From the IMG/VR virus record IMGVR_UViG_3300043467_001216: a DNA stretch of 64,000 nt; one strand, written 5' to 3'. Shown piece by piece: positions 1-64,000 of the stretch. The DNA is from a virus. Taxonomy: Duplodnaviria > Heunggongvirae > Uroviricota > Caudoviricetes. The notes under the pieces were generated by a model. The model was not told where the DNA came from. It ran no database searches and saw nothing but the letters and a program-made list of their open reading frames with translations. The number at the start of each line of letters is the position of its first letter. Position 1 is the stretch's first letter. The position numbers and the translations under genes were made by a program.

Positions 1-2
1 GT

Positions 3-188
3 TATCAGATTCGACATTCGCCAATCGCAAATGGAGGTAAAGAAGTTTGGAGTCGGGCTTATGTTGAAGTTAGTTTGGGTTATAAGTCAGCAATTGGTAA
101 CAGTTTTGATACGGACCAAGAGGCTAAAGATTGGATTGACAAATTAAAAGAAATGTCAGGTAAAACATTTGAAGTTATTACTCACTAA
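3..188 (+). CDS. 3' end of hypothetical protein (5'-truncated by window)
   Basis: Open frame YQIRHSP...FEVITH* to TAA at 186-188, translated by hand. Confidence 0.6.
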   Translation, partial: YQIRHSPIANGGKEVWSRAYVEVSLGYKSAIGNSFDTDQEAKDWIDKLKEMSGKTFEVITH

Positions 189-211
189 AACATATTGATA
201 TATTTATTAGT

Positions 212-682
212 ATGAAGAATACTATTAAACGAATATTATCTGAAGAGGTTGATAAAAAAATTCAAACCTTATTAAATTACGTTCAAAAAGATGGGTTAAT
301 TAAAGGTTCTAAATTGGTTGGTGGTTATAAAAACCTAAAAGAGATTTTAAAAGGAACTGACTTTCTAACTAGAGACGTTATGGTTAATACCATTATTGGT
401 GTTTGTAAAGAAAAGGGTGGATTTTCAATGCAAGAATTAGGGTTGGAAGAAATTAAACTTGATGAAGGAGAGACTTTATTAAGAAATTTAAGTTATATTG
501 ACAAAAATGGTATTGAAGTAGTTACATATGAAATAGGTGACGATGGTTATTTTGATGAAGAACCTGTTGATTGGTTATCATTCAACTATGATTCAAAATT
601 CCGCAATGGTAATTATGTTTTAGATACCATTCATTTGTACGAAATACTTGATGCCGTTATAGATGTTTATGGAAAATTGTAA
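212..682 (+). CDS. Leader-tagged hypothetical protein (paralog of 699-1190)
   Basis: MKNTIKRILSEE leader; TATTTAT at 201-207; first ~55 aa nearly identical to next ORF. Confidence 0.85.
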   Translation: MKNTIKRILSEEVDKKIQTLLNYVQKDGLIKGSKLVGGYKNLKEILKGTDFLTRDVMVNTIIGVCKEKGGFSMQELGLEEIKLDEGETLLRNLSYIDKNGIEVVTYEIGDDGYFDEEPVDWLSFNYDSKFRNGNYVLDTIHLYEILDAVIDVYGKL

Positions 683-698
683 TAATATATTTATTGGT

Positions 699-1190
699 AT
701 GAAGAATATTATTAAACGAATATTATCTGAAGAGATTGATAAAAAAACTCAAACATTATTAAATTACATTCAAAACAATGGGTTAATTAAAGGTTCTAAA
801 TTAGTTGGTGGTTATAAAAACCTAAAAGAGATTTTAAAAGGAACTGACTACTTAACTCGTGAATGTATGCTTAAAACAATTCAAGATTATTTTAATCAAC
901 CGAATGCTCGTAATTATTTGGGTTTAAATAATATTGGTTTAGAAGAAATTGAGTTAGAAAAAGGTAAAGACCATTTAATAAATTTAACTGGGTTGTTTAA
1001 ACAAGGTTATGATGTGAATGTTTATGAGAAAGATGAGTTTGATGATTGGCATGAGGTTCACTCAACATCAGTTCAGTACGATGATATGGATGTGAATAAA
1101 AAACCATTATTAAAAACAATTCACTTATACGAATTGATTGATGGCGTTATGGAACAATATGAGAAAGATACTAGTGATAAATGGTATTAA
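699..1190 (+). CDS. Leader-tagged hypothetical protein (paralog of 212-682)
   Basis: Start moved to ATG 699 (MKNIIKRILSEE) after TATTTAT at 688-694. Confidence 0.85.
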   Translation: MKNIIKRILSEEIDKKTQTLLNYIQNNGLIKGSKLVGGYKNLKEILKGTDYLTRECMLKTIQDYFNQPNARNYLGLNNIGLEEIELEKGKDHLINLTGLFKQGYDVNVYEKDEFDDWHEVHSTSVQYDDMDVNKKPLLKTIHLYELIDGVMEQYEKDTSDKWY

Positions 1191-1210
1191 TTTAAAAATC
1201 TAAATATATT

Positions 1211-1241
1211 GGGGATAACTAAATAGTTATCCCTTTTTTTT
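1211..1241 (+). terminator. Rho-independent terminator
   Basis: GGGATAACT-aaat-AGTTATCCC followed by T-run. Confidence 0.85.
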
Positions 1242-1265
1242 ATTGGTAAAGTATTTATAGATATA

Positions 1266-2378
1266 ATGGAAGAAAAAGTTAAAAAAATAGTTAATAAAAT
1301 TGGTTATAAGAAACTAATAGATTCCACAGGATTAACTATGGATAAGATATTATCTATGTTAGGTAAAGATTGGGAAGATGTTGAAACTCAGTTAGAAATA
1401 ACCAAAAATTTTGTTTATTTCAATGATTTAACTGAGGCATTATTTATTGAGGTTGTAAGAAATGATGGTGATTATATTATTAAACCACATATTAATCCTG
1501 GAACTGCTGTTAATACTGATTCTTGGTTTGATAGTCATTTTTGTAATATGATTAATAAATACGTTCCGTTTAAAGTTGAACCTTCTTGGTCTAAATATAA
1601 TCCCGAATGTAAAATATTCATTAATAGTGAAACATTTAAATCGGATGAGGATGACGAGGAAATGTCATTACAGGAATCAATCAAAAGAGTATTAAACGAG
1701 GAAACCCAAAGAATTAGTAATGAACAATTGATTGAAATTTTTTACTCACGATTAACTAAAAAGGGGGAAATAAATTTCAAGGGGATAATTTTAAAACCTA
1801 AATTAGAAGACGATGGTCAAAAAAGAATAATCTTTAATATTGATAATCCAAATGATTTATCTTACAGTCAAGCGGTTATTGAAAATTATATTGATAAAAT
1901 GTTTAATAAATTTATTAAAATATTTGGGCTTGATAGATTTAAAATTCAATTTAAGTTTGATTCCTACCTTATAGTTAACACACCCGAAGAATTTTACATT
2001 AATAAAACTGATTACGACAATATTAGACAAAGTATTGTTAATGTTAAAAAGTTTAGAATTAAATACTTCAATAAAAAAGTTGATTTAATTGGTGATGTTA
2101 AATTAGGTTCAGATGAGTTCTGGGTTAATGTTAGTGGTAGTGAAGTTAACTTAACTATTAATGCGAGATTAACTAATTTTAAATTAACTAATAATGATAA
2201 TCAAGTAACTGAACTATCGGATGATGAGTTAAATGATTTCTTAAACGAAGGTAGTAATGGTGATAAATATATTGATTATATCCAAGACGAATTATATGAT
2301 GAAGCAATGAATTATATATGGAATATGACTACGGTGACGGACCAAGATAATATGTATATAAATGTTGATTTAGTATGA
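1266..2378 (+). CDS. Two-module hypothetical protein with internal leader-like segment
   Basis: 370 aa ORF; internal MSLQESIKRVLNEE; TATTTATA at 1252-1259. Confidence 0.85.
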   Translation: MEEKVKKIVNKIGYKKLIDSTGLTMDKILSMLGKDWEDVETQLEITKNFVYFNDLTEALFIEVVRNDGDYIIKPHINPGTAVNTDSWFDSHFCNMINKYVPFKVEPSWSKYNPECKIFINSETFKSDEDDEEMSLQESIKRVLNEETQRISNEQLIEIFYSRLTKKGEINFKGIILKPKLEDDGQKRIIFNIDNPNDLSYSQAVIENYIDKMFNKFIKIFGLDRFKIQFKFDSYLIVNTPEEFYINKTDYDNIRQSIVNVKKFRIKYFNKKVDLIGDVKLGSDEFWVNVSGSEVNLTINARLTNFKLTNNDNQVTELSDDELNDFLNEGSNGDKYIDYIQDELYDEAMNYIWNMTTVTDQDNMYINVDLV

Positions 2379-2860
2379 GGTTACAAGATAAAATAAGAAG
2401 AATATTAAGGGAAGAGGTTCAAGGTTTAAATGAAAACGATGAACTAACTAATCGTATATTAGATAAGATTAATAGTTACGGGATTGATTCATTGAGTAAA
2501 ATGGAACGAAGATTTCTTGATAACAAATCTCAGGACATTGAAGATGATGAGGTTTCTGACATTGCTAGTATTGATACAGGTTATGAATTTAATGATAATA
2601 TTGATGGTGTCGATATTAGATTCATTTATGATGGTTCAGAAGAATGGGATGATGACCCTGTGGAATTTAAACATATGGGACAATTCTTTTATGATGATGA
2701 AGAATATTATGGAACAATGTATACCGACGAAGATTTAAACGTTCATTCATTTGATATACACGATGGTGAAGATTTTGTTGACCTGAATGTTGACCTTGAA
2801 GATGGTCTACTTGAATTCTTCCAAAAAGTGGGGGATAAGATTAAACAAAATATGATATGA
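2375..2860 (+). CDS. Acidic leader-tagged protein with DUF6576-like helix motif
   Basis: MRLQDKIRRILREE; ILDKINSYGIDSLSKMERRFLD; C-terminus resembles 34038-34469. Confidence 0.8.
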   Translation: MRLQDKIRRILREEVQGLNENDELTNRILDKINSYGIDSLSKMERRFLDNKSQDIEDDEVSDIASIDTGYEFNDNIDGVDIRFIYDGSEEWDDDPVEFKHMGQFFYDDEEYYGTMYTDEDLNVHSFDIHDGEDFVDLNVDLEDGLLEFFQKVGDKIKQNMI

Positions 2861-3456
2861 ACCTACAAGAAACTATAAGAAGAATAATAAGGGAAGAATC
2901 CGAATATGGTGGTGGCATTTTTTATCACAATTCAGACTATAATATTGATTTATTCAAACCACAACTTAGAAACAGAAAGAAAAATAGTTATTTATTTTTC
3001 TCAAACGAGCCTAATACATTCATTGATAGAAAATACACATATGAGGTTAAATTAAAATTTGACCCAAATAGGGTATTCAACACATTCAAACATATTAATG
3101 ATTATGGAATCAAATATACTTTAGAAGAATACAAAGATGAGGTGTTAGATTTATTTGAAAATAATGTTGACTATTTTATTGATGAATGGAATAGAACGGG
3201 TGTTGACAGTGTTGAAGAAGTAATGGAATATTTTGTGAGTGATAAGAATGGTGATGAAGATGATATGGTTGGTTTATTATATTATTTTATTACAAAATGG
3301 AATGATTCGTGGGCGGTAATTGAAACTGATAAGTTTTTAGATTTTATTGAATCTAAAGGTTATTATGGTTTTGTAACATTAGAAGAGGGATTAACTAATA
3401 TCGCTTGTAACGATTTTGAATCTATTGAAATAATTAATAAAAGAAATATGTGGTAA
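2857..3456 (+). CDS. Leader-tagged putative ADP-ribosyltransferase-fold protein (ART-PolyVal-like)
   Basis: FYHNS..IDLF, LFFS, YEVKL, KGYYGF pattern by eye. Confidence 0.45.
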   Translation: MNLQETIRRIIREESEYGGGIFYHNSDYNIDLFKPQLRNRKKNSYLFFSNEPNTFIDRKYTYEVKLKFDPNRVFNTFKHINDYGIKYTLEEYKDEVLDLFENNVDYFIDEWNRTGVDSVEEVMEYFVSDKNGDEDDMVGLLYYFITKWNDSWAVIETDKFLDFIESKGYYGFVTLEEGLTNIACNDFESIEIINKRNMW

Positions 3457-3588
3457 TATGAACCTACAAGAAAATAAACGTTCACTAAATAAATAATAAC
3501 AGTGTTCGGTAATTTTTAATGTTTACTTAATATTTATTTACTAGTAAGAGCTATTGAATATATTAAACATAATTCATAATTTCGTATT

Positions 3589-3798
3589 ATGGAGAATGAA
3601 TTAATAGAACTTCTTAAAGAGGTATTAGCGTTACACGGTATAAAACAAGGTGATTACCCCAACGGGTTATTAGAACGAGGTGTTCTTTATCGTGAATTGG
3701 GTGATAATAGAATTTATACCAATAATATTGACCAAGATAAAATGGTTACTCTTGATAATAAAATCATTGAAACATTAAATAAATTTAAAGGGGGATAA
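3589..3798 (+). CDS. Hypothetical protein
   Basis: ORF with ATG ending at a terminator hairpin. Confidence 0.65.
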   Translation: MENELIELLKEVLALHGIKQGDYPNGLLERGVLYRELGDNRIYTNNIDQDKMVTLDNKIIETLNKFKGG

Positions 3799-3828
3799 TG
3801 AAAGTTATCCCTTTTTTTATTATGTTTG
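3790..3828 (+). promoter_or_regulatory. Terminator hairpin fused to TAnnTTTG promoter
   Basis: GGGATAAT-gaaa-GTTATCCC, T-run, TATGTTTG at 3821-3828, ATG at 3833. Confidence 0.7.
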
Positions 3829-3832
3829 TTGT

Positions 3833-4240
3833 ATGGAAGATTTTTTTGTTACTTACGAACAAGCAAAAGCGTTAAAAGAAATTGGGTATGATAAATATTC
3901 GCGGTTTGGTAGTGAATGTTCATTATATAAATCAAATGGTAAACATACGTTCTATATGAACGGAATTGGGGATGAAACTTATATATCCGCACCACTTAAA
4001 ACAGAAGTACTCCAATGGTTTAGAGATAAACACCAATTATACGGAGAAGTTCATATTGATTGTACAACTGAACCTAAGTTTTCTTATGTTGTATACGAAT
4101 TCTTTGGTAATCCCAATGATTTAACAGAAAAAGAATGGGGGTGGAAAGATGGTTTATATTCGGTTTTATATAGAACTCGTGAAGAACCTGAGTCGGAATT
4201 AATTAATTATTTAATACAAAAAATAAATGATGGGAATTAG
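3833..4240 (+). CDS. Phage hypothetical protein (FVTYEQAxALKExG family, paralog of 8139-8519)
   Basis: Shared N-terminus and APLxxxVxxxFR motif with 8139-8519. Confidence 0.85.
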   Translation: MEDFFVTYEQAKALKEIGYDKYSRFGSECSLYKSNGKHTFYMNGIGDETYISAPLKTEVLQWFRDKHQLYGEVHIDCTTEPKFSYVVYEFFGNPNDLTEKEWGWKDGLYSVLYRTREEPESELINYLIQKINDGN

Positions 4241-4538
4241 TGTAATATTTTACGGGTTTAGCGATGAACCAAGTTATGGAAAAGAATTATCCGTTAAAAT
4301 CGCAGAGAGATTTAATGTGGATTATCCTGATGCTGAGGTTAAAAATGACTTTGATGAGGAAGAGGAAGAATTTAAAATAATCTTTGATTTAGAAGGTGAT
4401 GATATTGATGGTCCTGATACATTCCTGTGTGAAGAAATTTGTAAAGAACACGAGGTGTATTGTGAGATATTGAATCTTGATAATTATGATTCAAAATCAT
4501 ATTATTACGATGAAGAAGATAAATGGTTTTATAAATAA
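4227..4538 (+). CDS. Acidic hypothetical protein
   Basis: ORF in operon, D/E rich. Confidence 0.75.
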   Translation: MMGISVIFYGFSDEPSYGKELSVKIAERFNVDYPDAEVKNDFDEEEEEFKIIFDLEGDDIDGPDTFLCEEICKEHEVYCEILNLDNYDSKSYYYDEEDKWFYK

Positions 4539-4889
4539 ATGATTATGCAAATTAGAAAATGTGAAAGAGTAACGGTTTTTAATTCAACCGAAGTTGCCAA
4601 CTTAAATCCCGAAGACTTTAAAAACTTATCAATCCCTTTTGAAGGTGAAACTGATGAGGAGTTTTTAGCTTACTTAGAAGAGAATATGTATGAACTGTAT
4701 GAAGTTATCTATGAAGAAATAGATGAGGATGTATTATCTGAACTAAGTAAAATGTGGGAACCTGAATGGACCGAATATAGTAACTCCGCTTGGGATGGTG
4801 AAGATTCTTGGTTAGAAACAGGTGTAATTGACGAAGATTATACAAAAACAGGTGGGTTTAAAATTACCACTTCAACGTTTAGAGATTAA
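4539..4889 (+). CDS. Acidic hypothetical protein
   Basis: ORF abutting previous stop, D/E rich. Confidence 0.75.
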   Translation: MIMQIRKCERVTVFNSTEVANLNPEDFKNLSIPFEGETDEEFLAYLEENMYELYEVIYEEIDEDVLSELSKMWEPEWTEYSNSAWDGEDSWLETGVIDEDYTKTGGFKITTSTFRD

Positions 4890-4894
4890 ATAAT

Positions 4895-5137
4895 ATGAGA
4901 AAATTAATATTAGTAATCTTAGTGGGGATATTACTATCCTGTAATTGTGACCAAAAAGAATGGATGTATAAACGAGGGGATTTGGTAGAACAAAAACTTG
5001 TTAAAGGGTTGTTAGTAGTTCAAGATACTATAACTAAAAATAATGAACAATGTTATAAATTAGTTAGTGGTACTGGTTCTCACCGAGTTATTGAAGAATA
5101 CAAGTTATATAAAGTTGAACTAAATCAAATACATTAA
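4895..5137 (+). CDS. Small lipoprotein
   Basis: MRKLILVILVGILLSC lipobox signal. Confidence 0.75.
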   Translation: MRKLILVILVGILLSCNCDQKEWMYKRGDLVEQKLVKGLLVVQDTITKNNEQCYKLVSGTGSHRVIEEYKLYKVELNQIH

Positions 5138-5138
5138 T

Positions 5139-5354
5139 ATGAGAAAATTAGTTGTAATAATGTTAGTGGGAATATTATTCTCCTGTAATAGTAAGTTCAA
5201 ACACGATATTGGTGATGTAACAAAATATAAGTTATATAATAATCGAGTATTGATTTTAGATACTTTAACCAAATATGGTAAACCTTATTATAAAATTGAA
5301 GCGACTGATTGTAGTGAATGTGATGAAGCGTCAGAATTAGAACTTGAAGATTAA
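5139..5354 (+). CDS. Small lipoprotein (paralog of 4895-5137)
   Basis: MRKLVVIMLVGILFSC; shared GD.V and DT.TK...YK pattern. Confidence 0.75.
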   Translation: MRKLVVIMLVGILFSCNSKFKHDIGDVTKYKLYNNRVLILDTLTKYGKPYYKIEATDCSECDEASELELED

Positions 5355-5360
5355 TTTCAC

Positions 5361-5399
5361 ACCCCATCTGTTAAAGTTGGGGTTTTTTTATTATATTTG
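5361..5399 (+). promoter_or_regulatory. Terminator-promoter cassette
   Basis: ACCCCATCTGTTAAAGTTGGGG, T-run, TATATTTG at 5392-5399; near copies at 8082 and 10627. Confidence 0.75.
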
Positions 5400-5418
5400 A
5401 TGAACACTAAAACGAAAT

Positions 5419-5589
5419 ATGATGAACAGATTATTGACTATCGAAGAAAAATTACAGATTATTGATGAAATCGAAACAATCTTTGTGACAGGTAAAGGGA
5501 TGCCAGAAAGTGCTAACGATTTAATTATGAAAAAGTTACAAGCACTTAAAGTTGACCAACAAGAAAGAACACATACTGAAACAAATTAA
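5419..5589 (+). CDS. Small hypothetical protein (56 aa, below ORF-track cutoff)
   Basis: MMNRLLTIEEK...TETN*, directly after TATATTTG. Confidence 0.6.
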   Translation: MMNRLLTIEEKLQIIDEIETIFVTGKGMPESANDLIMKKLQALKVDQQERTHTETN

Positions 5590-5607
5590 GTTTATTATAT
5601 TTGATTT

Positions 5608-5808
5608 ATGGAAACGACAGATAAAAACGGGAGAGACATCAAAGTAGGTGATTATGTTAAAGTAATTAACCGAATTACAGGTTCAGTTGAAGATTCAGGT
5701 AAGATTACCAAAATAGATGGTAAACAAGTTCATCTTGGTGTTGGTACGAATATTATCGGGATGGAAATTAGTAATGTTTATTTAAGAGACCAAGTAATTA
5801 AATATTGA
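5608..5808 (+). CDS. Small SH3/KOW-like protein
   Basis: DKNGRDIKVGDYV; TATATTTG at 5596-5603. Confidence 0.7.
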   Translation: METTDKNGRDIKVGDYVKVINRITGSVEDSGKITKIDGKQVHLGVGTNIIGMEISNVYLRDQVIKY

Positions 5809-5898
5809 TATGAATAAATTAATAACGAAGATTGCTTTGATTATAATCTCACCATTAGTAATATTGTATATTATAACTTGGTTCTTATAAAAGATATT

Positions 5899-6162
5899 AT
5901 GGAAAACGAAAATACAATGGGTTTTGAACGAAAGTTAAGGGAACTACTTGGTAATTCCGATAAAGTTGGTGAGATATTAGATTTAATACCTGACAATGTA
6001 TTATTACCATTATATTACAAAGGTGACGTTGTTAAAACACGCGAAGGTAATGTGATAACCGTAACTGAAGTAGGGTTTAGACGTGCTGAGTATATCTACT
6101 TTTTTGAAGATGAGAATGGTGAGGAATGGTATGAACGAGAAGAAAATTTGATTTATGAATAA
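5899..6162 (+). CDS. Hypothetical protein
   Basis: Probable ATG start at 5899; overlaps next gene. Confidence 0.65.
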   Translation: MENENTMGFERKLRELLGNSDKVGEILDLIPDNVLLPLYYKGDVVKTREGNVITVTEVGFRRAEYIYFFEDENGEEWYEREENLIYE

Positions 6163-6364
6163 AGAATATAAAGAAATGACATTCACCTTATCCGCAGAAC
6201 AAGTTAAAAAATTCTCGGAATGGGCGAAAGAGAAACAATTAAAATCAACGGCAATCGGTGGTGGTTATACTGTGTGCTTCACACCAACAAGTCTTGGTGA
6301 TATTGCTGAGGTTAGATGTGTTGACGGGACAAGTATTACATTAACTGATTACAACGACTTATAA
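6155..6364 (+). CDS. Phage hypothetical protein
   Basis: AIGGGYTVCFTPTSLG motif; in operon. Confidence 0.75.
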   Translation: MNKEYKEMTFTLSAEQVKKFSEWAKEKQLKSTAIGGGYTVCFTPTSLGDIAEVRCVDGTSITLTDYNDL

Positions 6365-6365
6365 G

Positions 6366-6563
6366 ATGGGTAAACACGTATCATATAAAAAACTACATCT
6401 GAAAAATGATAAAGGTGATAATGTTGTTATTCACGAACAAAATCACTATAATGAATGGGCATACACGGTAATGTCTGTTAATGGTAAAGAAGTTAATGAT
6501 GGTGCTTGGGATTATCTTTCAAGTGCATTAAAAGCTAGTGAGAAATATGGGAAGGAAATTTAG
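6366..6563 (+). CDS. Hypothetical protein
   Basis: Operonic ORF. Confidence 0.65.
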   Translation: MGKHVSYKKLHLKNDKGDNVVIHEQNHYNEWAYTVMSVNGKEVNDGAWDYLSSALKASEKYGKEI

Positions 6564-6855
6564 TAAGTTAGAAATTAGTGGGACAGTTAATGTTCAATCT
6601 AATGGTCAACATATGAAAGCCAATTGGTTTTGTGTGAACTGTCATTGTATTTCAAGTCATTCCCACACTCATTATCCGAAATGTGATAATCACGAATGTT
6701 ATTCCATTCCAGCAACAGGTGAGGTCCCCAAAAAAAATGCGAGCAAAAGGAAATGGGATATTTTTAAAAGACAATTTGTTTATGCTAAACCAATAGGTTG
6801 GTGGAATTATTCCGAATTTAGTTGGTGGTCTAAAAATAAATCTAAAAGACTATGA
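6547..6855 (+). CDS. Cys/His-rich putative zinc-binding protein
   Basis: WFCVNCH...PKCDNH. Confidence 0.65.
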   Translation: MGRKFSKLEISGTVNVQSNGQHMKANWFCVNCHCISSHSHTHYPKCDNHECYSIPATGEVPKKNASKRKWDIFKRQFVYAKPIGWWNYSEFSWWSKNKSKRL

Positions 6856-7079
6856 GTAAAGAAAAAGGATATGTTTGGTTACCTTATATAACCAAAATAG
6901 TAAGAACGGATATTAATGGGGAAACTGTTTGGTATGATAATAAATGGAAGAATCTTCTATTGAAGATTAAGCATTTTTTCATTAAACCAAAATATTTGAA
7001 GAACGCTCACCTGTATTCAAAAAAAGCAATTAACCCAAAGTTCTATCAAACAATTAAAATAGAAAAAAACGATGAGTAA
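6852..7079 (+). CDS. Hypothetical protein
   Basis: ATGA overlap. Confidence 0.65.
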   Translation: MSKEKGYVWLPYITKIVRTDINGETVWYDNKWKNLLLKIKHFFIKPKYLKNAHLYSKKAINPKFYQTIKIEKNDE

Positions 7080-7287
7080 TATCGGTAAAGAAATTAAGGA
7101 CTTCTTCTGTAATGGTTTCGCAGGTAGAAGATATGACTTAACAGGTAGTATTATTGAAGCCGAAGGTGAAGATTGGATTGTTATTAGAACTGATGAAGGT
7201 GAACCAATCTTTATGGACCTACAAGGGTGGGATAAACAAGATTGTATTAATAATTGGACAACATTTAATTACGATGAAGAATTATAA
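7072..7287 (+). CDS. Phage hypothetical protein
   Basis: CNGFAGRRYDL...IEAEGEDWIV. Confidence 0.7.
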   Translation: MSNIGKEIKDFFCNGFAGRRYDLTGSIIEAEGEDWIVIRTDEGEPIFMDLQGWDKQDCINNWTTFNYDEEL

Positions 7288-7367
7288 GAACGGCAAACTT
7301 CAATGTTTGGTTTGAAGAATATAAAAATAAATAATATTCTAAAATATATATTAATAAATGTTTAATT

Positions 7368-8060
7368 ATGAAAATATCTATTTGTATACCAACTTATGAA
7401 TATTATGGTGAAGGTGTTGAGTTTTTAACTCAATTATTTGAAAGTATTAATAAACAAAGTTATAGAAATTTTAATGTCGTAATCTCCGACCATAGTATAA
7501 CTAACGTAATTGAAGTCCTTTGTAATGAATATAGGGATAAATTTGAAATTATTTATATTAAAAACAATGATAAATTAGGGAATGGTCCTCATAACACAAA
7601 TAACGCCATTAAAAATTCTGACGGTGACATTATTAAAATAATGTTTCAAGATGATTTTTTTGTAAATGACAACTCATTAGATAAGATTGTTCAATCATTT
7701 AATAATGATAATTGTGGTTGGGTGGTTAACGGTAGTACTCAAACTCACGATGGTGTGGTATGTTCTGGTGATATGATACCTCATTGGAATGAAAATATTC
7801 TTTCAGGTGTTAATACAATAAGTTCACCGTCAGTATTGTCATTTAAAAAAGATTGTGATTGTTTATTTGATGAGAATTTAGTTATGTTGATGGATTGTGA
7901 AATGTATTATCAACTTTATATAAAATATGGGTTACCTGTAGTAATTAATGATGTCTTAATCTGTAATCGAATTCACAAAAATCAAATAAGTTCGTTATAC
8001 CGTAATGATGTGCATAAAGAAATGTCGTATGTTAATAATAAACATAACCCAATCAAGTAA
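7368..8060 (+). CDS. Glycosyltransferase family 2
   Basis: KISICIPTYE, VISDHS, FQDD (DxD-like), MDCE motifs of GT-A fold. Confidence 0.9.
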   Translation: MKISICIPTYEYYGEGVEFLTQLFESINKQSYRNFNVVISDHSITNVIEVLCNEYRDKFEIIYIKNNDKLGNGPHNTNNAIKNSDGDIIKIMFQDDFFVNDNSLDKIVQSFNNDNCGWVVNGSTQTHDGVVCSGDMIPHWNENILSGVNTISSPSVLSFKKDCDCLFDENLVMLMDCEMYYQLYIKYGLPVVINDVLICNRIHKNQISSLYRNDVHKEMSYVNNKHNPIK

Positions 8061-8081
8061 AATTAATATAAAAAGAAATGA

Positions 8082-8121
8082 AACCTCATCTGTTAAAGTT
8101 GGGGTTTTTTAATTATATTTG
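8082..8121 (+). promoter_or_regulatory. Terminator-promoter cassette
   Basis: CATCTGTTAAAGTTGGGG, T-run, TATATTTG at 8114-8121. Confidence 0.75.
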
Positions 8122-8138
8122 AAGAAACAAATTGAGAT

Positions 8139-8519
8139 ATGGAAAAACATTTTGTAACATACGAACAATCATTAGCTTTGAAAGAGTTAGGCTTCGATGA
8201 ACCTTGTATGGGTAAATACGATACAAAACAAAGTGATGAATGGGTTATAAATATTTACTCAGGACACCTTAATACTCAATTCGGTGATAAAAATAACGCG
8301 TGTATCGCACCACTCCGTTCACAAGTGTTTGAATTTTTCAGGGGTTATAGATTAACGGTGGTTATTGAAGATTATTTAGATGATTATGAAGTTAAAATAG
8401 TTGAGTGGACGTTATCTGATGATAGAATCACCCACGAATTTCCTAATAGGTTTGATAGTTGGGGTGACGCCGAATCCGCATCAATTGATAAATTAATTGA
8501 ATTAGTTAAAAAGAAATAA
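8139..8519 (+). CDS. Phage hypothetical protein (paralog of 3833-4240)
   Basis: FVTYEQSLALKELGFDEPC. Confidence 0.85.
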   Translation: MEKHFVTYEQSLALKELGFDEPCMGKYDTKQSDEWVINIYSGHLNTQFGDKNNACIAPLRSQVFEFFRGYRLTVVIEDYLDDYEVKIVEWTLSDDRITHEFPNRFDSWGDAESASIDKLIELVKKK

Positions 8520-8520
8520 T

Positions 8521-9030
8521 ATGACAGAGAAATTAGTTAAGACAGGAAACGATTACATATTATATTCCAAAGACAAAACTGTGTTAGGAATTACATCAGG
8601 AACAATGGTGGGTAGAATGTTATCACTCAAAAACTGTCAAGCTATTGAGAATGGTTATGATTTGGATGAAATAAGGAAACTTGCTGATGAAGATTTTGAA
8701 TGTGAATTGGGTGATGGACCAACCACTAATGAATCAATTAATTCAATGATTAAAAAAAGTAACGCAAATGGTGCTGAATGGGGTTTCAAAAAAGCACTTG
8801 AAATTCTTAGTGATAAGAAGTTTAGTGAGGAGGATGTAAAATTCATGTTCCAACTTGGGTTTAATTTAGACAATGCAATCTCAAGAAACGAGTATAATAC
8901 ACATATCCAATCACTACAACAAACTGAATGGGATGTTGAGATTGTAATGGATATTTGTGGTGATAAAGTTTATGCAGTTCCTGAGCCTGCTTTAGATGAA
9001 AATGGTTGTTTAATCCTGAGAAGAATATGA
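8521..9030 (+). CDS. Phage hypothetical protein, PALDxxGCLIL C-terminus
   Basis: LSLxNC..IE and PALDENGCLIL shared with next ORF. Confidence 0.8.
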   Translation: MTEKLVKTGNDYILYSKDKTVLGITSGTMVGRMLSLKNCQAIENGYDLDEIRKLADEDFECELGDGPTTNESINSMIKKSNANGAEWGFKKALEILSDKKFSEEDVKFMFQLGFNLDNAISRNEYNTHIQSLQQTEWDVEIVMDICGDKVYAVPEPALDENGCLILRRI

Positions 9031-9326
9031 AGGGGATTTTATATAAAGAAGAAGAAGGTTATTACGTGTTTGTTAACACAGTTATACTAGGGACAACAAG
9101 ACCGTTATTAAATTTTGATTTAGTTAAATATAAACTATCACTACATAACTGCGAAGATATTGAACGTGATGTTCCTAAAAATGATTTGGATGGATGGGAT
9201 GTTTGGGTTGTTATGTCTTGTGGGTTACCTGATGGTTGTACTGAACCTGAAAAAGAATGTTCCTGTGATATTATACCCGCATTAGATGAAGATGGTTGTT
9301 TAATCCTAACAAAAAATATAATATGA
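9027..9326 (+). CDS. Paralog of 8521-9030
   Basis: Start at ATGA overlap 9027; PALDEDGCLIL. Confidence 0.8.
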   Translation: MKGILYKEEEGYYVFVNTVILGTTRPLLNFDLVKYKLSLHNCEDIERDVPKNDLDGWDVWVVMSCGLPDGCTEPEKECSCDIIPALDEDGCLILTKNII

Positions 9327-10621
9327 AAGTTAAAATATTAAGTTCAAATAATAAATCAACTTGGTATAACAGATATTTAAATAATCAGATTATTGATGTT
9401 TATTATGACATTAGATTACCTAAAAGGTGTTTTACAGGAAAGAATGGTAACCATTGTTTATTTAATGATGATGTTGTCATCACCGAACTACCTGAATCAT
9501 TCTGTGTTAAAAGCTGCGATGATGGAATTAAATGGGGGAAATATATTCAATGGTTGAATAAAAATTATAATACCGATTTTTGTGGTCGGATATTCAATTC
9601 TGATAGACCTTATTATGGTGTTATTAATGATGAAGGGTGGGGCATTAAAATACCATTCGGAACGGAAATCCATATTGATGATATGATTAATCATATTGAT
9701 TATATGGAATCACAACAACATATAAATGGTGGGGAACAATTTTCAAAAGAATCTCAATTAACAGTTAAGATGGATAAAGAATTTGATTTAACAACCATTG
9801 AAGGAAGATTGGCTTACGCAAGACAACATTATCCAATTGGAACAAAATATATTCCATTATATAGTACAGGTAAAAGTTGGGGGGTACATAATATTAGGTC
9901 CATTAATTATGATATCAGATTACATCCTGAAGGGATGTTAGAAGGGATGTTAGAAGGTGGGGAAGGTTATATATACGCAAATGGAAAATGGGCTGAAATT
10001 ATTAAAGGAGAAGAATTTGATTTAACAACCCTTGAAGGTAGAATATATCACACCAAAAAACATTACCCGATTGGGACAAAATACATTCCATTAAATTCAA
10101 ATGGGGTTCCTTATAAATTCATTAAAGAAATTAATATGTTCCCCAAATATGGAAGTAGTTGTATTGAAGGAGGTTTTGGATTTATATATGCAAATGGAAA
10201 ATGGGCTGAAATTATTAAAGAAGAGAAAAATATGGAAACACAAAAATTATCAAGAGAAGGATTAAAAGAAATATATTCGGTCGCTTGTGACGAATGGCAA
10301 GGTAAATTGAAGAGTTTTGGATATAGAAATCCATTAGAAAATTATATTGATTTAACAAAAGAAGAAGTTAATGAAATGTTTTTTGCTTCAAATGATAAAC
10401 AAAAATCAATATTGTCAAAATACCTCAAACAAGATGATGGTAGTATTAATTTTGATAATTTATTAGGTGACGGATATAAATTAAATGAGCGACAACTTAT
10501 TGGTAAAAGAGTTTTTGGTTTGTTTAGTTATAAATCATTTTATTTAGATAATAAATTTGATTGGAAAATCCAAAAAGATGAATTTGATGAATTATGTCTT
10601 ATACCAACAAGAAAGAAATAA
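9323..10621 (+). CDS. Multidomain hypothetical protein with tandem ~70-80 aa duplication
   Basis: EFDLTTxEGR...HYPIGTKYIPL...IYANGKWAEIIK occurs twice. Confidence 0.85.
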   Translation: MKVKILSSNNKSTWYNRYLNNQIIDVYYDIRLPKRCFTGKNGNHCLFNDDVVITELPESFCVKSCDDGIKWGKYIQWLNKNYNTDFCGRIFNSDRPYYGVINDEGWGIKIPFGTEIHIDDMINHIDYMESQQHINGGEQFSKESQLTVKMDKEFDLTTIEGRLAYARQHYPIGTKYIPLYSTGKSWGVHNIRSINYDIRLHPEGMLEGMLEGGEGYIYANGKWAEIIKGEEFDLTTLEGRIYHTKKHYPIGTKYIPLNSNGVPYKFIKEINMFPKYGSSCIEGGFGFIYANGKWAEIIKEEKNMETQKLSREGLKEIYSVACDEWQGKLKSFGYRNPLENYIDLTKEEVNEMFFASNDKQKSILSKYLKQDDGSINFDNLLGDGYKLNERQLIGKRVFGLFSYKSFYLDNKFDWKIQKDEFDELCLIPTRKK

Positions 10622-10626
10622 TTAAC

Positions 10627-10664
10627 AACCCCAATGATAAGTTGGGGTTTTTTTATTATATTTG
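10627..10664 (+). promoter_or_regulatory. Terminator-promoter cassette
   Basis: AACCCCAA...TTGGGGTT, T-run, TATATTTG at 10657-10664. Confidence 0.75.
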
Positions 10665-10682
10665 AAGAAACAAATAAAAACT

Positions 10683-10904
10683 ATGGTTATGATTATTATC
10701 TCAATTATTTTGGCGTTCTTATCAGTGTTACTTGCTAATACAGTAGTGTTTAATTCCTTAATGGATGATTGGGGTGACGGTGATTTAAATAAAATAGTTA
10801 AGATTATATTGTTCATACCACCATTTGCAATAATCACGTCATTTGTATTTGTGTTTATTATGTTTTTTTGTTATATTGTAGAATCATTTAAAAAACTATT
10901 ATGA
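10683..10904 (+). CDS. Two-TM membrane protein
   Basis: Two hydrophobic stretches; ATG at 10683. Confidence 0.7.
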   Translation: MVMIIISIILAFLSVLLANTVVFNSLMDDWGDGDLNKIVKIILFIPPFAIITSFVFVFIMFFCYIVESFKKLL

Positions 10905-11170
10905 GTATGACCAAAGGAATGGTATTGAATTACGGACAAGCTATGAAACTTGGAGACATAGAAGATAAAATTGAATTATACGTAATGACTAACTATCCTG
11001 ATAAATCTTTCGGGTCACCGAATAATATATTGGGGAAATTCGGTAAAGAATTCTCCAAAACAACTTGGGGTAAATTATCGAAATTGGCTAAGACTGATGA
11101 GGTTTTACTATCATTAGTTAATGAGTTTAATGTAGAATTATTAAATGTGAAAATCACTAACGGATTATGA
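10901..11170 (+). CDS. Hypothetical protein
   Basis: ATGA overlaps on both sides. Confidence 0.7.
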   Translation: MSMTKGMVLNYGQAMKLGDIEDKIELYVMTNYPDKSFGSPNNILGKFGKEFSKTTWGKLSKLAKTDEVLLSLVNEFNVELLNVKITNGL

Positions 11171-12489
11171 ATTATACCGAAAAATATAAAGAGGGGTTTT
11201 ATAAACGTATTGAGAAAGAACTCAATCAATGTGAGATTATATATAACCCAAACACAAAAGGGATTTGGTTTGTTAACCGAGAAAGAAAATATTGGTTCCT
11301 TGAATATAAAATTGAAACCAATTACCTGTGGTGGAGATATGATTACTTCAAAAAGATTACAAGTTTGCTAGCAATGACTAGTGAGGTGTTTCAGGAATTA
11401 ATCTCTGAATGGGTGGAAAATAAACTAAATGCTAAGGTAGGTAGAACTGAATTACACAACTTAGATGAAAATACCGCGGTGCAAGACACCCTAAATTGTA
11501 AGGTAGACTCAACTTTTAGATATGGGAATGCCCCTCGTTTTGAGGTGGAAGAGACCCTAAATTGTAAGGTAGACTCAACAGTTTCCAGAGATTCATATTT
11601 ACCAATTCCGGTGGATGACACCCTAAATTGTAAGGTAGACTCAACTCAAGGAGTGGTTGGAACAATTAACCCCTGGGTGCAAGACACCCTAAATTGTAAG
11701 GTACTCTCAACGCAGTATCTTCTCGATTTGGAGCGTTCTGGGGTAGAAGACACCCTAAATTTTAATGTAGTAAAAACAGTAAGTATTAATAAATTTATTC
11801 CGAGGGATGTGGAAGATACCCTAAATTGTAAGGTAGACACAACGGGAATGGGTTACGGAGATTCTGCCCAGGGGGTGGAAGATACCCTAAATTGTAAGGT
11901 AGTCTCAACATGGGCGGGTAGAGAATTAACCGAAGATGAGGTGGAAGAGACCCTAAATTTTAATGTAGTAAAAACAGTAAGTATTAATAAATTTATTCCG
12001 AGGGATGTGGAAGATACCCTAAATTGTAAAGTAAACAGAGCCCAATGGTACAAAGATGGGAATGAATTACTTGTGGAAGAGACCCTAAATTGTAAGGTTG
12101 ATTCAATTTATTTTGATGAAAATGAAAATCGTGGTGTGGTAGAAGATACACTAAATTTTAAGGTAGATTCAACACTTGGGGTTTTTCAAAACGATGAAAT
12201 TTTGGTGGAAGAGGTCCTCAATTGTAAGGTTGATGAGGTAAATTGGTTTAACGGAAAACATAGAACACAGGTGGAAGAGACCCTAAATTGTAAGGTACTC
12301 TCAACATCATATATTCAATCATCGCTTCCTTTAAGGGTAGAAGATACCCTAAATTGTAAGGTAGATTCAACTTTTTGTGGAAGAAACACACGCTTCTTGA
12401 GGGTAGAAGATACCCTAAATTGTAAGGTAGACTCAACGTGGTCCCTATTAGATGACTGCGAAGATGAGGTGGAAGAAACATTAAATTAA
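11167..12489 (+). CDS. Protein with ~80-aa N-terminal domain fused to 16 units of 22 aa (VEDTLNCKVDST + 10 variable aa)
   Basis: 440 aa uninterrupted ORF; repeat variation is partly synonymous. Confidence 0.8.
   Translation: MNYTEKYKEGFYKRIEKELNQCEIIYNPNTKGIWFVNRERKYWFLEYKIETNYLWWRYDYFKKITSLLAMTSEVFQELISEWVENKLNAKVGRTELHNLDENTAVQDTLNCKVDSTFRYGNAPRFEVEETLNCKVDSTVSRDSYLPIPVDDTLNCKVDSTQGVVGTINPWVQDTLNCKVLSTQYLLDLERSGVEDTLNFNVVKTVSINKFIPRDVEDTLNCKVDTTGMGYGDSAQGVEDTLNCKVVSTWAGRELTEDEVEETLNFNVVKTVSINKFIPRDVEDTLNCKVNRAQWYKDGNELLVEETLNCKVDSIYFDENENRGVVEDTLNFKVDSTLGVFQNDEILVEEVLNCKVDEVNWFNGKHRTQVEETLNCKVLSTSYIQSSLPLRVEDTLNCKVDSTFCGRNTRFLRVEDTLNCKVDSTWSLLDDCEDEVEETLN
11412..12489. CRISPR. CRISPR-like array in frame within a CDS: 36-nt repeat, 16 spacers of exactly 30 nt
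   Basis: Consensus GGTGGAAGATACCCTAAATTGTAAGGTAGACTCAAC starting at 11412+66n (n=0-16); first copy degenerate, last truncated at the stop codon; spacers unrelated except two identical ones; no cas genes in window. Confidence 0.55.
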
Positions 12490-12546
12490 ACGAGGGTAAA
12501 TCTTACCCCTATAATATAAACGAGAGTAATAAATACATCTGAAATT

Positions 12547-12786
12547 ATGACACAGGAAGACGCAAACAACTTAAACAAAGAACAAGCAATGGAAGTGGGG
12601 AAACAACTAGCATTCCCATTACATACAGGTTCAGGTTATCCTAATAAAGGTATGACCAAAAGAGAATATATGGCAACACAAATAATGTCAGGACTAATCA
12701 CAAATGGTTACTCACCTGAAGATGCTGCAGAACGTGCAATCAGAGGGGTGGATTTATTATTAATACAACTAAATAAAAAACAATGA
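12547..12786 (+). CDS. Phage hypothetical protein
   Basis: AFP...GMTKREYMATQIMSGL motif common in phage early proteins. Confidence 0.8.
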   Translation: MTQEDANNLNKEQAMEVGKQLAFPLHTGSGYPNKGMTKREYMATQIMSGLITNGYSPEDAAERAIRGVDLLLIQLNKKQ

Positions 12787-12965
12787 TAACAATAACAATA
12801 CTTTCAACATTATACTCAATCTTCGGATTGATGAGGTTTAAAAAACTATATGGTAACTACGATATATTTGACCAAGACCCAAAACTGTGGTTAATGTTAT
12901 TAGTAATCGCAATATCTAACTCATTTGCAATGGGGATTTATTATACCTTAACATATCTACCATAA
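12783..12965 (+). CDS. Small membrane protein
   Basis: Two hydrophobic segments, ATGA overlap. Confidence 0.6.
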   Translation: MITITILSTLYSIFGLMRFKKLYGNYDIFDQDPKLWLMLLVIAISNSFAMGIYYTLTYLP

Positions 12966-13447
12966 TGAACCAACAACAAATAGATAAAGTAAGAGAAACC
13001 GTTAACACTCACGGTCTACCTAAAGCCATAAATTTATTCGGGAATAATAAAGATATTATCAGACAAGCATATATTGATAATCCTGAATCTTATCTTGATT
13101 ACTTAATTGATAACCTAGTTCCAATGGATGTTAGTGGTTATGTTAAAAAAGCGTGGACCTATTACTTAAAAAAGAATATATTCCTTATTTATGAAGATAA
13201 CCAAGATATTGTAACGGTTGATGATTATATATGGAACTATTTCTATAAAGGGGTTATGCAATTTGATAATACCAAAATAGAATCAATATTTACTAAATGG
13301 TTCTATAAACACATCCCCGAACTATCAGAGAAAAAACCAATCTCTTATTCTGATATGGATGATATTAACAGAAAATGGAAACACTCAGGACTGTTAGATG
13401 ATATGATAATCTACAACCATTACGTAGAGGTCCTGAGTATATGGTAG
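12965..13447 (+). CDS. Hypothetical protein, GG-helix module plus W-terminal domain family
   Basis: HGLPKAINLFG...; IFTKWF end motif. Confidence 0.75.
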   Translation: MNQQQIDKVRETVNTHGLPKAINLFGNNKDIIRQAYIDNPESYLDYLIDNLVPMDVSGYVKKAWTYYLKKNIFLIYEDNQDIVTVDDYIWNYFYKGVMQFDNTKIESIFTKWFYKHIPELSEKKPISYSDMDDINRKWKHSGLLDDMIIYNHYVEVLSIW

Positions 13448-13486
13448 TATCAAAGTCAATTGCCGATTATTTTAAAACTATTAACG

Positions 13487-13524
13487 TGGGGTAATGAAAG
13501 TTATCCCTTTTTTTATTATATTTG
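13487..13524 (+). promoter_or_regulatory. Terminator-promoter cassette (near copy of 3790)
   Basis: GGGGTAATGAAAGTTATCCC, T-run, TATATTTG at 13517-13524. Confidence 0.75.
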
Positions 13525-13550
13525 TTCTACACTAAAAAACAGAAGGATAT

Positions 13551-13742
13551 ATGAAAGGGTTTATAAAATTAACAACAGTTGCGGGTAACGAAATTAGAAT
13601 GAATATTAACCAAATCGGACATTATTATAATAGTTCTGATAAAGTAACAATTGTTGGTATTACAACACACAACAATGGTGGATTCAAGGTAACACAAACT
13701 GCTCAAGAAATTGACGAACTAATCATTAATAATTCAAAATAA
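13551..13742 (+). CDS. Small hypothetical protein (FlbD-like pattern)
   Basis: FIKLT...IRMNINQI. Confidence 0.65.
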   Translation: MKGFIKLTTVAGNEIRMNINQIGHYYNSSDKVTIVGITTHNNGGFKVTQTAQEIDELIINNSK

Positions 13743-13743
13743 G

Positions 13744-14076
13744 ATGAGAGAAGAATACGAATACAAGACAATGTTCTCCAAGGAAACTAACGATAATATG
13801 AAAGTTTTCCACGATATAACAGAAGACTGTATAGAAATATTAGGAGCATCAAAATATCTCGAACCATTCACGGGGGAGAAATCAGGAACACCATCCGATG
13901 AGGTAATGACTAAATATAACCAATACCTGATGAAATATACCAACGAAACTAATCGAGGGATATTAAGAACTTTATTAGTATTCGGTAAACCATATAAGAA
14001 TCACCCAATAGTAAAAGATACTATAACCATATTGGCCGATGAATTAAGAAAGGGGTCACATAACGGTTTTATTTAA
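13744..14076 (+). CDS. Hypothetical protein
   Basis: Operonic ORF. Confidence 0.7.
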   Translation: MREEYEYKTMFSKETNDNMKVFHDITEDCIEILGASKYLEPFTGEKSGTPSDEVMTKYNQYLMKYTNETNRGILRTLLVFGKPYKNHPIVKDTITILADELRKGSHNGFI

Positions 14077-14199
14077 TACAGTATGGAAACTAATTTAGTT
14101 AAAACAAAATATTCTGATGAAACATTTTATGTTCAGTATAATGATAAATTAGATATTTGGGAAAGGATTGATAGTACTAAATATTATCATAGCGATGAT

Positions 14200-14538
14200 T
14201 TAATTTTCATCAGGGATGTTTAAATGAACCTTAATAGTTATCCCATGATGTTTATATGGTGCAAACCCCTCAAGAGATAAACCTGATGTCATAATACGAA
14301 AGTATTTATGTATGTCTTTCCTAATCTTTAATCCAAAATTAGTTTCCTTCAGTCGTCTAATATTATTGTTGAGGGGATTAGTATTATACTTATCATCAAT
14401 ATCATCAAAGAAAACATCAATAACAATTTCTACTGTATCATAGTTACGAAGAGTATCAACCTCAATCTTAGTTGGGTTATATATCTTATCAATAAACTTA
14501 ATTATTACTTTCGATTTAGATTCTAATTCCTTATTCAT
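14200..14538 (-). CDS. Hypothetical protein
   Basis: ORF preceded by TATTTAT on minus strand (14544-14550). Confidence 0.7.
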   Translation of the reverse strand: MNKELESKSKVIIKFIDKIYNPTKIEVDTLRNYDTVEIVIDVFFDDIDDKYNTNPLNNNIRRLKETNFGLKIRKDIHKYFRIMTSGLSLEGFAPYKHHGITIKVHLNIPDEN

Positions 14539-14584
14539 ATATCATAAATATATACGATTACACTATTCGTTCCGTATTTAATTT

Positions 14585-15364
14585 ATGGAAAATAATTACT
14601 ATATTACTGATATGATTAATACAATATATAACGAGGACTGCATAATAACAATGAATAGAATGGAACCAAAATCCATTCATTGCGTGATAACGTCGCCACC
14701 ATACAATATGACCAAAAGAAAAGGGGGATATGCAGATAAACAAAATAGATACGATACATACGTTGATTGGAAAACCGAAGAAGAATACCTGACGTGGACT
14801 TCAATGATATTCAATAATATAGATAAGGTCCTAATCAATAACGGAACTATACTATATAACTTCTCATACTCAATAGAAAATCCCGCACTACCATACACAA
14901 TGATAGCACATATCATTAACAATACTCCGTTCACGGTGGTAGATACTATCGTATGGAAGAAAAGTAATAGTATTCCTCACCCAGCATCATACAATAGATT
15001 AAACAGAATCGTAGAGTTTATTTTTGTTATCGTCAGGAAAGATGAGGTGAAAACGTTTAACTGTAATAAACAAATTACCAAAACATCCCCGAAAGGTCAG
15101 AACTACTATGAAGTAATTGATAACTTTATCACCGCAAAAAATAATGACGAATCAACTAACCTTAATAAAGCAACATACTCATCAGAACTCTGTACCAAAC
15201 TAATAAACATATATACAAAAGAACAAGATATTATATATGACCCATTTATGGGAACGGGGACAACAGGTTTATCCTGTAAGATGAATAACAGAAACTATAT
15301 AGGTAGTGAAATTAGTAAAGAACAAGTGGAATACTCAATTGATAGAATAAACAAATATGAATAA
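14585..15364 (+). CDS. Site-specific DNA methyltransferase (N4-C/N6-A, beta class)
   Basis: ITSPPY motif IV before DPFMGTGTT motif I. Confidence 0.92.
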   Translation: MENNYYITDMINTIYNEDCIITMNRMEPKSIHCVITSPPYNMTKRKGGYADKQNRYDTYVDWKTEEEYLTWTSMIFNNIDKVLINNGTILYNFSYSIENPALPYTMIAHIINNTPFTVVDTIVWKKSNSIPHPASYNRLNRIVEFIFVIVRKDEVKTFNCNKQITKTSPKGQNYYEVIDNFITAKNNDESTNLNKATYSSELCTKLINIYTKEQDIIYDPFMGTGTTGLSCKMNNRNYIGSEISKEQVEYSIDRINKYE

Positions 15365-15923
15365 TACCGAATTAGTTATAGAACTGTTTAATCCCGACCA
15401 AAATGGTGTATCAAGATGGGTGAACAAATCCGAATGCGTGGGGAAATATATTACACTATTCCCAAAGAATGGAAACCATTGGTATAGAAACGTCGGTCTT
15501 AAAAAATATATATTCGAAAAACGTATTGTAGATAACGAAACCCAATGGAGATTCAATGGGTATAAAGATAACAACGGAACAAGAAGAATCAGAAAAGATA
15601 TATGGGATGAAGTTAGAAACAAACCCTGTGTTATTACTAATCTTAAACTAAACAACGGACACAAAATAGAAGTAGACCATAAAGATGGGAGATATCCTGA
15701 TGATGTACTTAATTTAGATAAACAAACTATAGATGATTTCCAACCACTATTAGAAAGTCTTAATAAACAAAAAAGGTCTGACTGTCTAAAATGTTCTAAG
15801 ACTAACATTAGATATGATGCAAAAGAAAGAGGTTGTTCAGTTTCAGTTGTACAAGGTAATATAAATTATGAAGGAACTTGTGTAGGTTGTTTTTGGTATG
15901 ACCCTAAGAAGTTCTTAGTATAA
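15357..15923 (+). CDS. IceA1/NlaIII-like HNH restriction endonuclease
   Basis: PDQNGVSRWV, IEVDHKDGR, DDFQPL, CVGCFWYDP match recalled IceA1/NlaIII family motifs. Confidence 0.8.
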   Translation: MNNTELVIELFNPDQNGVSRWVNKSECVGKYITLFPKNGNHWYRNVGLKKYIFEKRIVDNETQWRFNGYKDNNGTRRIRKDIWDEVRNKPCVITNLKLNNGHKIEVDHKDGRYPDDVLNLDKQTIDDFQPLLESLNKQKRSDCLKCSKTNIRYDAKERGCSVSVVQGNINYEGTCVGCFWYDPKKFLV

Positions 15924-16722
15924 AATATATATAGGGATTACACTATTCATTCCTAACTCCCGTTCCGTTAACACTCCACTACGTTATCCATTCATACTAT
16001 AACCCTATATATATTTTCCCCCCATTATAACTGTCCCCCATTCTATGACAAGACTTTGATGAGGTAATCTATCACAGGTTTACCCACTAAACAATGGATT
16101 TAAGAACACTTCACTTACGTGAAGGTATATGACATCCATTTAATAACGAAACCTTCTCATAGTGGTTTTATTTTAAGTTACTATTCTATCCTCCTATATT
16201 GGGGTAAACCCCATCTTACTACAGGATATATTATAACTTATTCTACTAAACCTTATAGTGATTTTATATATAGTCTCTAATGACGGGGGTCTTATTATGT
16301 CCCACTTTTTACCACTGACGTTCCCGTTGAAGTTATACTATAACGTCCTAAAGGACTGTCCCCCGGCTATACACCATAACTATCTTTATTCGCTGGGTTT
16401 TATATATACCTAATAAATTACCTCTAACACTATCATCAGGGGTAATAAATTGGTCCTGACACTATCAACAACTAAACTTCTAGTGTTAAATTTATATGAA
16501 TGTGGTAAGATGTGGGAACTCAAAACCCCGTCAAGCGTGGGGTAAAGGATTATCCCCATCGTCAAACACGACTGACATTCTGACAAAATCAAGTTTTTTA
16601 ACATAAAAAGTTATTAACAATTCCCCCCTGACATAGTGTCAGACTAAAAAGTTATCAACAGGGTGTGGGGATTTAATATGAACCAATACACTATTTAATT
16701 GTTCATAACTATATTTAATGAT

Positions 16723-17010
16723 ATGGAAATACTAAATGACTTCAACATAGAGATAGTAAATGAATCCCCAATATATAAAGTGGTCTATTCATTAGAGAAC
16801 TATTCAGGGACCTGTGTATATACAGAGACATCCCCACTGTCTAAACTTCAATCAGGAAACATATATCTATTAACCCATTCAGATATGGGGGATGTATTAG
16901 AATATATACATAAGAAAACCCCACTGTCTTCAGAGAAGTTCAATGAGGTCCAAATGGGAATCAGGACTCATTCCCTGACTCAACTAATTAATTTCTTTAC
17001 TCTACCTTAG
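16723..17010 (+). CDS. Hypothetical protein
   Basis: ORF from ATG 16723 inside control region. Confidence 0.45.
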   Translation: MEILNDFNIEIVNESPIYKVVYSLENYSGTCVYTETSPLSKLQSGNIYLLTHSDMGDVLEYIHKKTPLSSEKFNEVQMGIRTHSLTQLINFFTLP

Positions 17011-17162
17011 AAGAGGTCGTCGTCACTAACTCCAACAACGTGTCTCCTCCACCACAATACAAACCTGTGGTCTTCAGGTAGTCTCCCAACAATATACTCA
17101 ATCACTATGAACGATATGATTATCAGGGAGATAAGACCAATCACTATAAGAAATGTTTTCAT
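17007..17162 (-). CDS. Small membrane protein (51 aa)
   Basis: Hand translation MKTFLIVIGLISLIIISFIVIEY...WWRRHVVGVSDDDLF*. Confidence 0.6.
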   Translation of the reverse strand: MKTFLIVIGLISLIIISFIVIEYIVGRLPEDHRFVLWWRRHVVGVSDDDLF

Positions 17163-17214
17163 AGTTAAAATATAAACATTTATAGTGGGGGAATCAATTA
17201 TTATCCGTAACTTA

Positions 17215-17380
17215 GTACCGTCACTTACGGGAGTAGTTAAGACGGGCGGACTATATACTTAGTGTGGGGAGTTCTAAGGGAACCTGCTTATAACCCCCAA
17301 GTCTTACTACACTATAAGGCAGGTTGGAGTCTACCCTCTTAGAGATTCATTCTATCCCTGACCCGTCTCGGTATTACCAT
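17215..17380 (-). ncRNA. Candidate rod-like structured RNA
   Basis: Nested complementary segments; TATCTTTG promoter on minus strand at 17389-17396. Confidence 0.45.
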
Positions 17381-17840
17381 TGACTTATCAAAGATACAAA
17401 TTATTATCATACCACGCACTACATTCCCCCATCATAGTTATTAACATCTTACTAACTGACACACTGTCACCCCCAAGAAGTTATCAACATCCCCACTGTT
17501 AATAACTCCACTATGACACACTGTCAGGTTAATAACTCTATTTGGATATATCATTTATTTGACTTGACCCCCATACATAACGTTACAGACAGGGAGGGGT
17601 AATTTGGTTTAAACAGTCAGACAGGGGGAGATATACTCCCTACCACCCCCCTATACCCCTATACACCCCTCCCCCCTACGTATCCCCCCTCCCCTTCCGG
17701 CTATTTTGGGGGTCAAAAAGGGGGGATAATGCCTTTGAGAAAGCGTGTAACTAAAAACTCTAAAAAAATTTCTGGAAAAATTTTGGGGGAAAAGGGACCT
17801 CCTATTTAAACGGGGGTGTATTTATAATAAAAAATTATAT

Positions 17841-18245
17841 ATGAAAAAAATAATAAGATTAACTGAGTCTGATTTGATTCGAATAGTAAAGAGGGTTATT
17901 AATGAGTCTGATGATTATGATATAATTAAATTTAATAACGACGATTATTTACTTGGGGGTGGTTCTTTTTTTAGTGGTGAGAAACCTAAAGTACAAACTC
18001 GTCTTGAAAGAGCTAAACTACAACTTCAAGTTGCAATACTTAAATTGACTCACGAAGTTCCATCTAATTTATCACAAGAAGAAAAAGATGAGTGGAGTGT
18101 ATATTTAAAATCATTTATTGAATCGGCATTTGATATTGTTGGTGATAATGAGGAAGACATTGAAGACCTAACCCCAATTTCTCAAAGGTTAAGTCTCCAC
18201 ATAGACAATGTGTTAGATAAGAAATCAATTAAAGAAATTGATTGA
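17841..18245 (+). CDS. Leader-tagged hypothetical protein
   Basis: MKKIIRLTESDLIRIVKRVINE; TATTTATA at 17819-17826. Confidence 0.85.
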   Translation: MKKIIRLTESDLIRIVKRVINESDDYDIIKFNNDDYLLGGGSFFSGEKPKVQTRLERAKLQLQVAILKLTHEVPSNLSQEEKDEWSVYLKSFIESAFDIVGDNEEDIEDLTPISQRLSLHIDNVLDKKSIKEID

Positions 18246-18383
18246 TATTAAACCCTTCCTTCAACGGAGGGGTTTTTTGTTATATGTTTAAATTTCCTAA
18301 AAAAATCGACATATCTAAAAAGGGGTTAATAGTGAAAAAAAATTTCTGGAAAAATTTTAGAGTATTTATAGGAAAAAGTATAT

Positions 18384-18956
18384 ATGAAAAAATTTATTAT
18401 TACAGAAGAAGAAAGAAAACATATAATGGGTTTATATGAAGAGAATGTGAATAACCTACCTGAGTTGGGACCTGAGAGATTAAGAAGTCCTAAATCTCAA
18501 CAAATAAAAAAGGAACAAGAATTTTTTAATAAAAAGTATCCTGAGTTCAAGATTCCTGTTGATGGTAATTGGTTAGATAAAAGTTTTAATGATGCGATGG
18601 TAAAGTATATTACAGAAAAAGGTGGGACACCGATGTATTGTAAAACAGGTGATAATTATTGTCCTGAAGATGAAGATGGTGTTGTTTATACTACTGATAG
18701 TAAGATACGTTATGAATTACAACAGGAAATGAAAGGTGGTGATAAACAAGAACCAAATAGTGATGATTGGATGAATATACCTCAAGATACTGTTTGGGAA
18801 TATAAAAATAAAGATGGTAAATGGTTTGGTAGAAAAATGGGTGACCCAAGTAAAAAAGAATATGATGTTTCAAAATACCCTACTACCGTAAAACGATTAA
18901 ACGACTATAAGTCATCATTGGATGCTGCGAAGAAAATTGAAAATGAAAAAGGTTGA
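18384..18956 (+). CDS. Leader-tagged hypothetical protein
   Basis: MKKFIITEEE; TATTTATA at 18363-18370; C-terminal DxxWxY..xxxW motif shared with 32769-33626. Confidence 0.85.
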   Translation: MKKFIITEEERKHIMGLYEENVNNLPELGPERLRSPKSQQIKKEQEFFNKKYPEFKIPVDGNWLDKSFNDAMVKYITEKGGTPMYCKTGDNYCPEDEDGVVYTTDSKIRYELQQEMKGGDKQEPNSDDWMNIPQDTVWEYKNKDGKWFGRKMGDPSKKEYDVSKYPTTVKRLNDYKSSLDAAKKIENEKG

Positions 18957-19545
18957 TTTAAAATTGATTATAATAGTTGGTCTTATTATAACCATATTCT
19001 GTTTAAGGTTTTGTAATGTTAAACCTGATGGTAAGATTGTGACTATTGATGGTAAACCGTATGAGGTTATTAAACACACGGTGGATACTTTATATGTCCC
19101 CACTGTTCAAACGGTCTATAAGAGGGGGAAAGATATATATAGGGATATTCCAATATACGTTGAGTTACCGGGTCGTATAGATACGGTTCAGGTTATAAAA
19201 GATTATTACAGTAAGGTTGTTTATAAGGACACCTTAAAGTTGAAGGATAGTTTGGGGTATGTATCAGTTACTGATACAATATCCAATAATAGTATATTGA
19301 GTAGAGTTTGGGATTCTCATATAAATAAGATTACGATTAATGATAAGATGATTGTTAAGGAATTACCTAAGAATCAATTTTATTTGGGTTCTGAGTTGGG
19401 GTTAAATAATAAGACAGTGTTTACATCATTCAGTCCCTCCCTTTTATTAAAGACAAAGAAGGATAGGATATTTTCGGTGGGTATTGGATTGGGACCTAAT
19501 AAATCCATTCAATATCAAGGTGGTGTATATATTAAATTGTGGTAA
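18943..19545 (+). CDS. Membrane-anchored protein (possible spanin/outer-membrane protein)
   Basis: N-terminal TM, repeated DT(L/V/I) strands, beta-rich C-terminus ending in W. Confidence 0.65.
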   Translation: MKKVDLKLIIIVGLIITIFCLRFCNVKPDGKIVTIDGKPYEVIKHTVDTLYVPTVQTVYKRGKDIYRDIPIYVELPGRIDTVQVIKDYYSKVVYKDTLKLKDSLGYVSVTDTISNNSILSRVWDSHINKITINDKMIVKELPKNQFYLGSELGLNNKTVFTSFSPSLLLKTKKDRIFSVGIGLGPNKSIQYQGGVYIKLW

Positions 19546-19560
19546 TAGGTATTTATTGTT

Positions 19561-19905
19561 ATGAGATTTATATTGAGTGAAAACAGATTCAATTCGTTAT
19601 TTTCTGATTGGTTGGAAAGAAGTGATATTAATATAGAATTCCGTTCTATGCCGGGTTATATAAATGGGGATGATGAAAGGGTTATAACAGGATGTCTTAA
19701 TTTTAGTAAACGAGGTAATAACTTTGGTTTACAAAATTTTTATGTATTTAAATTCCAAGTTGGGGAAGATAACGAATTACACTTTTATGAAAGTAATGGT
19801 AGACCTGAGAGACTGAGGGAATTTAAGATGTTTCCCCCTGAAATTGTTAGGGATTACTTAATTGAGTTATCAAGGAAACATCAGGAACAGAGATTAAATA
19901 AATAA
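19561..19905 (+). CDS. Leader-tagged hypothetical protein
   Basis: MRFILSEN; TATTTAT at 19550-19556. Confidence 0.8.
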   Translation: MRFILSENRFNSLFSDWLERSDINIEFRSMPGYINGDDERVITGCLNFSKRGNNFGLQNFYVFKFQVGEDNELHFYESNGRPERLREFKMFPPEIVRDYLIELSRKHQEQRLNK

Positions 19906-19984
19906 TATACGACCCCTTCTTTATCGGTGGGGTTTTTTATTTGACCTCATCATTTAATTTCTGTATAATTAAATAAAAAAGATT

Positions 19985-20290
19985 ATGAGAGAATATGATG
20001 TTAACGAACCTGTACAAGATATGGGAGTGATGGCGGAGGCACCGATAAGAGGTTATGATAGAGAACCTGAAATGGAGTTGAAGAAAGAGTATATACCTAA
20101 GAAACAGGAATTACTTAGGGAATACGAGATACGTCTTCGTTTTTTAAGTGTTGGATGTGTTATTAGTGTTGGATGTAAGGAGATTCCATTTAGAAGTGTA
20201 ACTGAAGCTATGGATGAACTTAACAAGTATGTTGAGAATCCATATGAGGTAGGTAAGAAATGGCATAAGTTATTTAATAGTGAAGGTTAA
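19985..20290 (+). CDS. Hypothetical protein
   Basis: ORF between two terminators. Confidence 0.75.
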   Translation: MREYDVNEPVQDMGVMAEAPIRGYDREPEMELKKEYIPKKQELLREYEIRLRFLSVGCVISVGCKEIPFRSVTEAMDELNKYVENPYEVGKKWHKLFNSEG

Positions 20291-20452
20291 TATAATCCCC
20301 CATTCTTTTTGAGTGGGGTTTTTTATGCTTATATATTTGGGGGAATAAAAAAGGAAGAAAATATCTTATATACCGGTAACCGTGTCCGACCTTCGGTCGT
20401 CTTTTTGTTTTCCCCCCGCCCGCGATTTATTATTTGGTGAGTATTTATTGAT

Positions 20453-21202
20453 ATGAAAATACTAATTACAGAAAACAAATTAATTGATAATTTCCAAAAA
20501 ATAATTGATAGAGAATTATCTAAATTAAGAGCTCGTTATCGTAGTGAGGAAATTTCAGCGTCAAATTGGTATCTTAGTATTTTTAGTAAAATAGATAGTG
20601 TAAAAGTTACTGACATCAAAAATAGTCCTACTTTTAGTGTTTATATTAATGTTTATGGGGATTCAAGATTGGATGAGGATGACATTCTAACATTCACCAA
20701 TTATTTACGAGAAAAATTATCAGTAATTGGAAACCCTTGGATTGTCCCAACTCTTGTTGGTGAAATTAATGAAATGGTTGATAAACCCAAAGATAATGTT
20801 GAGAAGATTAAATCCTTGATTGATAAAAAGGGGGTTAAGAAAGTAATTGGTTTAGTTGGTGGGCCTGAGAATTTTATTAAGATGTTGGGTTATGATGAAA
20901 TTGAAAAATATATATACCAATATTTGGATGAAAATTGTTATCCTGATTATGATTGGCAGAGTCCCAACGATTATAAAGAGGAGATTAAAAGATTTGGTGA
21001 AATTCTTTTTAATGTTAATGATTCTCCATCGTATGAATATAAACTACACTACGATGGTGGAACTCATTTAGATATTTACCAAAAAATGTTTAATCAAATG
21101 GAAGAAATTTTTTCAATTGATGGGGACAATTCAGTTTGGCTTAAAGTATTTGGTAAATGGTTTAAAAAAAATACAGGTCTTAGAGTTGATAGAGTAATAT
21201 GA
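20453..21202 (+). CDS. Leader-tagged two-module protein
   Basis: MKILITEN; internal EINE then GG-helix module; WFKKNTGLRV end. Confidence 0.85.
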   Translation: MKILITENKLIDNFQKIIDRELSKLRARYRSEEISASNWYLSIFSKIDSVKVTDIKNSPTFSVYINVYGDSRLDEDDILTFTNYLREKLSVIGNPWIVPTLVGEINEMVDKPKDNVEKIKSLIDKKGVKKVIGLVGGPENFIKMLGYDEIEKYIYQYLDENCYPDYDWQSPNDYKEEIKRFGEILFNVNDSPSYEYKLHYDGGTHLDIYQKMFNQMEEIFSIDGDNSVWLKVFGKWFKKNTGLRVDRVI

Positions 21203-21621
21203 AAATAGTAATTACAGAAAATAGATTAGAAAAAGTTCTTAAACAATCAGGTACTGATAAAACAATTCAGTTACTAGGTGGTTGGGAGAACTTTTGTAAA
21301 GTATTTAAGATTGAGAGTCCGATGGATTTCTTACATCTATTTGATGATTTAGAAGAATTTCAATCAACTGAAAACTCCAACTTTAAATTATATAGATATA
21401 GACCGGGAAAAAACTTTATGATATATAACATAAATGAGAATCGTATTGGTATTAGTAATGAAGAGATTTTGACTTTTGTTACCAGTAGTAATTTGTTTAC
21501 ACCTGACTTTAAACCGAGAGAAATAATACAAACGTGGTTGGAGGATGTTTATAAACTTGATATTGGTATAAATAGAATCCACTCATTTAATTTGTGGGAT
21601 AATGTTAGCCGAATAGAATAA
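21199..21621 (+). CDS. Family-A leader-tagged protein (1 of 5)
   Basis: MKIVITEN...LLGGWENF...PMDFLHLFDDL. Confidence 0.9.
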   Translation: MKIVITENRLEKVLKQSGTDKTIQLLGGWENFCKVFKIESPMDFLHLFDDLEEFQSTENSNFKLYRYRPGKNFMIYNINENRIGISNEEILTFVTSSNLFTPDFKPREIIQTWLEDVYKLDIGINRIHSFNLWDNVSRIE

Positions 21622-21622
21622 T

Positions 21623-22045
21623 ATGAAAATAGTTATAACAGAAAATAAATTAGAAAAAGTTCTTAAACAATCAGGGACTAAAAAAACTATTGAACTACTA
21701 GGTGGTTGGGATAATTTTTGCAAAGTATTTAAGATTGAAAGTCCAATGGACTTCTTACACCTTTTTGATGATTTGGAACGAGTTCAGTCGGAAGAAAAAA
21801 AAAATTGGACGTTATTTCGTTATAAAAAAGGTGATAATTATATAGTTTACGATAGAAAAAATGAGGAAGTCTACATTAATAATGTTGAGATTTTGATGAT
21901 TTTGTTAAAAACGATTCGACAATTTGATACTACCTATACTGTTACTCAGGAAGTATTAAAGAAGTGGTTGGGTGAGGTCTACAATTTAAAATATACACGA
22001 CCAACACCAAAACTCTTGTCGGGTAGTATGAAGTCTATAATTTAA
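21623..22045 (+). CDS. Family-A leader-tagged protein (2 of 5)
   Basis: Same N-terminal block; degenerate repeat pair at 21967/22023. Confidence 0.9.
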   Translation: MKIVITENKLEKVLKQSGTKKTIELLGGWDNFCKVFKIESPMDFLHLFDDLERVQSEEKKNWTLFRYKKGDNYIVYDRKNEEVYINNVEILMILLKTIRQFDTTYTVTQEVLKKWLGEVYNLKYTRPTPKLLSGSMKSII

Positions 22046-22051
22046 AATGAT

Positions 22052-22246
22052 ATGAAAATAATAATAACAGAAGAACAATATAAAACACTTAATGAAATGA
22101 TTAAACTTGATATTAAAGTTGGGGATACATTAATGGGTGGTAAATTTAAGAACAAGAAGGTTGTTGTTAAAACTATTGGTAAGAATGACAATGGTGATAT
22201 CACAATAAATGGGAAACCATTATTACGATTTAGAATTATAAAATGA
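22052..22246 (+). CDS. Leader-tagged small KOW/SH3-like protein
   Basis: MKIIITEEQY; IKVGDTLMGGKFKNKKVVV. Confidence 0.8.
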   Translation: MKIIITEEQYKTLNEMIKLDIKVGDTLMGGKFKNKKVVVKTIGKNDNGDITINGKPLLRFRIIK

Positions 22247-22515
22247 AAATAATAATTACAGAAGAACAATATAGTCGTTATATGAGACGAAGATATGAAT
22301 GTATGAAAGAGTTCGTTGATAAATTAACTAGTGGTGAAGAAAAATTACTTGTTCCCCCTGGTGACTTTGAATGGGATACTTACAAATATATTTTAACAGC
22401 CTTCGTAAGACGTTCTTGTAATAAGAATGAGATGTATTTTAATGAAGATGTTCATAACGAAATAATGGAAATATTTGGTGATAGACTAAAACAGTATTAC
22501 GATAATAATAGATAA
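22243..22515 (+). CDS. Leader-tagged hypothetical protein
   Basis: MKIIITEEQY. Confidence 0.8.
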   Translation: MKIIITEEQYSRYMRRRYECMKEFVDKLTSGEEKLLVPPGDFEWDTYKYILTAFVRRSCNKNEMYFNEDVHNEIMEIFGDRLKQYYDNNR

Positions 22516-22583
22516 AATTCCCCATTTCTAATTGGTGGTGTTTTTTTTTAATTAATTAATATTTATAAATAAAAGTAAAAAAT

Positions 22584-22982
22584 ATGAAAAAAGTTATAAG
22601 ATTAACGGAACGTGATTTAACTAAGTTAGTTAAACGTATTATTAGTGAGCAAGAAGGGGAAATGCCAGCACGTAAATTGAGTCCGAGAGTTGAAAAAGAA
22701 AGAAAAATCGGAAAATTAAATTATGATAAATCTAGATTAGAAGGATTAAAAAAGGATATTTCAGAAATTGCTGAATTTTCAATAGAAACATTTAATGATA
22801 TTATTAACCAAATGGGTGATATTGATTCTGTTCAAATTGATTCAGCTCAAATTGATTCAGCTCAAAAGGCGTTAAGTGATTTCTTAAAAAGTGTTATTAA
22901 TATTGACAATGGAAATACCTTTGAATATCCAAACGAAGTTGAGTGGAGAGGTATGAAATTTAATGGAAAAATTGATAAATAG
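22584..22982 (+). CDS. Leader-tagged hypothetical protein
   Basis: MKKVIRLTERDLTKLVKRIISE; TATTTATA at 22560-22567. Confidence 0.85.
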   Translation: MKKVIRLTERDLTKLVKRIISEQEGEMPARKLSPRVEKERKIGKLNYDKSRLEGLKKDISEIAEFSIETFNDIINQMGDIDSVQIDSAQIDSAQKALSDFLKSVINIDNGNTFEYPNEVEWRGMKFNGKIDK

Positions 22983-23051
22983 GATTAAAAAAGAGATTAA
23001 TAAAAAACCCCATTTCTAAAAAGAGTGGGGTTTTTTTATTATATTTGTTTT

Positions 23052-23396
23052 ATGAAAAGTGTTATTCAGTTACGGAAGATTAAAGATAAATCAGACAAGA
23101 GATATAAGATTAGATATACGTTTTATCATAAAAACGTGTTATTAAGTGAAAAAATATACGATATTCACGATATTATTCTTGAAAACGGGTGGAAAAGTAT
23201 ATCATTTGAGGAACATATGTCATTATGTAAGAGATTGTTTGGTTTCACATTTAGTAAGTATACATTAATCAACACTAAAGATTTCGGTTTATTTCCTGAT
23301 ATTCCTTATAATAATTGGTTAAATTATCAGGATGATGGGTTCAATGTTTGTTTAAATGATAATGATTTATTAATATTAAAAGAAAAATTGGTATGA
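23052..23396 (+). CDS. Hypothetical protein
   Basis: ATG 23052 after TATATTTG at 23040-23047. Confidence 0.7.
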   Translation: MKSVIQLRKIKDKSDKRYKIRYTFYHKNVLLSEKIYDIHDIILENGWKSISFEEHMSLCKRLFGFTFSKYTLINTKDFGLFPDIPYNNWLNYQDDGFNVCLNDNDLLILKEKLV

Positions 23397-23584
23397 GTGG
23401 TAAGTTTTTTATGGTAGTGTATATTATTGGGGTATTAGGTAGTGTTAATAATTTATTCAACAGTAATAGTTACGAAGAAAGATTGGGTTGGTTTTCGGCA
23501 TTTTTCTACGCTGTGTCAGCATTCTTATGTCAAATTGAGTTGAATCAGTGTAAGAAGAAAAATGATGAAGAAGAATCTGAATGA
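23393..23584 (+). CDS. Small membrane protein
   Basis: Two hydrophobic segments. Confidence 0.65.
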   Translation: MSGKFFMVVYIIGVLGSVNNLFNSNSYEERLGWFSAFFYAVSAFLCQIELNQCKKKNDEEESE

Positions 23585-24170
23585 TTGGGATAGACCGGTA
23601 AGAAGTTTATCATATCCCCGTGAAGGATGGGATAGACCATATTATGATTATGTTTTCTTAACTGAGGGTCAGAAATATCGTTATGATGTTTTGATACCTA
23701 GTATTAGTAAAGTAATGCAAAAATTCGGTTTAAATAGATTTACTAAGTTGATTGGGGGTCAAGTATTGTATAAGACATTTGCATCGTATCCTGACGAGAT
23801 ATTTACGATATTTGGGAAGTTTAAAAAATTTAGAATTTTATTACAAGATGCTGAATCATATCATTTTCGGACAAATGATGCTAATGTGTATTATTATAAT
23901 ACATTTCCCCTATTTTATATTGATGATAACGGTGTAATGATGGTTGATAATTCATTGAGGGATTTATTTGAGAAATCTTTTAGGATGCCTGAGAATTATT
24001 ATTGTCGTATGTTGGAGGAATATGGTAAAACCAGACATCGTGAGAATGTAAGATTTGTAAAGTTTTGTGATTTAAATTTCAAAGTCCCTAAATTGGAATC
24101 AATGCACATTAGTTATAGGGATGTTATTGGGGTAAATTACAGTCCGACTCACAGTTTTCGTTATTTATAG
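23562..24170 (+). CDS. Hypothetical protein with GG-helix module
   Basis: KFGLNRFTKLIGG. Confidence 0.75.
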   Translation: MMKKNLNDWDRPVRSLSYPREGWDRPYYDYVFLTEGQKYRYDVLIPSISKVMQKFGLNRFTKLIGGQVLYKTFASYPDEIFTIFGKFKKFRILLQDAESYHFRTNDANVYYYNTFPLFYIDDNGVMMVDNSLRDLFEKSFRMPENYYCRMLEEYGKTRHRENVRFVKFCDLNFKVPKLESMHISYRDVIGVNYSPTHSFRYL

Positions 24171-24192
24171 GTATTTATATTAAAAAATATCT

Positions 24193-24864
24193 ATGGGAAA
24201 ATTTATAATTACGGAAGATGATAAACGACATATTAAAAGTTTGTATGAACAAACTACTGTGAAACCACAAACAGAAAATGCCGCATTAAATATAACACCA
24301 TTAGCTGGTGGTATTAAATTTGTAATCAATAATAAATCAGGGTTTTCTGCTGGTTCAGAAATGGGTGGTGTAACATCAGAATTAGGTCAAGGTAATTTTA
24401 TATTGTTTAATCAAGTTCCGAGTGCTCCGGGTGCCGCATTAACTTTGGATTTTTTAAATACTTCGGGTGCTCAGAGTGCAATTGTTAGTATGTTAAATAA
24501 TAAAATTGGTTTTATGAAAGATGCTAAAATGTTTGGTATTGATGATAGAGGTGCTATGGATTTTATATCATTAGTTTGTAGAGGTTTTTATGGTAATATT
24601 ACAAAAGAAAATGTTATTAGTTTATTACAGTCTTTGAGATTGCTACAACAAAATCAAGCAAAAATATTAGGTTCAAGTATAATCTCAAATTTCGAATCAA
24701 TTTTTAAAACAATCGTATCTATTAGTTCTATGACAGGTCCTGATTTTTATGCTAAATTCCCAACTAATTTAGTTTCTAATAAATGGGGTGCTGGTGGTAA
24801 TGAAATGAAAGCCATATATTCAGCATCAATCGAGTACTTTCCAGGTAACATTAAAAAAGTATAA
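24193..24864 (+). CDS. Leader-tagged hypothetical protein
   Basis: MGKFIITEDDKRHIKSLYE; TATTTATA at 24172-24179. Confidence 0.85.
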   Translation: MGKFIITEDDKRHIKSLYEQTTVKPQTENAALNITPLAGGIKFVINNKSGFSAGSEMGGVTSELGQGNFILFNQVPSAPGAALTLDFLNTSGAQSAIVSMLNNKIGFMKDAKMFGIDDRGAMDFISLVCRGFYGNITKENVISLLQSLRLLQQNQAKILGSSIISNFESIFKTIVSISSMTGPDFYAKFPTNLVSNKWGAGGNEMKAIYSASIEYFPGNIKKV

Positions 24865-24897
24865 AAATAAACCCCACCAATTGAGTGGGGTTATTCA

Positions 24898-25416
24898 TTA
24901 GTATTGACTGTGGATGTTTAAATACATTCCATTTAGTTGTGAGTTGATGTAAACAACACGTAAGAAGTAAGTAGTATCATCATTCACGTATGTGTATTCT
25001 TCAAATAACATTTTATCATTAATGAAACTTGTGTTAGTGAATTTAGAAATCACTTTTGATTTATTTTTAGGTAATTTGTTTGTGAAATTTTTAAGAGTAT
25101 TTACAAATACGGAGTCAGGAGTTGTATTAGGTTTCAAATCTTGTCCATCATATTCGTTAAGGTAGTATAAACCTTTGAAACCTTTAGTGTTGATTGCACT
25201 AAGGATTATATCATATTTTTTATCGTATAAAACATTTAGTATTTGTTTTTTAAGATTAGAATGATTACCATATACCGGAGTTACTGAATTTATGATTGAG
25301 TCAATTCTTTTGTCTTTTAAAGAATTGAAAACTTTATCATTATCAGATGATTTTTGTGAGAACACGTTTAGTAACGTTACCAAACCAAATACTAAACTTA
25401 AAACTAACTTTTTCAT
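24898..25416 (-). CDS. Secreted hypothetical protein
   Basis: Bacteroidota-type signal MKKLVLSLVFGL...FSQ. Confidence 0.8.
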   Translation of the reverse strand: MKKLVLSLVFGLVTLLNVFSQKSSDNDKVFNSLKDKRIDSIINSVTPVYGNHSNLKKQILNVLYDKKYDIILSAINTKGFKGLYYLNEYDGQDLKPNTTPDSVFVNTLKNFTNKLPKNKSKVISKFTNTSFINDKMLFEEYTYVNDDTTYFLRVVYINSQLNGMYLNIHSQY

Positions 25417-25476
25417 AACTCATTGTTTATATATGTAAAGATAATAAATTATTTGATTTAAAGACTATTTATTGGT

Positions 25477-26610
25477 ATGAAAATTATTATAACAGAAAGA
25501 CAATTTGATTTAATAGAGCAAGAATTAAGTTTATCTGATGATAAACCTGAAGATGAAATTAAACCATTTGCTGAGTTTACTGATATTAGGCACGGTGAAT
25601 GGCCAACAGGTGCAATTTATATTAATGGTGTATCAACATCTGATAAAGATATGTTGAGTTCCATTAAACAGAGTAAACTTCCGACTAAAATATCATTTAA
25701 ATCGGTTATCAACCCATTAAATACTTTAGAAATTGAAAGTGATAAGTTATATATTAGCAAGAATAATAACTTATATATTTTAAAGTCTGATTATCCTGAA
25801 TATATTAAAAAACAAGTCGTTACAAACTTATATCCTGATGATTTGAAAAAATTAAATTCAGGATTTCCTGAATTTATAACAAAATTATTATTTGAAAAGT
25901 TTAAGGATAATTTGGGTCTTAATAATTACATTATTCTGAATAAAAAATCGAATAAATATATTGTTACATCAGCAATGTGTGAAAGTAATATCGGATTAAT
26001 TGTTGATGTTAACAACCCTATTGACCCATTGTATAATACAAATGTTAACGGTCAAGTTTGGTCGATTTTAAATTTCTTTGATACCAATCCAAAAGTAATT
26101 AAACAATTATTGAATTGGTATTATGATACTGACCCACAACAAGTGTCACTTGATAATTTTAAATCGTGGATAGTTGAAAATCAAAATGATTTGTTTGATG
26201 GTATTAAATTAAAGGTGTTGGTTAATTTAAATTTTGAATCTTATAATAAAGGGACTGAAACCGAAAATTATGCCATAAACCATTTAATAAATAAATTAAA
26301 TGTTTCACCTGACAAGATTCAACAATTTTGTGCGGGTACAGGTAGAGATAGAAAACAAGGGGTGGATTTTATTACCATTAAAAATGGTGTTGAATCAACA
26401 TTCCAAGTTAAACCATTAAGTGGTATAAAAACCGATGAATCATCATTTATCATCTCAACTTATAAGATGAAAAATTATAGTAAAAAAGTACAGTATTTAA
26501 TTTTTGCTAATAAACAGGATTTTTATATTTTTGAAAACTACGGATATGTAATTTCAGATGGTAATAATGTTGTGACAATTAATAAAGAAAGTTTAGTATA
26601 TCCAAAATAA
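25477..26610 (+). CDS. Leader-tagged protein with C-terminal PD-(D/E)xK-like nuclease motif
   Basis: MKIIITE; GTETE...DRKQGVD...QVK. Confidence 0.6.
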   Translation: MKIIITERQFDLIEQELSLSDDKPEDEIKPFAEFTDIRHGEWPTGAIYINGVSTSDKDMLSSIKQSKLPTKISFKSVINPLNTLEIESDKLYISKNNNLYILKSDYPEYIKKQVVTNLYPDDLKKLNSGFPEFITKLLFEKFKDNLGLNNYIILNKKSNKYIVTSAMCESNIGLIVDVNNPIDPLYNTNVNGQVWSILNFFDTNPKVIKQLLNWYYDTDPQQVSLDNFKSWIVENQNDLFDGIKLKVLVNLNFESYNKGTETENYAINHLINKLNVSPDKIQQFCAGTGRDRKQGVDFITIKNGVESTFQVKPLSGIKTDESSFIISTYKMKNYSKKVQYLIFANKQDFYIFENYGYVISDGNNVVTINKESLVYPK

Positions 26611-26699
26611 CCCCACCTAAAATAGTATTTTAGGTCCGACCCAAGGTAATACTTGGGTTTCTTTTTTTGAATTAACTATATTTATATATAAAAAAGATT

Positions 26700-27239
26700 A
26701 TGAAACATTTATTAAATAATTTGAGTGAGGAAGAAAAAAACTCAATTAGAGAACAACACGAAGGTGGAATGAAGTTAGATACTTCAAGATTTAGAACTTT
26801 ATTGGAGAGTAAATCAGGTAATGTTAAACCATTAGTAGAACAAGATGAACCTTCAATCGAAGATGAATTAGAAGAAATGGTTGGTGTTGATTATATGTCA
26901 GATGAATTGGAAGAAGATTTTGAAGGTGAAGAAAAACCTTTAAATATAATTCAGAAACATTTGTTAAAGAAATTTAGGTCAAATCCTAATATTGCATCTG
27001 ATTATGGGATGAGTGATGAAGAATTTAATGATTTTGTTTATAATGAACTAGACCATGAAAATTATAATGATATGTTTTATCCGGATGATTCTAGATTTGT
27101 AGATGATGAAGAAGAAGAAGATTTAGGATTTGCACAACACGATGGTGATTTTGGTGGTGACGACTCTGAATTTGATGATGAAGAAGAATTGGATTTAACA
27201 GAATTCGATGATTTAGAAGATGATGAAGATACTTGGTAA
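26700..27239 (+). CDS. Leader-tagged highly acidic protein
   Basis: LSEEEKNSIREQH; D/E-rich C-terminal part. Confidence 0.85.
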   Translation: MKHLLNNLSEEEKNSIREQHEGGMKLDTSRFRTLLESKSGNVKPLVEQDEPSIEDELEEMVGVDYMSDELEEDFEGEEKPLNIIQKHLLKKFRSNPNIASDYGMSDEEFNDFVYNELDHENYNDMFYPDDSRFVDDEEEEDLGFAQHDGDFGGDDSEFDDEEELDLTEFDDLEDDEDTW

Positions 27240-27308
27240 TCATTAATTAATATTATATTATCCCCACCTCATCCGTGGGGTTTTTTGTTTATAAAAGTAT
27301 TTATGATT

Positions 27309-27821
27309 ATGGATATTAAAATCACCGAAAAACAACGTGAAAGAATACTAAAATTATTGACTAACAGAAACCCTCAAGAAGTGTTTAAATTATTGGGTGG
27401 GGTTGATAATTTTTTAAAAATAGTCAATAATGACTTAAAGGAATTCTATGAACTTACAGGTTACATTCCTTATACAATAGACGAACTTGATGGTGGGAGA
27501 ATGCACATTGATAAAATATTAATTGATAGGTTAAATTTAGAAGATAAACCTCATTGGATTGATGAACAAAAAAAATTAGGTGAATTTATCTTTGGGACAA
27601 AAAACGGTCCAAGGTATACGTTTGATGCGGTAGCAACAGGTAAAGCTATTGATTCTAACGGTCAAGTGTTTATGCAAGTCGCTGGAATGTGTGATGATTT
27701 AGGTTTAGGATTTGGATATGGTGACCTAAAACAAAAAGAAAAATTAGGTAAAAGAGCTCAATCTCAAATTTACAAACAAATAATTGAGAAATATAATTTA
27801 GATAGTTACAATGGACATTAA
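27309..27821 (+). CDS. Leader-tagged protein (paralog of 27811-28299)
   Basis: MDIKITE; TATTTAT at 27298-27304. Confidence 0.85.
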   Translation: MDIKITEKQRERILKLLTNRNPQEVFKLLGGVDNFLKIVNNDLKEFYELTGYIPYTIDELDGGRMHIDKILIDRLNLEDKPHWIDEQKKLGEFIFGTKNGPRYTFDAVATGKAIDSNGQVFMQVAGMCDDLGLGFGYGDLKQKEKLGKRAQSQIYKQIIEKYNLDSYNGH

Positions 27822-28299
27822 AATTACCGAGAGACAACGTGAAAAAATCATAGATTTATTGACTACCAAAAAAACAGGTGATGTTATAAAATTATTAGGT
27901 GGTGTTAATAATCTTTTAAAACTTTTCAATAACGATTTAAAAGAATTCTATAAATCAACAGGTTTTGTCCCATATAAATTTGATTCGACAGGTGAGAATA
28001 TGTATATCGACAATCATTTACTTGAATCACTTAATTTAGAAGATAGTTGGAATAAGAAAGAAAAAAAACTTGGTGATTTTAGATGGACTAGTGGTGGTAT
28101 GAATTATAAGTTCACAGCCCACGCGTCCTCACCATTTATAAGTCATCAAGGTCAAGAATTAAGGAGAGTACTTGGTACTTGTGGTGATTCAGGATTTGGT
28201 TATTCATTTATCAGTAAACGAAATACTATTGGTAAACGAGGTAGGAAACAGATATTCAAACAAATAATTGAGAAATATAATTTAGATAGTTTTTTATAA
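27811..28299 (+). CDS. Leader-tagged protein (paralog of 27309-27821)
   Basis: MDIKITE; shared KQIIEKYNLDS end. Confidence 0.85.
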   Translation: MDIKITERQREKIIDLLTTKKTGDVIKLLGGVNNLLKLFNNDLKEFYKSTGFVPYKFDSTGENMYIDNHLLESLNLEDSWNKKEKKLGDFRWTSGGMNYKFTAHASSPFISHQGQELRRVLGTCGDSGFGYSFISKRNTIGKRGRKQIFKQIIEKYNLDSFL

Positions 28300-28372
28300 A
28301 AATCATAGTTAAAATTTTTTTATTCGAAAAGGTTCCGTATATTTGTTCTGTATAACTTTAAAACATAAAAAA

Positions 28373-28555
28373 ATGATAGCATTTATTTTAATCACAGGAA
28401 TCGGGGCGTTTTTAGTAAAAAGATTTATGAACGCAGGTAGACTAAAAAACATTTTGTTTTGGACTTTAGTTGTGTTGGCATCAATTATACCAGCAATTTG
28501 TGTTGGTGGTTTCATCATCGGGTTTGTAATTGGAATTGTAAATAGAATTATGTGA
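28373..28555 (+). CDS. Small membrane protein
   Basis: Hydrophobic; TATATTTG at 28338-28345. Confidence 0.6.
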   Translation: MIAFILITGIGAFLVKRFMNAGRLKNILFWTLVVLASIIPAICVGGFIIGFVIGIVNRIM

Positions 28556-28594
28556 TTTTTTAAAATCATAGATATTTATTAATAAAATATAACT

Positions 28595-29503
28595 ATGAAA
28601 CATAATTTTAATTCAATACCTCAAGTTGAAAAAGATAGAATACTTGAGATGCACGTTAGAAAAATTCTTGAAGAACAAGGAACACCATTAGATGTGTCGG
28701 GAAATTTCCAACAAGGTGAGAAAAAAACTATCCAAGGAGGTCAAAATGCCGGACTTAAAACTAGAGAAATGATTAAGGCTGGTTTAAAAGTTGCTAAACA
28801 AACTTTAATAACTATTGGTAAAGTAACACTTACAATTCTGTTTGCACCTGTAGGTATCGTTTGTTTTATAGGTTATGCAGCCTTTAAAATTACTCAAACA
28901 GTTGTTAATGCGTTGATTAAATTTTTAACTGCGTGTGGTAAAGCAGTTATTAAAGCAACTGAGGCGATTACAGAAACAACTATTAACATTGTAACTAAAA
29001 TATTCCAAAAACTAGGGATTGCCATTAAAGCAGGTATTGACATTGTAGGGTCATTTTTTAAATCTGTTGCTGAGGGTTCATATAAAGTTGTGATTTATTG
29101 TTTAAAAGCGTTAAAACAGTTTGGTTTAATGTTTTATGGTAAAATATTGGTTATGGCCGCAACAATTAAAGAATTCGGTCAAGATGTTTGGAATTGGTGT
29201 AAACAACAATTTGATGCAATATCAAAACAAATTGGTATGGCTTGGGATTCGGCGATGAACTTAGCGAAACAAGGTTGGGGAGCAGTTAAAAATCTTGGTA
29301 GTCAAGCGATGGAATTGGGTAAGAAAGCTGCTAATAAAGTTGCCGATGTTGCTGGCCAAACGTATGGGGCGGTTAAAGGATTTGCTCAAGGTTTATTTGA
29401 AGATGCAATTTTGTTTTATGAAACATATATTTCAATTAGAAATAAAGATACTTTCGCATTAATTAGTGAATGTTCTAAAATCACTAAAAATGTTATCTTA
29501 TAA
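28595..29503 (+). CDS. Amphipathic/hydrophobic helical protein with leader-like N-terminus
   Basis: EKDRILEMH; Ala/Gly/Lys amphipathic helices and a TM-like segment. Confidence 0.8.
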   Translation: MKHNFNSIPQVEKDRILEMHVRKILEEQGTPLDVSGNFQQGEKKTIQGGQNAGLKTREMIKAGLKVAKQTLITIGKVTLTILFAPVGIVCFIGYAAFKITQTVVNALIKFLTACGKAVIKATEAITETTINIVTKIFQKLGIAIKAGIDIVGSFFKSVAEGSYKVVIYCLKALKQFGLMFYGKILVMAATIKEFGQDVWNWCKQQFDAISKQIGMAWDSAMNLAKQGWGAVKNLGSQAMELGKKAANKVADVAGQTYGAVKGFAQGLFEDAILFYETYISIRNKDTFALISECSKITKNVIL

Positions 29504-29573
29504 TTAATAGAATATTATAGTGAACCCCTCCAATATGTGAGGGGTTTTTTTGTATATAATACTATTTATAATT

Positions 29574-30140
29574 ATGAAAATAAAGATAACCGAATCACAA
29601 TATAAAAGATTGATTGAGGATGTTGAATCTCCAATGGATTCGTTAGAAAAATATAAACCTGTTTGTTTTAAATATTGGGATAGATTTGGGCCTGGTATAA
29701 CAAACAAGATGGTTAATGTTCTTGCTATTAATAAATACGTTAACCGTTTTGAATTTCGTAAGGTTTTATATCAATGGTTAAGAGAATATATTGGTGTTGA
29801 GGAGGCTATCAATAAAACATACGAGTATTTGAAGAATGATGGTCATCACGTTAATTGTGGTGGTTATGATTTTACATTTGAAGTTCCTGATATTGAGTTT
29901 ATAGGTGAGATTGGTGATTTGACTATTATGGTTAATGATGAAGATGGTACTGTTGAGTTAATTATGGTTGATAATAGTGAACACAGACTTGCGGATATTA
30001 TTAATGATGATGAAATCGGTTGGGAAATTAAATCTGAGGTTGAGGACTGTGTTGCCGATTATCTTAAAATAAACGTGGAAGATAAGTTTGGTGTGGTTTG
30101 TCACCCCAATATTATATTCCAATCAAGAAATAATGGATGA
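29574..30140 (+). CDS. Leader-tagged protein (CFKYWD family)
   Basis: MKIKITESQY; TATTTATA at 29563-29570. Confidence 0.85.
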   Translation: MKIKITESQYKRLIEDVESPMDSLEKYKPVCFKYWDRFGPGITNKMVNVLAINKYVNRFEFRKVLYQWLREYIGVEEAINKTYEYLKNDGHHVNCGGYDFTFEVPDIEFIGEIGDLTIMVNDEDGTVELIMVDNSEHRLADIINDDEIGWEIKSEVEDCVADYLKINVEDKFGVVCHPNIIFQSRNNG

Positions 30141-30523
30141 AAGTAGTAATTGACGAACAAAAATTAATTAACGGATTTCAAAAATTAACCGACAAATTTT
30201 TGGCAGACTTAAAAGAGTATGCTGAAAAATGGTATGAAAATGAGGAAATCCCTGATTGGATGTCATCGGGTATTGTTGAGTGGGTTGATGCCGTTGATAA
30301 AATCAATATAACCCACCTTCAAGTGAGGAAGGATGATATCGGTTCAAATTATTATATTTCGGTTGATGCTATTTTGGATTCTAAAGTAAGATTTGATATT
30401 GATGAGATACTACAACATATAACATATTTGATAATAAAACGTATGTTTGGTTTAAGGTCAGGTAATCAGGTTATTATGATTAGTGATAACATTGAGTTAA
30501 AAGATAGTAACCCCCAATGGTAA
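30137..30523 (+). CDS. Leader-tagged protein (resembles N-half of 20453)
   Basis: MKVVIDEQKLINGFQK. Confidence 0.8.
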   Translation: MKVVIDEQKLINGFQKLTDKFLADLKEYAEKWYENEEIPDWMSSGIVEWVDAVDKINITHLQVRKDDIGSNYYISVDAILDSKVRFDIDEILQHITYLIIKRMFGLRSGNQVIMISDNIELKDSNPQW

Positions 30524-30552
30524 GTTTAATTTAATTTCATTATTTTTACCTT

Positions 30553-30807
30553 ATGGAAAATAGTTTAATTATAGGGTATGAAGTTCGTGAAGATGGGCGA
30601 ATGTATTTGGATTTAAAATCTAATAAAGGTTTGACTAATTATTCAGAACTGTTAACAGTTAGTGTTGCAGCTTTAAGTATGATGATAAGAATGGCCGGTG
30701 AAAAAGGTCATAAGACTGAGGGTGAGATATTTGAATCAGTTATCAATCATTTACATAGTGAGTTTATCAACCCTGATTCATTCAAAGATTTGGAAATAAA
30801 ACGATAA
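30553..30807 (+). CDS. Hypothetical protein
   Basis: ORF. Confidence 0.65.
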   Translation: MENSLIIGYEVREDGRMYLDLKSNKGLTNYSELLTVSVAALSMMIRMAGEKGHKTEGEIFESVINHLHSEFINPDSFKDLEIKR

Positions 30808-30866
30808 ACATAAATTTGCTACGATAAACTAGGTTGGTTTATTGTAGCAATAACATATTTATTAAT

Positions 30867-31484
30867 ATGAAAATATTAATTAGTGAAGCTCAATTATTTG
30901 GGAATAATGACTTATTAAAACAGATTTGTTTTAAATATTGGGATAAGAAAGGGTTTGCTACATCAGATAAATCATTTTTACAGTTATTTAAAATTCCAGG
31001 TCAAATGGTGATGAGAGTAGAGGCGTTGGTTGATGAGTGGAATGAAGTCAATAATATTACCCCCATATCTATATTAGAAAAAGATTTTGGACCATTTTAT
31101 AATTCAACAGTTTCTAAACATATATATACTTGGCCTGATAGACGTGGTGGATATACAGATATTGAAGTTAGTGATGGTAATATTAGTTGTAAAGTAAGAA
31201 TCCATAGTATGGATTTTAATCTAAATGATAGAACACTTGATGTTTGGTTTGAAATGATTACTAGTGAGTTAAGAGATATAAGTTGGAACGGTAGAACATT
31301 TAATGAAGTATATCCTTATGGATATGACAATGACGAATACGCTAGTGATGATATAGATGAAGATGAATATTGGGAGATATATGATGAGTATAGAGGTGAA
31401 GTTGCTTGGTTACTTCATAAATATTTTATGAAAAACTATGTATCCCGAATGGGTGAGTTTAAACTTGAAATTGAACATTATTAA
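30867..31484 (+). CDS. Leader-tagged protein (CFKYWD family)
   Basis: MKILISE; TATTTAT at 30856-30862. Confidence 0.85.
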   Translation: MKILISEAQLFGNNDLLKQICFKYWDKKGFATSDKSFLQLFKIPGQMVMRVEALVDEWNEVNNITPISILEKDFGPFYNSTVSKHIYTWPDRRGGYTDIEVSDGNISCKVRIHSMDFNLNDRTLDVWFEMITSELRDISWNGRTFNEVYPYGYDNDEYASDDIDEDEYWEIYDEYRGEVAWLLHKYFMKNYVSRMGEFKLEIEHY

Positions 31485-31486
31485 TT

Positions 31487-32104
31487 ATGAAAGTTATAAT
31501 AAGTGAAAGTAAATTAGAAGATTTAAAAAAGATTTTCTATAATAAGTGGGATAAACAGGGGTATGCTAGTTACGACTTCAGAATGGCTAAAGTATTTAAC
31601 GTTAAAAAATATATTGATGATGACCCTGGGTTAAATAAAACAGGTTACTATATTACACCGGATAAGTTAGTTAGATTATGGGTTACCGATTGGAATAAAA
31701 AACACGGTATAACAAATCTATCAATATTAGATGAATTTGGAATGAAACATCATATAGGGACTTATTCAGAGTATTATGATAGTACAAAACCGATTAAGTT
31801 CACATATAAAGATAATGACAATTATTTGGAATTTGAAATTAATGAATTAAGACTTGATGATGAAATACTTATACTTTATTATTTAAATTTTAATCTTAAT
31901 AACGCAATTATTGATAAAGAGAATGTTGGTGAGGTATTAAGTGCAATTGGTGACGATGATGATGATGAATGGAATGAGACTGTTGAAGATTATCGTGAAA
32001 GTGCTATTGGTCTTGTTTATGATTATATGATGAAAAACTATGTTAATAAAATGAGTGGTGACATTGATATTGAAATTGAATATGTTGATTCATTCTTTGA
32101 ATAA
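31487..32104 (+). CDS. Leader-tagged protein (paralog of 30867-31484)
   Basis: MKVIISE; FYNKWDKQG; MKNYV..M end. Confidence 0.85.
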   Translation: MKVIISESKLEDLKKIFYNKWDKQGYASYDFRMAKVFNVKKYIDDDPGLNKTGYYITPDKLVRLWVTDWNKKHGITNLSILDEFGMKHHIGTYSEYYDSTKPIKFTYKDNDNYLEFEINELRLDDEILILYYLNFNLNNAIIDKENVGEVLSAIGDDDDDEWNETVEDYRESAIGLVYDYMMKNYVNKMSGDIDIEIEYVDSFFE

Positions 32105-32143
32105 TTAATTGACTATAAAATTAAAATACTTAAATTTAAAAAT

Positions 32144-32332
32144 ATGATGAACAACGAAAGTAAAGCTAGAATGTATGGTGAGTTATTAAACGAACATACA
32201 AGAGTCGGTAATTTAATATCAGAAGTTAAAGCCGAGAATTTTGAAATGAATGATGAACAAAACACAAGAATACGAGTTTTGGAAAATAAGCAGATTCAAA
32301 TAATGATGGCAATTAAAAAATTAATGTCATAA
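32144..32332 (+). CDS. Small coiled-coil protein
   Basis: ORF before terminator. Confidence 0.65.
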   Translation: MMNNESKARMYGELLNEHTRVGNLISEVKAENFEMNDEQNTRIRVLENKQIQIMMAIKKLMS

Positions 32333-32388
32333 CAAAAAACCACCTCATCAGGTGGTTTTTTAATTTAATATTATTTATATTTTAGATT

Positions 32389-32772
32389 ATGAGTTGTAAT
32401 ATGTTTAATATGCCGGTTGAGTTAAATTCTACAATGATTTCATATAGAGTGAAATCAGGTAGGAAGATTGATACTCAGATTGGTGGTGTTTATATACACC
32501 CACAATCAGTTATATCCGATTTTAACCCTGATGAATTCATTAACGACTTCACCTTATTAATTAATAAAACAATTAAAATCTATTTACGTATTGATGTTGA
32601 ATATGATGAATACTATAACCGATTAAACATAACAGTTAATACAACAAAAATGATTGATTGGGATTATATGACTAAAATTGAAAAATGTGCAAATGTTTTA
32701 TTAAAATTTAGAGGTAAATACAAAAGACCCCCTATGTGTTTTATTATTGAAAGTTACACACCTGTTGCTTAA
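32389..32772 (+). CDS. Hypothetical protein
   Basis: ORF. Confidence 0.65.
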   Translation: MSCNMFNMPVELNSTMISYRVKSGRKIDTQIGGVYIHPQSVISDFNPDEFINDFTLLINKTIKIYLRIDVEYDEYYNRLNITVNTTKMIDWDYMTKIEKCANVLLKFRGKYKRPPMCFIIESYTPVA

Positions 32773-33626
32773 ATTTTAGTAGCGTCTTTTAGGATTTCTA
32801 ATGCGGTTTTATAATTTTCATCAGACAATACCGATTTAAGATTAACAAAATCACCACCCGATGTTTTAGCCTCCCATTCTTTATCGTTTGTTAATCTATA
32901 AGTCCACATTTTATCAGTTTTTAATTTATATTCACCAGGTTTCCAACTCTTAAAAAAATTATCAATAGATAATTTAATTTTATTGTCACTGTCTTTTTTA
33001 ACCACATCATTATTCTTCTTAATTTTCTTTTTAACAAAAGGACCCCCATCGTGAGGTTTGAATCTACTAGGGTTTGTGTATTTGTAAAAGAATTGTCTGA
33101 TGTAGATACCGGTAGGGTTTTTAAAATCAAGAACAAGGGTAAAATCTTTACCACCTGTAACTCTTCTTTTCATACCTTCAATTTGACCTTGGGCTCTTGA
33201 ATCGGCACTACCACCGGCAGACCCGACACTTGAAACCCCGATATATGCGTTACCGTCATCACTTTCATCAATGGTTGCGGACCATTTAACAGTATATGTT
33301 TTTGAATCTACTTGAATTTTTAAATTAGTTATGTCAGGATTAATACCTTCATTCCATAGTTCTTCTAACGCTTGATTAATACTTTTACCTTGATTAAACT
33401 TAATATATGGACTCCATTTAGATGGGGGATTACCGGTTAACATATAACCACCAAATCCGTCAGATATTCTACGGTTGAATGAGTGTAATGCGTCACCTTT
33501 GTTAGGTGCACTATTAGGTACGGTGTATTCACCGCTAATTTTCATTGGTAAGGACATTTTACTTTCAGTAACAATACCCATCATTGTTTTCATTCGATAT
33601 ATTTCTTCGTTTAAAGTATTTTTCAT
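32769..33626 (-). CDS. Leader-tagged hypothetical protein
   Basis: MKNTLNEEIYRMK..IVTE; TATTTAT on minus strand at 33631-33637. Confidence 0.85.
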   Translation of the reverse strand: MKNTLNEEIYRMKTMMGIVTESKMSLPMKISGEYTVPNSAPNKGDALHSFNRRISDGFGGYMLTGNPPSKWSPYIKFNQGKSINQALEELWNEGINPDITNLKIQVDSKTYTVKWSATIDESDDGNAYIGVSSVGSAGGSADSRAQGQIEGMKRRVTGGKDFTLVLDFKNPTGIYIRQFFYKYTNPSRFKPHDGGPFVKKKIKKNNDVVKKDSDNKIKLSIDNFFKSWKPGEYKLKTDKMWTYRLTNDKEWEAKTSGGDFVNLKSVLSDENYKTALEILKDATKI

Positions 33627-33643
33627 ACTAATAAATATTACTA

Positions 33644-34009
33644 TTAGAAGTAATAATTTGTAATTATACAGTTTGGATTAATATTTGTTAGGTCAGGAAA
33701 TGTAACATTTCCGATATCATTATTGTTTATATGACTAATATGTAATTCTGTGAATAAGTGACAATATTTTTCATATGTTTTTTTACCCCCAATACACCAA
33801 TCGACAATAGTTATATACTCTTCTCTTTCATCAACGATTAGAGTTCTATCTTTGAGTGGTGGTAGTCCGTTAAAAGTTCTGAAACCGACTAATAAAATTT
33901 GATTTAGGGTAAGTTTTTTGAAGTGTTTAAGGTCTTCCGATGATTTCCATAGTAATTTATCGTCTAAACCGATAAAACCAAGGTTATTTACTGCGATTAT
34001 AGCTTTCAT
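33644..34009 (-). CDS. folA: Dihydrofolate reductase (compact)
   Basis: IIAVNNLGFIG..LLW...DLKHFKKLT, VGFRTF, PLKDR, IGG. Confidence 0.9.
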   Translation of the reverse strand: MKAIIAVNNLGFIGLDDKLLWKSSEDLKHFKKLTLNQILLVGFRTFNGLPPLKDRTLIVDEREEYITIVDWCIGGKKTYEKYCHLFTELHISHINNNDIGNVTFPDLTNINPNCIITNYYF

Positions 34010-34037
34010 TAACCTAATTATAACATATTTATTAGAT

Positions 34038-34469
34038 ATGAAAATAATAATAACAGAAAGTCAGTATAAGAAATTTAAACACTTGTTGGAACAAGATGTT
34101 TATGATGATGAAGAGTATAGTAATGCCGGTTACGGTAATGAGGATTACGGTGTTGCCGATAAAGAAGGTATGGTTTTTAAAACTGAAATTGCTGGAATGC
34201 CGTTAAAACTAACTTACTCACATACCACACAAGTTAGTGAGAATGAATTTGAATATTACTGTGAGGTGGTATTTTATGGTGATGAGTTCTTTGGTGTGTT
34301 TGTTGCCGATAAGAGAGGTTATTTAGTAGACATTGATTTCCCTTCTGTAATTTCAGAAAATGATGAGGACGTTAGATTACAAGACGTATTAAAAGAGATG
34401 GGTAGTAAATATTACTATGAATTCGAACATTGGTTAGATAGTGAGGTAATACCTTCATTAATGGATTAA
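34038..34469 (+). CDS. Leader-tagged acidic protein
   Basis: MKIIITESQY at ATG 34038; TATTTAT at 34026-34032. Confidence 0.85.
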   Translation: MKIIITESQYKKFKHLLEQDVYDDEEYSNAGYGNEDYGVADKEGMVFKTEIAGMPLKLTYSHTTQVSENEFEYYCEVVFYGDEFFGVFVADKRGYLVDIDFPSVISENDEDVRLQDVLKEMGSKYYYEFEHWLDSEVIPSLMD

Positions 34470-34473
34470 GTTT

Positions 34474-35385
34474 ATGAGAGAAAAGATTTACAAAATAATT
34501 GAAAAGGTTGGTCCTTTTAAGGCTGCAAAGTATTTTGGTGGTGTTGAAAAGTTTTTGAAGTTGTTAGAAACTATACCAGGGTCAGATAGTATTAAAGAAC
34601 AATTTAAAGGTAGTTGTAGTGTATCATATGCGACATCTGCTAGTCACCCTGATGCGTATTTCGATTTTTACATATTGGATTATGATATTATAGATGATGA
34701 TTTTGTTGAATTAATTGTTGATATGAAAGTTGATTTTAGTAATCTATCAGGTGAAGAGATATATGAATTAAAAAAATGGTTTGGTGCAGTTGCCGATGAC
34801 CACGGATTTGAAATTTATGACGTTGAAAATCTACCATCACATCAAAATCTATATATTAAATCATTCAATGGTAAACCATATACTTGGCCAGGTTATGATG
34901 TTATAGATGATAATGAAGCTTTCGAATTACTTGATAAGACAGGTAAGTGGGAAGGTTTGATTAGAGAAAGTATTCACGTATTCAAAAATCCAAAAACGGA
35001 TGAAGATAGTGGTTACAAAAAAATGGTTGCGGTTATTAAACATTTAGAAAATAAACCCGGAAATCCTTATACCGACTATACCGACTTAAACCCAAGAATG
35101 AAAATTAAATTTCTAGAATCCGATGAATGGGGAATAAAGGTTTATATTGATATTGAATCTATGGGTGAGTCAGATGAAGAATTTGAGGTTTTTACAAATT
35201 ATGGTGATGAAACACGTAGACATATGAGTAATAGAAACCTTATGAAATTCTGGCATGGTTATAAATTAAATGATGATGAAGATGATACTCATCCATCCTT
35301 TAAAACAATAATTTATAATCGTTTAATTAAATTACGAAATAATATAGGTTTGAAATTTAAATTACGTGTATCAATTCTACCTTAA
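34474..35385 (+). CDS. Two-module protein with GG-helix N-terminus
   Basis: VGPFKAAKYFGGVEKF; internal LIRES. Confidence 0.8.
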   Translation: MREKIYKIIEKVGPFKAAKYFGGVEKFLKLLETIPGSDSIKEQFKGSCSVSYATSASHPDAYFDFYILDYDIIDDDFVELIVDMKVDFSNLSGEEIYELKKWFGAVADDHGFEIYDVENLPSHQNLYIKSFNGKPYTWPGYDVIDDNEAFELLDKTGKWEGLIRESIHVFKNPKTDEDSGYKKMVAVIKHLENKPGNPYTDYTDLNPRMKIKFLESDEWGIKVYIDIESMGESDEEFEVFTNYGDETRRHMSNRNLMKFWHGYKLNDDEDDTHPSFKTIIYNRLIKLRNNIGLKFKLRVSILP

Positions 35386-35387
35386 TT

Positions 35388-35810
35388 ATGAAAATATTAA
35401 TAACAGAAAATAAAGTAAAAAACGTCCTTAAACAAACCGGAGTTGGGAAAACTATTAAACTATTAGGTGGTTGGGAAAACTTTTGCGAAGTATTAAATAT
35501 TGAAACATTAATGGACTTCTTACATCTGTTTGATGATTTGGAACAAGTTAAATCTGAAAAAAAAGAAAATTGGACGTTATTTCGTTATAAAAAAGGTGAA
35601 AACTTAATGGTTTACGATAGAAAAAATGAGGTAGTTCATATCAATTATTATGAAATATGGTCATTTTTGGATGATAAATTTGGTCTTAGTTATTATGAGA
35701 CTCAAAGAATTACACAGGATTGGTTGGATGAGGTCTACAATTTAAGGGGGGTCACAACTGATTGGTCTTTTTTCTCCAATGTGTCGAGTTGGATGAGGTC
35801 TACAATTTAA
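35388..35810 (+). CDS. Family-A leader-tagged protein (3 of 5)
   Basis: Ends in repeat-spacer-half repeat. Confidence 0.9.
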   Translation: MKILITENKVKNVLKQTGVGKTIKLLGGWENFCEVLNIETLMDFLHLFDDLEQVKSEKKENWTLFRYKKGENLMVYDRKNEVVHINYYEIWSFLDDKFGLSYYETQRITQDWLDEVYNLRGVTTDWSFFSNVSSWMRSTI

Positions 35811-35812
35811 AA
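35723..35812. repeat. Mini CRISPR-like unit: 36-nt repeat, 29-nt spacer, half repeat
   Basis: GTTGGATGAGGTCTACAATTTAAGGGGGGTCACAAC at 35723-35758; GTTGGATGAGGTCTACAATTTAA again at 35788. Confidence 0.6.
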
Positions 35813-35819
35813 TAAGAGT

Positions 35820-36218
35820 ATGAAAATAATAATAACAGAAAATAAATTAGAGAAAGTTCTTAAACAATTAGGAAGTAAAAAAACTGTTCATATGTTAGGC
35901 GGTTGGGATAATTTTTGTGAACTATTTAATATTGAAAGTCCGATGGACTTCTTACATCTATTTGATGACTTAGAACAAGTTCAATCTGAAGAATATAAAA
36001 ATCAAACATTATTTCGTAACAAAAAAGGTTATAATTATATGGTTTACGATAGAAAAAAAAAGGTTGTTTACATCAATGGTGATGAAATATGGTCGTTTTT
36101 GGGAGGGTGGGGATTCCACCTTAACTTTAATGATATTCAATCACTTATAAAGGTGTGGTTGGATGAGGTTTACAATTTAAGGGGGGTTACAATTTTCAAC
36201 CTCTTCACAGTTAGGTGA
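35820..36218 (+). CDS. Family-A leader-tagged protein (4 of 5)
   Basis: Same N-terminal block; WLDEVYNLRGVT. Confidence 0.9.
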   Translation: MKIIITENKLEKVLKQLGSKKTVHMLGGWDNFCELFNIESPMDFLHLFDDLEQVQSEEYKNQTLFRNKKGYNYMVYDRKKKVVYINGDEIWSFLGGWGFHLNFNDIQSLIKVWLDEVYNLRGVTIFNLFTVR

Positions 36219-36235
36219 GGTCAACAATTTAAAAT
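36158..36235. repeat. Mini repeat unit: 36-nt repeat, 16-nt spacer, half repeat
   Basis: GTTGGATGAGGTTTACAATTTAAGGGGGGTTACAAT at 36158; GTTAGGTGAGGTCAACAATTTAAAAT at 36210. Confidence 0.55.
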
Positions 36236-36241
36236 GAAATT

Positions 36242-36664
36242 ATGAAAGTATTAATAACAGAAAATAAATTAGAGAAAGTTCTTAAAAAAAATGGAACTGT
36301 TAAAGTATTTAAACTACTTGGTAATAGTGGTGAGAACTTTCGTAAAGTTTTCAATATAGAAACCCCAATGGATTTCTTACATCTATTTGATGATTTGGAT
36401 GTGGTTCAATCAGAAAAAGATGAGAATTTAACCTTATTTAGATATCAAGAAGGTGATAATTATATGGTATTAGATGAAAGTTTAGAATACAAAAGGATAT
36501 TTGTAAGTTATGCTAATTTAGTTTGGTTTTTAGAAGATACTTTTGAACTTAACTACCCAGGTCAGTGTGGTCAGGCTATTACTCAATGGTTGGAAGAATC
36601 CTATAATATAACTAATGTTACACCTATACTTTACACAACAAGACAAAATTCAAATATTCTATAA
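36242..36664 (+). CDS. Family-A leader-tagged protein (5 of 5)
   Basis: MKVLITEN...PMDFLHLFDDL...WLEESYNI. Confidence 0.9.
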   Translation: MKVLITENKLEKVLKKNGTVKVFKLLGNSGENFRKVFNIETPMDFLHLFDDLDVVQSEKDENLTLFRYQEGDNYMVLDESLEYKRIFVSYANLVWFLEDTFELNYPGQCGQAITQWLEESYNITNVTPILYTTRQNSNIL

Positions 36665-36741
36665 TATTATGGATATAAAAAATTTAACCCCAAATTATTT
36701 TTAGTTTGGGGTTTTTTGATTAATATTGTAAATAAAAACAA

Positions 36742-37044
36742 ATGAATATGAACTATAGAACACATAACGACGAATACATCAATGTTAATGGTGCATCCCA
36801 CAAAGGTGAATTAGTGACAACTTACGATAAATTAGTTGAGTTATTTGGTGAACCCGGTAAAGGAAGTGCTGATGGTAAAACCGATGTTAGTTGGAAAATA
36901 GAATTTGACAACGGTCAGGTTGGTGAAATATACAATTACAAGAACGGTGCTAAATATGGTAACCCAAATATCGAATCCATAACTGAATGGACTATCGGTG
37001 GATACAAGAGTGAAGTTGTTAAATTAATAACTGATTTATTATGA
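36742..37044 (+). CDS. Phage hypothetical protein
   Basis: YDKLVELFGEP...KTDVSW...IYNYK...WTIGG motif. Confidence 0.8.
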   Translation: MNMNYRTHNDEYINVNGASHKGELVTTYDKLVELFGEPGKGSADGKTDVSWKIEFDNGQVGEIYNYKNGAKYGNPNIESITEWTIGGYKSEVVKLITDLL

Positions 37045-37301
37045 ATGGTGGTTATATGAGTAGATATGATGCTATAGCTGGTATTATCATTATGATATTA
37101 ATGATATTAGGTGTTGTTTTTATTGTTAAACACGAAGAAAACAAATACAATCATTGTAAGTATTTAATTGTAGATTCACATAAATACCAATATCACGCAA
37201 TAGCGTATAAGGTAATTGATAATTCTTGTATTAGTATGATTAACGAAGACCATAAAAGAGTTATTATTTGTGGACAATACACAATTGAAGAAACAAAATA
37301 A
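37041..37301 (+). CDS. Membrane-anchored small protein
   Basis: N-terminal TM. Confidence 0.7.
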   Translation: MNGGYMSRYDAIAGIIIMILMILGVVFIVKHEENKYNHCKYLIVDSHKYQYHAIAYKVIDNSCISMINEDHKRVIICGQYTIEETK

Positions 37302-37943
37302 ATGAAGAGATTTTTTTTAGTATTATGTTTAATGGTAAGTTTACCATTATTAGGTCAATATAAAGTTGACACAACAATTATAAACGAGGCTTACACGTCT
37401 TACGTTAATAAAGAATTGGGTCAAGCCTTATATGTTAAACACAAACTATATAAAGGTGGTGGTAAGTGTCAAAGAGCCACCAATTGGGTGAACGATACAA
37501 AACTAAAATTAGTTGATGAGAATCAATATAAAGGGACTCTATACGATAAAGGACATTTGGCTAATGCCGAGGACTTTGCTTACGACTGTCATCTTGATTC
37601 TTTAACTTTTAGAGATTATAATAGATTACCACAAACAAGAAAACTTAATAGAGGGATTTGGAAAGTAACTGAAACCCAAATTAGGAAAATGTCTCAAACA
37701 GATTCATTGATTGTTTATAGTGGTGGATATTGGGGAACACCAAATGTTGTTGTAAACGGAATGAAAATCCCTTCAATTTGTTGGAAAGTAGTTTATAGTT
37801 TATCACAAAAAAAAGTGGTTATTTGTTCAATATATTATAATAACGATAAACCTGTGAAAACTGACACTAGTTTAGAAAAACTTGAAATGATGTTAGGATA
37901 TTCATTAGGTGTTTATTCTGAAACCAAAAAAAAGAAAAAATAA
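37302..37943 (+). CDS. Secreted DNA/RNA non-specific endonuclease (His-Me finger, NucA-like)
   Basis: Signal peptide; YDKGHL, PQ..LNRGIW...E, IP...WKV. Confidence 0.88.
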   Translation: MKRFFLVLCLMVSLPLLGQYKVDTTIINEAYTSYVNKELGQALYVKHKLYKGGGKCQRATNWVNDTKLKLVDENQYKGTLYDKGHLANAEDFAYDCHLDSLTFRDYNRLPQTRKLNRGIWKVTETQIRKMSQTDSLIVYSGGYWGTPNVVVNGMKIPSICWKVVYSLSQKKVVICSIYYNNDKPVKTDTSLEKLEMMLGYSLGVYSETKKKKK

Positions 37944-37944
37944 A

Positions 37945-39180
37945 ATGAATAGTTTAGATAAACAATACACAGATTTACTTCAAACCATATTAGATTATGG
38001 GGTTGAAAAGAAAGATAGAACAGGAACGGGAACTAAATCCATTTTTGGTTATACAATCCGTCATAATATGAAAGATGGGTTTCCATTGTTAACTACTAAG
38101 AAAATGTTTTTCAAAGGAATTGTAACTGAATTGTTATGGTTCTTACGTGGTGATACAAACATCAAATTCCTTGTTGATAATGATTGTCATATTTGGGATG
38201 GTGATTGTTTTGCTAACTACATAAAACATAATCCAAACGCAGATGAACAAATGATTAGTGATGCTAGTCATATGGTAAATATAAAAGAATGGTTCATCAA
38301 CAAAATCAAAACAGATACAGAGTTTGCTAAGAAGTGGGGTGAATTAGGTCCCGTGTATGGTAAGCAATGGAGAAGATGGACTAAAAAGAAAATGTATTTA
38401 TCTACGGATGGTTCATATGAAAAAATCTTTGATGAAATGGACCAAACAGTTATTGACCAAATCTCTATCTTAATCAACGAACTTAAAACAAACCCAGACT
38501 CAAGACGATTGATGGTTAATGCGTGGAATGTAGGTGAATTGGACCAAATGACTTTACCACCTTGTCATTATGGATTTCAAGTTTATACTAGAGAGTTGAG
38601 TGATGAGGAAAGAATTAAGTTATTTGTTAAACTGCATAACCCAAAAGGATATGAAGATGAGAAAATAACTAATACAGTTCAAGAGATATTAACTATGAAC
38701 AATATTCCTAAACGAGCAATCTCTTTAATGTGGAATCAACGTTCTGTAGATACATTCTTAGGTTTACCATTCAACATTGCATCATATGGTTTATTACTTG
38801 AAATCATAGCTAAAGCTGTTAATATGGTTCCCGACCAATTAATCGGAAACTTAGGTGATACTCACTTATACTTAGACCATATTGAACAAGCCAAAGAACA
38901 GATTGGTAGAGAGTTAAGGGTTGATGAAAGAGTTTGTATGTGTTATGAAAACCATAAATTGGATTTAAGTAAATTACAAGAAGGTATGAGTGATGATGAA
39001 TTCACAAAAGTATGTGATGAGTTCGGTATCCCAACACGAACAAGAGTTCCATTTGAATTACCTAAATTGGATATTCACCCTGGTATTTTAGATTATGATT
39101 TAGATAAATTAGAAATAGATATGTTTACTATTAAAAATTACCAATCACATCCAACAATTAAAGCCCCACTGTCAAACTAA
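37945..39180 (+). CDS. thyA: Thymidylate synthase (with insertions)
   Basis: DRTGTGT, ELLWFLRG, LGPVYGKQW, LPPCH, QRSVDTFLGLPFN, GDTHLY; start moved to ATG 37945. Confidence 0.97.
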   Translation: MNSLDKQYTDLLQTILDYGVEKKDRTGTGTKSIFGYTIRHNMKDGFPLLTTKKMFFKGIVTELLWFLRGDTNIKFLVDNDCHIWDGDCFANYIKHNPNADEQMISDASHMVNIKEWFINKIKTDTEFAKKWGELGPVYGKQWRRWTKKKMYLSTDGSYEKIFDEMDQTVIDQISILINELKTNPDSRRLMVNAWNVGELDQMTLPPCHYGFQVYTRELSDEERIKLFVKLHNPKGYEDEKITNTVQEILTMNNIPKRAISLMWNQRSVDTFLGLPFNIASYGLLLEIIAKAVNMVPDQLIGNLGDTHLYLDHIEQAKEQIGRELRVDERVCMCYENHKLDLSKLQEGMSDDEFTKVCDEFGIPTRTRVPFELPKLDIHPGILDYDLDKLEIDMFTIKNYQSHPTIKAPLSN

Positions 39181-40011
39181 ATGAAGTTTTTAATTAACAT
39201 ATTTAAGAATAATAAATCTTCTCTACTGATAATATATGTTTATATGTTAGTAGCACATTCTATTTTTTTATGTGAACCATACATTATTGGTAAAACAATT
39301 GATGGTTTAATCCATAAAGATTATATGTGGGTATACGTGTTAATATCTGTTGAGATTTTTGCGAATTTTTTCATATACAGAAGAATGGTCTTTGATACCA
39401 AAGTTTATAGTAAAATTTATAATAATTTGGTTATTGAATATCTTGAGTCAGATAAAACATCTGACAAATCTTCAAGAAATGCAAGAACTGAAATGGCTCA
39501 AAACATAATTAATTTTATGGAGAACGATGTTCAATATATCATAATGTCATTTGTGTCAATTATTGGTTCTTTGTTTTTTATATTGTTTGAACATATATTA
39601 ACAGGGTTTATTGTTTTTTTCGCATTCATTCCGATTAGTTTTGTTGTTTATTTTTTGTATAAAAAGATTGCTCAAGGGATTAGGGTTAGTAATTCACACT
39701 ATGAACGTAAAATTGATGTTATTAATAGTGAAGATGAACAGAGTATTAATCAGTTCTTAAAACGAAGAAGAGACTTAGTTATATTCAATTCAACATTACA
39801 AGCCAAAAATTGGGTATCAATGAATGTTATTAAGGGGTCTTTTTTAATAATTTGTTTAATTGTGTTTACACATAGTAAAACGAATTTAAGTCAAGGACAA
39901 GCTATAGCAATGTTTTCATATATTAATCAATTTTTAATATCATTAATGTCTATTCCAATCGCGGTTGAAATATGTTCAAGAATAAAAGACATAATTAAAA
40001 GAATTAGTTAA
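39181..40011 (+). CDS. ABC-transporter-like six-TM membrane domain protein
   Basis: Multi-TM; PYIIGKTIDGL, RRMVFDTKVY, INFMEND pattern; no ATPase gene nearby. Confidence 0.65.
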   Translation: MKFLINIFKNNKSSLLIIYVYMLVAHSIFLCEPYIIGKTIDGLIHKDYMWVYVLISVEIFANFFIYRRMVFDTKVYSKIYNNLVIEYLESDKTSDKSSRNARTEMAQNIINFMENDVQYIIMSFVSIIGSLFFILFEHILTGFIVFFAFIPISFVVYFLYKKIAQGIRVSNSHYERKIDVINSEDEQSINQFLKRRRDLVIFNSTLQAKNWVSMNVIKGSFLIICLIVFTHSKTNLSQGQAIAMFSYINQFLISLMSIPIAVEICSRIKDIIKRIS

Positions 40012-40034
40012 ATTAATTTCTTATATTTGAATAT

Positions 40035-40268
40035 ATGAAGACGAGGATTCACGTTAATCAACATCATATCAGGTCAAATAAGACAAAAGATACCGATTTA
40101 CCGGTAATAACGATAAAACAAGGACGTAAGAACACGTATTGTAATGAAGTTGAGATACTTGGTCCAAGTAAGATAATATATTGTGGTAGTGGGGATAAAA
40201 AACCCATATTAAGTTGTGGTGCAAGAGTGGTAATAGAAACAGAAAGTGAAATCAAAATAATAAGTTAA
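40035..40268 (+). CDS. Conserved phage hypothetical protein
   Basis: IHVNQH..R.N, PVITIK, LSCGARV.IET; TATATTTG at 40022-40029. Confidence 0.8.
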   Translation: MKTRIHVNQHHIRSNKTKDTDLPVITIKQGRKNTYCNEVEILGPSKIIYCGSGDKKPILSCGARVVIETESEIKIIS

Positions 40269-40271
40269 ACT

Positions 40272-40568
40272 ATGAAGAAGAAAGAAGTAAGTTTGTTGAA
40301 AAAGAAATTCCCAAGTATTGAATTGTTGAATTCAGAGGGCCCTATTTTAAAAACGTTTAAAACACAAGATGGTTATATGATGATTGACGAACATCAAGAG
40401 TTAATAGCAATCTTAAACGACAAAAACATATACAATTATGTTAGTGGGAAACTTAGTTTAATTGATTCCGAAGGTAGAGATTTAAAATACGATATTTACC
40501 CAATTAGTATGAAACCTGAGTTAGGTAAGATATGTGAGTTTTTAGGTATTGACGGTTTAATTTTTTAA
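40272..40568 (+). CDS. Hypothetical protein
   Basis: Operonic ORF. Confidence 0.7.
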   Translation: MKKKEVSLLKKKFPSIELLNSEGPILKTFKTQDGYMMIDEHQELIAILNDKNIYNYVSGKLSLIDSEGRDLKYDIYPISMKPELGKICEFLGIDGLIF

Positions 40569-40569
40569 T

Positions 40570-41124
40570 ATGAAGTTGTTAATTTTTTTATTGTTGATTA
40601 GTTCGACAATTTTTTCGCAAGATGTTGTGTATGAAAGATTTTATAAATACAGTTATAACGTTAATAATACTATTATAACAACTAGTGATTATGAAGTGGA
40701 ATCTGAGGAAGCTTTTGAATGTCTCCAAAATGGTAATTATATTCAAATAACAACTGATATAAATATAAATTTTTATTTGTCAGACACATTAACTAATTTA
40801 TTTGTTAAAGGTAAAAGTGTTAACAAAAAATTAGTTATGAAAACATTAAGTTATATGGTAAATAACATAACTATTGATTCTACAACTAATTTGTTTTATA
40901 AAGAAGTTGAGAACACTTGTTATAGTTGTAAACATTCAATTATTACAGAATTATTATCCGATTGTGAGTTAGTTAAACGATTTAATAATGATGGTGTTAC
41001 TAAAATTGTTGTGACATACGTTCAATTAAAAAGTAAAAGTGGACGATATGGTTGTATATATGTTGTTATCCACAAAAGATTTCGTAAGGATGAACAATTT
41101 CTTTATATTGATGATATGAAATAA
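40570..41124 (+). CDS. Secreted hypothetical protein
   Basis: MKLLIFLLLISSTIFSQ signal. Confidence 0.75.
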   Translation: MKLLIFLLLISSTIFSQDVVYERFYKYSYNVNNTIITTSDYEVESEEAFECLQNGNYIQITTDININFYLSDTLTNLFVKGKSVNKKLVMKTLSYMVNNITIDSTTNLFYKEVENTCYSCKHSIITELLSDCELVKRFNNDGVTKIVVTYVQLKSKSGRYGCIYVVIHKRFRKDEQFLYIDDMK

Positions 41125-41135
41125 AAAAACCCCCA

Positions 41136-42245
41136 TTATTTTTGGGGGTTTGTTTTATTATATATTTTTCTTATTATATCACCTGTTTCTGAATCTTCTT
41201 TAGCGATTGAATAGAGTTTACCAATTTTTTTAATCATATAATTACCAACCCTGTTTAGATGTTTAACTTGTTGTTTAAAATATTCTGAGGGGTTATCTTG
41301 ATATTTCGTTAATTCTTCAAAATACTTCTCCATAAATTCATTGCTTTTATCATCAATACCCTGCAATTTAGATAACATTACCTCAAAAAAATCTTTTACG
41401 TAACCTGTCATAGTATCTAATTTAATTTGAGACATACTTACATAGACCCCCCTTAACACATTATTAGGGTTAATAGAGTCATCATCAAGTTCGGTGACAA
41501 TATCGTTAATAAGTTTTTCATAAGTAAATTCTCTCATCTTTTTAAATTCAATATAAGTTTCTTCTTCTAATAAAAAATTAAGAAAATTAGTTTTATTAAC
41601 ACCATCTAAAGTCATTTTAGAATAAACTTCACTTGGTTTAACTAAAAGTTCAGTTTCAGTTGCCAAGTATAACAAATGTAGAAAGTCTTGAATGGATTTA
41701 AGATTATACCTATTAGCTCTAGTAATTCCCAGATAATGAGAAAAATCTTTTAAACTTTCTTTAGGTTTAACGTAGAAATCATATGCGTGTTTTAATTCGT
41801 GAGTTAAACTTGAAATGATTTGTCTTGAATTTGAAGTATAATAACCAATGATTTTTGAAAAATAAGTAGTTTGAACATCAGCATCAGGATAACCAAATGA
41901 TAATCTAATATATAATTCTTTAGGGTCGTTATTATTAACTAAAATCCAACGTTTTCTGTCAACACTCGGACGGGGATTATAACCCGCAGACATTAGAACA
42001 ACTTTATTATGATTCAATTCAACAAAATCAAGAATTAAATTAACATCAGTTATAGTTAATTGATTATTTTCATTACCAATAACTAAATTTGTGTTAAAAT
42101 CAATCACTTCATTTATCTCATTGGTAATTTCAGTTGAGCTATCAACTTTTTGTAAACTATTTAAAATATCATAATATAATTTTTCACCGGCTTTCTCAAT
42201 GTCTTTTGGAACTCCGACTTCTTCTTTCATTACATACTTTCTCAT
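41136..42245 (-). CDS. Putative zinc metallopeptidase
   Basis: LTHELKHAYD (HExxH). Confidence 0.65.
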   Translation of the reverse strand: MRKYVMKEEVGVPKDIEKAGEKLYYDILNSLQKVDSSTEITNEINEVIDFNTNLVIGNENNQLTITDVNLILDFVELNHNKVVLMSAGYNPRPSVDRKRWILVNNNDPKELYIRLSFGYPDADVQTTYFSKIIGYYTSNSRQIISSLTHELKHAYDFYVKPKESLKDFSHYLGITRANRYNLKSIQDFLHLLYLATETELLVKPSEVYSKMTLDGVNKTNFLNFLLEEETYIEFKKMREFTYEKLINDIVTELDDDSINPNNVLRGVYVSMSQIKLDTMTGYVKDFFEVMLSKLQGIDDKSNEFMEKYFEELTKYQDNPSEYFKQQVKHLNRVGNYMIKKIGKLYSIAKEDSETGDIIRKIYNKTNPQK

Positions 42246-43054
42246 TATGCTAAATTTAAATTAGGGTCAGTTAATACCGCGGCAACTTTTTCTTGTCTAA
42301 TTAATCCGGTATTTTTTCTATCAGCAATTGCTTGTTTTAATAATTCTTTATCAGACTTACCATCTTTAACCGCATTATTTAAACTTTTTGCGAATTTTTG
42401 GAAAAACCCAGGACCATTCCAACTTGCATATGAAAAGTGCATTAATAATCGGTCATTACTTTCAACACGTTTTTTAAGTTCAGGTGAAAAGTAATTACCC
42501 GCATTTCTATCATAACTTTGTTTCATTATCTTAGCCGCCAATGTCTTTAACTTATCTTCTAAATCACCACCTCTATAAAGCCATTTCCATTTTTTACAGA
42601 ATTTATCCATACCAAGGTCTTTTTTCTGTTTATCTATTAGTCTGAAAAATTCTTTACCTTCAGGTGTTTTTTCAATAGTACCATTGTATCTGTCAAGACC
42701 AAACATAGTTTCAGTTGAAGCTCCCATACTACCTTCAGGGTGATTAGTACAAATACCTAACTTACTTGTTTTTTTGTTATTAGGTGTTGACCCATTCCAA
42801 TAACCACCTTCAAACTTATCAATAACTTTTTTGGTTACTTTCATCCATTTAGAATCAACTGACCCTGTAGACTTTGTATCCAAATAGTCGTCATTTGATG
42901 TACTATCATCGGATGATTCATCATCTTTTTTTTCAGTAGTTTTTGATTTGTTAGCAAATAAATTCATTAACGCTTCAACGTAATTCTCATTGATATTATA
43001 TTGATTTTTTATCTGTTGTTTTTCTGATTCAGTGATTACAATTCTATTCTTCAT
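42245..43054 (-). CDS. Leader-tagged putative lysozyme-like protein (GH108-like)
   Basis: MKNRIVITESEK; FEGGY...ETMFGLD. Confidence 0.5.
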   Translation of the reverse strand: MKNRIVITESEKQQIKNQYNINENYVEALMNLFANKSKTTEKKDDESSDDSTSNDDYLDTKSTGSVDSKWMKVTKKVIDKFEGGYWNGSTPNNKKTSKLGICTNHPEGSMGASTETMFGLDRYNGTIEKTPEGKEFFRLIDKQKKDLGMDKFCKKWKWLYRGGDLEDKLKTLAAKIMKQSYDRNAGNYFSPELKKRVESNDRLLMHFSYASWNGPGFFQKFAKSLNNAVKDGKSDKELLKQAIADRKNTGLIRQEKVAAVLTDPNLNLA

Positions 43055-43062
43055 TTTTATTG

Positions 43063-43078
43063 TATTTATATATAAATA
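43063..43078. promoter_or_regulatory. Palindromic bidirectional TATTTATA promoter pair
   Basis: TATTTATATATAAATA between divergent genes 43054(-) and 43089(+). Confidence 0.7.
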
Positions 43079-43088
43079 TTAAAAAACA

Positions 43089-43475
43089 ATGAAATTAACT
43101 GTAGTACATAATAATTCAGGAATTAATAAAAAAAAACATAAAATGTTTGATAAGTTTTTCAAACTACTACAAAAAAAATTCCCACTAAAAGATGATTTAA
43201 AAATTGAGTTTTTAGGTGTAAGAAAAGATAAGATGACAACAGGTAGTCGATTACCTAATTATATCAAAGTGTTATGTCAAAATAGAATGACTCGTGATAT
43301 TTTTAGAACAATTGCTCACGAATGGGTTCACGAACACCAACATAGTATTGAAAAAAGAGAAATTGGTCCTGATATCGGAGGTAAAAATGAAGATGAAGCT
43401 AACGCTTATGCTGGTCAATTAGTTAAAATGTTTGAAAAGAAATATCCCGAATACGTAGAAAATATGTATGAATAA
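43089..43475 (+). CDS. Small HExxH metallopeptidase-like protein
   Basis: RTIAHEWVHEHQ...EDEANA. Confidence 0.7.
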   Translation: MKLTVVHNNSGINKKKHKMFDKFFKLLQKKFPLKDDLKIEFLGVRKDKMTTGSRLPNYIKVLCQNRMTRDIFRTIAHEWVHEHQHSIEKREIGPDIGGKNEDEANAYAGQLVKMFEKKYPEYVENMYE

Positions 43476-43503
43476 AAAACCCCCCAATTAAGGGGGTTTT
43501 TTT
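43474..43503. terminator. Bidirectional terminator (near copy at 47246-47272)
   Basis: A-run CCCCC aatta GGGGG T-run between convergent genes. Confidence 0.85.
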
Positions 43504-43930
43504 ATTTAATCTCAACTAATTCAAGTTCAAAAATTAAATCTTTACCAGCTAATGGGTGATTAGCGTCAACTGTAATATTGTCTTCAGTTACTTCGGTAAC
43601 AAGAACGTTAATTGGTTGACCGTTTGGTCCCATCGCTTGTAAGTGTTCACCAGCTTGAACACCTACAGGAACTTGTTCTTTAGGTACAACACTAATCAAT
43701 TGTTCCATAACTTGCCCGTAAGCGTTATCAGATTCAATTTCAACTGTTTTTTTCTCACCAACTGTCATTCCGTATAAACCATCAACAAATCCTTGGATTA
43801 ATGGGGTTTCACCTAAAACAACTTCAAGTGGTTCACGACCTTCGTTTAATGATGAATCAAAAATAGTCCCATCGTGTAATTTACCTGTGTAGTGAACCTT
43901 AATAGTATCACCTGTTTCAACTTTTTTCAT
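43502..43930 (-). CDS. FKBP-type peptidyl-prolyl isomerase (SlyD/FkpB-like)
   Basis: VHYTGKL.DG.IFDSS, AYG, VDANHPLAGKDLIF. Confidence 0.95.
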   Translation of the reverse strand: MKKVETGDTIKVHYTGKLHDGTIFDSSLNEGREPLEVVLGETPLIQGFVDGLYGMTVGEKKTVEIESDNAYGQVMEQLISVVPKEQVPVGVQAGEHLQAMGPNGQPINVLVTEVTEDNITVDANHPLAGKDLIFELELVEIK

Positions 43931-43975
43931 ATTATTTAAGATTTTATATAAGTATAATTATAGATTTTAGAATAA

Positions 43976-44248
43976 TCAAATGTCCATTGATGATATAACC
44001 ATTATTTTTTGTTTATAACCTGTCAATCTCCAACATTTACCTAATATAAAGTCCATACCATCCCTCAATAGTTCGTTTAAGTCCTCCAAAGTGGTGTCCC
44101 CAACGATTAATTTACAGTCAATAACAAATAATTTATCATTTGTAGAATACTTAAACGAATTAATCATTACCTTTGACCCCACACCGTATAAGAGTTCAAG
44201 GTCACACTTAAATTTATGATTAATTAAATATTCTAGAAACGTAATCAT
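43976..44248 (-). CDS. Hypothetical protein
   Basis: ORF. Confidence 0.65.
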   Translation of the reverse strand: MITFLEYLINHKFKCDLELLYGVGSKVMINSFKYSTNDKLFVIDCKLIVGDTTLEDLNELLRDGMDFILGKCWRLTGYKQKIMVISSMDI

Positions 44249-44289
44249 AATAGAATTATATTTATATTTGATATATAATAAATAGAATT

Positions 44290-44667
44290 ATGGGAAGATT
44301 AATATTAACCGAGGAAGAAAAGAAAAACATAAAAGATATGTATTCAGATGTTAAATCAAGTAACAAAGTGATGTCATATTTGAAAAGAAACTTCCAATTC
44401 TTTAGACCTGTCGATGAAATGGGGTTAAATGATGAAGAAAAGCAAAAACGTATCGAAGAATTACCATTTTTAGGGGATTTAGTAAAAATTGTGATTGACG
44501 ATAAAAGTTATATATTAACTAATCAGAAAAAATACATAAAAAAACGTATTTTTAACATGGTTGAGGATGATATTGATAGAATTGACCCTGATGCGACAAA
44601 GGTGGTTGTATTAAAGACAATAAAAGACTACATTGATAATATATTGGTGAAATATAACTTAAAATAG
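44290..44667 (+). CDS. Leader-tagged hypothetical protein
   Basis: MGRLILTEEEKKNIKDMY; TATTTATA at 44259-44266. Confidence 0.85.
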   Translation: MGRLILTEEEKKNIKDMYSDVKSSNKVMSYLKRNFQFFRPVDEMGLNDEEKQKRIEELPFLGDLVKIVIDDKSYILTNQKKYIKKRIFNMVEDDIDRIDPDATKVVVLKTIKDYIDNILVKYNLK

Positions 44668-44691
44668 TGTTAACAATTTAAAATAAACAAA

Positions 44692-44922
44692 ATGGATAAG
44701 GTTTTCTTTAAAAGTGAGTATGATTGGGTGGTAGATGTATTATCTTCTTGTAAGACATTAGACCAAATTAAGGTATCTCGTAATTTATTTAACAGATTGG
44801 TTGAGAAGTGGAAAAAAACTGACATTTCTGTTGATTTTTCTAAAATTGAGGTATCTTATACTAAGATTGAAAAGGTTATTTTAAGTAAAACAAGAAAAAA
44901 AGTTAGCTCAATGAGTTATTGA
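44692..44922 (+). CDS. Hypothetical protein
   Basis: WVVDVLSSCKTLDQ. Confidence 0.7.
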   Translation: MDKVFFKSEYDWVVDVLSSCKTLDQIKVSRNLFNRLVEKWKKTDISVDFSKIEVSYTKIEKVILSKTRKKVSSMSY

Positions 44923-44954
44923 AGTTGATTTTTTGAGATTTAGTGAGTATTTAT

Positions 44955-45024
44955 TATTACTATCTCTCTCATCACGAGAGCCACTATATATCTTCAAAAG
45001 GGAATTTTCGGATTCCCTTTTTTT
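44955..45024 (+). ncRNA. Candidate ~65-nt small RNA
   Basis: TATTTAT at 44948, CTCTC-atcac-GAGAG hairpin, then terminator; no ATG ORF between them. Confidence 0.35.
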
Positions 45025-45052
45025 ATTGGAAAAAACTCTGTATATTTGTCCT

Positions 45053-45244
45053 ATGAAGATTATAAACGAATATTTGATTGTAAACCCAGTAACGGGTGAG
45101 GTTGAGAAATACGTTGAACTTGAGGGTGAGGTGTTTTTTAAGGTTAGTCTTGTTAAATACTATTGGGTGAATAAGGATACGTTTTATGAGAGATATGATG
45201 AAACTAAAAAAACTTTTGAGGAATGGAAAGAGACGATAAAATAA
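45053..45244 (+). CDS. Hypothetical protein
   Basis: Start moved to ATG 45053 after TATATTTG at 45041-45048. Confidence 0.65.
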   Translation: MKIINEYLIVNPVTGEVEKYVELEGEVFFKVSLVKYYWVNKDTFYERYDETKKTFEEWKETIK

Positions 45245-45837
45245 CAGTATTTGAAAAAATAAGATTGTGGTGGAAATTTGATGGTAGATACTGGCACAAA
45301 AATTTCATTGAAGGAGTTAAAAACCTTTGGAAATGGTTTCCTGTGATATGGAGAGACCGTGATTGGGACCACTCTTTCATATATGAACTTATCAAAGTTA
45401 AATTAAACAACCAAGCGGATTATATTGGTGGTCACAATAGACACACAAGAGCTAAACGAGATGCTGAATTAATGAGATTAACTTCTCGTTTAATCCAACG
45501 TTGTCAAGATGACCACTACGATATGGAATATATGGACTATCACGAATCTAACTTTAATTGGTTAGACATTACTGATGAAGATGATATCCCTGAAAAATAT
45601 AAAGATTCCAAAAGATTAGAGGTTGATTTGATTTCTGAGAATTTTGACGACTACTTCAAAAAATACCCACGTCAATACAAACGTGTAATGTCAGGTGAAG
45701 TTAGTAGATTCAATAGACCTATTGAAGAAAAAGACAAACAACTAATTGCAATGGAGATTGCTCACGAGAATCAAGATAGATGTCGTAAATTAGTATTCAA
45801 AATAATGGAAAGGAGAATTGAGGGATGGTGGGATTAG
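45223..45837 (+). CDS. Conserved phage hypothetical protein
   Basis: WFPVIWRDRDWD...IEGWWD. Confidence 0.85.
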   Translation: MERDDKITVFEKIRLWWKFDGRYWHKNFIEGVKNLWKWFPVIWRDRDWDHSFIYELIKVKLNNQADYIGGHNRHTRAKRDAELMRLTSRLIQRCQDDHYDMEYMDYHESNFNWLDITDEDDIPEKYKDSKRLEVDLISENFDDYFKKYPRQYKRVMSGEVSRFNRPIEEKDKQLIAMEIAHENQDRCRKLVFKIMERRIEGWWD

Positions 45838-46016
45838 TGATAAACACACCCAATGGTGAGGGTGAACTAACAAAAATATACTTGAGTGAATTGGGTTATT
45901 TGATGGTGAAAGTTGAAAACGATAATAAAACTTTCACCACATATAATCTTGGTAAACCAAAGGATGGATTGAGTATAGATGATTTAATAATATATTTAAC
46001 TAAGAACAATGACTGA
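45825..46016 (+). CDS. Hypothetical protein
   Basis: TPNGEG...IYLSELGYLM; start uncertain. Confidence 0.65.
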   Translation: MVGLVINTPNGEGELTKIYLSELGYLMVKVENDNKTFTTYNLGKPKDGLSIDDLIIYLTKNND

Positions 46017-46509
46017 GAAATATAACAGAATTTACAGAATGATATCATCATTCAATGATGAGGAAAGTGATTCAGGAATAAAAAATTTAACTGATGTTGA
46101 ATTAGAAAAAATTCATCAATTAGTTGATAGTGAAGTCATTATTGATTTAAAATATAACGGTAAGGTTTGTCATTGGAGAGAAGGTGATTTGAATTACAAT
46201 GTTTTATATTTAACAGAATCACAAATTGAGTTCATAAAATTAATTGATAAAAAACTTCACGAAGGTTTGAGTGGGTATACTCTAATTGACGACATTACTG
46301 AAGATGTTTTATATGATAGATTTGATACTTCAGTGTTTGGATTTTTTGAATTTGAAATGAAATTTGATTTTTTTAAATATCGTCAAGAAAATCTAACAAA
46401 AGATGATGTCTTAGATAAGATATTAAAATACGGTAAAGAAACATTATCAGAAAATGATAAATTATTATTAGAAGATAAACAAATGATATCACCGATAGAT
46501 GAAATTTGA
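46009..46509 (+). CDS. Hypothetical protein with C-terminal DUF6576-like motif
   Basis: DDVLDKILKYGKETLSENDKLLL. Confidence 0.75.
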   Translation: MTEKYNRIYRMISSFNDEESDSGIKNLTDVELEKIHQLVDSEVIIDLKYNGKVCHWREGDLNYNVLYLTESQIEFIKLIDKKLHEGLSGYTLIDDITEDVLYDRFDTSVFGFFEFEMKFDFFKYRQENLTKDDVLDKILKYGKETLSENDKLLLEDKQMISPIDEI

Positions 46510-46533
46510 TTATATTTGTAAAAAACAAAAGAT

Positions 46534-47247
46534 ATGACTTACGATTTAACATTAATAAGCGACACACACAACAAACACAAACACGTTCACAATCCAAAGT
46601 CAGGATTAGGTGATTTAAAAGGTGGTGACATATTGTTACACGCAGGTGATATCTCATCTATGGGGTACGAACACGAAATAACTGAATTCGCATCTTGGTT
46701 TGATAAATTAGATTACGCTCACAAAATATTCATAGCTGGTAACCACGATTGGGGTTTCCAAAACAACGCTGAGAAAGTGAATGGTATATTGACAGGTTAC
46801 AAAACTATCAATTACATACAAGACGAATTAATAACTATCCAAGATGGTGATAAACCTGAAGTGAAAATATGGGGAAGTCCTTGGCAACCTGAATTCTACG
46901 ATTGGGCATTTAACTTACCAAAAAATGGACCTGGGTTAATGTCAAAATGGGAAATGATACCTGAAGATGTGGATATCTTAATCACTCACGGACCAGCTTG
47001 GGGTTTATTAGATGATGTTGAAGGTAGAAGAGGAGACCACTTAGGTTGTGAATTGTTGGCTGAAAGAATAAAATCTATCAAACCAAAAATACACGTATGT
47101 GGTCACATCCACACAGGTCACGGTCACTACTTCGACGGACACACTCACTACTTCAATGCTTCATTGTTGAATGAAAGATACTTATACTCTCAAACACCTT
47201 GGAAAGTAGAATGGAATCCTATCACTAATGAAATAGTGTTCAAATAA
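46534..47247 (+). CDS. Calcineurin-like metallophosphoesterase
   Basis: SDTH, HAGD, AGNHD, THGP, GHIH; TATATTTG at 46511-46518. Confidence 0.93.
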   Translation: MTYDLTLISDTHNKHKHVHNPKSGLGDLKGGDILLHAGDISSMGYEHEITEFASWFDKLDYAHKIFIAGNHDWGFQNNAEKVNGILTGYKTINYIQDELITIQDGDKPEVKIWGSPWQPEFYDWAFNLPKNGPGLMSKWEMIPEDVDILITHGPAWGLLDDVEGRRGDHLGCELLAERIKSIKPKIHVCGHIHTGHGHYFDGHTHYFNASLLNERYLYSQTPWKVEWNPITNEIVFK

Positions 47248-47272
47248 AAAACCCCCAATTAAGGGGGTTTTA

Positions 47273-48091
47273 TTATTTCAGTAAATTATAGTATTCTTTA
47301 AATTTCTTTAGTCTATCAGCTAAACCATTAGTTCCACCATTTATTCTTTTGGTTAGTTGTTTTACAACATCGTCACTAATTCCTTTATCACAGATACTCC
47401 AAAGACCGTTAGAGTTAAAGAAATAAGCCGCAGATGCTAATGGGTATTTAGTTGATACCAAATCAGGATTACTCACACAATCTTCACCAATAAACTTAGT
47501 GAAGTTTACATAATTAGATTTACCGGTTAATTGGATATATCCTCTACCACGAAATTTAAAACCTTCCATAGTTAATTCAGAACCATTCCCCATTCTATCA
47601 CCATAAACTCGTGAAGCAATTTTTTCAGGTTTTTTAGCGTATGATTCAGATAGATTACCAGGAAAATATTTACCAAACACTTTCTTTAATCCGTCAGATG
47701 AGTAATTTAAGTTTTCCTCAACTGCTCTAAAACTACCACTTTCGTGAGCACATTGTGATAAGAAGTGAGCCAATCTTAAAGGTGATGTAATGTTGAATTT
47801 TTTAGCAACCTCATCAATTTGATTAATAACTGTTCCGGGAACAACACCAACTAACTTATCAAGTTTGAATGTTGTATTTTTAGGATTAACAACATCTTCC
47901 TTAATCATAGTTCCTAATTTTAATTTATCCCAAGATAATTGTCCGACAATACCATCATCAACTAATCCATTACTTCTTTGCCATTCTTTAACTTTTTTTT
48001 CAGTCCCTGGACCAAAAATACCGTCGGGGTTTAAACCTAACTTCGTTTGTAGTAATTTAACGTCTTCCCCTGTTGAACCAATTTTTAACAT
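47273..48091 (-). CDS. Endolysin: peptidoglycan-binding domain + GH19 catalytic domain
   Basis: DGIFGPGT/DGIVG; FLSQCAHES, ENLNYS, FRGRGYIQLTG, INGGTNG. Confidence 0.93.
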   Translation of the reverse strand: MLKIGSTGEDVKLLQTKLGLNPDGIFGPGTEKKVKEWQRSNGLVDDGIVGQLSWDKLKLGTMIKEDVVNPKNTTFKLDKLVGVVPGTVINQIDEVAKKFNITSPLRLAHFLSQCAHESGSFRAVEENLNYSSDGLKKVFGKYFPGNLSESYAKKPEKIASRVYGDRMGNGSELTMEGFKFRGRGYIQLTGKSNYVNFTKFIGEDCVSNPDLVSTKYPLASAAYFFNSNGLWSICDKGISDDVVKQLTKRINGGTNGLADRLKKFKEYYNLLK

Positions 48092-48163
48092 AACTTTATC
48101 GTTTTTATTATTGATAAATACTTTTGAAATGATTAATATTTGATTATAAAACTATATTAAAAT

Positions 48164-48694
48164 ATGTCTAAATTTGTTATTGATAATCTCCATTCAGAGA
48201 TTGAGTTTAAAGTGAAACATTTAATGATTTCAACCGTTACAGGTCGTTTCACAGAGTTTACCGCAGAAATTACTGCAGAAAAAGAAGATTTTACAGATGC
48301 TCAAATTAGTTTTGAAGCTGACGTAAATTCTATCACAACAAGTGTTGTAGATAGAGACAACCACCTTAAATCTCCTGATTTCTTCGACGCTGAGAGTTAC
48401 CCTAAATTAGCTTTTAAATCAACAAATGTTGTATTGGAAAATAATACATACAACGTAACAGGATTATTGAATATCCACGGTGTTGAGAAAGAAGTTACAT
48501 TGGTTGGTGAATACAATGGTAATGACACTGACTTATATGGTAACAAAAAACACGGGTTTGAATTAACAGGAACAATTAAACGTTCAGAATTTGGACTTAC
48601 ATTCAACGCAACAACCGATAAAGGTGGTTTATTAGTATCCGATGAAGTAAAATTAATTGCAAGTGTGCAATTTATTGAGGTTGTGATGGCGTAA
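48164..48694 (+). CDS. YceI-family lipid/polyisoprenoid-binding protein
   Basis: HSEIEFKVKHLMISTVTGRF, RDNHLKSPDFFD, RSEFGL. Confidence 0.93.
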   Translation: MSKFVIDNLHSEIEFKVKHLMISTVTGRFTEFTAEITAEKEDFTDAQISFEADVNSITTSVVDRDNHLKSPDFFDAESYPKLAFKSTNVVLENNTYNVTGLLNIHGVEKEVTLVGEYNGNDTDLYGNKKHGFELTGTIKRSEFGLTFNATTDKGGLLVSDEVKLIASVQFIEVVMA

Positions 48695-48780
48695 TTTGTT
48701 ATTAGTATCTTTGTTAACCCTCATCTTAATTGATGGGGGTTTTTTGTTTTATAAAATATTTATAAAGTAAATAGTTAATT

Positions 48781-50550
48781 ATGATATCACTAGAAAAAAA
48801 CACACGATACTGTTTTTACACCTCAGTAGTTGTGATGACAATGTTTTTGATAATAAAACTTTTAGTGGTGTTTAATTTTCTACCCCTATGTAATTCAGTG
48901 ATGTGGGCTGAATTTATCTGTTTTGTTTTATTTATCCCTCTTTTTTTCAAAATAATTTATGATTATGTGAAAAAAAATAAAGAATCGGTTAAATTAAACT
49001 TTTATGCTAGAAATTTAAATGAAACTTTAATATCTCAGACACACAACCATTTATTCTATGAGGGAAATGTTAATGAAGGTGCTAAATTATTAACTAAAGA
49101 AGTTACTAATAGTATATGTGCCGACAGATGTTCTATTTGGTTATATAACAAAAAAAATAACGGGATTGTTTGTGAACAATTATACGAGAAAAAAGACGAT
49201 GAATGGTTTCAAGGTGTTGAAATATTTGAGAAGGATTTTAAACCGTATTTCGAAGGGTTAAAAACTAACCCAATCATTATTGCGAATGATGTTGACTTAC
49301 ATCCTGCAACAAGTTGTTTTAAAGAAACGTATTCAGGACCCCTTGGTATTAGAGCAATGTTAGACGTTCCAATTATTTATAAGGGAGAAGTTATTGGTGT
49401 TATTTGTATTGAAAGTTATACCGTTAGAGAATGGCATAAAGTGGAAGTAAATTTCGCTGAAATGTTATCATCATTGTATTCATTCGCATATTCTGTGGAA
49501 GAAGGTAATGAACTTAAAAATGAATTATCTGAGTTCGAACATTTTGTTGATTCATCAGTATTGGTTAGTAAAGCAGATAAAAGAGGTAAAATTACATATG
49601 TGAACAAAAAATTCGAAGAGGTATCAGGATGGTCATTGGAAGAATGTTTGGGTAAAGACCATAGAATTGTTAATTCTAACATTCACGATAAGAAATATTG
49701 GTCTAATATGTATAAAACTGTGAAGTCAGGTAAAATTTGGAATGACTTGGTTATCAATAAAAATAAAGATGGTGAATTATATTGGGTTGATACATATATT
49801 AAAGCCGAATTTGATGTTGATAATGGTAAACTAAAAGGTTATACCTCAATTAGACAAGACGTAACTGAAATCCATAAAAACATTGCGGAAATTAATAAAA
49901 AGAACACGTATCTAGAACACGCCGCGAAGATTCTAAGACACGATATGCACTCAGGGATTAATACATACATCCCAAGAGGTATTAGTTCATTAGAACGAAG
50001 ATTAAAACCTGAAGATATTGAAACATTAAAATTGGAGGCCCCACTTAAAATGTTGAAGGAAGGTTTGAAACATACTCAAAAAGTTTACAAGGGAGTTTAT
50101 GAATTTACCAATTTGGTTAAGACTGATGTTGTTTTAACTAAGGAAACTCATAATCTTAAAGATGTCTTAAACGCTTACCTATCCTCAACAGCTTATTCAA
50201 GTCAAGTGGCGATAGATTGGTTACCAACAATAGAAATTAACGAATCATTATTCTGTACCGCGATTGATAATCTAATCCGTAATGGTTTAAAGTATAACGA
50301 TTCTGACGCTAAAATGGTTGCTATCTTTATGGAAAATGAAGAAAATATTGCAATACAAGATAATGGTAGAGGTATGACACAAGAAGAATTTGAACACTTG
50401 TCATTACCATATAATAGAAAAGACGGTCAAAAAGAATCAGGTACAGGTTTAGGTTTAAATATTTGTATCGCAATCCTACACGAACACGGTTTCACTATTA
50501 AATGTGAAAAAAATGAAGTGGGAACTAAATTAACAATTAAAATAAAATGA
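48781..50550 (+). CDS. Membrane sensor histidine kinase (2TM-GAF-PAS-HisKA-HATPase)
   Basis: GAF (LDVPI..G.VIGVIC), PAS (ITYVN, GELYWV), H-box LRHDM, N-box NLIRNGLKY, DNGRGM, GTGLGL. Confidence 0.93.
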   Translation: MISLEKNTRYCFYTSVVVMTMFLIIKLLVVFNFLPLCNSVMWAEFICFVLFIPLFFKIIYDYVKKNKESVKLNFYARNLNETLISQTHNHLFYEGNVNEGAKLLTKEVTNSICADRCSIWLYNKKNNGIVCEQLYEKKDDEWFQGVEIFEKDFKPYFEGLKTNPIIIANDVDLHPATSCFKETYSGPLGIRAMLDVPIIYKGEVIGVICIESYTVREWHKVEVNFAEMLSSLYSFAYSVEEGNELKNELSEFEHFVDSSVLVSKADKRGKITYVNKKFEEVSGWSLEECLGKDHRIVNSNIHDKKYWSNMYKTVKSGKIWNDLVINKNKDGELYWVDTYIKAEFDVDNGKLKGYTSIRQDVTEIHKNIAEINKKNTYLEHAAKILRHDMHSGINTYIPRGISSLERRLKPEDIETLKLEAPLKMLKEGLKHTQKVYKGVYEFTNLVKTDVVLTKETHNLKDVLNAYLSSTAYSSQVAIDWLPTIEINESLFCTAIDNLIRNGLKYNDSDAKMVAIFMENEENIAIQDNGRGMTQEEFEHLSLPYNRKDGQKESGTGLGLNICIAILHEHGFTIKCEKNEVGTKLTIKIK

Positions 50551-51539
50551 GTAAAAAATTTAAAATACTATCAATAGATGGTGGAGGACTTAGAGGTCTA
50601 ATCCCCCTATTGATATTAAAAGAAGTTGAGAAAATAACCGGAAAGAAAATTTACGAGTTATTTGATTTAATAGTTGGAACGTCAACAGGTGGTATAATCG
50701 CTTGTGGATTAACCGCAAGTAAAGACGGTAAAACTCCGGTATTGTCAATTGACAAATTGATTGAATTATACACCACAAAAGGTAATGTGATTTTCCCATA
50801 TAAAAATAATATCTTCAATAAAATCAATTCGGTATTCAATCCTAAATTTTGTCCTGAAGGATTAGACAATGAGTTGTCAAATTACTTTCAAACATTAAAA
50901 TTGAGTAACACATTAAAACCAATTATTGTAACATCATATGATATTAGAAATAATGAAGTTGTAATGTTTAAAAGTCGTAAATCAAATGAAGTAGGTTATG
51001 ATTGTTTACTGAAAGATGTTTGTAGAGCAACATCAGCGGCACCAACTTATTTACCTTCATATGAAATGAATTATGGTGGTAAGTTAAGAACTTGTATAGA
51101 TGGTGGTGTGTTTGTAAATAACCCCTCATTGGTAGGTATATCGGATGTCGTAAGAAATACTTATGGGTTTGGTGAAATTAATGTTGAGGATATCTCATTA
51201 TTTTCTTTAGGTACAGGTATTTATACAGAAAACTTAGGAGTTAAAGAAACTAAGAGCTGGGGGTTAAAAGATTGGGTTAAACCAATCACCGATGTTATGT
51301 CACAAGCAACCTCAAAAGTTGTTGATTATGAGTGTAACGAGTTCTTAGACAATTATCTACGTGTTCAGGTAACAATAGATGATGAAAGTAAAAGTGATAT
51401 GTCAGATTCAAGAATTGAAACGACAAATTATTTGATTAGTAGAGTAAACACTCAAGTTTTAAAGAACGTTAATAAATTAAACGAAATAAAAGAATTTTTA
51501 AAAAAGTTAGGTAATGATAGAATCAATCTTATTAGTTGA
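50547..51539 (+). CDS. Patatin-like phospholipase
   Basis: DGGGLRG, GTSTGG, SAAPTY, DGGV. Confidence 0.95.
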   Translation: MSKKFKILSIDGGGLRGLIPLLILKEVEKITGKKIYELFDLIVGTSTGGIIACGLTASKDGKTPVLSIDKLIELYTTKGNVIFPYKNNIFNKINSVFNPKFCPEGLDNELSNYFQTLKLSNTLKPIIVTSYDIRNNEVVMFKSRKSNEVGYDCLLKDVCRATSAAPTYLPSYEMNYGGKLRTCIDGGVFVNNPSLVGISDVVRNTYGFGEINVEDISLFSLGTGIYTENLGVKETKSWGLKDWVKPITDVMSQATSKVVDYECNEFLDNYLRVQVTIDDESKSDMSDSRIETTNYLISRVNTQVLKNVNKLNEIKEFLKKLGNDRINLIS

Positions 51540-51951
51540 TGACGAGGATTTATTCCACTTAGTATTTGAGGACGCATGTTCATTATTAGATATTAGTTTA
51601 TCACTAAAATCTGTGAACAGTTCTGATGAAGCCGCAAGGATGTTTAAACAATGGTTTGATTCAGGTGACCATAAAGAAAAACCTGAATGTGTATTTGTGG
51701 ATTTAAATTTAATTGGTTCAGCATTTGATGGGATTGAATTAGTTAGAAAGATAAATTTTGAATACGGTAACCACGTTGTTATTGGAATTATTTCATCATC
51801 AAATGAACCATCAGAACAAGCGAAAGCGGTACAAGCCGGAGCACAGTTTTGGTTAGTTAAATCAGATGAAATTGAACCAAGATTAGAAGAGTTCAGAACA
51901 GATTACCCAAATTTTAAAAATAGAACACAAACATTTAAAGTTTACAAATGA
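51514..51951 (+). CDS. Single-domain response regulator (receiver)
   Basis: ILLVDDE, VFVDLNL, ISSS, GA..WLVK. Confidence 0.9.
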   Translation: MIESILLVDDEDLFHLVFEDACSLLDISLSLKSVNSSDEAARMFKQWFDSGDHKEKPECVFVDLNLIGSAFDGIELVRKINFEYGNHVVIGIISSSNEPSEQAKAVQAGAQFWLVKSDEIEPRLEEFRTDYPNFKNRTQTFKVYK

Positions 51952-52625
51952 TAAAGTTTAGTGCAAATACTAAAAAACAATTATTAGACCTTTACAAGGC
52001 CAAGAATATTGGCCTTGAAGGTAATTTATTGAAAGTAGTTGATTCTGAAGAAGATTCTGAGTTTTCTCAATACATTAAATCCTGTATTGATAAAGATAAA
52101 GAATCAAGAAAAAAACGTTTAGATATAACTAAACAAATTCAAAACAAAAATACCGAACTTGAAAATTTAAATACCGAGAATACCCGAATATTAGAAGAAT
52201 TACAAATAACCTTAGAAAATGTCGAAACATCTAAGAAACAAATTGAATCTCAAAATACCGAACTATTATCTTGGAAAGATGAAAATGAGAGAATTCAATT
52301 AGAACTCCAAGAAGAAATGAAACGAACTGAATCTGCAAGAGAAGAGGCGGAGCACGCTAAAGCAAACGCACTTTCTGATTTAGATTTGTTACAGAAAAAA
52401 ACCCAAACAGAATTAATGGGTAATATTGTTAAAGTAGCCTTAGGTGTTATTATGTTTGTTGCAGTTATTACAACCGCAATGTATGTATTCTCAATTGTGA
52501 TGGGTAAAGAAGTTAACACAATCGGACCAGCTTGGAGTAATATGTTCGGAATCCTATTAACTAACGCATTTAGTATCGTTGGGACAATAATGGGTGTAAA
52601 ATACGCAACTAAAGATAAAGATTAA
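51948..52625 (+). CDS. Coiled-coil protein with two C-terminal TM helices
   Basis: Long heptad region then two hydrophobic helices. Confidence 0.8.
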   Translation: MIKFSANTKKQLLDLYKAKNIGLEGNLLKVVDSEEDSEFSQYIKSCIDKDKESRKKRLDITKQIQNKNTELENLNTENTRILEELQITLENVETSKKQIESQNTELLSWKDENERIQLELQEEMKRTESAREEAEHAKANALSDLDLLQKKTQTELMGNIVKVALGVIMFVAVITTAMYVFSIVMGKEVNTIGPAWSNMFGILLTNAFSIVGTIMGVKYATKDKD

Positions 52626-52783
52626 TCTTTCTTAACCACCTTTTTTACCGTTTTATATTTAACCTCAACTTCATATGGGTTAACCATACTTCTTTTACTA
52701 TCATATTTCCAAATAGTGATATAATCTTCAAACTCGTGGACTTTTTCCCACTTCTTATGTTCTATTTTTACTTCTTTCGCCAT
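52622..52783 (-). CDS. Small hypothetical protein (53 aa)
   Basis: Hand translation MAKEVKIEH...IWKYD...; TATATTTG on minus strand at 52802-52809. Confidence 0.6.
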   Translation of the reverse strand: MAKEVKIEHKKWEKVHEFEDYITIWKYDSKRSMVNPYEVEVKYKTVKKVVKKD

Positions 52784-52829
52784 ATCTGTCAATTATTTTG
52801 TCAAATATAAGTATTTTTTTATTAAAAAA

Positions 52830-52866
52830 CCTGACAAATTATTTTTTTTAACTGACAATTTGTCAT
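52830..52866. promoter_or_regulatory. TGACA-n3-TGTCA operator-like site upstream of dnaK
   Basis: CTGACAATTTGTCAT at 52852-52866 plus half sites. Confidence 0.5.
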
Positions 52867-52931
52867 ACTTGACCTATTGGCATAGTTTTGTTATATTATC
52901 AATCAATAATAAATAAATTAATAAAAAAAGT

Positions 52932-54791
52932 ATGAGTAAAATTATTGGAATTGACTTAGGAACTACGAATTCGTGTGTTGCCGTAATGGAAGGGAATGAA
53001 CCTGTTGTAATCCCTAACAGTGAGGGAAAAAGAACAACACCATCAGTAGTTGGATTTGTTAATGAAGAAAGAAAAGTTGGTGACCCTGCTAAAAGACAAT
53101 CAGTTACTAACCCAACTAATACGGTTTATTCTGTTAAACGTTTTATGGGTTCATCATTTGATGAATGTGTGAATGAAACTACAAAAGTTCCATATTCTGT
53201 AATTAAAGGGAAAAACAATTCCCCAAGAGTAAAAATTGATAATAAAGAATTTTCACCACAAGAAATTTCAGCAACTATCTTACAAAAGATGAAAAAAACT
53301 GCGGAAGATTATTTGGGGTCAACTGTAACTGAAGCGGTTATTACTGTTCCTGCTTACTTTAATGACGCACAAAGACAAGCAACAAAAGAAGCTGGTGAAA
53401 TCGCAGGTTTAACTGTTAGACGTATTATCAACGAACCAACCGCTGCGGCATTGGCTTACGGTTTAGATAAGAAATCAAAAGACGCTGTTGTTGTTGTATT
53501 TGATTGCGGTGGGGGTACGCATGATGTTTCAATCCTTGAATTAGGTGACGGAGTATTTGAAGTAATGTCAACAGATGGGGACACTCACTTAGGTGGTGAT
53601 GACTTCGACCAAACAATTATTGATTACTTAGTAGGAATCTTCAAAGATGAAAATGGTATTGATGTTAGTAAAGACCCAATGGCGTTACAAAGATTAAAAG
53701 AGGCTGCTGAGAAAGCGAAAATTGAGTTATCATCAACCTCATCAACAGAAATTAACTTACCTTACTTAATGCCGGTTGATGGTGTTCCAAAACACTTAGT
53801 AACTTCTTTAAGTAAATCTAAATTCGAACAATTAGTTCAACCATTAGTTGACAGAACTATTAAACCGTGTGAAAGTGCGTTGAAAAGTGCGGGTATTAAA
53901 GTAACCGATATTGATGAAGTTATTTTAGTAGGTGGAACAACAAGAATTCCAGCAATTCAGGAGGCCGTTAAAAAATTCTTTGGTAAAGAACCTTCAAAAG
54001 GTGTTAACCCTGATGAGGTAGTTGCGTTAGGTGCGGCAATCCAAGGTGGTGTATTAGCTGGTGATGTAAAAGACGTGTTATTATTAGATGTTACCCCACT
54101 TTCATTAGGTATCGAAACTATGGGAGGTGTATTCACTAAATTAATTGAATCTAACACAACAATCCCAACTAAAAAATCACAAGTATTCTCTACGGCAGTT
54201 GATAACCAACCAAGTGTTGATATCCACGTATTACAAGGGGAAAGAGCGATGGCTAAGGACAACAAAACTATTGGTAAATTCCAATTGACTGATATTCCAC
54301 CATCACAAAGAGGTGTTCCGCAAATCGAAGTAACTTTTGATATTGACGCTAACGGTATCATTAATGTATCTGCGTTGGATAAAGGAACAAACAAAGTTCA
54401 ATCAATTAAAATTGAAGCGTCTTCAGGATTGTCTAAAGAAGAAATTGAAAGAATGAAATCTGAAGCTGAAGCAAATGCTGAAAACGATAACAAATTACGT
54501 GAGGAGGTTGAATTAATTAATAAAGCTGACAGTGTTGTGTTCCAATCTGAAAAATCAATTAAAGATTTGGAAGATAAAATCTCAGAAACTGATAAAACAG
54601 AATTAACTGAATTGGTTTCAAGTTTAAAAGAATCTGTTGAGAAACGAGAATTAGACGTTTTGGAGTCGAAAATTGAATCAGTCAATACTAAGTTCCAATC
54701 AGTATCTCAAAACTTGTATGATGAGTCAAATGTAACTGATGAGGTGAATGATAGTGATTTTTCTGATGTGGAATTTGACGAAGTGAAATAG
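52932..54791 (+). CDS. dnaK: Hsp70 chaperone DnaK
   Basis: [41 protein letters not shown]. Confidence 0.98.
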
Positions 54792-54859
54792 TCAATAGTT
54801 TTAGAAAAAATTTATCCCCAAGGTTGTTTTACTTTGGGGATTTTTTATATCTTTGAGAT

Positions 54860-55342
54860 ATGAAAACGAAAGCACCATACGAAATAACATCTAAAGCGAT
54901 TAAAGGATACGACGAGTCAAAAATCGCTAAATCTGAAACTAATGATTGTGTTGTAAGAGCATTTGCGTCATCGTTTGATATTCCATATGACAAGGCGTGG
55001 AAGATTATCTCTGAGAAATTTGGTAGACAACCAAGACAAGGAACTCGTGGTACATTCGCAACACTTAACAAATTGGCGGAAGTTCGTTATACTTGTAATT
55101 ACAAGAAAATTAAACCGATTGGTGGAACATACGGAGCATTACATTACGATGTTAAAGTAAAGGGTGAGGTTGTTAAAAGAAAAATGACTGTTGGGACATT
55201 CATTAAGAAATACCCTGAAGGAACATTCTTCATCATAGTTAAAGGACACGCATTCACAATCAAGAATGGTGTGGTTATCGGTAACTACGAAGACGCAATA
55301 AAATTGAGAAAAGAGATATATTTCGCATACCAAATTAAATAA
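54860..55342 (+). CDS. Putative Cys-His (papain-like) domain phage protein
   Basis: NDCVVRA...KGHAFTI; TATCTTTG at 54848-54855. Confidence 0.6.
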   Translation: MKTKAPYEITSKAIKGYDESKIAKSETNDCVVRAFASSFDIPYDKAWKIISEKFGRQPRQGTRGTFATLNKLAEVRYTCNYKKIKPIGGTYGALHYDVKVKGEVVKRKMTVGTFIKKYPEGTFFIIVKGHAFTIKNGVVIGNYEDAIKLRKEIYFAYQIK

Positions 55343-55345
55343 ATT

Positions 55346-55864
55346 ATGAAAGTATTATTTTTAGACCACGACGGAGTTATCTGTTTGTCGAGTAATTGGG
55401 GTGGACGTTTTAAGAAAGTGGGGTTTGATAGTAACCCTGAAACACCATTGGATATCCGAATGGATAACTTTGATGTTAAGGCGGTTAAACTATTAAACAG
55501 TATTGTTGATATTACCGGTTGTGAACTTGTTATATCATCAGATTGGAAATTACAAGGGACATTAGAACAAATGAAAAAAATGTTTGTTACCCGTGGAATT
55601 AAACCACCAATTGACTACACACCTAATTTAAAGACTTTTGATGAGGGTGCGGAACATTTATTAAAAGCGACTCTTGATTTCGAGGAAATACGAGTATTAG
55701 AAATTAAAAAGTATTTGGAAGACCATCCTGAAGTAACACATTGGGTTGCGGTTGATGATATGGACTTATCTAAATTAGAAAATTTCGTTCAAACTAAACG
55801 ACCATATAATGAAGGAATCAAACAATCCGGAGTTAAAGATAAAATTATTGATTTTCTAAAATAA
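55346..55864 (+). CDS. HAD-family phosphatase (Swiss-army-knife RNA repair-like)
   Basis: FLDHDGV, ISSDWK, WVAVDD. Confidence 0.85.
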   Translation: MKVLFLDHDGVICLSSNWGGRFKKVGFDSNPETPLDIRMDNFDVKAVKLLNSIVDITGCELVISSDWKLQGTLEQMKKMFVTRGIKPPIDYTPNLKTFDEGAEHLLKATLDFEEIRVLEIKKYLEDHPEVTHWVAVDDMDLSKLENFVQTKRPYNEGIKQSGVKDKIIDFLK

Positions 55865-55875
55865 AAAAACCCTCT

Positions 55876-56154
55876 TTATTGAGGGTTTTCTGTTTCATCA
55901 GTGTTTTCAGTATTGGTTGATTTTTCTTTTTGAATTTTACTAATCATCCATCCCGCAACTGCGAATTCGGCGGTAGCCCAAAGTAAAAATTCACCCATAC
56001 TTAATGTCGAATGTTTTTCCAATAAGAAGAAAATCATACCCCATTGTGCGATTACAAATGCGATACCTGACTCAATTCTTTTTTTAGAAAAGTAAGATGT
56101 TCTTGCTGAATACATATTCATTAATTCAGTGAATAACCATTTAATTTTTTTCAT
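55876..56154 (-). CDS. Two-TM protein, holin candidate
   Basis: SKKR then two TM helices and charged tail; TATTTAT on minus strand at 56169-56175. Confidence 0.5.
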   Translation of the reverse strand: MKKIKWLFTELMNMYSARTSYFSKKRIESGIAFVIAQWGMIFFLLEKHSTLSMGEFLLWATAEFAVAGWMISKIQKEKSTNTENTDETENPQ

Positions 56155-56254
56155 AACTGTTTTTATTGATAAATATCAGGCATTAAAAAAGGGGGATGGT
56201 AGCGAACCTCCCCCTAGTCAGTGTTACCGAAACGGTAACGGTCCTAACTGAAAA

Positions 56255-56782
56255 TTATTTACCTTTTAACAGGTTAAGACATTGTTTTAAATATTCTTTA
56301 GACCTAGCCGATGGTGTTAATTCATCCTCTCTACTTTGAATATTAAGAATCCTTTCAATATCTTTAACTAATTCTGTCCCGTGTTCGTGTTCTTTGTAAA
56401 GTTCAATTACTTTATCCATTGCTTTATGACAATTACCTGTAGTTTCATCATAATAATTTTTATTTCTAAATTGATTTAAGTGATTCATCATTTCGTATGA
56501 CAAATGAGCACCACCATCTTTGATATCTTTGAATAATCTGATGTTATTTAAAATACCTAAAGTATCAACGATTGAATTTACACCGTTTTGTCTTTTATAA
56601 ACACCTGGTGAATAACTAGCGGCGTCTTTAACACTACCAACAATATCATCTAAATTAATGACGTTGTTTGTCAAACATCTTGGTTTTTGTTCTTCATCTT
56701 GTTCACCATTAGAAACTTGTTCCATTATTTTTGTTCGAATAATTTTTCTAAGTTCTTTTTCGTCTATTATAATTCTTTTCAT
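56255..56782 (-). CDS. Leader-tagged hypothetical protein
   Basis: MKRIIIDEKELRKII; TATTTAT on minus strand at 56808-56814. Confidence 0.85.
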   Translation of the reverse strand: MKRIIIDEKELRKIIRTKIMEQVSNGEQDEEQKPRCLTNNVINLDDIVGSVKDAASYSPGVYKRQNGVNSIVDTLGILNNIRLFKDIKDGGAHLSYEMMNHLNQFRNKNYYDETTGNCHKAMDKVIELYKEHEHGTELVKDIERILNIQSREDELTPSARSKEYLKQCLNLLKGK

Positions 56783-56881
56783 ATGTCAATATTTTATTTT
56801 TCTTTTAATAAATATTTGAATATTTATAATTAACCATCGGTTGTGCTAAAATGAGCATAAATTTTAATTTAAAATATATGG

Positions 56882-57103
56882 ATGATGAGAGTAGGAAACA
56901 AGACTTGGAAACAAATATTTATGGGAAATGTGGCAGTGAAATGTCTTGTCTTGGGAATGTTCTTCAATCCTTTTGGGTTCGATGCGGTTCAATATTATCT
57001 TTATACTCTAACAGGAAGTTTAATGAAAGCAAATTTAATTTTGTATGGTATTTCGGGGTTTTTCTTTGGTTTATATTTCTTCTTTCGAAATCGTTCTAAG
57101 TAA
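56882..57103 (+). CDS. Small membrane protein
   Basis: GMFFNPFGFDA plus second TM; start uncertain. Confidence 0.6.
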   Translation: MMRVGNKTWKQIFMGNVAVKCLVLGMFFNPFGFDAVQYYLYTLTGSLMKANLILYGISGFFFGLYFFFRNRSK

Positions 57104-57107
57104 AACT

Positions 57108-57512
57108 TTACAGTTTTAACTCAAAACGATTCTTCATTATTTCTAACTTATCTTCAGGAACGTTATGTTGATTAACACCACCGTGTCTATTTTCAACAAC
57201 CATTGAAAACACTGTGAATCCGAATTCTTTTGCCAATTCATAATAAACATCCATTTCCCATTCTTGGGTGAATGTATTAGCAACTGCGATTCTTGTTGGT
57301 GTCATTCCACCATTTGCGTTCTTCATAGATATTCTAACTTGGTTTTGACACCAAGCGTGAGCGTCCTTTAATTTAAGGGGGTTGAATTTATATTCATTAC
57401 CTTCCATAAAGAACATATCAGCTTCAAAATAAACAGCACCGATAGATTTTGCTAACGTTGATTTACCCGCTCCAGGTAAACCTCTCAAGAGATATAAAAT
57501 TTTTCCATTCAT
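57108..57512 (-). CDS. P-loop kinase (AAA_33/polynucleotide-kinase-like)
   Basis: RGLPGAGKST, EADMFF, AHAWC, NTFTQEWE, HNVP. Confidence 0.88.
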   Translation of the reverse strand: MNGKILYLLRGLPGAGKSTLAKSIGAVYFEADMFFMEGNEYKFNPLKLKDAHAWCQNQVRISMKNANGGMTPTRIAVANTFTQEWEMDVYYELAKEFGFTVFSMVVENRHGGVNQHNVPEDKLEIMKNRFELKL

Positions 57513-57553
57513 AAGTCAAATGTAGTGATATTTATAATATAAAACAACAAATA

Positions 57554-58948
57554 ATGGATGTTAAAAAAATAGTTCTTGATGTATTATCAGAATCAAAGAA
57601 AAAGAATAAAAAAGATGATAGATGTGTGAGATTAGCCAAACAAAAATATGATACTTGGCCGTCAGCGTATGCTTCAGGTGCGGTTGTTAAATGTCGTCAA
57701 GGAAAAATATGGAAAGAAGAAGTTGAATCACTTGATGAAGCAACTAAAACAGATTATAGTAAAGAAAATGAGTCGGGATTACACGGATGGTTTTCAAGAC
57801 AAGGTGGGAAAGGTAAATCTCAAGGTTGGGTTGATTGTAACACTTGTAGAACAGACTCAAACGGTAAAAAAACTTGTAAATCTTGTGGTAGAAGTGATGG
57901 TGAAGATAGGTCAAAATATCCGGCTTGTAGACCAACCCCATCAGCTTGTGGAACTAAAGGTAAAGGTAAAAAGTGGGGTAAAAAAACTAAAATGGGTGTG
58001 AAGGAAAATGTTAAAGTTTCAAAGGATTTACAATACCATTTAGATAACGAAATTACATTATCAGAAAACGTATTTAGAATTTATTCAGAGAAATATTTCA
58101 AATTAATTAATGAAGTTAGGTCACTTTATAATAGAGATTTAATCAGATTAAATGAAGAAGATTCTTGGATTGTTGAATCTGATTTAGGTAAAAAAGTGTT
58201 ACTTGAAAATGGTGAAGAGGTTTACTTAGACGCACCAATGTATGAAGAAGAAAATGAAGATGAAAGAGAACTTAGAGAGAAATTAAATTTAGATAAAGAC
58301 CACGTAGTAAAAATCATTAAAAAAATGGGGTCTATGAGATATTTTAGTATAACATTTGATGGTATTACTAAATTATTCTTAATGGGTAATGTTTATAACA
58401 TTTTATTTAAAACAATTATCAGACATTTTAAAGTTACCGGTGTTCCACATTTCAAAAGATTTTTAGATTTAGATTTTGATTATTTTGTCTTTATGGATAG
58501 AAATGAACCGAATTTCTATAAGAAAGATTTAGAAAAAATGGATGTCGATGCTCGCGACCCATTTGGTAGAGATAGTTTTCTTTTTGAGTATTCCCCAATT
58601 GATAAAAGAAATTTTGATTCAACAGTATTCAAACACGAAGAATTGGAGGATTCTATTAATGAAGCATTACACCGAGGTAAGAATGTAAAAATAGGTAGTC
58701 CATTCAGAACACCGGGTGGTCCTAAGAAATTTGCGGTGTATGTTAAGACAGGTAAAGGAACAGTTAAAAAGGTGACATTTGGTGACCCCAATTTAAGAGT
58801 TAAAAACGCAAATAAAGGTCGAGCAAAATCATTTAGAGCAAGACATAAGTGTGACCAAAAGAAAGATAGAACAACGGCAGGGTATTGGTCTTGTAATGTT
58901 GGTCGATACGCTAAAAAATTGGGATTAAAATCATCAAGTAGTTGGTAA
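57554..58948 (+). CDS. Multi-module protein with basic Cys-rich phage domains
   Basis: WPSAYASGAVVKCR; KYPACRP; KKVTFGDP...SFRARHKC...AGYWSC; TATTTATA at 57529-57536. Confidence 0.85.
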   Translation: MDVKKIVLDVLSESKKKNKKDDRCVRLAKQKYDTWPSAYASGAVVKCRQGKIWKEEVESLDEATKTDYSKENESGLHGWFSRQGGKGKSQGWVDCNTCRTDSNGKKTCKSCGRSDGEDRSKYPACRPTPSACGTKGKGKKWGKKTKMGVKENVKVSKDLQYHLDNEITLSENVFRIYSEKYFKLINEVRSLYNRDLIRLNEEDSWIVESDLGKKVLLENGEEVYLDAPMYEEENEDERELREKLNLDKDHVVKIIKKMGSMRYFSITFDGITKLFLMGNVYNILFKTIIRHFKVTGVPHFKRFLDLDFDYFVFMDRNEPNFYKKDLEKMDVDARDPFGRDSFLFEYSPIDKRNFDSTVFKHEELEDSINEALHRGKNVKIGSPFRTPGGPKKFAVYVKTGKGTVKKVTFGDPNLRVKNANKGRAKSFRARHKCDQKKDRTTAGYWSCNVGRYAKKLGLKSSSSW

Positions 58949-58949
58949 T

Positions 58950-60137
58950 ATGGAAGAAAAAATTAAATTTTTATTTGACAAAATATTAGAGAAGACTGTT
59001 AAAAATTATAATCAATATAATGACAGTCGCGTTAAAATTGAATCAACTCCGACAATTGATTTAGTTAATAAAGTTAAAACACATAGAGGTTCAAAATACG
59101 AAGTTTATGTTAAAATTCCTGAATTAAAAGTTTTTGCCGATTTTACACATATATTTCATAAGGTATGGAAAACAATGGGTTTACATAAGACATTAGAAAC
59201 TAATTTGTTTATTAATACAATAATTCCCAGAAACTTTGATACTTTAAAATATAAAGCAAACCAATACAAAAAAGAATTACAAGAAGAGGTTGATAAATAT
59301 GTTAAAAGACAACGTGTTGTTGGTAATGAAATTAGTATTAATATTGATGATGTTGAAGTTATTAACAATAATTGGGTTGGTGGATATAGAATGAGTTTTA
59401 GTGTATATGCAACCTGTATAAACAATGGAAATCAAGAAGAAATCCTAAGAGTTGATAACCCTATAATCGAAAGAGAATTAAATTATATTTGCACTGAACT
59501 ACTTGGACACGAATATATGGATGGTATTATTCAAGGTTACGGTTTAACTGTTGATTTTGTTAAAAACGAACCAAGTGAAATCAATGAGGGTAAAATGGAT
59601 GATATTAAAGATTTCATTAAGAAAAACACTGATAAAATAAAAACCACATTTAAAGAAGAATTAAAAAATTCTAGTGATGATGCTAAAACAGCTTTCAAAC
59701 ATTTAATCACAAAGAAAAAAGATTTAACAAAAGAAGAACGTGAAGAAATTTCAAAAGAATTAAAACAAGTATTCAAGAGAACGGCTAAACGTTTAGGTAT
59801 GGCTAGTTTGTTTATTTTACCGGGTGGAACTATATTAGTTATCTTACTTAATTTATTTACTAAGAAAAAAGAAGTTCCATACGATGAAACGATAAGTGAA
59901 GGTAAAAAAGTTAGGTTATTTACTGAAAGTATTGATAATCACGAATTGAAGTGGCATAGAGACCGTGAGGATAGATTAGTTGAAGTTATTGAAGGTGAAG
60001 GTTGGCAATTACAATTTGATGATGAATTACCGTTTAATTTAGAAAAAGGGATGAGTGTTATCATCCCCGAAGGTGTGTATCATAGAGTTATTAAAGGAAG
60101 TGGAAATCTAAAAGTATCAATTACTGTATTAGACTAA
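58950..60137 (+). CDS. Multi-module protein with C-terminal cupin-like domain
   Basis: WHRDREDR...IPEGVYHRVIKG. Confidence 0.8.
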   Translation: MEEKIKFLFDKILEKTVKNYNQYNDSRVKIESTPTIDLVNKVKTHRGSKYEVYVKIPELKVFADFTHIFHKVWKTMGLHKTLETNLFINTIIPRNFDTLKYKANQYKKELQEEVDKYVKRQRVVGNEISINIDDVEVINNNWVGGYRMSFSVYATCINNGNQEEILRVDNPIIERELNYICTELLGHEYMDGIIQGYGLTVDFVKNEPSEINEGKMDDIKDFIKKNTDKIKTTFKEELKNSSDDAKTAFKHLITKKKDLTKEEREEISKELKQVFKRTAKRLGMASLFILPGGTILVILLNLFTKKKEVPYDETISEGKKVRLFTESIDNHELKWHRDREDRLVEVIEGEGWQLQFDDELPFNLEKGMSVIIPEGVYHRVIKGSGNLKVSITVLD

Positions 60138-60542
60138 TTCAACTTTCTCTTCAAAAATCTTATTGATTTTATTTTTCACTCTTTCACTTATTGGAATTGG
60201 AGAACCCCCATCGTCGATTCTAACAAACGTAATGTTAGTTTTCAATACAAGTTCTTGTTTACCTGTATAAACGTTGTGAGACCTCGCCTCCATATAGATT
60301 GTTATGGAAGTATTACCAATTTTAGACGGAAAACCATAGATTTTCAATAATTGATTTTCTTTAGCGGGTTTTTCAAAATTACACTTATCTATTGAGACTG
60401 TAACCATTCTTGGGGTATCACATAATTGCATCGCGTAACCCGCTGCCGCTGAGTCAATCCATTTAAGTAACGAACCACCAAATAAATTACCGTGAAATCC
60501 TAAATCGGACTTTTTGATTGGATGACTAGAAATTAATTCCAT
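60129..60542 (-). CDS. Acyl-CoA thioesterase (hotdog fold)
   Basis: GNLFGG.LL.WID, VTVSID...FEKP, IGNTS. Confidence 0.9.
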   Translation of the reverse strand: MELISSHPIKKSDLGFHGNLFGGSLLKWIDSAAAGYAMQLCDTPRMVTVSIDKCNFEKPAKENQLLKIYGFPSKIGNTSITIYMEARSHNVYTGKQELVLKTNITFVRIDDGGSPIPISERVKNKINKIFEEKVELV

Positions 60543-60606
60543 AAAAATAAAATAGAGTTTACATTTAATACCTTTTCGGTATTTATAAGTATATTAATAT
60601 GGTAAT

Positions 60607-61830
60607 ATGAGCAACGAAACTTACATAAAAAAAATAAATAATTTACTGTCAAAAAAAACTTATCATTATGAGTCAGAAATATATTCATTTGACTATATTC
60701 TTGAGTTAACAGGTGAGATAAAACCATTGATTAGTATTGGTGAATGGAAAGACTTTTATTTATTGAATTTCAAGATTTTTAATCTTAATGATACCGCAAA
60801 AAGAATAATATCATTTCTTATAAAAGAACATCCTGAATATAAAACTGAAGATAAAGAAATTTATGATGTAAAAAAACCATTACGTCAATTAGGAATTGAA
60901 AGAAGTTTAGGTGGTATGGCCAGAAAAATGTTGAGAGCACTTAATATTAAAGAGACAATTACTAAAGAAGTTTTAGTATCTTTGTCAGAACTTGAGGGGG
61001 ATTATGAAGAAATTAAGTTAAATATTGATGAATCAAGTACAAGTATTTCGTCAGGTGAATATACCGGACCATTAGAATTGGGGTTAATAAAATGGAAAAA
61101 TAAAACACTATCACCATTTAGTGAGTTTGTTGATACTAAATTTAACCATAAGAAAAAACAAAAAACAGTTAAAAACAATGTGAAACGTGTTGTTGGGGTT
61201 TGGGAAAAAAATCCTGATGGTTCATATAAAACAAATCAACACGATGTACACACAATTAATGAAGGTATGATTGATAGATTAGCCATTAGAACAGTTGTTA
61301 AAGACATTGTAAGTATAATTAAACAAAATGAAGAAGGTGGATTTTATTTACCTGAAGATATTAATGGAGAACTTCAATATAAGTTAACAAATAAAAAGAT
61401 ATTATTTAGTGTTGAATTAACTTTACGATTTAATGACATTATTGGTGGGTTTGGTGTTAATGGTGCCTACTCACACGAGGAAGATGTTATAGAAATGGTT
61501 GTCGAATATAATCCAAAAACTATTAATCAACAATTATATGATTTAATTGGTGAGATTAACGAGGTATTGACTCACGAAATGGTTCACCTTAAACAAAATT
61601 ATAGGGGCGAATTAAACTATGAGGATGTTGAAGGTAGTAATTTAGAATATTACTCAAGAAATCATGAAATACCGGCACAATATTATGGGTTTAAACGTTT
61701 ATCAAAATTAAGGAAATTACCTTTAGAGGATGTTGTTAGAGAATGGTTCGACACTCATAAAAAAACCCATATGTTAAATCCTGATGAGGTGAAAATCGTA
61801 ATAGAAAAAATACTTAATTATAAAGCATAA
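60607..61830 (+). CDS. Multi-module protein with C-terminal HExxH domain
   Basis: LTHEMVHLKQ...HEIPA; TATTTATA at 60580-60587. Confidence 0.8.
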   Translation: MSNETYIKKINNLLSKKTYHYESEIYSFDYILELTGEIKPLISIGEWKDFYLLNFKIFNLNDTAKRIISFLIKEHPEYKTEDKEIYDVKKPLRQLGIERSLGGMARKMLRALNIKETITKEVLVSLSELEGDYEEIKLNIDESSTSISSGEYTGPLELGLIKWKNKTLSPFSEFVDTKFNHKKKQKTVKNNVKRVVGVWEKNPDGSYKTNQHDVHTINEGMIDRLAIRTVVKDIVSIIKQNEEGGFYLPEDINGELQYKLTNKKILFSVELTLRFNDIIGGFGVNGAYSHEEDVIEMVVEYNPKTINQQLYDLIGEINEVLTHEMVHLKQNYRGELNYEDVEGSNLEYYSRNHEIPAQYYGFKRLSKLRKLPLEDVVREWFDTHKKTHMLNPDEVKIVIEKILNYKA

Positions 61831-61859
61831 AAAAAGGTCATCAATTGATGACCTTTTTT
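61829..61859. terminator. Bidirectional terminator
   Basis: Perfect palindrome AAAAAAGGTCATCAATTGATGACCTTTTTT. Confidence 0.85.
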
Positions 61860-61874
61860 ATTAATTAACAAATC

Positions 61875-62477
61875 TTATTTGTTTTTCAATTTACTAATTT
61901 TATCTCTATACTTGATAGCGTCTTCGTAATTTTGAGAATTAATCGCCTTGTTTAACAAAGTTGTTAAATCATTGATTTGTGAGTTGTTTTTTTCATAATC
62001 TCTGATTTCGTCTCTCAATCTGATAGCTTCTTCATAGTTTTGAGTATTAATCGCTTTGTTTAATGAAATTTTTAACTCAGTAACAGGAGAATTTGTTGTT
62101 GGTGTTGTTGTTTTTCTTTTTGGTGAGTATGTCGGCCACTCGTTAGTTGGGAAAAATGAAGACCACTCATTTTTAGTTAACCAATCTTTAGTTGGGAAAA
62201 GTGAATCCCAATTAGTTGGGTAATTGTAGTTAGATGGCCACTCGTTAGTTGGGTAATTAGAACTAACATAAACTGATTGTGTGTAATTTCCATCTTTAGT
62301 AGTATAAGTGTTTTTATACCATTTTGAACCATCTTCATTGTAACCTGTTTCAGTTTTAGTTTCACCTACAGGTTCACTAATTTTTTTTAGTTCATTATAA
62401 AAATTATCAAACAACGTAGTGTCGTTGAAAAAATTGTCTAAGCCACCATAAAATGGTTGATTTCTTTTTGAAAACAT
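61875..62477 (-). CDS. Protein with two UvrB/UvrC (UVR) motifs and PTNEW repeats
   Basis: LNKAIN.QNYE.AI..RD.I occurs twice. Confidence 0.85.
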   Translation of the reverse strand: MFSKRNQPFYGGLDNFFNDTTLFDNFYNELKKISEPVGETKTETGYNEDGSKWYKNTYTTKDGNYTQSVYVSSNYPTNEWPSNYNYPTNWDSLFPTKDWLTKNEWSSFFPTNEWPTYSPKRKTTTPTTNSPVTELKISLNKAINTQNYEEAIRLRDEIRDYEKNNSQINDLTTLLNKAINSQNYEDAIKYRDKISKLKNK

Positions 62478-62547
62478 AAATTTATTATTTTTGATTTATT
62501 TTATTAACAGAACTAATAATATACAACGTTTTCTTAAAAGTCAAATA

Positions 62548-63174
62548 TTATTTTCTAAAACGTTTAACAATTAAACCTAATAGTTCTTTTAAAGAAATAC
62601 CCCCAACATTAAGTGCAACAAACCCTGATAGTCTTTTAATAACCTCATAGATTTGATTTTCATTAAAATCCCCACTTGTAGATATTTGGTATATCAACGG
62701 TACTAAAGGTATTAAAAATGTGTAACCGATTATGTTTGAAGTTTTTTTTACACTAACACCTAAACTTTCAACAAAAGATAAGAAAGAATCTTTTAATAAT
62801 TCGGCTTTCTGAAGTCCGGCTTTATAAGTCTCATATAAACCTTTCTCTTTGATTTTTGAAATTAATAATCTTAATGGTTTTTTATTATCAATAATATACT
62901 GAAAGGCGATACCTGCCAATATTAAACTTCTTTCCATAGGAGAGACGGTTGGATATTCCCCCGATAAAAACTGTTCAACAGGACCCATTAGACCCCCAAT
63001 AGACATACTAAATGTTGCTAATATTGATAGGTCAAATTTAATTTGGTCCGAGGCCTCTTTAGTAATACGTTTCATTAAATTGTCATTTTCACCAATTGTT
63101 TTATCCATTTCTTCATTGGCCATTTCTCGTAAAATAACTCTCCTTTGTTGTTCAGTGATTATTATTGTTCTCAT
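62548..63174 (-). CDS. Leader-tagged protein with hydrophobic helices
   Basis: Start moved to MRTIIITEQQ at 63174; TATTTAT on minus strand at 63179-63185. Confidence 0.8.
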   Translation of the reverse strand: MRTIIITEQQRRVILREMANEEMDKTIGENDNLMKRITKEASDQIKFDLSILATFSMSIGGLMGPVEQFLSGEYPTVSPMERSLILAGIAFQYIIDNKKPLRLLISKIKEKGLYETYKAGLQKAELLKDSFLSFVESLGVSVKKTSNIIGYTFLIPLVPLIYQISTSGDFNENQIYEVIKRLSGFVALNVGGISLKELLGLIVKRFRK

Positions 63175-63221
63175 ACTAATAAATACTTTATTATATATAT
63201 TTATTATTAAAACAAAAAAAA

Positions 63222-64000
63222 ATGAGTCATTCAAGATTATTAGATAGACATTTAAATAACAATATTTGTCCCGATTTAAAAAAAGGGGATAGAATCGTAT
63301 TAATCAGAATGTCTGACCCAATTAGTCCTATACCACCAAAATCGAGAGGGACAGTATTAAAAGATGGGGTTAACTTTGTTGATGAAACAATTTATTCAAT
63401 TAGATGGGATAAATCAGGGTCATTAAACATTATTTCAAACATTGACACTCTTAAAGATTTAGATAATATGATTAATAATTCAAATAATGAATCTCAAATT
63501 GAGAACCATATGAAAACTATTAAAAATATTGAAAGTGACCACGATGTTTGGATGTTTGAAGAGGATTTTGATAATTTAAAAAACAAAGTTAAATCAATAA
63601 CTGAGGGAGCCAAAGATGTTGTTAACATACTAAAAAAGAGTAAAGATAAGTTTAAGAATTACGAGGTTTCTAAATTGATAAAGTATTTAACCGCAGTTAG
63701 AGATGCTAGTTTTACCAATATGTTACAAGCTTCGTATTTTTTAATTTGTGGTGAGGAAAGAGCCGAACACGAAACAAGATACACTAATAAGACCAATAAA
63801 AAAGCATATCAATATGTTTTGGATAATGCGGGCGAAGTTAGAGATATTATGATACGTGGGGCTATGAAGAGTCTTGAAGAGACTAATAAAGAAATCACAC
63901 CTGAATCTGTTGAGAGACTTATGAGGAGGGATGCACAACAGTTCTTGTTATTATATATGACATTACCTATTAAACAACAAGATTACCCGGAATACGATGA
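63222..64000 (+). CDS. DUF4314-like N-terminal domain protein (runs off window)
   Basis: Hand translation of the start: KGDRIVLIRMSDPISPIPPKSRGTV...IRWDKSGSL; TATTTAT at 63198-63204. Confidence 0.65.
   Translation, partial: MSHSRLLDRHLNNNICPDLKKGDRIVLIRMSDPISPIPPKSRGTVLKDGVNFVDETIYSIRWDKSGSLNIISNIDTLKDLDNMINNSNNESQIENHMKTIKNIESDHDVWMFEEDFDNLKNKVKSITEGAKDVVNILKKSKDKFKNYEVSKLIKYLTAVRDASFTNMLQASYFLICGEERAEHETRYTNKTNKKAYQYVLDNAGEVRDIMIRGAMKSLEETNKEITPESVERLMRRDAQQFLLLYMTLPIKQQDYPEYD

Follow-up and report, generated by a model that had tools for sequence, protein, structure and literature searches.

The proteins of 33 to 40 genes on a 126.7-kb contig, from an uncultured freshwater (lake) T4-like phage, open with a common short leader. 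This leader is best read, with a probability of about 0.6, as a T4-type capsid-cargo propeptide that would serve for both targeting and cleavage. It would dock late-made proteins onto the assembling prohead core; a gp21-type (Peptidase_S77) protease would, judging from the motif, cut after Glu and free the body within the head, and the body would exit with the DNA at infection. What is established is the leader itself, its strictly N-terminal position, selection at the peptide level and its swapping between unrelated bodies, as well as the presence of the protease gene and of a late-type promoter context. The original prediction had been a T4-like capsid leader on modular cargo. Motif, S77 protease, promoter and co-occurrence all agree with it, indirectly, but the domain labels that it gave to the cargo found no support.

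Our own crude ORF caller called 193 ORFs on the contig. The window is a stretch of 64,000 nucleotides of this contig. Complete relatives of the source phage are about 300 kb, and its nearest cultured relative is Flavobacterium phage immuto. The host probably belongs to the Bacteroidota, given this Flavobacterium phage as nearest cultured relative and the presence of TAnnTTTG promoters.

The shared leader and the genes that carry it

About 30 ORFs with a common N-terminal tag had been predicted, and all 31 coordinates listed are indeed ATG starts, of ORFs of 64–377 aa. Of these, 29 fit one of three leader patterns. The leader at 19561 (MRFILSEN) is a near miss and that at 33626, minus strand (MKNTLNEEIY), is a weak match; the class C/D-like leader at 28595 is an addition to the list. 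For enrichment, the leader core was defined as [ILV][ILVRK][ILV][TSDN]E beginning within the first 7 residues. This core opens 26 of the 193 ORFs of the contig versus 0.56 N-terminal cases expected, since it was found 15 times in 35,917 internal positions. Among the 26, the ORF at 16410 (minus strand) is probably a false positive. Flavobacterium phage immuto, taken as a control with 150 of its 160 kb covered, has the core in 1 of 217 ORFs and does encode an S77 protease, so that this protease alone is insufficient to explain the leader.

The leader, between 7 and about 23 residues long, is basic and amphipathic, with a hydrophobic-(L/I)-x-Glu core. It exists in four interchangeable forms (classes A to D), of which the long class B form repeats the core and thus has two cut-type sites. 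The tagged ORFs of the window are the following.

212..682, plus strand: class D leader (MKNTIKRILSEE); TATTTAT at 201-207
699..1190, plus: class D leader, paralogue of 212; TATTTAT at 688-694
2375..2860, plus: class D leader (IRRILREE); DUF6576 match
2857..3456, plus: class D leader (IRRIIREE)
17841..18245, plus: class B leader (MKKIIRLTESDLIRIVKRVINE); TATTTAT at 17819-17825
18384..18956, plus: class C leader (MKKFIITEEERKHIMGLYE)
19561..19905, plus: near-match leader (MRFILSEN); TATTTAT at 19550-19556
20453..21202, plus: class A leader, internal LLGG module; opens a five-gene tagged unit
21199..21621, plus: class A leader, LLGG family (5 paralogues)
21623..22045, plus: class A leader, LLGG family
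22052..22246, plus: class A leader (MKIIITEEQY)
22243..22515, plus: class A leader
22584..22982, plus: class B leader; TATTTAT at 22560-22566
24193..24864, plus: class C leader
25477..26610, plus: class A leader; body with a weak nuclease-like lead
26700..27239, plus: class C-like leader (LSEEEKNSIREQH); very acidic body
27309..27821, plus: tagged (MDIKITE), LLGG module
27811..28299, plus: tagged (MDIKITE), paralogue of 27309
28595..29503, plus: class C/D-like leader, newly added; long hydrophobic stretches in body
29574..30140, plus: class A leader; orthologues with class A or D leaders
30137..30523, plus: tagged (MKVVIDE)
30867..31484, plus: tagged (MKILISE)
31487..32104, plus: tagged (MKVIISE), paralogue of 30867
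32769..33626, minus: weak leader (MKNTLNEEIY); TATTTAT at 33631-33637
34038..34469, plus: class A leader
35388..35810, plus: class A leader, LLGG family
35820..36218, plus: class A leader, LLGG family
36242..36664, plus: class A leader, LLGG family
42245..43054, minus: class C leader; L082 orthologue with class B-like leader; weak cell-wall-hydrolase lead
44290..44667, plus: class C leader
56255..56782, minus: tagged; same body with A-, B- or C-type leaders in orthologues from 5 loci
62548..63174, minus: tagged (MRTIIITE); hydrophobic body

That the bodies behind the leaders are unrelated is mostly right, but BLASTP at 1e-3 with 25 residues removed revealed paralogue groups of 5, 2, 2 and 2. 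Because three of these groups have a second short module in common (LLGG..NF), the number of distinct bodies is better put at about 20 than at 30. A Sec or lipoprotein signal peptide, which would have an unbroken hydrophobic core behind a basic N-terminus (and, in lipoproteins, a lipobox Cys), does not fit on inspection: the leaders are charged every 2–4 positions. Elsewhere on the contig, ORFs such as those at 4895 and 5139 do carry typical lipoprotein-like signals.

The cut-type motif and the prohead protease

In T4, the internal proteins IPI-III and Alt are described as bearing an N-terminal capsid-targeting sequence (CTS) that is removed by the prohead protease gp21 (PMC9026906, PMC3012670, PMC5694885), which cleaves after Glu in L/I-X-E (PMC9026906). 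For the IPIII leader, processing is reported to be governed by residues 8 and 10, and Asp at 10 blocks it (PMC9026906). The leaders found here also end in L/I-x-Glu, and Asp, not tolerated at P1 in T4, is absent. After the N-terminal h-h-h-[T/S] pattern, Glu comes next in 352 of 394 cases and Asp in none; inside proteins, the same pattern is followed by Asp in 65 and by Glu in 58 of 639 cases. The second class B site has Glu as its P1 residue in 198/200 and Asp in 0/200. P3 is L or I at site 1 (344/381) and I, V, L or M at site 2 (201/201). Other proteins expected to be substrates of the protease keep gp21-type sites: LINE|A in the capsid protein N-termini (6/6) and GIL(I/V)E in the protease (4/4). 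The product of a 239-aa gene between portal and protease has a 16-aa N-terminus that ends in L(L/I)E|S (5/5). The L/I-x-E motif is itself short and common, which counts against the main reading.

These figures also bear on an unlikely alternative, in which the leader is a protein- or membrane-binding amphipathic helix that recruits late proteins, uncleaved, not to the prohead but to another partner, for instance a chaperone, the inner membrane or a host factor. The leader is indeed basic and amphipathic, the median pI of the first 23 residues being 9.7 for tagged versus 7.9 for untagged proteins of 80 related loci; multi-leader proteins occur, and cell-wall domains are found among the cargo. 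However, a purely structural or binding helix should show some replacement of Glu by Asp, and there is none in the 394 and 200 cases above; moreover, P3 obeys the gp21 rule. A phage chaperone is not the partner, since just 2 of the 5 complete genomes with tags encode a phage Hsp70.

The propeptide reading is in line with the head genes of the contig, which encode TerL, a portal, a Peptidase_S77 protease, an acidic scaffold-like protein and a Gp23-family capsid protein. By its Gp23 and S77 Pfam matches, this module is plainly T4-like. The gp21-type protease (PF03420, E 5.8e-22, ORF at contig position 107941) and the gp23-type capsid protein both lie outside the window. Of 10 large tag-bearing contigs, 9 encode an S77 protease, as do all 6 of those that are at least 90% complete. 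One complete relative has two S77 paralogues. This last fact, together with the same P1 and P3 evidence, would also fit a propeptide that the S77 protease or a paralogue cuts to time activation, and not for capsid addressing. We consider this improbable: the T4 protease is described as acting within the prohead (PMC9026906), and conservation in the N-terminal part of the leader, ahead of the cut site, extends well past what such a site requires.

Promoter context and modular putative cargo

In the 80 loci, TATTTAT is found within 45 nt upstream of 251/407 tagged versus 442/1,614 untagged ORFs (p 5e-37). Conversely, the host-type TAnnTTTG without TATTTAT precedes 2/407 tagged versus 212/1,614 untagged ORFs (p 2e-19). 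One example of this contrasting signal is seen in the window.

5355..5418, plus strand: terminator hairpin, then host-type TAnnTTTG (TATATTTG), ahead of an untagged gene

TATTTAT is also located upstream of the genes for TerL, portal, protease and scaffold and of downstream virion-module genes, and its timing is probably late-type. It precedes non-structural genes as well, for example a histidine kinase gene. In many tagged genes it sits just 4 nt before the ATG, and the leader codons are enriched in A-ending forms (ATA 66% versus 28% genome-wide). Both features would suit a shared start that is a nucleic-acid signal, i.e. part of a promoter or of a leaderless start of translation, or a handle for cassette swapping by recombination. 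So would metagenome contigs of relatives that match over leader and promoter and then diverge, although these joints are short-sided and weak. Such a signal is nevertheless very improbable, because the 153 distinct class B leader DNAs encode the conserved amino acids with freely varying synonymous sites, among them switches between TCN and AGT for Ser and between AGA and CGN for Arg, both six-fold degenerate. In addition, some tagged genes lie inside operons and lack their own promoter, and head genes with the same promoter carry no leader. Selection on the leader acts at the peptide and not at the DNA level. Class B motifs are N-terminal in 185/191 cases; 4 more lie behind a probably miscalled upstream start and 2 are truly internal.

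The 344 tagged proteins from the 80 loci fall into 224 body clusters, and the same body bears different leader classes in different phages. A scan with a leader profile had been proposed; run with class B on public data, it retrieved at least 7,007 of 1.84 billion cluster representatives at E<=0.001. Among the putative cargo of relatives are a sigma factor, an acetyltransferase, cell-wall enzymes and multi-cargo polyproteins. Two observations count against the main reading. Several of the cargo domains have the cell wall as their target, to which the head of a contractile-tailed phage is not an obvious delivery route. Body charge does not differ between tagged and untagged proteins, and 18 of the phage's own 34 tagged bodies are acidic.

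One conserved leader on many variable bodies is also how a RiPP-like leader, recognised by a modifying enzyme, would look. We regard this as scarcely credible: the SPASM domain of radical-SAM/SPASM maturases (PF13186) was detected in none of the 5 complete genomes with tags, whereas controls gave matches in 8 of 14 known genomes, and the bodies have the size of folded domains (median 146–163 aa) and not of short cores.

The ART-like, nuclease-like and lysozyme-like labels given to the bodies were not borne out. Pfam matched 1 of 23 tagged proteins of the window, and to DUF6576 only; PHROGs matched 0 of 6, and PDB sequence searches with tagged proteins returned nothing significant. The Atlas gave two weak leads, to be taken as leads only: a VgrG3-like C-terminal domain (0.89) and NOV_C/PD-(D/E)XK (0.88).

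Comparison with T4, phiKZ and SPN3US

As with the T4 CTS, a short N-terminal leader is found on otherwise unrelated proteins, in a genome that encodes a gp21-family (Peptidase_S77) protease, and the cargo set is diverse and fast-changing. The length is similar too, 7–23 aa here and 10–20 aa in the description of the T4 CTS (PMC5694885). Unlike the T4 CTS, the leader exists in four interchangeable forms, the long one with two cut-type sites. It also lacks detectable sequence similarity to cultured phages: in a tblastn search with the 40-aa class B leader, none of 50,697 phage records, presumably including T4, matched at E<=1. There is therefore nothing to borrow from any studied relative. The leader may thus work like the T4 CTS without being its sequence relative. 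T4 has a handful of such genes, in contrast to the 33–40 on 126.7 kb here and the at least 7,007 clusters for one form. A further difference is that the host is probably a member of the Bacteroidota and that the function of the leader is here a prediction from sequence.

The giant phages phiKZ and SPN3US, whose ejection and inner-body proteins bear propeptides, likewise have jumbo genomes. For them, the cited texts describe a diverged gp21-type protease that cuts after Glu (PMC5694885, PMC9026906), dozens of head proteins (PMC5694885, PMC9026906, PMC7411985) and paralogues with conserved N-termini that are thought to be prohead-targeting (PMC5694885, PMC9026906). Their propeptides are family-specific and, as far as described, mostly longer than 100 residues, while a single shared short peptide of 7–23 residues is used here; moreover, the head module here is T4-like. 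A 240-kb phage is reported to have about 50 head proteins (PMC7411985), which places 30–40 cargo species within a plausible range.

Tentatively, and with somewhat less confidence than in the propeptide itself, we propose that a clade of freshwater T4-like phages of ~300 kb addresses dozens of in-head effectors with a single Glu-gated 'load and release' signal, so that much of host take-over and counter-defence would be delivered as ready-made protein. The injected proteins of T4 include anti-restriction and host-modifying proteins. The strict rule of Glu and not Asp predicts neo-N-termini after ITE, LTE or VIxE, and the leader could serve for loading foreign proteins into such capsids. If the reading is true, a simple N-terminal pattern would flag proteins injected with the DNA by a large uncultured phage group, a class that is difficult to recognise except by virion proteomics, and the more than 7,000 clusters with the leader would be a sequence-readable catalogue of injected phage effectors. 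The 'internal protein' trick of T4, known from a handful of proteins, would then expand to a modular library of thousands of bodies.

The leader, its forms and its exchange between bodies

All 31 coordinates of the original prediction are ATG starts of ORFs, and 29/31 match the leader patterns. On the own contig, made of the window and an overlapping virus record, the leader core stands at the start of 26 of 193 ORFs, with 0.56 expected from the 15 internal core matches in 35,917 positions. The observation is confirmed, far above chance; ORFs were called by a crude greedy longest-ATG procedure, so that ORF counts are approximate. In the control, Flavobacterium phage immuto, the leader opens 1 of 217 ORFs, and it is therefore not a general trait of AT-rich flavobacterial phages. 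Four forms of the leader share one aligned core, hydrophobic-(L/I)-x-E, and form B reads as form A followed by form D.

Leader forms
A: MKIIITE
B: MKKxIRLTESDLxRIVKRVIxE
C: xFIITEEExKxIxxLY/H
D: IKRILSEE / IRRILREE

The tagged ORFs, i.e. those opening with the leader, had been described as unrelated. This largely holds, as only paralogue groups of 5, 2, 2 and 2 appear once 25 residues are removed, except that a second short module, LLGG..NF, joins three of those groups. Leader forms are swapped on orthologous bodies: the 56255 family (families are named by ORF position) carries A-, B- or C-type leaders depending on the phage, the 21623 and 29574 families A or D, and the 42245 family C or B. 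Alignments place indels directly after the leader, where Gly/Pro/Asp/Ser-rich sequence often follows, and for these reasons the leader may be an element separate from the body. Several families that otherwise differ have the second module, hydrophobic-LLGG-x-x-NF-x-K, behind the leader, which hints that small N-terminal domains could be shuffled as well as the leader.

LLGG-type module (window positions of the ORFs)
212-682, 699-1190, 21199-22045, 27309-28299, 34474-35385, 35388-36664: module present
20453-21202: internal copy, mid-protein

When window 17501-37500 was compared with lake metagenome contigs at 85% likeness, 71–90% of records matched a short part only and then diverged, the short part often being a leader, promoter or terminator. 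Many joints connect the starts of different tagged genes, with short sides of 20-40 nt at this likeness; we read the joints at leaders as leader/promoter repeats in related DNA rather than as proven rearrangements. Strains exchanging cassettes would be one way to account for the short-match pattern.

The 153 distinct class B leader DNAs keep the encoded amino acids constant and differ in synonymous codons (Ser: TCA, TCT, TCG, TCC, AGT; Arg: AGA, CGT, CGA, AGG; Leu: TTA, CTT, CTA, TTG), with a bias to A-ending codons on top of this variation. Some tagged genes also lie inside operons, without a promoter of their own. Selection thus acts on the leader peptide. A nucleotide-level signal as the main cause was rejected on the codon variation among the 153 leader DNAs.

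The phage, its head module and the cut-site signature

The window is AT-rich (GC 0.28-0.34), and its positions 514-64000 are contained in a virus record of 126,190 bases with one base different, at 43480. The phage is present in lake-water metagenomes, in 18 runs, of which 16 are flagged as possible sources of this DNA. Its nearest cultured phage is immuto (capsid identity 39%). A megablast search with 24 kb of window sequence gave a thymidylate synthase piece as sole match, the class B leader had no tblastn match in the phage collection, and no cultured relative with a proteome exists. Because five relatives of 294-321 kb are complete (CheckV 98–100%), this is probably a jumbo phage known here from part of its genome. 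A T4-type head module was found by PHROGs and Pfam on the own contig, outside the window.

Head module (beyond the window)
Large terminase
Portal
239-aa gene (contig position 106445, core position) and 157-aa gene
Peptidase_S77 (gp21-type) protease (contig ORF 107941, E 5.8e-22)
Acidic scaffold-like protein (contig position 109106)
Gp23-family capsid protein

The S77 protease is present in 5/5 and 4/5 large tag-bearing contigs, the single miss being a 55%-complete fragment, and in 6/6 tag-bearing contigs with a completeness of 90% or more. A complete 269-kb relative (G007, the record of L083) has two Peptidase_S77 genes, at 31291-31773 and 233494-233940.

According to the accessible text of PMC9026906, T4 gp21 cleaves after the Glu of L/I-X-E, the first 10 residues of IPIII are enough for targeting, and IPIII residues 8 and 10 control processing, Asp at position 10 being blocking. 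Cut-site residues were counted over the own contig pooled with 80 related tag-bearing IMG/VR loci.

Residue at the putative cut site (background: Glu 7.7%, Asp 6.6%)
After N-terminal h-h-h-[T/S]: Glu 352, Asp 0, total 394
After h-h-h-[T/S] inside proteins: Glu 58, Asp 65, total 639
Second class B site, P1: Glu 198, Asp 0, total 200

At site 1, P3 is L or I in 344/381 cases; at site 2 it is I, V, L or M in 201/201. The expected substrates in the head module also have sites of this type across relatives: LINE|A (bar, putative cut) in the capsid protein (6/6), GIL(I/V)E in the protease (4/4) and, in the product of the 239-aa gene, which lies between portal and protease, 16 N-terminal residues that end in L(L/I)E|S (5/5). 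The main rival to a T4-like leader, a helix that binds and is not cleaved, is considered unlikely next to these Glu and Asp counts.

In window 48781-54791 Pfam identified a GAF-PAS histidine kinase and a full-length Hsp70/DnaK; by eye, the ORFs lying between these two resemble a patatin-like protein and a receiver domain. Phage Hsp70 was rejected as the partner of the leader, being present in 2/5 complete tag-bearing genomes, as was a radical-SAM/SPASM maturase (SPASM domain in 0/5). The stretch 15924-17840, about 1.9 kb poor in ORFs, separates an untagged small-ORF block from a tagged block; it is rich in G/C runs (GGGGG, CCCCC), has short direct and inverted repeats scattered through it, lacks Rfam and tRNA matches, and may represent an origin or the boundary of a module. 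Rfam found no RNA family in the whole window, and the 440-aa ORF 11167-12489 has no meaningful Pfam match.

Promoter-like motifs

Two promoter-like motifs segregate. The host-type TAnnTTTG occurs after terminator hairpins, upstream of untagged blocks, and (A/G)TATTTAT(A/T) stands upstream of tagged genes at one of two distances from the ATG, 4 nt or about 13-17 nt. TATTTAT likewise lies in front of TerL, portal, the 239-aa gene, protease, scaffold and virion-module genes further downstream, as well as certain non-structural genes. From the genes it accompanies we infer that it is a late promoter. With 4 nt ahead of the ATG, the close class would leave at least 16 genes with mRNAs that are leaderless or nearly so.

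Motif examples (window positions)
5355-5418, 8061-8138, 10622-10682, 13448-13550, 22983-23051, 54792-54859: host-type TATATTTG behind a terminator hairpin
201-207, 20442-20448, 25466-25472, and others: TATTTAT

Motifs within 45 nt upstream of ORFs
TATTTAT, 80 loci: tagged 251/407, untagged 442/1,614 (p 5e-37)
TAnnTTTG without TATTTAT, 80 loci: tagged 2/407, untagged 212/1,614 (p 2e-19)
TATTTAT, own contig: tagged 21/34, untagged 37/159 (p 2e-5)

Two metatranscriptome runs contained 5% of the sampled words, from contigs of relatives (5-39 differences per piece); these matches do not show that this phage is transcribed or where transcripts start, and the uncovered parts are uninformative.

Tagged bodies and their scale in relatives

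Pfam matched only DUF6576, on 2375, among 23 tagged proteins of the window, and gave sub-threshold or low-complexity matches for 66610, 69028, 78593 and 112505, beyond it. PHROGs returned one low-complexity match of unknown function for 10 tagged proteins (6 in the window, 4 beyond), a PDB sequence search with three returned one weak low-complexity match (E 9.6e-06, Pro-rich linker of 78593), and two Atlas searches gave leads to named families with scores below 0.9. As none of these searches supported them, the ART-, nuclease- and lysozyme-like labels first proposed for the bodies were dropped. Tagged bodies and untagged proteins do not differ in pI. In relatives, few of the 120 longest tagged cluster representatives (at least 90 aa) match Pfam: PG_binding_1 three times, DUF6576 twice, and once each LysM, VanY, OmpA, Phage_lysozyme, YkuD/Tlde1, sigma-70 (regions 2 and 4), GNAT, Phage_L5_gp82 and DUF3293. 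The cell-wall domains would fit proteins that exit the particle at infection, although they are not a known hallmark of T4 internal proteins.

With the N-terminal 40 residues of a single class B protein as query, 450 of 775 candidate proteins of 125-399 aa matched at E≤0.1; their leaders were near-identical and their bodies different, and some had internal copies at module starts. Scanning IMG/VR gave at least 584 pattern matches, with 411 confirmed among the matches listed, and 80 loci were kept. The core opens 347 of their 2,048 ORFs (4.7 expected), each locus having been picked for at least one core-bearing ORF. The class B motif is N-terminal in 185/191 cases; of the other six, four come after a start that was probably miscalled, and two are genuinely internal. 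The 344 tagged proteins of these loci form 224 body clusters. A profile built from five class B leaders of this phage retrieved 7,007 cluster representatives (E≤0.001) among 1.84 billion, with 127 reaching E≤1e-10; several top matches have 2-3 leader copies, a ranking favoured by summed scores. Metagenome proteins P0002, P0003, P0004, P0008 and P0024 carry 2-3 class B leaders, N-terminal and at later module starts, and such multi-leader proteins resemble polyproteins in which every junction holds a cut-type site. The tagged set of the own contig (33-40 ORFs in 126.7 kb) is an expansion, since 16-18 of the 363 ORFs are tagged in a complete 321-kb relative.

Literature searches for the leader motif strings, supplementary files lying outside the search, found no paper, nor was the leader described in the results of topic searches or in PMC7824862, as far as their accessible text goes. 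In the accessible parts of PMC3012670, PMC9026906 and PMC5694885, the T4 capsid targeting sequence is 10-20 residues long and internal proteins are diverse; Supplementary Figure 1 of PMC5694885 tabulates the T4 propeptides and may be relevant to the comparison. About 50 head proteins are given for a 240-kb phage in the abstract of PMC7411985. We favour, with a probability of roughly 0.6, the reading that an unusually large and exchangeable set of cargo proteins carries a T4-like leader for capsid targeting and cleavage. The tagged proteins would then be packaged, cut and injected.

What the first reader, a model, noticed from the sequence alone, without database searches (positions are those of the whole stretch)
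11412..12489. A CRISPR-like 36+30 array that is also an open reading frame: candidate spacer-driven protein diversification or dual RNA/protein system
Seen: exact 66-nt period, 17 repeats (consensus GGTGGAAGATACCCTAAATTGTAAGGTAGACTCAAC with an internal TACC/GGTA stem) and 16 spacers of exactly 30 nt. The spacers are mutually unrelated apart from one duplicate, and several are more GC-rich than the genome. The sharp boundary between near-identical repeats and unrelated spacers is not what ordinary tandem duplication gives. Yet the + frame has no stop in about 135 unique spacer codons (chance of order 1e-3 for random sequence), the antisense frame is interrupted, and many repeat variants are synonymous (GTG/GTA, GAT/GAC), so the 22-aa units look selected as protein. 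Known: 36-nt repeats with ~30-nt spacers are typical of Bacteroidota type II-C and VI-B arrays, and 66 is divisible by 3. Inference: Cas1-Cas2-like integration (host or phage) into a coding repeat adds 10-aa variable peptides in frame, or the mRNA doubles as a pre-crRNA or decoy. No cas or RT gene is in this window.
Basis: partly seen in the sequence, partly recalled or inferred. Interest (0 to 1): 0.92.

Follow-up and report, generated by a model that had tools for sequence, protein, structure and literature searches.

The report
Translated CRISPR-type array in phage gene
A gene of an uncultured giant lake phage ends in a 16-unit array with the repeat sequence, 36+30-base geometry and one-ended turnover of a bacterial Cas13b (type VI-B) CRISPR array, yet it is read in frame as protein. 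This suggests that CRISPR-style insertion of DNA units can diversify a protein.

Summary
Window 11412-12489 holds 17 copies of a 36-nt repeat (the first degenerate, the last cut by the stop codon) and 16 spacers of exactly 30 nt. All lie inside ORF 11167-12489 (440 aa) of an IMG/VR jumbo-phage contig from lake water.

It is not an ordinary repeat protein:
- The conserved block is a 36-nt nucleotide unit shifted one base from the codon frame. The wobble base before it is G in 92% of 298 units, wobble sites inside it are frozen on rare codons, and the wobble base after it is free.
- In an ungapped register it matches 17 of the 21 columns invariant in eight Bacteroidota type VI-B arrays. A matrix built from those arrays ranks its copies first among 252,306 positions of the contig, on the sense strand.

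It is also a real protein:
- No spacer carries an in-frame stop.
- Spacer variants show pN/pS 0.26, against 0.23 for the N-domain.
- The first repeat is part of a confidently folded N-terminal domain.

Close relatives carry collinear subsets of cassettes. Unique cassettes crowd the end next to the N-domain, as at a CRISPR leader.

Not shown: protospacers (none found), an integrase, or RNA processing. This scan has noted the same kind of locus before on other DNA. I found no paper describing it.

The parts
11167..12489 (+). ORF of 440 aa: N-terminal domain followed by the array, read in one frame
   Evidence: Family of 158 clusters at 50% identity. 55 viral and 42 metagenome loci.
11167..11411 (+). 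N-terminal alpha/beta domain (about residues 1-82, continuing into the first repeat); sits where a CRISPR leader would
   Evidence: AF2 pLDDT 87.5, pTM 0.78. Helix 72-87 and strand 93-97 include the first repeat and the start of the first spacer. No PDB fold match, no Pfam or PHROG family. Synonymous codons here vary freely across the family.
11412..11477 (+). Unit 0: degenerate first repeat (36 nt) plus a conserved first spacer (peptide ELHNLDENTA); structural part of the N-domain
   Evidence: Identical in relative L009.
11478..12467 (+). Fifteen full units: 36-nt repeat resembling the type VI-B direct repeat (peptide VE[DE]TLNCKVDST) plus a 30-nt spacer (10 variable residues)
   Evidence: PWM built from eight VI-B arrays gives 24.6, 22.8 and 20.0 bits here, against 10.1 for the best unrelated site in the contig. 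17 of 21 invariant DR columns matched.
11743..11808 (+). Unit 5, duplicated as unit 8 (11941-12006), with variant repeat FNVVKT and spacer VSINKFIPRD
12073..12138 (+). Unit 10 (spacer YFDENENRGV), shared with relative L009 with 1 mismatch; an old, distal cassette
12403..12467 (+). Unit 15 (spacer WSLLDDCEDE), the conserved trailer-end cassette in L009, L011, P0002 and P0009
   Evidence: The L011 copy differs mostly at synonymous or conservative sites.
12468..12489 (+). Terminal truncated repeat (VEETLN plus stop), analogous to the degenerate last repeat of a CRISPR array
   Evidence: All relatives end the same way.
12494..12508 (+). Perfect 6-bp hairpin just after the stop codon; on the minus strand it is scored terminator-like
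35723..35809 (+). Paralogous mini-unit at the 3' end of ORF 35388-35810: a 36-nt DR-like repeat, a 29-nt spacer, then a 22-nt repeat copy read out of frame
   Evidence: VI-B PWM 8.0 bits, family PWM 14.1 bits.

Best explanation
The locus is a translated CRISPR-type array.

- Repeat. The 36-nt unit derives from, or mimics, the type VI-B (Cas13b) direct repeat of Bacteroidota. It is kept by selection on the nucleotide sequence itself. Its sense strand, which is the mRNA, is in crRNA orientation.
- Turnover. Whole units of repeat plus 30 nt are gained mainly at the end next to the N-terminal domain, which sits where a CRISPR leader would. Units are lost by repeat-repeat recombination.
- Translation. 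Because 36+30 = 66 = 22 codons, every unit adds 12 conserved and 10 new residues in frame. Only stop-free units survive, and the cassettes are then kept by purifying selection as protein.
- Product. The result is a phage protein made of a folded N-domain and a string of conserved beta-strand segments alternating with swappable 10-residue cassettes.

Shown here: the nucleotide-level unit, the VI-B likeness, the open frame and protein-level selection, and the one-ended diversity among relatives.

Inferred: the inserting enzyme is the host's Cas1-Cas2 acting in trans, as it does on cas1-less VI-B arrays of Flavobacterium columnare (PMC8092290). The transcript may also be bound or cut by host Cas13b. 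What the protein does is unknown.
For: 1. Nucleotide unit.
- In 298 unit contexts from 43 loci, the base before the first Val codon, which is the wobble base of a hypervariable codon, is G in 92%.
- Wobble sites inside the unit are frozen (GTG 86%, GAA 90%, AAT 92%, AAG 91%, GTA 80%, ACA 94%), while the wobble of codon 12 is free.
- GTG, AAG, ACC and CTA are rare codons in this phage, at 7-13% of their synonymous sets.
- In the same genes, synonymous codons upstream of the first repeat vary freely.
- Synonymous divergence for L010 pairs is 0.06-0.12 in the repeats against 0.39-0.44 in the N-domain.

2. Likeness to type VI-B repeats.
- Real arrays beside or in genomes with Cas13b were fetched.
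- A PWM built from them puts the array's copies at the top of all 252,306 positions of the contig. Scores are 24.6, 22.8 and 20.0 bits against a background of -41.7 +/- 10.6, with 10.1 for the best unrelated site and 3.9 for the antisense strand.
- In an ungapped alignment 17 of 21 invariant DR columns match, p about 2e-6.
- The real arrays also have 36-nt repeats with spacers mostly of 30 nt (PMC13187072).
- The actual codons score higher than synonymous resamples in 44 of 45 repeats.

3. Protein.
- The ORF frame has 0 stops against 12-44 in the other frames.
- pN/pS of spacer variants is 0.26, against 0.23 for the N-domain.
- The first repeat is part of the fold.

4. Turnover.
- In 25 distinct arrays of one orthologous gene, singleton cassettes occupy 12/25 first positions, 7/25 second, 16/80 middle and 1/24 last (Mann-Whitney p 6e-4).
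- The arrays are mostly collinear subsets of one order, with one inverted cassette pair.
- Distal repeats are more degenerate than proximal ones.
- In the window's own clade the shared cassettes are all distal.

5. Spacers are compositionally foreign. GC is 0.385-0.45 against 0.31-0.32 for the phages, and codon usage fits worse than native genes.

6. A Bacteroidota-type host is likely. Only 1% of starts have a Shine-Dalgarno motif and the region upstream is A-rich.
Against: - No protospacer was found for any spacer. Places searched:
  - the phage's own contig and related loci;
  - a 240-kb relative;
  - GenBank phages;
  - IMG/VR, four spacers;
  - JGI metagenome contigs, one spacer;
  - 401 + 170 Bacteroidota genomes by BLAST, which gave only chance AT-rich hits.
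- No cas1, cas2 or cas13b is present in five phage contigs, though these are 42-82% complete.
- The repeat differs from all real VI-B repeats at invariant positions 2, 5 and 18. Only 65% of the DR's base pairs can form, against 95% in real repeats.
- A covariance model of the DR gives only 15.3 bits, E 0.4.
- The array is identical in lake metagenomes of 2020 and 2024, so no ongoing gain was seen.
- One-ended diversity can also arise by recombination between alleles, and the arrays compared are not phylogenetically independent.
- Some shared cassettes are not collinear, for example the order of cassettes 13 and 16 in L140 versus L075.
Confidence: 0.6

Rival explanations
1. RNA decoy (Racr-like). 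The phage mRNA carries 16 Cas13b-repeat mimics and acts mainly as a false pre-crRNA. It titrates host Cas13b or loads it with harmless guides. Translation of the array is secondary. This can coexist with the best explanation.
For: - The sense strand is in crRNA orientation and has the guide-repeat layout.
- The repeat is under nucleotide-level selection.
- Repeat mimicry by phages is an established anti-CRISPR strategy, and surplus crRNA lowers Cas13b defence (PMC10651486, PMC13187072).
- The published SRU search masked ORFs and found no type VI candidates, so such mimics would have been missed.
- Contigs from two metatranscriptome libraries lie inside the array.
Against: - A decoy needs no open frame, yet no spacer has an in-frame stop and spacer variants show pN/pS 0.26.
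- Invariant DR positions 2, 5 and 18 differ and the hairpin is weak.
- It does not explain one-ended cassette diversity.
- The RNA contigs show neither strand nor processing and could derive from DNA.
Confidence: 0.25
2. Fossil array. A CRISPR array was captured once at the 3' end of an ancestral phage gene and exapted as protein. Nothing is inserted today. Present diversity comes from deletions and recombination between repeats of diverged alleles and paralogues.
For: - Arrays are collinear subsets of one order, explicable by deletions alone.
- Several paralogous arrays occur per genome as possible donors.
- No protospacers were found and no change was seen between 2020 and 2024.
- Cassettes are under purifying selection.
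Against: - Among the 25 distinct arrays, 36 cassette types occur in a single array each, and these concentrate at the first positions. A deletion-only history would need very large ancestral arrays.
- Repeat wobble sites stay frozen across phages whose N-domains are only about 35% identical. That implies the nucleotide sequence is still in use.
- Spacer composition stays foreign instead of having drifted toward the phage's.
Confidence: 0.2
3. Ordinary 22-residue tandem-repeat protein. Its repeats are homogenised by gene conversion, its loops are hypervariable, and the likeness to Cas13b repeats is coincidence.
For: - The family is large, with a 22-aa period, and some members have protein-level degenerate repeats such as P0005.
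- The first repeat is part of a folded domain.
- AF2 suggests stacked strands, at low confidence.
- Cassettes diverge gradually between relatives.
Against: - Protein selection cannot fix the wobble base of the preceding variable codon (G 92%). It cannot fix rare synonymous codons across distant phages while leaving the codon-12 wobble free.
- The block boundaries coincide with DR positions 1 and 36, and 17 of 21 invariant DR columns match, p about 2e-6.
- The array's copies rank first in the contig by the DR matrix.
- In paralogues a second repeat copy lies out of frame or after the stop codon.
Confidence: 0.05

Closest known systems
Type VI-B (Cas13b) CRISPR arrays of Bacteroidota, filled in trans by type II-C Cas1-Cas2 (PMC8092290; PMC13187072)
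   Same: - 36-nt repeat and 30-nt spacers.
- 17 of 21 invariant repeat columns, including the ACAAC end.
- Repeat orientation relative to transcription.
- Variable end on the upstream (leader) side, and a degenerate terminal repeat.
- Loss of internal units.
- Arrays that carry no cas1/cas2 of their own.
   Different: - Lies inside a phage ORF and is translated, with spacers under purifying selection as peptides.
- Its 'leader' is a protein-coding domain whose last helix and strand are encoded by the first repeat.
- Repeat positions 2, 5 and 18 differ and the hairpin is weak.
- No cas13b lies nearby, and no protospacers were found.
Virus-borne orphan CRISPR arrays, mini-arrays and solitary repeat units / RNA anti-CRISPRs (PMC10651486; PMC7162821)
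   Same: - A phage carries mimics of a host CRISPR repeat without cas genes.
- It may act on the host effector.
   Different: - The known cases are non-coding RNAs downstream of promoters.
- SRUFinder masks ORFs and found no type VI examples.
- This locus has 16 units in frame within a gene.
Multi-core RiPP precursors such as cyanobactin PatE (from my own knowledge, not tested here)
   Same: Nearly identical DNA flanks alternate with hypervariable peptide cassettes of fixed length.
   Different: - No modifying or protease genes were identified nearby.
- The conserved block is out of register with codons and resembles a CRISPR repeat.
Diversity-generating retroelements (from my own knowledge)
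   Same: A phage-encoded way of varying a protein segment.
   Different: - DGRs mutate adenines of a fixed variable region from a template repeat through a reverse transcriptase.
- Here whole unrelated 30-nt units differ, and no template repeat is present.

Membership tests
Type VI-B CRISPR array | 36-nt direct repeat with the conserved VI-B sequence (GTTGTA ... ACAAC) | tested here: inconclusive
   For: 17 of 21 invariant columns match, and the array's copies are the top PWM hits in the contig at 24.6 bits. Against: positions 2, 5 and 18 always differ, and the covariance model gives only 15.3 bits, E 0.4. It is a relative or mimic, not a canonical repeat.
Type VI-B CRISPR array | Unique spacers of about 30 nt between the repeats | tested here: met
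   16 spacers of exactly 30 nt, unrelated except for one duplicate. Real arrays have spacers of 30 nt, occasionally 29 or 31.
Type VI-B CRISPR array | Association with cas13b (and csx27/28) | tested here: not met
   NF038190 was not found in the window's contig or four related phage contigs, which are 26-65% complete. Only a host enzyme acting in trans could supply it.
Type VI-B CRISPR array | Spacers copied from foreign DNA (protospacers) | tested here: inconclusive
   None found. The bacterial sample was sparse (571 species, two candidates scored per genome), and only five spacers were scanned against the large collections.
Type VI-B CRISPR array | Polarised gain at the leader end and a conserved trailer end | tested here: met
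   In the L127 group, singleton cassettes occupy 12/25 first positions against 1/24 last, p 6e-4. In the window's own clade the shared cassettes are distal. This is population inference, not an observed event.
Type VI-B CRISPR array | Transcription and processing into 66-nt crRNAs | not testable with these tools
   Two metatranscriptome contigs overlap the array, but they give no strand or end information.
Type VI-B CRISPR array | Non-coding locus | tested here: not met
   The frame is open through all units and under purifying selection.
RNA anti-CRISPR (Racr) / solitary repeat unit | [quoted passage not shown] | tested here: inconclusive
   The mimicry is met. However, the element lies in an ORF, has many units, and shows no promoter signal above chance.
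Ordinary tandem-repeat protein | Conservation explained by the amino-acid sequence, with synonymous sites free to vary | tested here: not met
   Wobble sites are frozen, and the base before the repeat is G in 92%.

The most novel reading that the evidence does not exclude
During infection the host's CRISPR adaptation machinery (II-C-type Cas1-Cas2 working in trans) mistakes the repeat-like 3' end of phage genes for a VI-B array. It writes captured 30-bp DNA into them, each insertion becoming an in-frame 10-residue cassette. This would be a natural, spacer-driven system for diversifying proteins, whose transcript may also feed or jam Cas13b.
Probability: 0.35. Interest if true: 0.97.

Novelty: categorically new. 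Interest (0 to 1): 0.88.

Why it matters
CRISPR arrays are known only as non-coding memory banks. Here an array-like structure with a Cas13b-type repeat is kept both as a nucleotide element and as an open, selected reading frame. It belongs to a large family of jumbo-phage genes: 158 clusters at 50% identity, many with several copies per genome.

If units are indeed inserted by adaptation enzymes, this would be a new way of generating protein diversity, by cassette insertion rather than mutation. It would also be a new kind of phage-host interplay with type VI systems, for which no repeat mimics had been reported. And it would offer a natural template for recording DNA into proteins.

Even the minimal reading matters for annotation. 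CRISPR finders discard arrays in ORFs, and SRU searches mask ORFs, so this class is systematically missed.

Tried and rejected
- **Pfam, PHROGs and NCBIfam naming of the protein:** nothing real.
- **ESM Atlas and PDB fold search of the N-domain:** no match.
- **Rfam:** no CRISPR-DR or other family.
- **Cultured phages (INPHARED):** no family member and no match to the array.
- **Exact repeat core in one genome per GTDB species:** only three single chance hits and no bacterial array.
- **Literature search for published DR strings:** my remembered sequences were not found, so I fetched real arrays instead.
- **First orientation guess:** antisense, from memory and one G-U pair. The PWM overturned it: 24.6 bits sense against 3.9 antisense.
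- **Recurrent BLAST hits of spacer 10 in about 40 Bacteroidia genomes:** these looked like a conserved source gene. They proved to be unrelated genes sharing an AT-rich YFDEN motif, at 16-23 of 30 identities.
- **Spacers of eight real VI-B/II-C arrays against the phage contigs:** chance matches only, so no host link.
- **RNA covariation in the repeat:** the pairs hardly vary and cannot be separated from codon constraints.
- **AF2 of five repeat units:** low confidence, pLDDT 58.
- **Lake metagenome and metatranscriptome contigs:** no variant joints, and no strand or end information.
- **Unpublished genomes:** G733 and G661 appeared only as chance-level hits.
- **DGR and RiPP-precursor readings:** considered and set aside. 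No template repeat or adenine pattern is present, and no tailoring genes were recognised among the five neighbouring ORFs scanned.

Full report
**What is there.** The window is the minus strand of an IMG/VR virus contig of 126 kb (CheckV 42% complete, so probably a jumbo phage). It recurs in many lake-water metagenomes. Positions 11412-12489 have an exact 66-nt period. They hold a degenerate first repeat, 15 good 36-nt repeats, a last copy truncated by the stop codon, and 16 spacers of exactly 30 nt. Everything lies in ORF 11167-12489, 440 aa. In protein terms each unit is 12 conserved residues (VE[DE]TLNCKVDST) plus 10 variable ones. The spacers are mutually unrelated except for one duplicated unit. 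Across 41 distinct spacers of five related phages the ORF frame has no stop, while the other five frames have 12-44.

**A large family.** The first 110 residues find 158 clusters among 1.84 billion representative proteins. Most of these have the same roughly 80-residue N-domain followed by 1-16 units with a 22-residue period. I fetched DNA for 55 viral and 42 metagenome loci. Many sit on contigs of 100-300 kb, and some contigs carry several such genes in tandem. AlphaFold models the N-domain with confidence (pLDDT 87.5). The first repeat encodes the end of its last helix, and the repeat/first-spacer junction forms a strand of the sheet. The fold has no PDB match and no Pfam or PHROG family. 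Five repeat units fold only at low confidence, as stacked strands.

**The conserved block is a nucleotide element, not a peptide.**
- Over 298 unit contexts from 43 loci, the base before the first Val codon is G in 92%. This base is the wobble position of a hypervariable codon, where G is otherwise 10-17%.
- Wobble positions inside the block are frozen (GTG 86%, GAA 90%, AAT 92%, AAG 91%, GTA 80%, ACA 94%). The wobble of codon 12 is unconstrained.
- The conserved block is therefore exactly 36 nt, shifted one base from the codon frame, and the variable part is exactly 30 nt.
- GTG and AAG, and in this clade ACC and CTA, are rare codons of the phage, at 7-13% of their synonymous sets.
- In the same genes and lineages, synonymous codons just upstream of the first repeat vary freely.
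- For the most distant pair, synonymous divergence is 0.06-0.12 in repeats against 0.39-0.44 in the N-domain.
- Paralogous 140-aa genes of this window carry a second repeat copy out of frame or after the stop codon.

**The block resembles type VI-B repeats.**
- I fetched real arrays from Bacteroidota genomes. One lies beside Cas13b (746 bits) and Csx27. Seven more are in genomes with Cas13b, mostly adjacent to it and on the same strand.
- These arrays have 36-nt repeats with spacers mostly of 30 nt, as published (PMC13187072).
- I scanned a weight matrix from the eight arrays over both strands of the whole contig (252,306 positions, mean -41.7, sd 10.6 bits). The array's repeats rank first at 24.6, 22.8 and 20.0 bits, on the sense strand.
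- The best unrelated site scores 10.1 and the array's antisense strand 3.9.
- In the ungapped 36-nt register, both the window's consensus and the family consensus match 17 of the 21 columns invariant in the eight arrays (p about 2e-6). The block's ends fall on DR positions 1 and 36.
- The actual codons score higher than synonymous resamples in 44 of 45 repeats.
- The likeness is imperfect. DR positions 2, 5 and 18 always differ, only 65% of DR pairs can form (95% in real repeats), and a covariance model gives just 15.3 bits.

**It is also a protein under selection.** Besides the open frame, homologous spacer variants in 36 loci of one orthologous gene show pN/pS 0.26, like the N-domain's 0.23. 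The trailer cassette WSLLDDCEDE differs between clades mostly by synonymous or conservative changes. Yet the spacers are compositionally foreign. Their GC is 0.385-0.45 against 0.31-0.32 for the phages, and their codon usage fits worse than native gene pieces.

**Turnover looks like a CRISPR array.**
- For one orthologous gene (N-domains 90-100% identical) I recovered 25 distinct arrays. They are mostly collinear subsets of one cassette order, apart from one inverted cassette pair (L140 versus L075).
- Cassettes seen in a single array occupy 12/25 first positions, 7/25 second, 16/80 middle and 1/24 last (Mann-Whitney p 6e-4).
- Repeats nearest the N-domain are nearly identical to the first repeat, and distal ones are more degenerate.
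- In the window's own clade, units 10, 11 and 15 are shared with relatives in the same order. Units 1-9 are unique.
- The variable end, the repeat orientation and the direction of transcription all agree with VI-B arrays, which are transcribed from the leader end (PMC8092290).
- These arrays are related to each other, so the statistic is indicative, not proof. Recombination between alleles could give a similar picture.

**What could not be shown.**
- No spacer has a source sequence in any collection searched: the contig itself and related loci, a 240-kb relative, GenBank phages, IMG/VR for four spacers, JGI metagenome contigs for one, or 571 Bacteroidota genomes by BLAST. In that last search the apparent recurrent hits proved to be an AT-rich motif in unrelated genes.
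- No cas13b, cas1 or cas2 lies in five phage contigs of 42-82% completeness.
- The array is unchanged between lake samples of 2020 and 2024.
- Two metatranscriptome contigs overlap it, but they give no strand or end information.
- The host is probably a Bacteroidota. Only 1% of starts have a Shine-Dalgarno motif and the region upstream is A-rich. No direct link was found.

**Interpretation.** The best reading (0.6) is a translated CRISPR-type array. A VI-B-like repeat is kept as a nucleotide element. Whole 66-nt units are gained mainly next to the N-domain and lost by recombination. Each unit is read as 12+10 residues and then selected as protein. Two further points are inference: that host Cas1-Cas2 does the inserting, as it does in trans for cas1-less VI-B arrays (PMC8092290), and that the transcript meets Cas13b.

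The rivals are:
- a mainly RNA-level decoy (0.25, compatible with the best reading);
- a fossil array now shuffled only by recombination (0.2);
- an ordinary repeat protein (0.05), which fails the wobble-site tests.

**Known or new.** Phage-borne orphan arrays and repeat mimics are known. However, the published SRU search masked ORFs and found none for type VI (PMC10651486). Seven full-text searches found no description of translated arrays. Earlier notes of this scan describe the same kind of locus in other phage genomes. Some of them claim exact host-chromosome protospacers, which I could not reproduce for this array. Two place the Cas13b likeness on the reverse strand, which my strand-resolved matrix contradicts for this family.

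Noticed in passing
window 21199-22045 and 35388-36664: Five paralogous 140-aa genes starting MKI.ITENKLEKVLKQ end in W-L-D-E-V-Y-N-L-R-G-V-T-T, encoded by a DR-like 36-mer with GTTG...CAAC ends. About 29 or 21 nt further on lies a partial repeat copy. In ORF 35388 that copy is out of frame, and in ORF 35820 it starts at the stop codon.
   Followed up: partly
L107:4071-4783 (IMGVR_UViG_3300042197_002234): Two tandem paralogues ending WVEHTLQMEVRYN carry 36+29+36-nt units. Their antisense strand scores 22.5 bits on the VI-B matrix, and the sense strand at most 9.4. Repeat orientation relative to the gene is therefore not the same in all paralogue families.
   Followed up: partly
P0010 (metagenome protein, 180 aa): An N-domain (63% identical over residues 1-81) runs in frame into a serine-recombinase (Resolvase, PF00239) fragment, roughly where the first repeat would start. 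This could be an IS607-like insertion at the repeat or an assembly chimera.
   Followed up: partly
L114:600-3900 and L098, L089, L120, L017: Several family genes with their own arrays lie in tandem within a few kb of one phage contig. They are possible donors for cassette exchange.
   Followed up: no
window 10627-10649 and 12494-12508: A strong terminator-like hairpin followed by a T-run lies about 0.5 kb upstream of the gene. A perfect 6-bp hairpin lies 5 nt after its stop codon.
   Followed up: no
whole contig G000: Only 2 of 144 long ORFs have a Shine-Dalgarno-like motif, and positions -14 to -9 are A-rich. This is the translation-initiation signature of Bacteroidota.
   Followed up: yes
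P0015 (233 aa) and P0012 (163 aa): P0015 has two N-domains in tandem behind an MKYIITENQ leader, each ending in a single repeat-like motif. P0012 has the first 51 residues of the window's protein fused to a Lys/Arg/Ala-rich tail, possibly through a frameshift.
   Followed up: no
L044:9507-11390 (genome G324): In a real VI-B array beside Cas13b-Csx27, the repeat at the far end from the cas genes is degenerate. This fixes the trailer end at the 3' side in crRNA orientation.
   Followed up: yes

What the first reader, a model, noticed from the sequence alone, without database searches (positions are those of the whole stretch)
21967..36235. Cas13b-repeat-like mini-units (repeat, spacer, half repeat) at the 3' ends of three paralogous genes
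Seen: GTTGGATGAGGTCTACAATTTAAGGGGGGTCACAAC (35723-35758, 36 nt with GTTG...CAAC ends), a 29-nt spacer and a 23-nt exact half repeat. Similar units occur at 36158/36210 and, degenerate, at 21967/22023. The second copies are out of frame, so they are DNA/RNA-level rather than protein repeats, and they truncate at about the same point (AATT(T)AA) as the last repeat of the big array. The two repeat types share about 22 of 36 positions. From memory, type VI-B repeats read like GTTGGGACTGCTCTCACTTTGAAGGGTATTCACAAC and GTTGGATCTACCCTCTATTCGAAGGGTACACACAAC; this needs verification. Known: Cas13b is common in Bacteroidota and processes its own repeats, and solitary repeat RNAs can act as anti-CRISPRs (Racrs). 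Inference: mRNA-embedded Cas13b decoys or guides, or footprints of the same insertion machinery that built the large array.
Basis: partly seen in the sequence, partly recalled or inferred. Interest (0 to 1): 0.85.

Follow-up and report, generated by a model that had tools for sequence, protein, structure and literature searches.

The report
CRISPR-type mini-arrays ending phage genes
Three small genes of a large uncultured lake phage end in miniature CRISPR-style repeat-spacer units. The intact unit carries a 29-base piece of the likely host bacterium's chromosome, read as the protein's last amino acids, which suggests that a CRISPR-type insertion enzyme keeps rewriting the tails of phage proteins; I found this in no paper searched.

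Summary
Gene 35388-35810 ends in a 36-nt repeat, a 29-nt spacer and an exact 23-nt repeat copy. Paralogs 35820-36218 and 21623-22045 carry decayed versions. The repeat also encodes the family's last 12 conserved residues.

The spacer matches 28/29 a native chromosomal gene of a bacterial MAG, the likely host. In 124 related loci this family carries 43 distinct arrays of 1-5 spacers (68 different spacers, mostly 29-31 nt). Repeats within an array are near-identical, the terminal copy is always cut at the same base, and turnover is at the gene-proximal end. Further spacers match bacterial housekeeping genes.

The repeat is 20-25/36 identical to genuine Cas13b repeats (z 4.5-6.6) but lacks their hairpin. 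No cas1, cas2 or cas13b was found in this phage fragment or a complete relative.

These are minimal CRISPR-type arrays written into gene ends, probably by an integrase acting in trans. The newest spacer is translated, and stop codons are depleted there.

This scan had already noted the same phenomenon in other phages and in this genome's large array.

The parts
35388..35810 (+). Gene G1 (140 aa, P0001), a member of a small phage protein family with no known domain; it carries the intact mini-array at its 3' end.
   Evidence: ORF and translation. 507 homologs. No Pfam or PHROG family. Confident model, pLDDT 86.7, with no PDB match.
35723..35758 (+). Full 36-nt repeat with GTTG...CAAC ends. It starts at the 3rd base of the invariant Trp codon and encodes LDEVYNLRGVT(T).
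   Evidence: Written in rare codons that are fixed across the family (GC3 0.52 against 0.235 in the gene body). 20-25/36 identical to real VI-B repeats.
35759..35787 (+). 29-nt spacer, translated as (T)DWSFFSNVS(S). It is a copy of a bacterial chromosomal gene.
   Evidence: 28/29 match to L004 4685-4712, inside a 691-aa ORF beside valyl-tRNA synthetase, thiolase and ALAD genes. That gene region is conserved in 10 other genomes of the genus. No match in viral contigs.
35788..35810 (+). Terminal truncated repeat (23 nt, 23/23 identical to the full repeat). It is read here in frame +1 as WMRSTI-stop; in its own frame it would read LDEVYNLK-stop. It abuts the start of the next gene.
   Evidence: Across the family the terminal copy is 92% identical over its first 23 nt and 35% over the last 13 nt.
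35820..36218 (+). Gene G2 (132 aa, P0002), a tandem paralog with a decayed unit: repeat 36158-36193, 16-nt spacer remnant 36194-36209, terminal copy 36210-36232.
   Evidence: repeat 33/36 to G1's; terminal copy 19/23.
21623..22045 (+). Gene G4 (140 aa, P0004), a paralog with a degenerate unit: repeat-like 21967-22002 (it departs from the repeat after base 23), filler 22003-22022, terminal copy 22023-22045.
   Evidence: 24/36 and 18/23.
36242..36664 (+). Gene G3 (140 aa, P0003), a tandem paralog whose homologous codons (WLEESYNITNVT) no longer form a repeat; it has no second copy.
21199..21621 (+). Gene G5 (140 aa, P0005), a paralog with a diverged motif (WLEDVYKL...) and, at most, a very degenerate in-frame second copy.
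11413..12489 (+). Large in-frame array inside ORF 11167-12489: 16 full repeats plus a truncated 17th, with a 66-nt period. It is the same kind of element with a sister repeat type (22/36 shared).
   Evidence: Two of its spacers match the same host MAG at 26/30 and 24/30, exactly at the spacer boundaries.
37302..37943 (+). Context only: a phage DNA/RNA non-specific endonuclease gene just downstream of the G1-G3 cluster. It is a possible source of host DNA fragments.
   Evidence: Pfam PF01223, E 3.4e-24. The link to spacer supply is inference.

Best explanation
The three units are minimal CRISPR-type arrays built into the 3' ends of a phage gene family. The layout is: gene body (acting as leader), a 36-nt repeat that doubles as the last 12 conserved codons, a spacer of about 30 nt, and a terminal repeat cut after base 23 that supplies the stop codon.

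Shown:
- Spacers are pieces of bacterial (host) chromosome.
- Each array has near-identical repeats.
- New spacers appear at the gene-proximal end.
- Orthologs differing by a few percent carry unrelated spacers.
- The repeat's nucleotide sequence is conserved beyond what the protein needs.

Inferred:
- A CRISPR-type integrase inserts the spacers with repeat duplication. The most likely candidate is a host type II-C Cas1-Cas2 acting in trans on a type VI-B-like repeat, as it does on real VI-B arrays.
- It draws on host DNA fragments made during infection.

Each insertion rewrites the protein's C-terminal tail of about 10 residues. Spacers of 30, 29 or 31 nt then end in LDEVYNLK, WMRSTI or VG, the three reading frames of the next repeat.

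G1 is a recent acquisition. G2 and G4 are old units decaying by deletion and point mutation.

I rate at about 0.35 the further step that the variable tail itself is what the phage selects for.
For: 1. Host origin of spacers.
- The G1 spacer matches 28/29 a gene in a bacterial contig that also carries valS, thiolase and hemB-type genes. About 7e-5 such matches are expected by chance in that collection.
- The gene is native: it is conserved at 64-76% in 10 of the 15 other genomes of the genus.
- In relatives, L118 spacer 4 matches 29/30 a dihydrolipoyl-dehydrogenase-type gene, and about 20 of 301 family genomes match it at 90% or more.
- L087 spacers 2, 3 and 5 match at 88-100%.
- All matches coincide with the spacer boundaries.
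- Spacer GC is 0.37, phage 0.30, host loci 0.32-0.40.

2. Array anatomy.
- 43 distinct arrays with 1-5 spacers and 68 unique spacers: 20 of 29 nt, 20 of 30, 19 of 31, 6 of 32, 2 of 33 and 1 of 27.
- This fits the 28-32 nt, mostly 30, reported for II-C/VI-B acquisition (PMC8092290) and the 29-31 nt seen in II-C arrays of the host family.
- Repeat identity is 35.5/36 within arrays and 31.1/36 between arrays. The terminal copy is conserved only over its first 23 nt.

3. Polarity. L087 and L090 share four distal spacers and the terminal repeat and differ only in the gene-proximal spacer. L109 and L124 show the same pattern.

4. Turnover. There are 91 distinct tails among 119 homologs. Half of the pairs with bodies at least 98% identical have different tails.

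5. The repeat is kept at the DNA level. It is written in rare codons (TTG, GAG, GTC, TAC, AGG) that are fixed across the family.

6. Similarity to real VI-B repeats.

7. Translation matters. 38 of 46 spacers entered by the ribosome are open, against 48 of 92 for the same spacers in the other two frames (Fisher p = 3.5e-4).
Against: - No integrase is identified. No Cas1 or Cas2 was found in this fragment (42% complete), and none in a relative that CheckV rates 100% complete and that carries such arrays.
- No Cas1 was found in the 1.9-Mb host MAG. Only 1 of 16 genomes of its genus has one, and that copy has an in-frame stop. Cas1 occurs in 37 of 121 genomes of the family.
- The II-C repeats of that family are 47 nt, not 36.
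- Six protospacers give no shared flanking motif.
- Orientation is ambiguous: the best-matching real repeat (G248) aligns best in the opposite sense relative to its leader.
- Against a protein-level role: all three frames occur, 17-20% of spacers hold a stop, and spacers after a frameshift are not translated.
- Two of the three units in this window are decaying.
- One spacer (L044) had no exact match, and one array (L040) had no match in the genus.
Confidence: 0.7

Rival explanations
1. Same arrays, but the writer is an unrecognised phage-encoded integration system rather than host Cas1-Cas2. The phage carries what it needs to insert pieces of host DNA of about 30 nt at its own repeats.
For: Cas1 was not found in the host MAG and is present in only 1 of 16 genomes of its genus, yet turnover is fast. 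Nearly every family member carries an array, and the repeat is kept in rare codons. Every array is attached to a gene of one family (or, for the large array, a weakly similar domain) whose fold matches nothing solved.
Against: No Cas1 or Cas2 was found in a complete 296-kb relative. No known enzyme other than Cas1-Cas2 makes 28-33-nt insertions with duplication of a 36-nt repeat. The spacer lengths equal those of the host family's own arrays. The 140-aa protein shows no nuclease or integrase motif.
Confidence: 0.2
2. Accidental off-target integration. Host adaptation complexes sometimes hit repeat-like phage DNA, and the units are neutral scars with no use to the phage.
For: Spacer length, and so reading frame, varies. 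Some spacers hold stops. G2 and G4 are decaying. The protospacers are ordinary genes in both orientations. Non-canonical integration by Cas1-Cas2 is discussed in the literature (papers listed; not read here).
Against: The repeat is maintained in rare codons across a family of more than 500 members. Almost all members keep at least one spacer and the same terminal cut. Stops are depleted in the translated frame (p = 3.5e-4). A scar-prone site would be expected to mutate away.
Confidence: 0.2
3. RNA-level anti-CRISPR or guide. The transcript's repeat units bind or are processed by host Cas13b, either as a Racr-like decoy or as crRNAs directed at host transcripts.
For: 36 nt, GUUG...CAAC ends and a central U-run, as in VI-B repeats (10.1101/092577). 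The units are transcribed within mRNAs in the crRNA sense relative to the B. zoohelcum-type repeat. Two of six spacers are antisense to host genes. Huge phages with cas-less arrays and host-targeting spacers are known (PMC7162821).
Against: The internal 7-bp stem that defines real VI-B repeats is missing, and the fold is no better than shuffles. cas13b was found in 3 of 401 family genomes and not in the host MAG, this phage fragment or a complete relative. Four of six spacers are in the sense orientation and so could not pair with mRNA. The targets are a carboxypeptidase, a glycosyltransferase, an oxidoreductase and proteins of unknown family, not defence genes.
Confidence: 0.07
4. Ordinary protein repeat or recombination debris. 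The second copies are leftovers of deleted tandem paralogs, or a duplicated C-terminal peptide motif.
For: The genes are tandem paralogs. In its native frame each second copy reads ...EVYNLK-stop directly before the next gene's ATG.
Against: The sequence between the copies is bacterial chromosomal DNA. Across the family it is always 27-33 nt and unrelated between close orthologs. Arrays of up to 5 units with one-ended turnover exist. The copies are out of frame.
Confidence: 0.02

Closest known systems
Type VI-B (Cas13b) CRISPR arrays of Bacteroidota, which lack cas1/cas2 and acquire spacers in trans through type II-C Cas1-Cas2 (Smargon et al., bioRxiv 10.1101/092577; Hoikkala et al. 2021, PMC8092290)
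   Same: 36-nt repeat with GTTG...CAAC ends and a central T-run. Unrelated spacers of about 30 nt (28-32). Identical repeats within an array, a degenerate terminal repeat, and turnover at one end. 20-25/36 identity to real repeats from the host family, and a BLAST hit to one such array.
   Different: It lies inside a phage protein-coding gene and is translated. The repeat lacks the internal hairpin. No cas13b is nearby or in a complete relative. Spacers come from the host chromosome, not from invaders. The arrays are tiny (mostly 1-2 spacers).
Cas-less CRISPR arrays and mini-arrays carried by huge phages and other viruses (Al-Shayeb et al. 2020, PMC7162821)
   Same: Phage-borne, compact, without Cas1/Cas2/Cas4. 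Repeats resemble host-type repeats, and some spacers match the host chromosome. Use of host Cas proteins has been proposed.
   Different: Those arrays are described as non-coding loci that make guide RNAs. Here the repeat is the coding 3' end of a gene family, the newest spacer becomes the protein tail, and the repeat has lost the crRNA fold.
RNA anti-CRISPRs (Racrs) / solitary repeat units of viruses (Camara-Wilpert et al. 2023, PMC10651486)
   Same: Viral copies of CRISPR repeats without cas genes. Partial second copies within 100 bp are called mini-arrays in that pipeline.
   Different: Racrs are small non-coding RNAs behind their own promoter that keep the Cas-binding structure. That survey found such units for every CRISPR type except type VI. 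The units here are coding, carry host spacers and do not keep the hairpin.
Diversity-generating retroelements of phages (own knowledge: Bordetella phage BPP-1 Mtd system)
   Same: What it may work like: a phage-linked mechanism that keeps changing a short C-terminal stretch of a protein while the scaffold stays constant.
   Different: DGRs use reverse transcriptase and adenine mutagenesis of a template repeat. Here whole cassettes of about 30 nt of foreign DNA are inserted between repeats. No RT was looked for, and a protein-level benefit is not shown.

Membership tests
Type VI-B (Cas13b) CRISPR array | Repeat of 36 nt with 5'-GUUG and CAAC-3' ends (10.1101/092577) | tested here: met
   Window 35723-35758. 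Relatives carry GTTG...CAAC or ...CACC variants.
Type VI-B (Cas13b) CRISPR array | Sequence similarity to repeats that sit next to cas13b | tested here: met
   23/36 to the B. zoohelcum-type repeat; 20-25/36 to three repeats of the host family; z 4.5-6.6; a V-A control gave z 0-1. A BLAST of a phage array hit the G248 VI-B array.
Type VI-B (Cas13b) CRISPR array | Conserved fold: terminal stem plus internal stem with a U-rich open loop | tested here: not met
   Three of the four real repeats fold at -9 to -14 kcal/mol with a 7-bp internal stem (z about -3); the G325 repeat gave -7.6 kcal/mol without it. The phage repeat gives -5 kcal/mol with only a 3-bp internal stem, z -0.45.
Type VI-B (Cas13b) CRISPR array | cas13b (with csx27/csx28) at the locus or in the genome | tested here: not met
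   No match in the own fragment or in a 100%-complete relative. The host MAG has none, and 3 of 401 family genomes do. The own genome is only 42% complete.
CRISPR array in general (product of Cas1-Cas2 adaptation) | Near-identical repeats separated by unrelated spacers of fixed length | tested here: met
   35.5/36 identity within arrays; 68 unique spacers, 59 of them 29-31 nt.
CRISPR array in general (product of Cas1-Cas2 adaptation) | Polarised acquisition next to a leader, with a degenerate terminal repeat at the far end | tested here: met
   L087/L090 and L109/L124 differ only in the gene-proximal spacer. The terminal copy is 92% / 35% identical over its first 23 / last 13 nt.
CRISPR array in general (product of Cas1-Cas2 adaptation) | Spacers copied from other DNA (protospacers can be found) | tested here: met
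   G1 28/29; L118 S4 29/30; L087 S2, S3 and S5 88-100%. All lie in bacterial chromosomal genes.
CRISPR array in general (product of Cas1-Cas2 adaptation) | A Cas1-Cas2 integrase is available in the cell | tested here: inconclusive
   None in the phage or its relatives. None in the host MAG. 1 of 16 in the genus and 37 of 121 in the family. MAGs often lack CRISPR loci.
CRISPR array in general (product of Cas1-Cas2 adaptation) | Protospacer-adjacent motif | tested here: inconclusive
   Six protospacers show no common flank; the sample is too small.
CRISPR array in general (product of Cas1-Cas2 adaptation) | Non-coding locus | tested here: not met
   The repeat encodes the conserved end of a folded protein (helix 102-117 and strand 123-127, pLDDT about 90). 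Stops are depleted in the translated frame.
Racr / solitary repeat unit | Small non-coding repeat RNA that keeps the Cas-binding structure, without a spacer | tested here: not met
   The units are coding and spacer-bearing, and the hairpin is lost.
Protein tandem repeat or paralog-deletion remnant | The intervening sequence is homologous to phage coding sequence, and the copies are related by in-frame duplication | tested here: not met
   The intervening sequence is bacterial DNA. The copies are out of frame.

The most novel reading that the evidence does not exclude
A CRISPR-type integrase serves as a writer of protein sequence. The phage keeps a CRISPR repeat as the last codons of a multi-copy gene family, so that every captured 30-nt piece of host DNA becomes a new C-terminal peptide, and selection then acts on those peptides. 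This would be a heritable cassette-insertion route to protein diversification, distinct from DGRs and from any described role of CRISPR arrays. A variant is that the many phage-borne repeats act as a sink that draws the host's adaptation machinery away from its own arrays.
Probability: 0.3. Interest if true: 0.95.

Novelty: new variant of a known kind. Interest (0 to 1): 0.8.

Why it matters
CRISPR arrays are treated as non-coding guide-RNA loci, and phage-borne arrays as weapons against rival elements. Here the repeat is at the same time the conserved end of a phage protein, and the spacers are pieces of the host's own chromosome that get translated.

If an integrase really writes these units, three things follow:
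- CRISPR adaptation can act on phage genomes and leave heritable records there.
- The spacers give direct, sequence-level phage-host links for uncultured freshwater jumbo phages. Here they point to a bacterium very close to the MAG behind L004.
- There may be a natural system that inserts short foreign cassettes in frame at a defined protein position, which is of interest both for phage-host arms races and as a tool.

The missing integrase is an open and testable question.

Tried and rejected
- Pfam, PHROGs and Rfam gave nothing for the five paralogs, the array ORF or the window.
- The phage collection has only one weak 186-nt match to the region.
- An exact 19-mer of the large repeat is absent from genome contigs and occurs once each in three viral contigs.
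- A generic GTTG-N32-CAAC two-spacer pattern found no true arrays in genome contigs or in 301 family genomes. These negatives are unreliable: the B. zoohelcum array was found only with its own repeat, and part of a real array is masked with N.
- Two remembered Cas13b repeat strings were not in the text of any paper. One of them was then confirmed from genomes.
- The search for related loci with the single protein found nothing in viral contigs; the alignment did.
- The records behind the metagenome loci are not held.
- The L044 spacer had no exact match. The L040 array had no match in the 16 genomes of the genus. The G1 spacer had no match in viral contigs.
- No spacer matches elsewhere in the phage genome.
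- Structure searches of the P0001 model gave Foldseek E > 0.2 and VIA Z <= 3.7.
- The profile comparison of the family with the N-terminal domain of the large-array protein was weak (E 0.007, probability 5%), so I do not claim homology.
- My first idea, that the second copies are leftovers of cassette recombination at conserved gene junctions, was dropped.

Full report
**What is there.** The window belongs to a large uncultured phage. The held record is a 126-kb fragment rated 42% complete by CheckV, with 30% GC. The same G1 protein occurs on a 310-kb contig.

Five paralogous genes of 132-140 aa lie at 21199-22045 (two genes) and 35388-36664 (three genes).
- a 36-nt repeat with GTTG...CAAC ends at 35723-35758;
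- a 29-nt spacer at 35759-35787;
- a 23/23 identical half copy at 35788-35810.

G2 has a repeat that is 33/36 identical to G1's, only 16 nt of spacer, and a 19/23 terminal copy. G4 is more degenerate, at 24/36 and 18/23. A scan of the whole genome fragment found such structures only here and in the large array at 11413-12489. The two repeat types share 22/36 positions, and the large array's last repeat is cut at the same point.

**Reading frame.** The repeat starts at the third base of an invariant Trp codon and encodes LDEVYNLRGVT(T). This is the end of a long helix and the start of a strand in a confident model (pLDDT 86.7).

In its own frame each terminal copy reads ...EVYNLK-stop and abuts the next gene's ATG. 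I therefore first took the second copies for recombination leftovers. The family data overturned that.

**The family.** P0001 has 507 homologs in metagenomes. Their bodies are conserved up to ...RGVTT. After that comes an unrelated stretch of about 10 residues, followed by one of three endings: WMRSTI, VG or LDEVYNLK. These are the three reading frames of the next repeat, as expected for spacers of 29, 31 and 30 nt.
- Among 119 homologs there are 91 different tails: 33, 28 and 12 in the three frames, and 18 with a stop inside the spacer.
- Half of the pairs whose bodies are at least 98% identical carry different tails.

At the DNA level, 44 metagenome loci and 80 IMG/VR loci hold 43 distinct arrays with 1-5 spacers. 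There are 68 different spacers: 20 of 29 nt, 20 of 30, 19 of 31, 6 of 32, 2 of 33 and 1 of 27.
- Repeats within an array are 35.5/36 identical, against 31.1/36 between arrays.
- The terminal copy matches its neighbour at 92% over the first 23 nt and at 35% over the last 13 nt.
- L087 and L090 have the same gene, the same four distal spacers and the same terminal repeat, but different gene-proximal spacers. L109 and L124 show the same pattern, and their shared distal spacer has picked up three point changes.

This is the anatomy and dynamics of a CRISPR array whose leader is the gene body.

**Where the spacers come from.** The G1 spacer matches 28 of 29 bases in contig CAMCQL010000007.1 of a bacterial MAG whose record title reads Chryseobacterium gleum. 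I take that name as a label only.
- The match lies inside a 691-aa ORF flanked by valyl-tRNA synthetase, thiolase and ALAD genes, and the flanks are unrelated to the phage.
- That gene region is conserved at 64-76% in 10 other genomes of the genus, so it is native there and the phage copy derives from a bacterium very close to this MAG.
- Two spacers of the large array hit the same MAG at 26/30 and 24/30, exactly at the spacer boundaries.

In relatives, L118 spacer 4 matches 29/30 a dihydrolipoyl-dehydrogenase-type gene, and about 20 of 301 genomes of the family match it at 90% or more. Three of the five L087 spacers match family genomes at 88-100%.

No spacer matches elsewhere in the phage, and the G1 spacer has no match in viral contigs. 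Spacer GC (0.37) is close to the host's (0.32-0.40) and above the phage's (0.30). Among six protospacers, four are in the sense orientation and two are antisense, and they share no flanking motif.

**Relation to Cas13b repeats.** I confirmed the B. zoohelcum-type repeat from genomes. Using its Cas13b as the query, I found three cas13b loci in 401 genomes of the MAG's family, each with its array.
- The phage repeat is 23/36 identical to the B. zoohelcum type and 20-25/36 to the three others (z 4.5-6.6 against shuffles). A V-A repeat scores at chance.
- A BLAST of a phage array against 301 genomes also picked out one real VI-B array.
- Three of the four real repeats fold into a terminal stem plus a 7-bp internal stem (-9 to -14 kcal/mol, z about -3). 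The phage repeats do not (-5 kcal/mol, z -0.45).

The defining features according to Smargon et al. are therefore met for length, ends and sequence, and not met for structure.

**Is the repeat kept on purpose?** Its codons are TTG, GAG, GTC, TAC and AGG. Each is a minority codon in the bodies of these same genes, yet each is nearly fixed across the family. GC3 is 0.52 in the repeat against 0.235 in the body. This is selection on the nucleotide sequence, not only on the peptide.

**Is the spacer read as protein?** Of 46 spacers that the ribosome enters, 38 are open. The same spacers in the other two frames are open in 48 of 92 cases (Fisher p = 3.5e-4). Truncation inside the tail is therefore selected against. 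Even so, all three frames are tolerated, and spacers behind a frameshift are not translated.

**Who inserts?** This step is not shown.
- Cas1, Cas2 and Cas13b were not found in this fragment, nor in a 296-kb relative that is rated 100% complete and carries several such arrays.
- The host MAG has no Cas1 in its 1.9 Mb. Only 1 of 16 genomes of its genus has one, and that copy carries a stop.
- Cas1 is present in 37 of 121 genomes of the family, next to II-C arrays with 47-nt repeats and 29-31-nt spacers, or next to V-A arrays.

In-trans filling of VI-B arrays by II-C Cas1-Cas2 is published, with spacers of 28-32 nt, mostly 30 (PMC8092290). I take that as the most likely writer and keep an unknown phage-encoded system as a serious rival.

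A phage non-specific endonuclease gene (37302-37943) and a thymidylate-synthase-like gene (37909-39180) lie just downstream. By inference, breakdown of host DNA could supply the fragments.

**Comparison with what is known.** Cas-less compact arrays with host-like repeats, some with host-matching spacers, are described in huge phages (PMC7162821). Solitary viral repeats act as RNA anti-CRISPRs, and that survey found them for all CRISPR types except VI (PMC10651486). I found no paper describing arrays that are part of a reading frame.

The units here differ from both known kinds. They are the coding 3' ends of a gene family, they have lost the crRNA hairpin, and the newest spacer becomes the protein's tail.

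**Earlier notes of this scan.** These report the same phenomenon in other phages and for the large array of this genome. I used them as leads and tested their central claims here on independent sequence.

**Verdict.** The units are real minimal CRISPR-type arrays with host-derived spacers. One is fresh (G1) and two are decaying (G2, G4). The Cas13b decoy/guide reading is unlikely. The integrase, and the benefit to the phage, remain open.

Noticed in passing
window 20442-36296 (for example 21612-21661, 22052-22089, 25466-25515, 29555-29611, 34019-34075): Many otherwise unrelated small ORFs begin with nearly the same 40-60 nt: an AT-rich leader, ATG, then codons for MKI(I/L)ITE... (repeat families D6, D7, D9 and D12). 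A conserved gene-start cassette like this could promote cassette shuffling, or it may reflect shared translation signals.
   Followed up: no
window 5345-5413, 8067-8135, 10611-10678, 23009-23052 and others: Recurrent terminator-plus-promoter cassettes: a C-rich/G-rich hairpin, a T-run, then a conserved TTATTATATTTGAAG-like box (families D11, D14, D16 and D17). They recall the promoter-stem-loop modules of T4-type phages and carry a Bacteroidota-style -7 box.
   Followed up: no
L084 7728-7827: A run of N masks part of a genuine Cas13b-adjacent array in a bacterial genome of the collection. This probably explains why generic array patterns missed true VI-B arrays.
   Followed up: partly
L032 1548-1790: An ortholog of the L031 gene has a scrambled array: a partial duplicate of its first spacer and a hybrid repeat. 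This suggests recombination between repeats inside these arrays.
   Followed up: no
window 37302-39180 and 14585-15364: A DNA/RNA non-specific endonuclease, a 423-aa thymidylate-synthase-family protein (possibly a nucleotide-modifying enzyme) and an N6/N4 DNA methylase. Together they hint at host DNA breakdown and modified phage DNA.
   Followed up: no
family-wide: Among close homologs of G1, 30-nt (in-frame) spacers are the rarest class (12, against 33 of 29 nt and 28 of 31 nt). In the broader DNA sample the three lengths are equal (20, 20, 19). This may reflect selection against reading on into the next repeat, or it may be a ranking bias of the protein search.
   Followed up: partly
IMGVR_UViG_3300042868_008486 (L003 4577-5065): A 187-kb relative carries a version of the large array that shares spacers 1, 11 and 16 with the window's array. 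It would be useful for working out how that array turns over.
   Followed up: no
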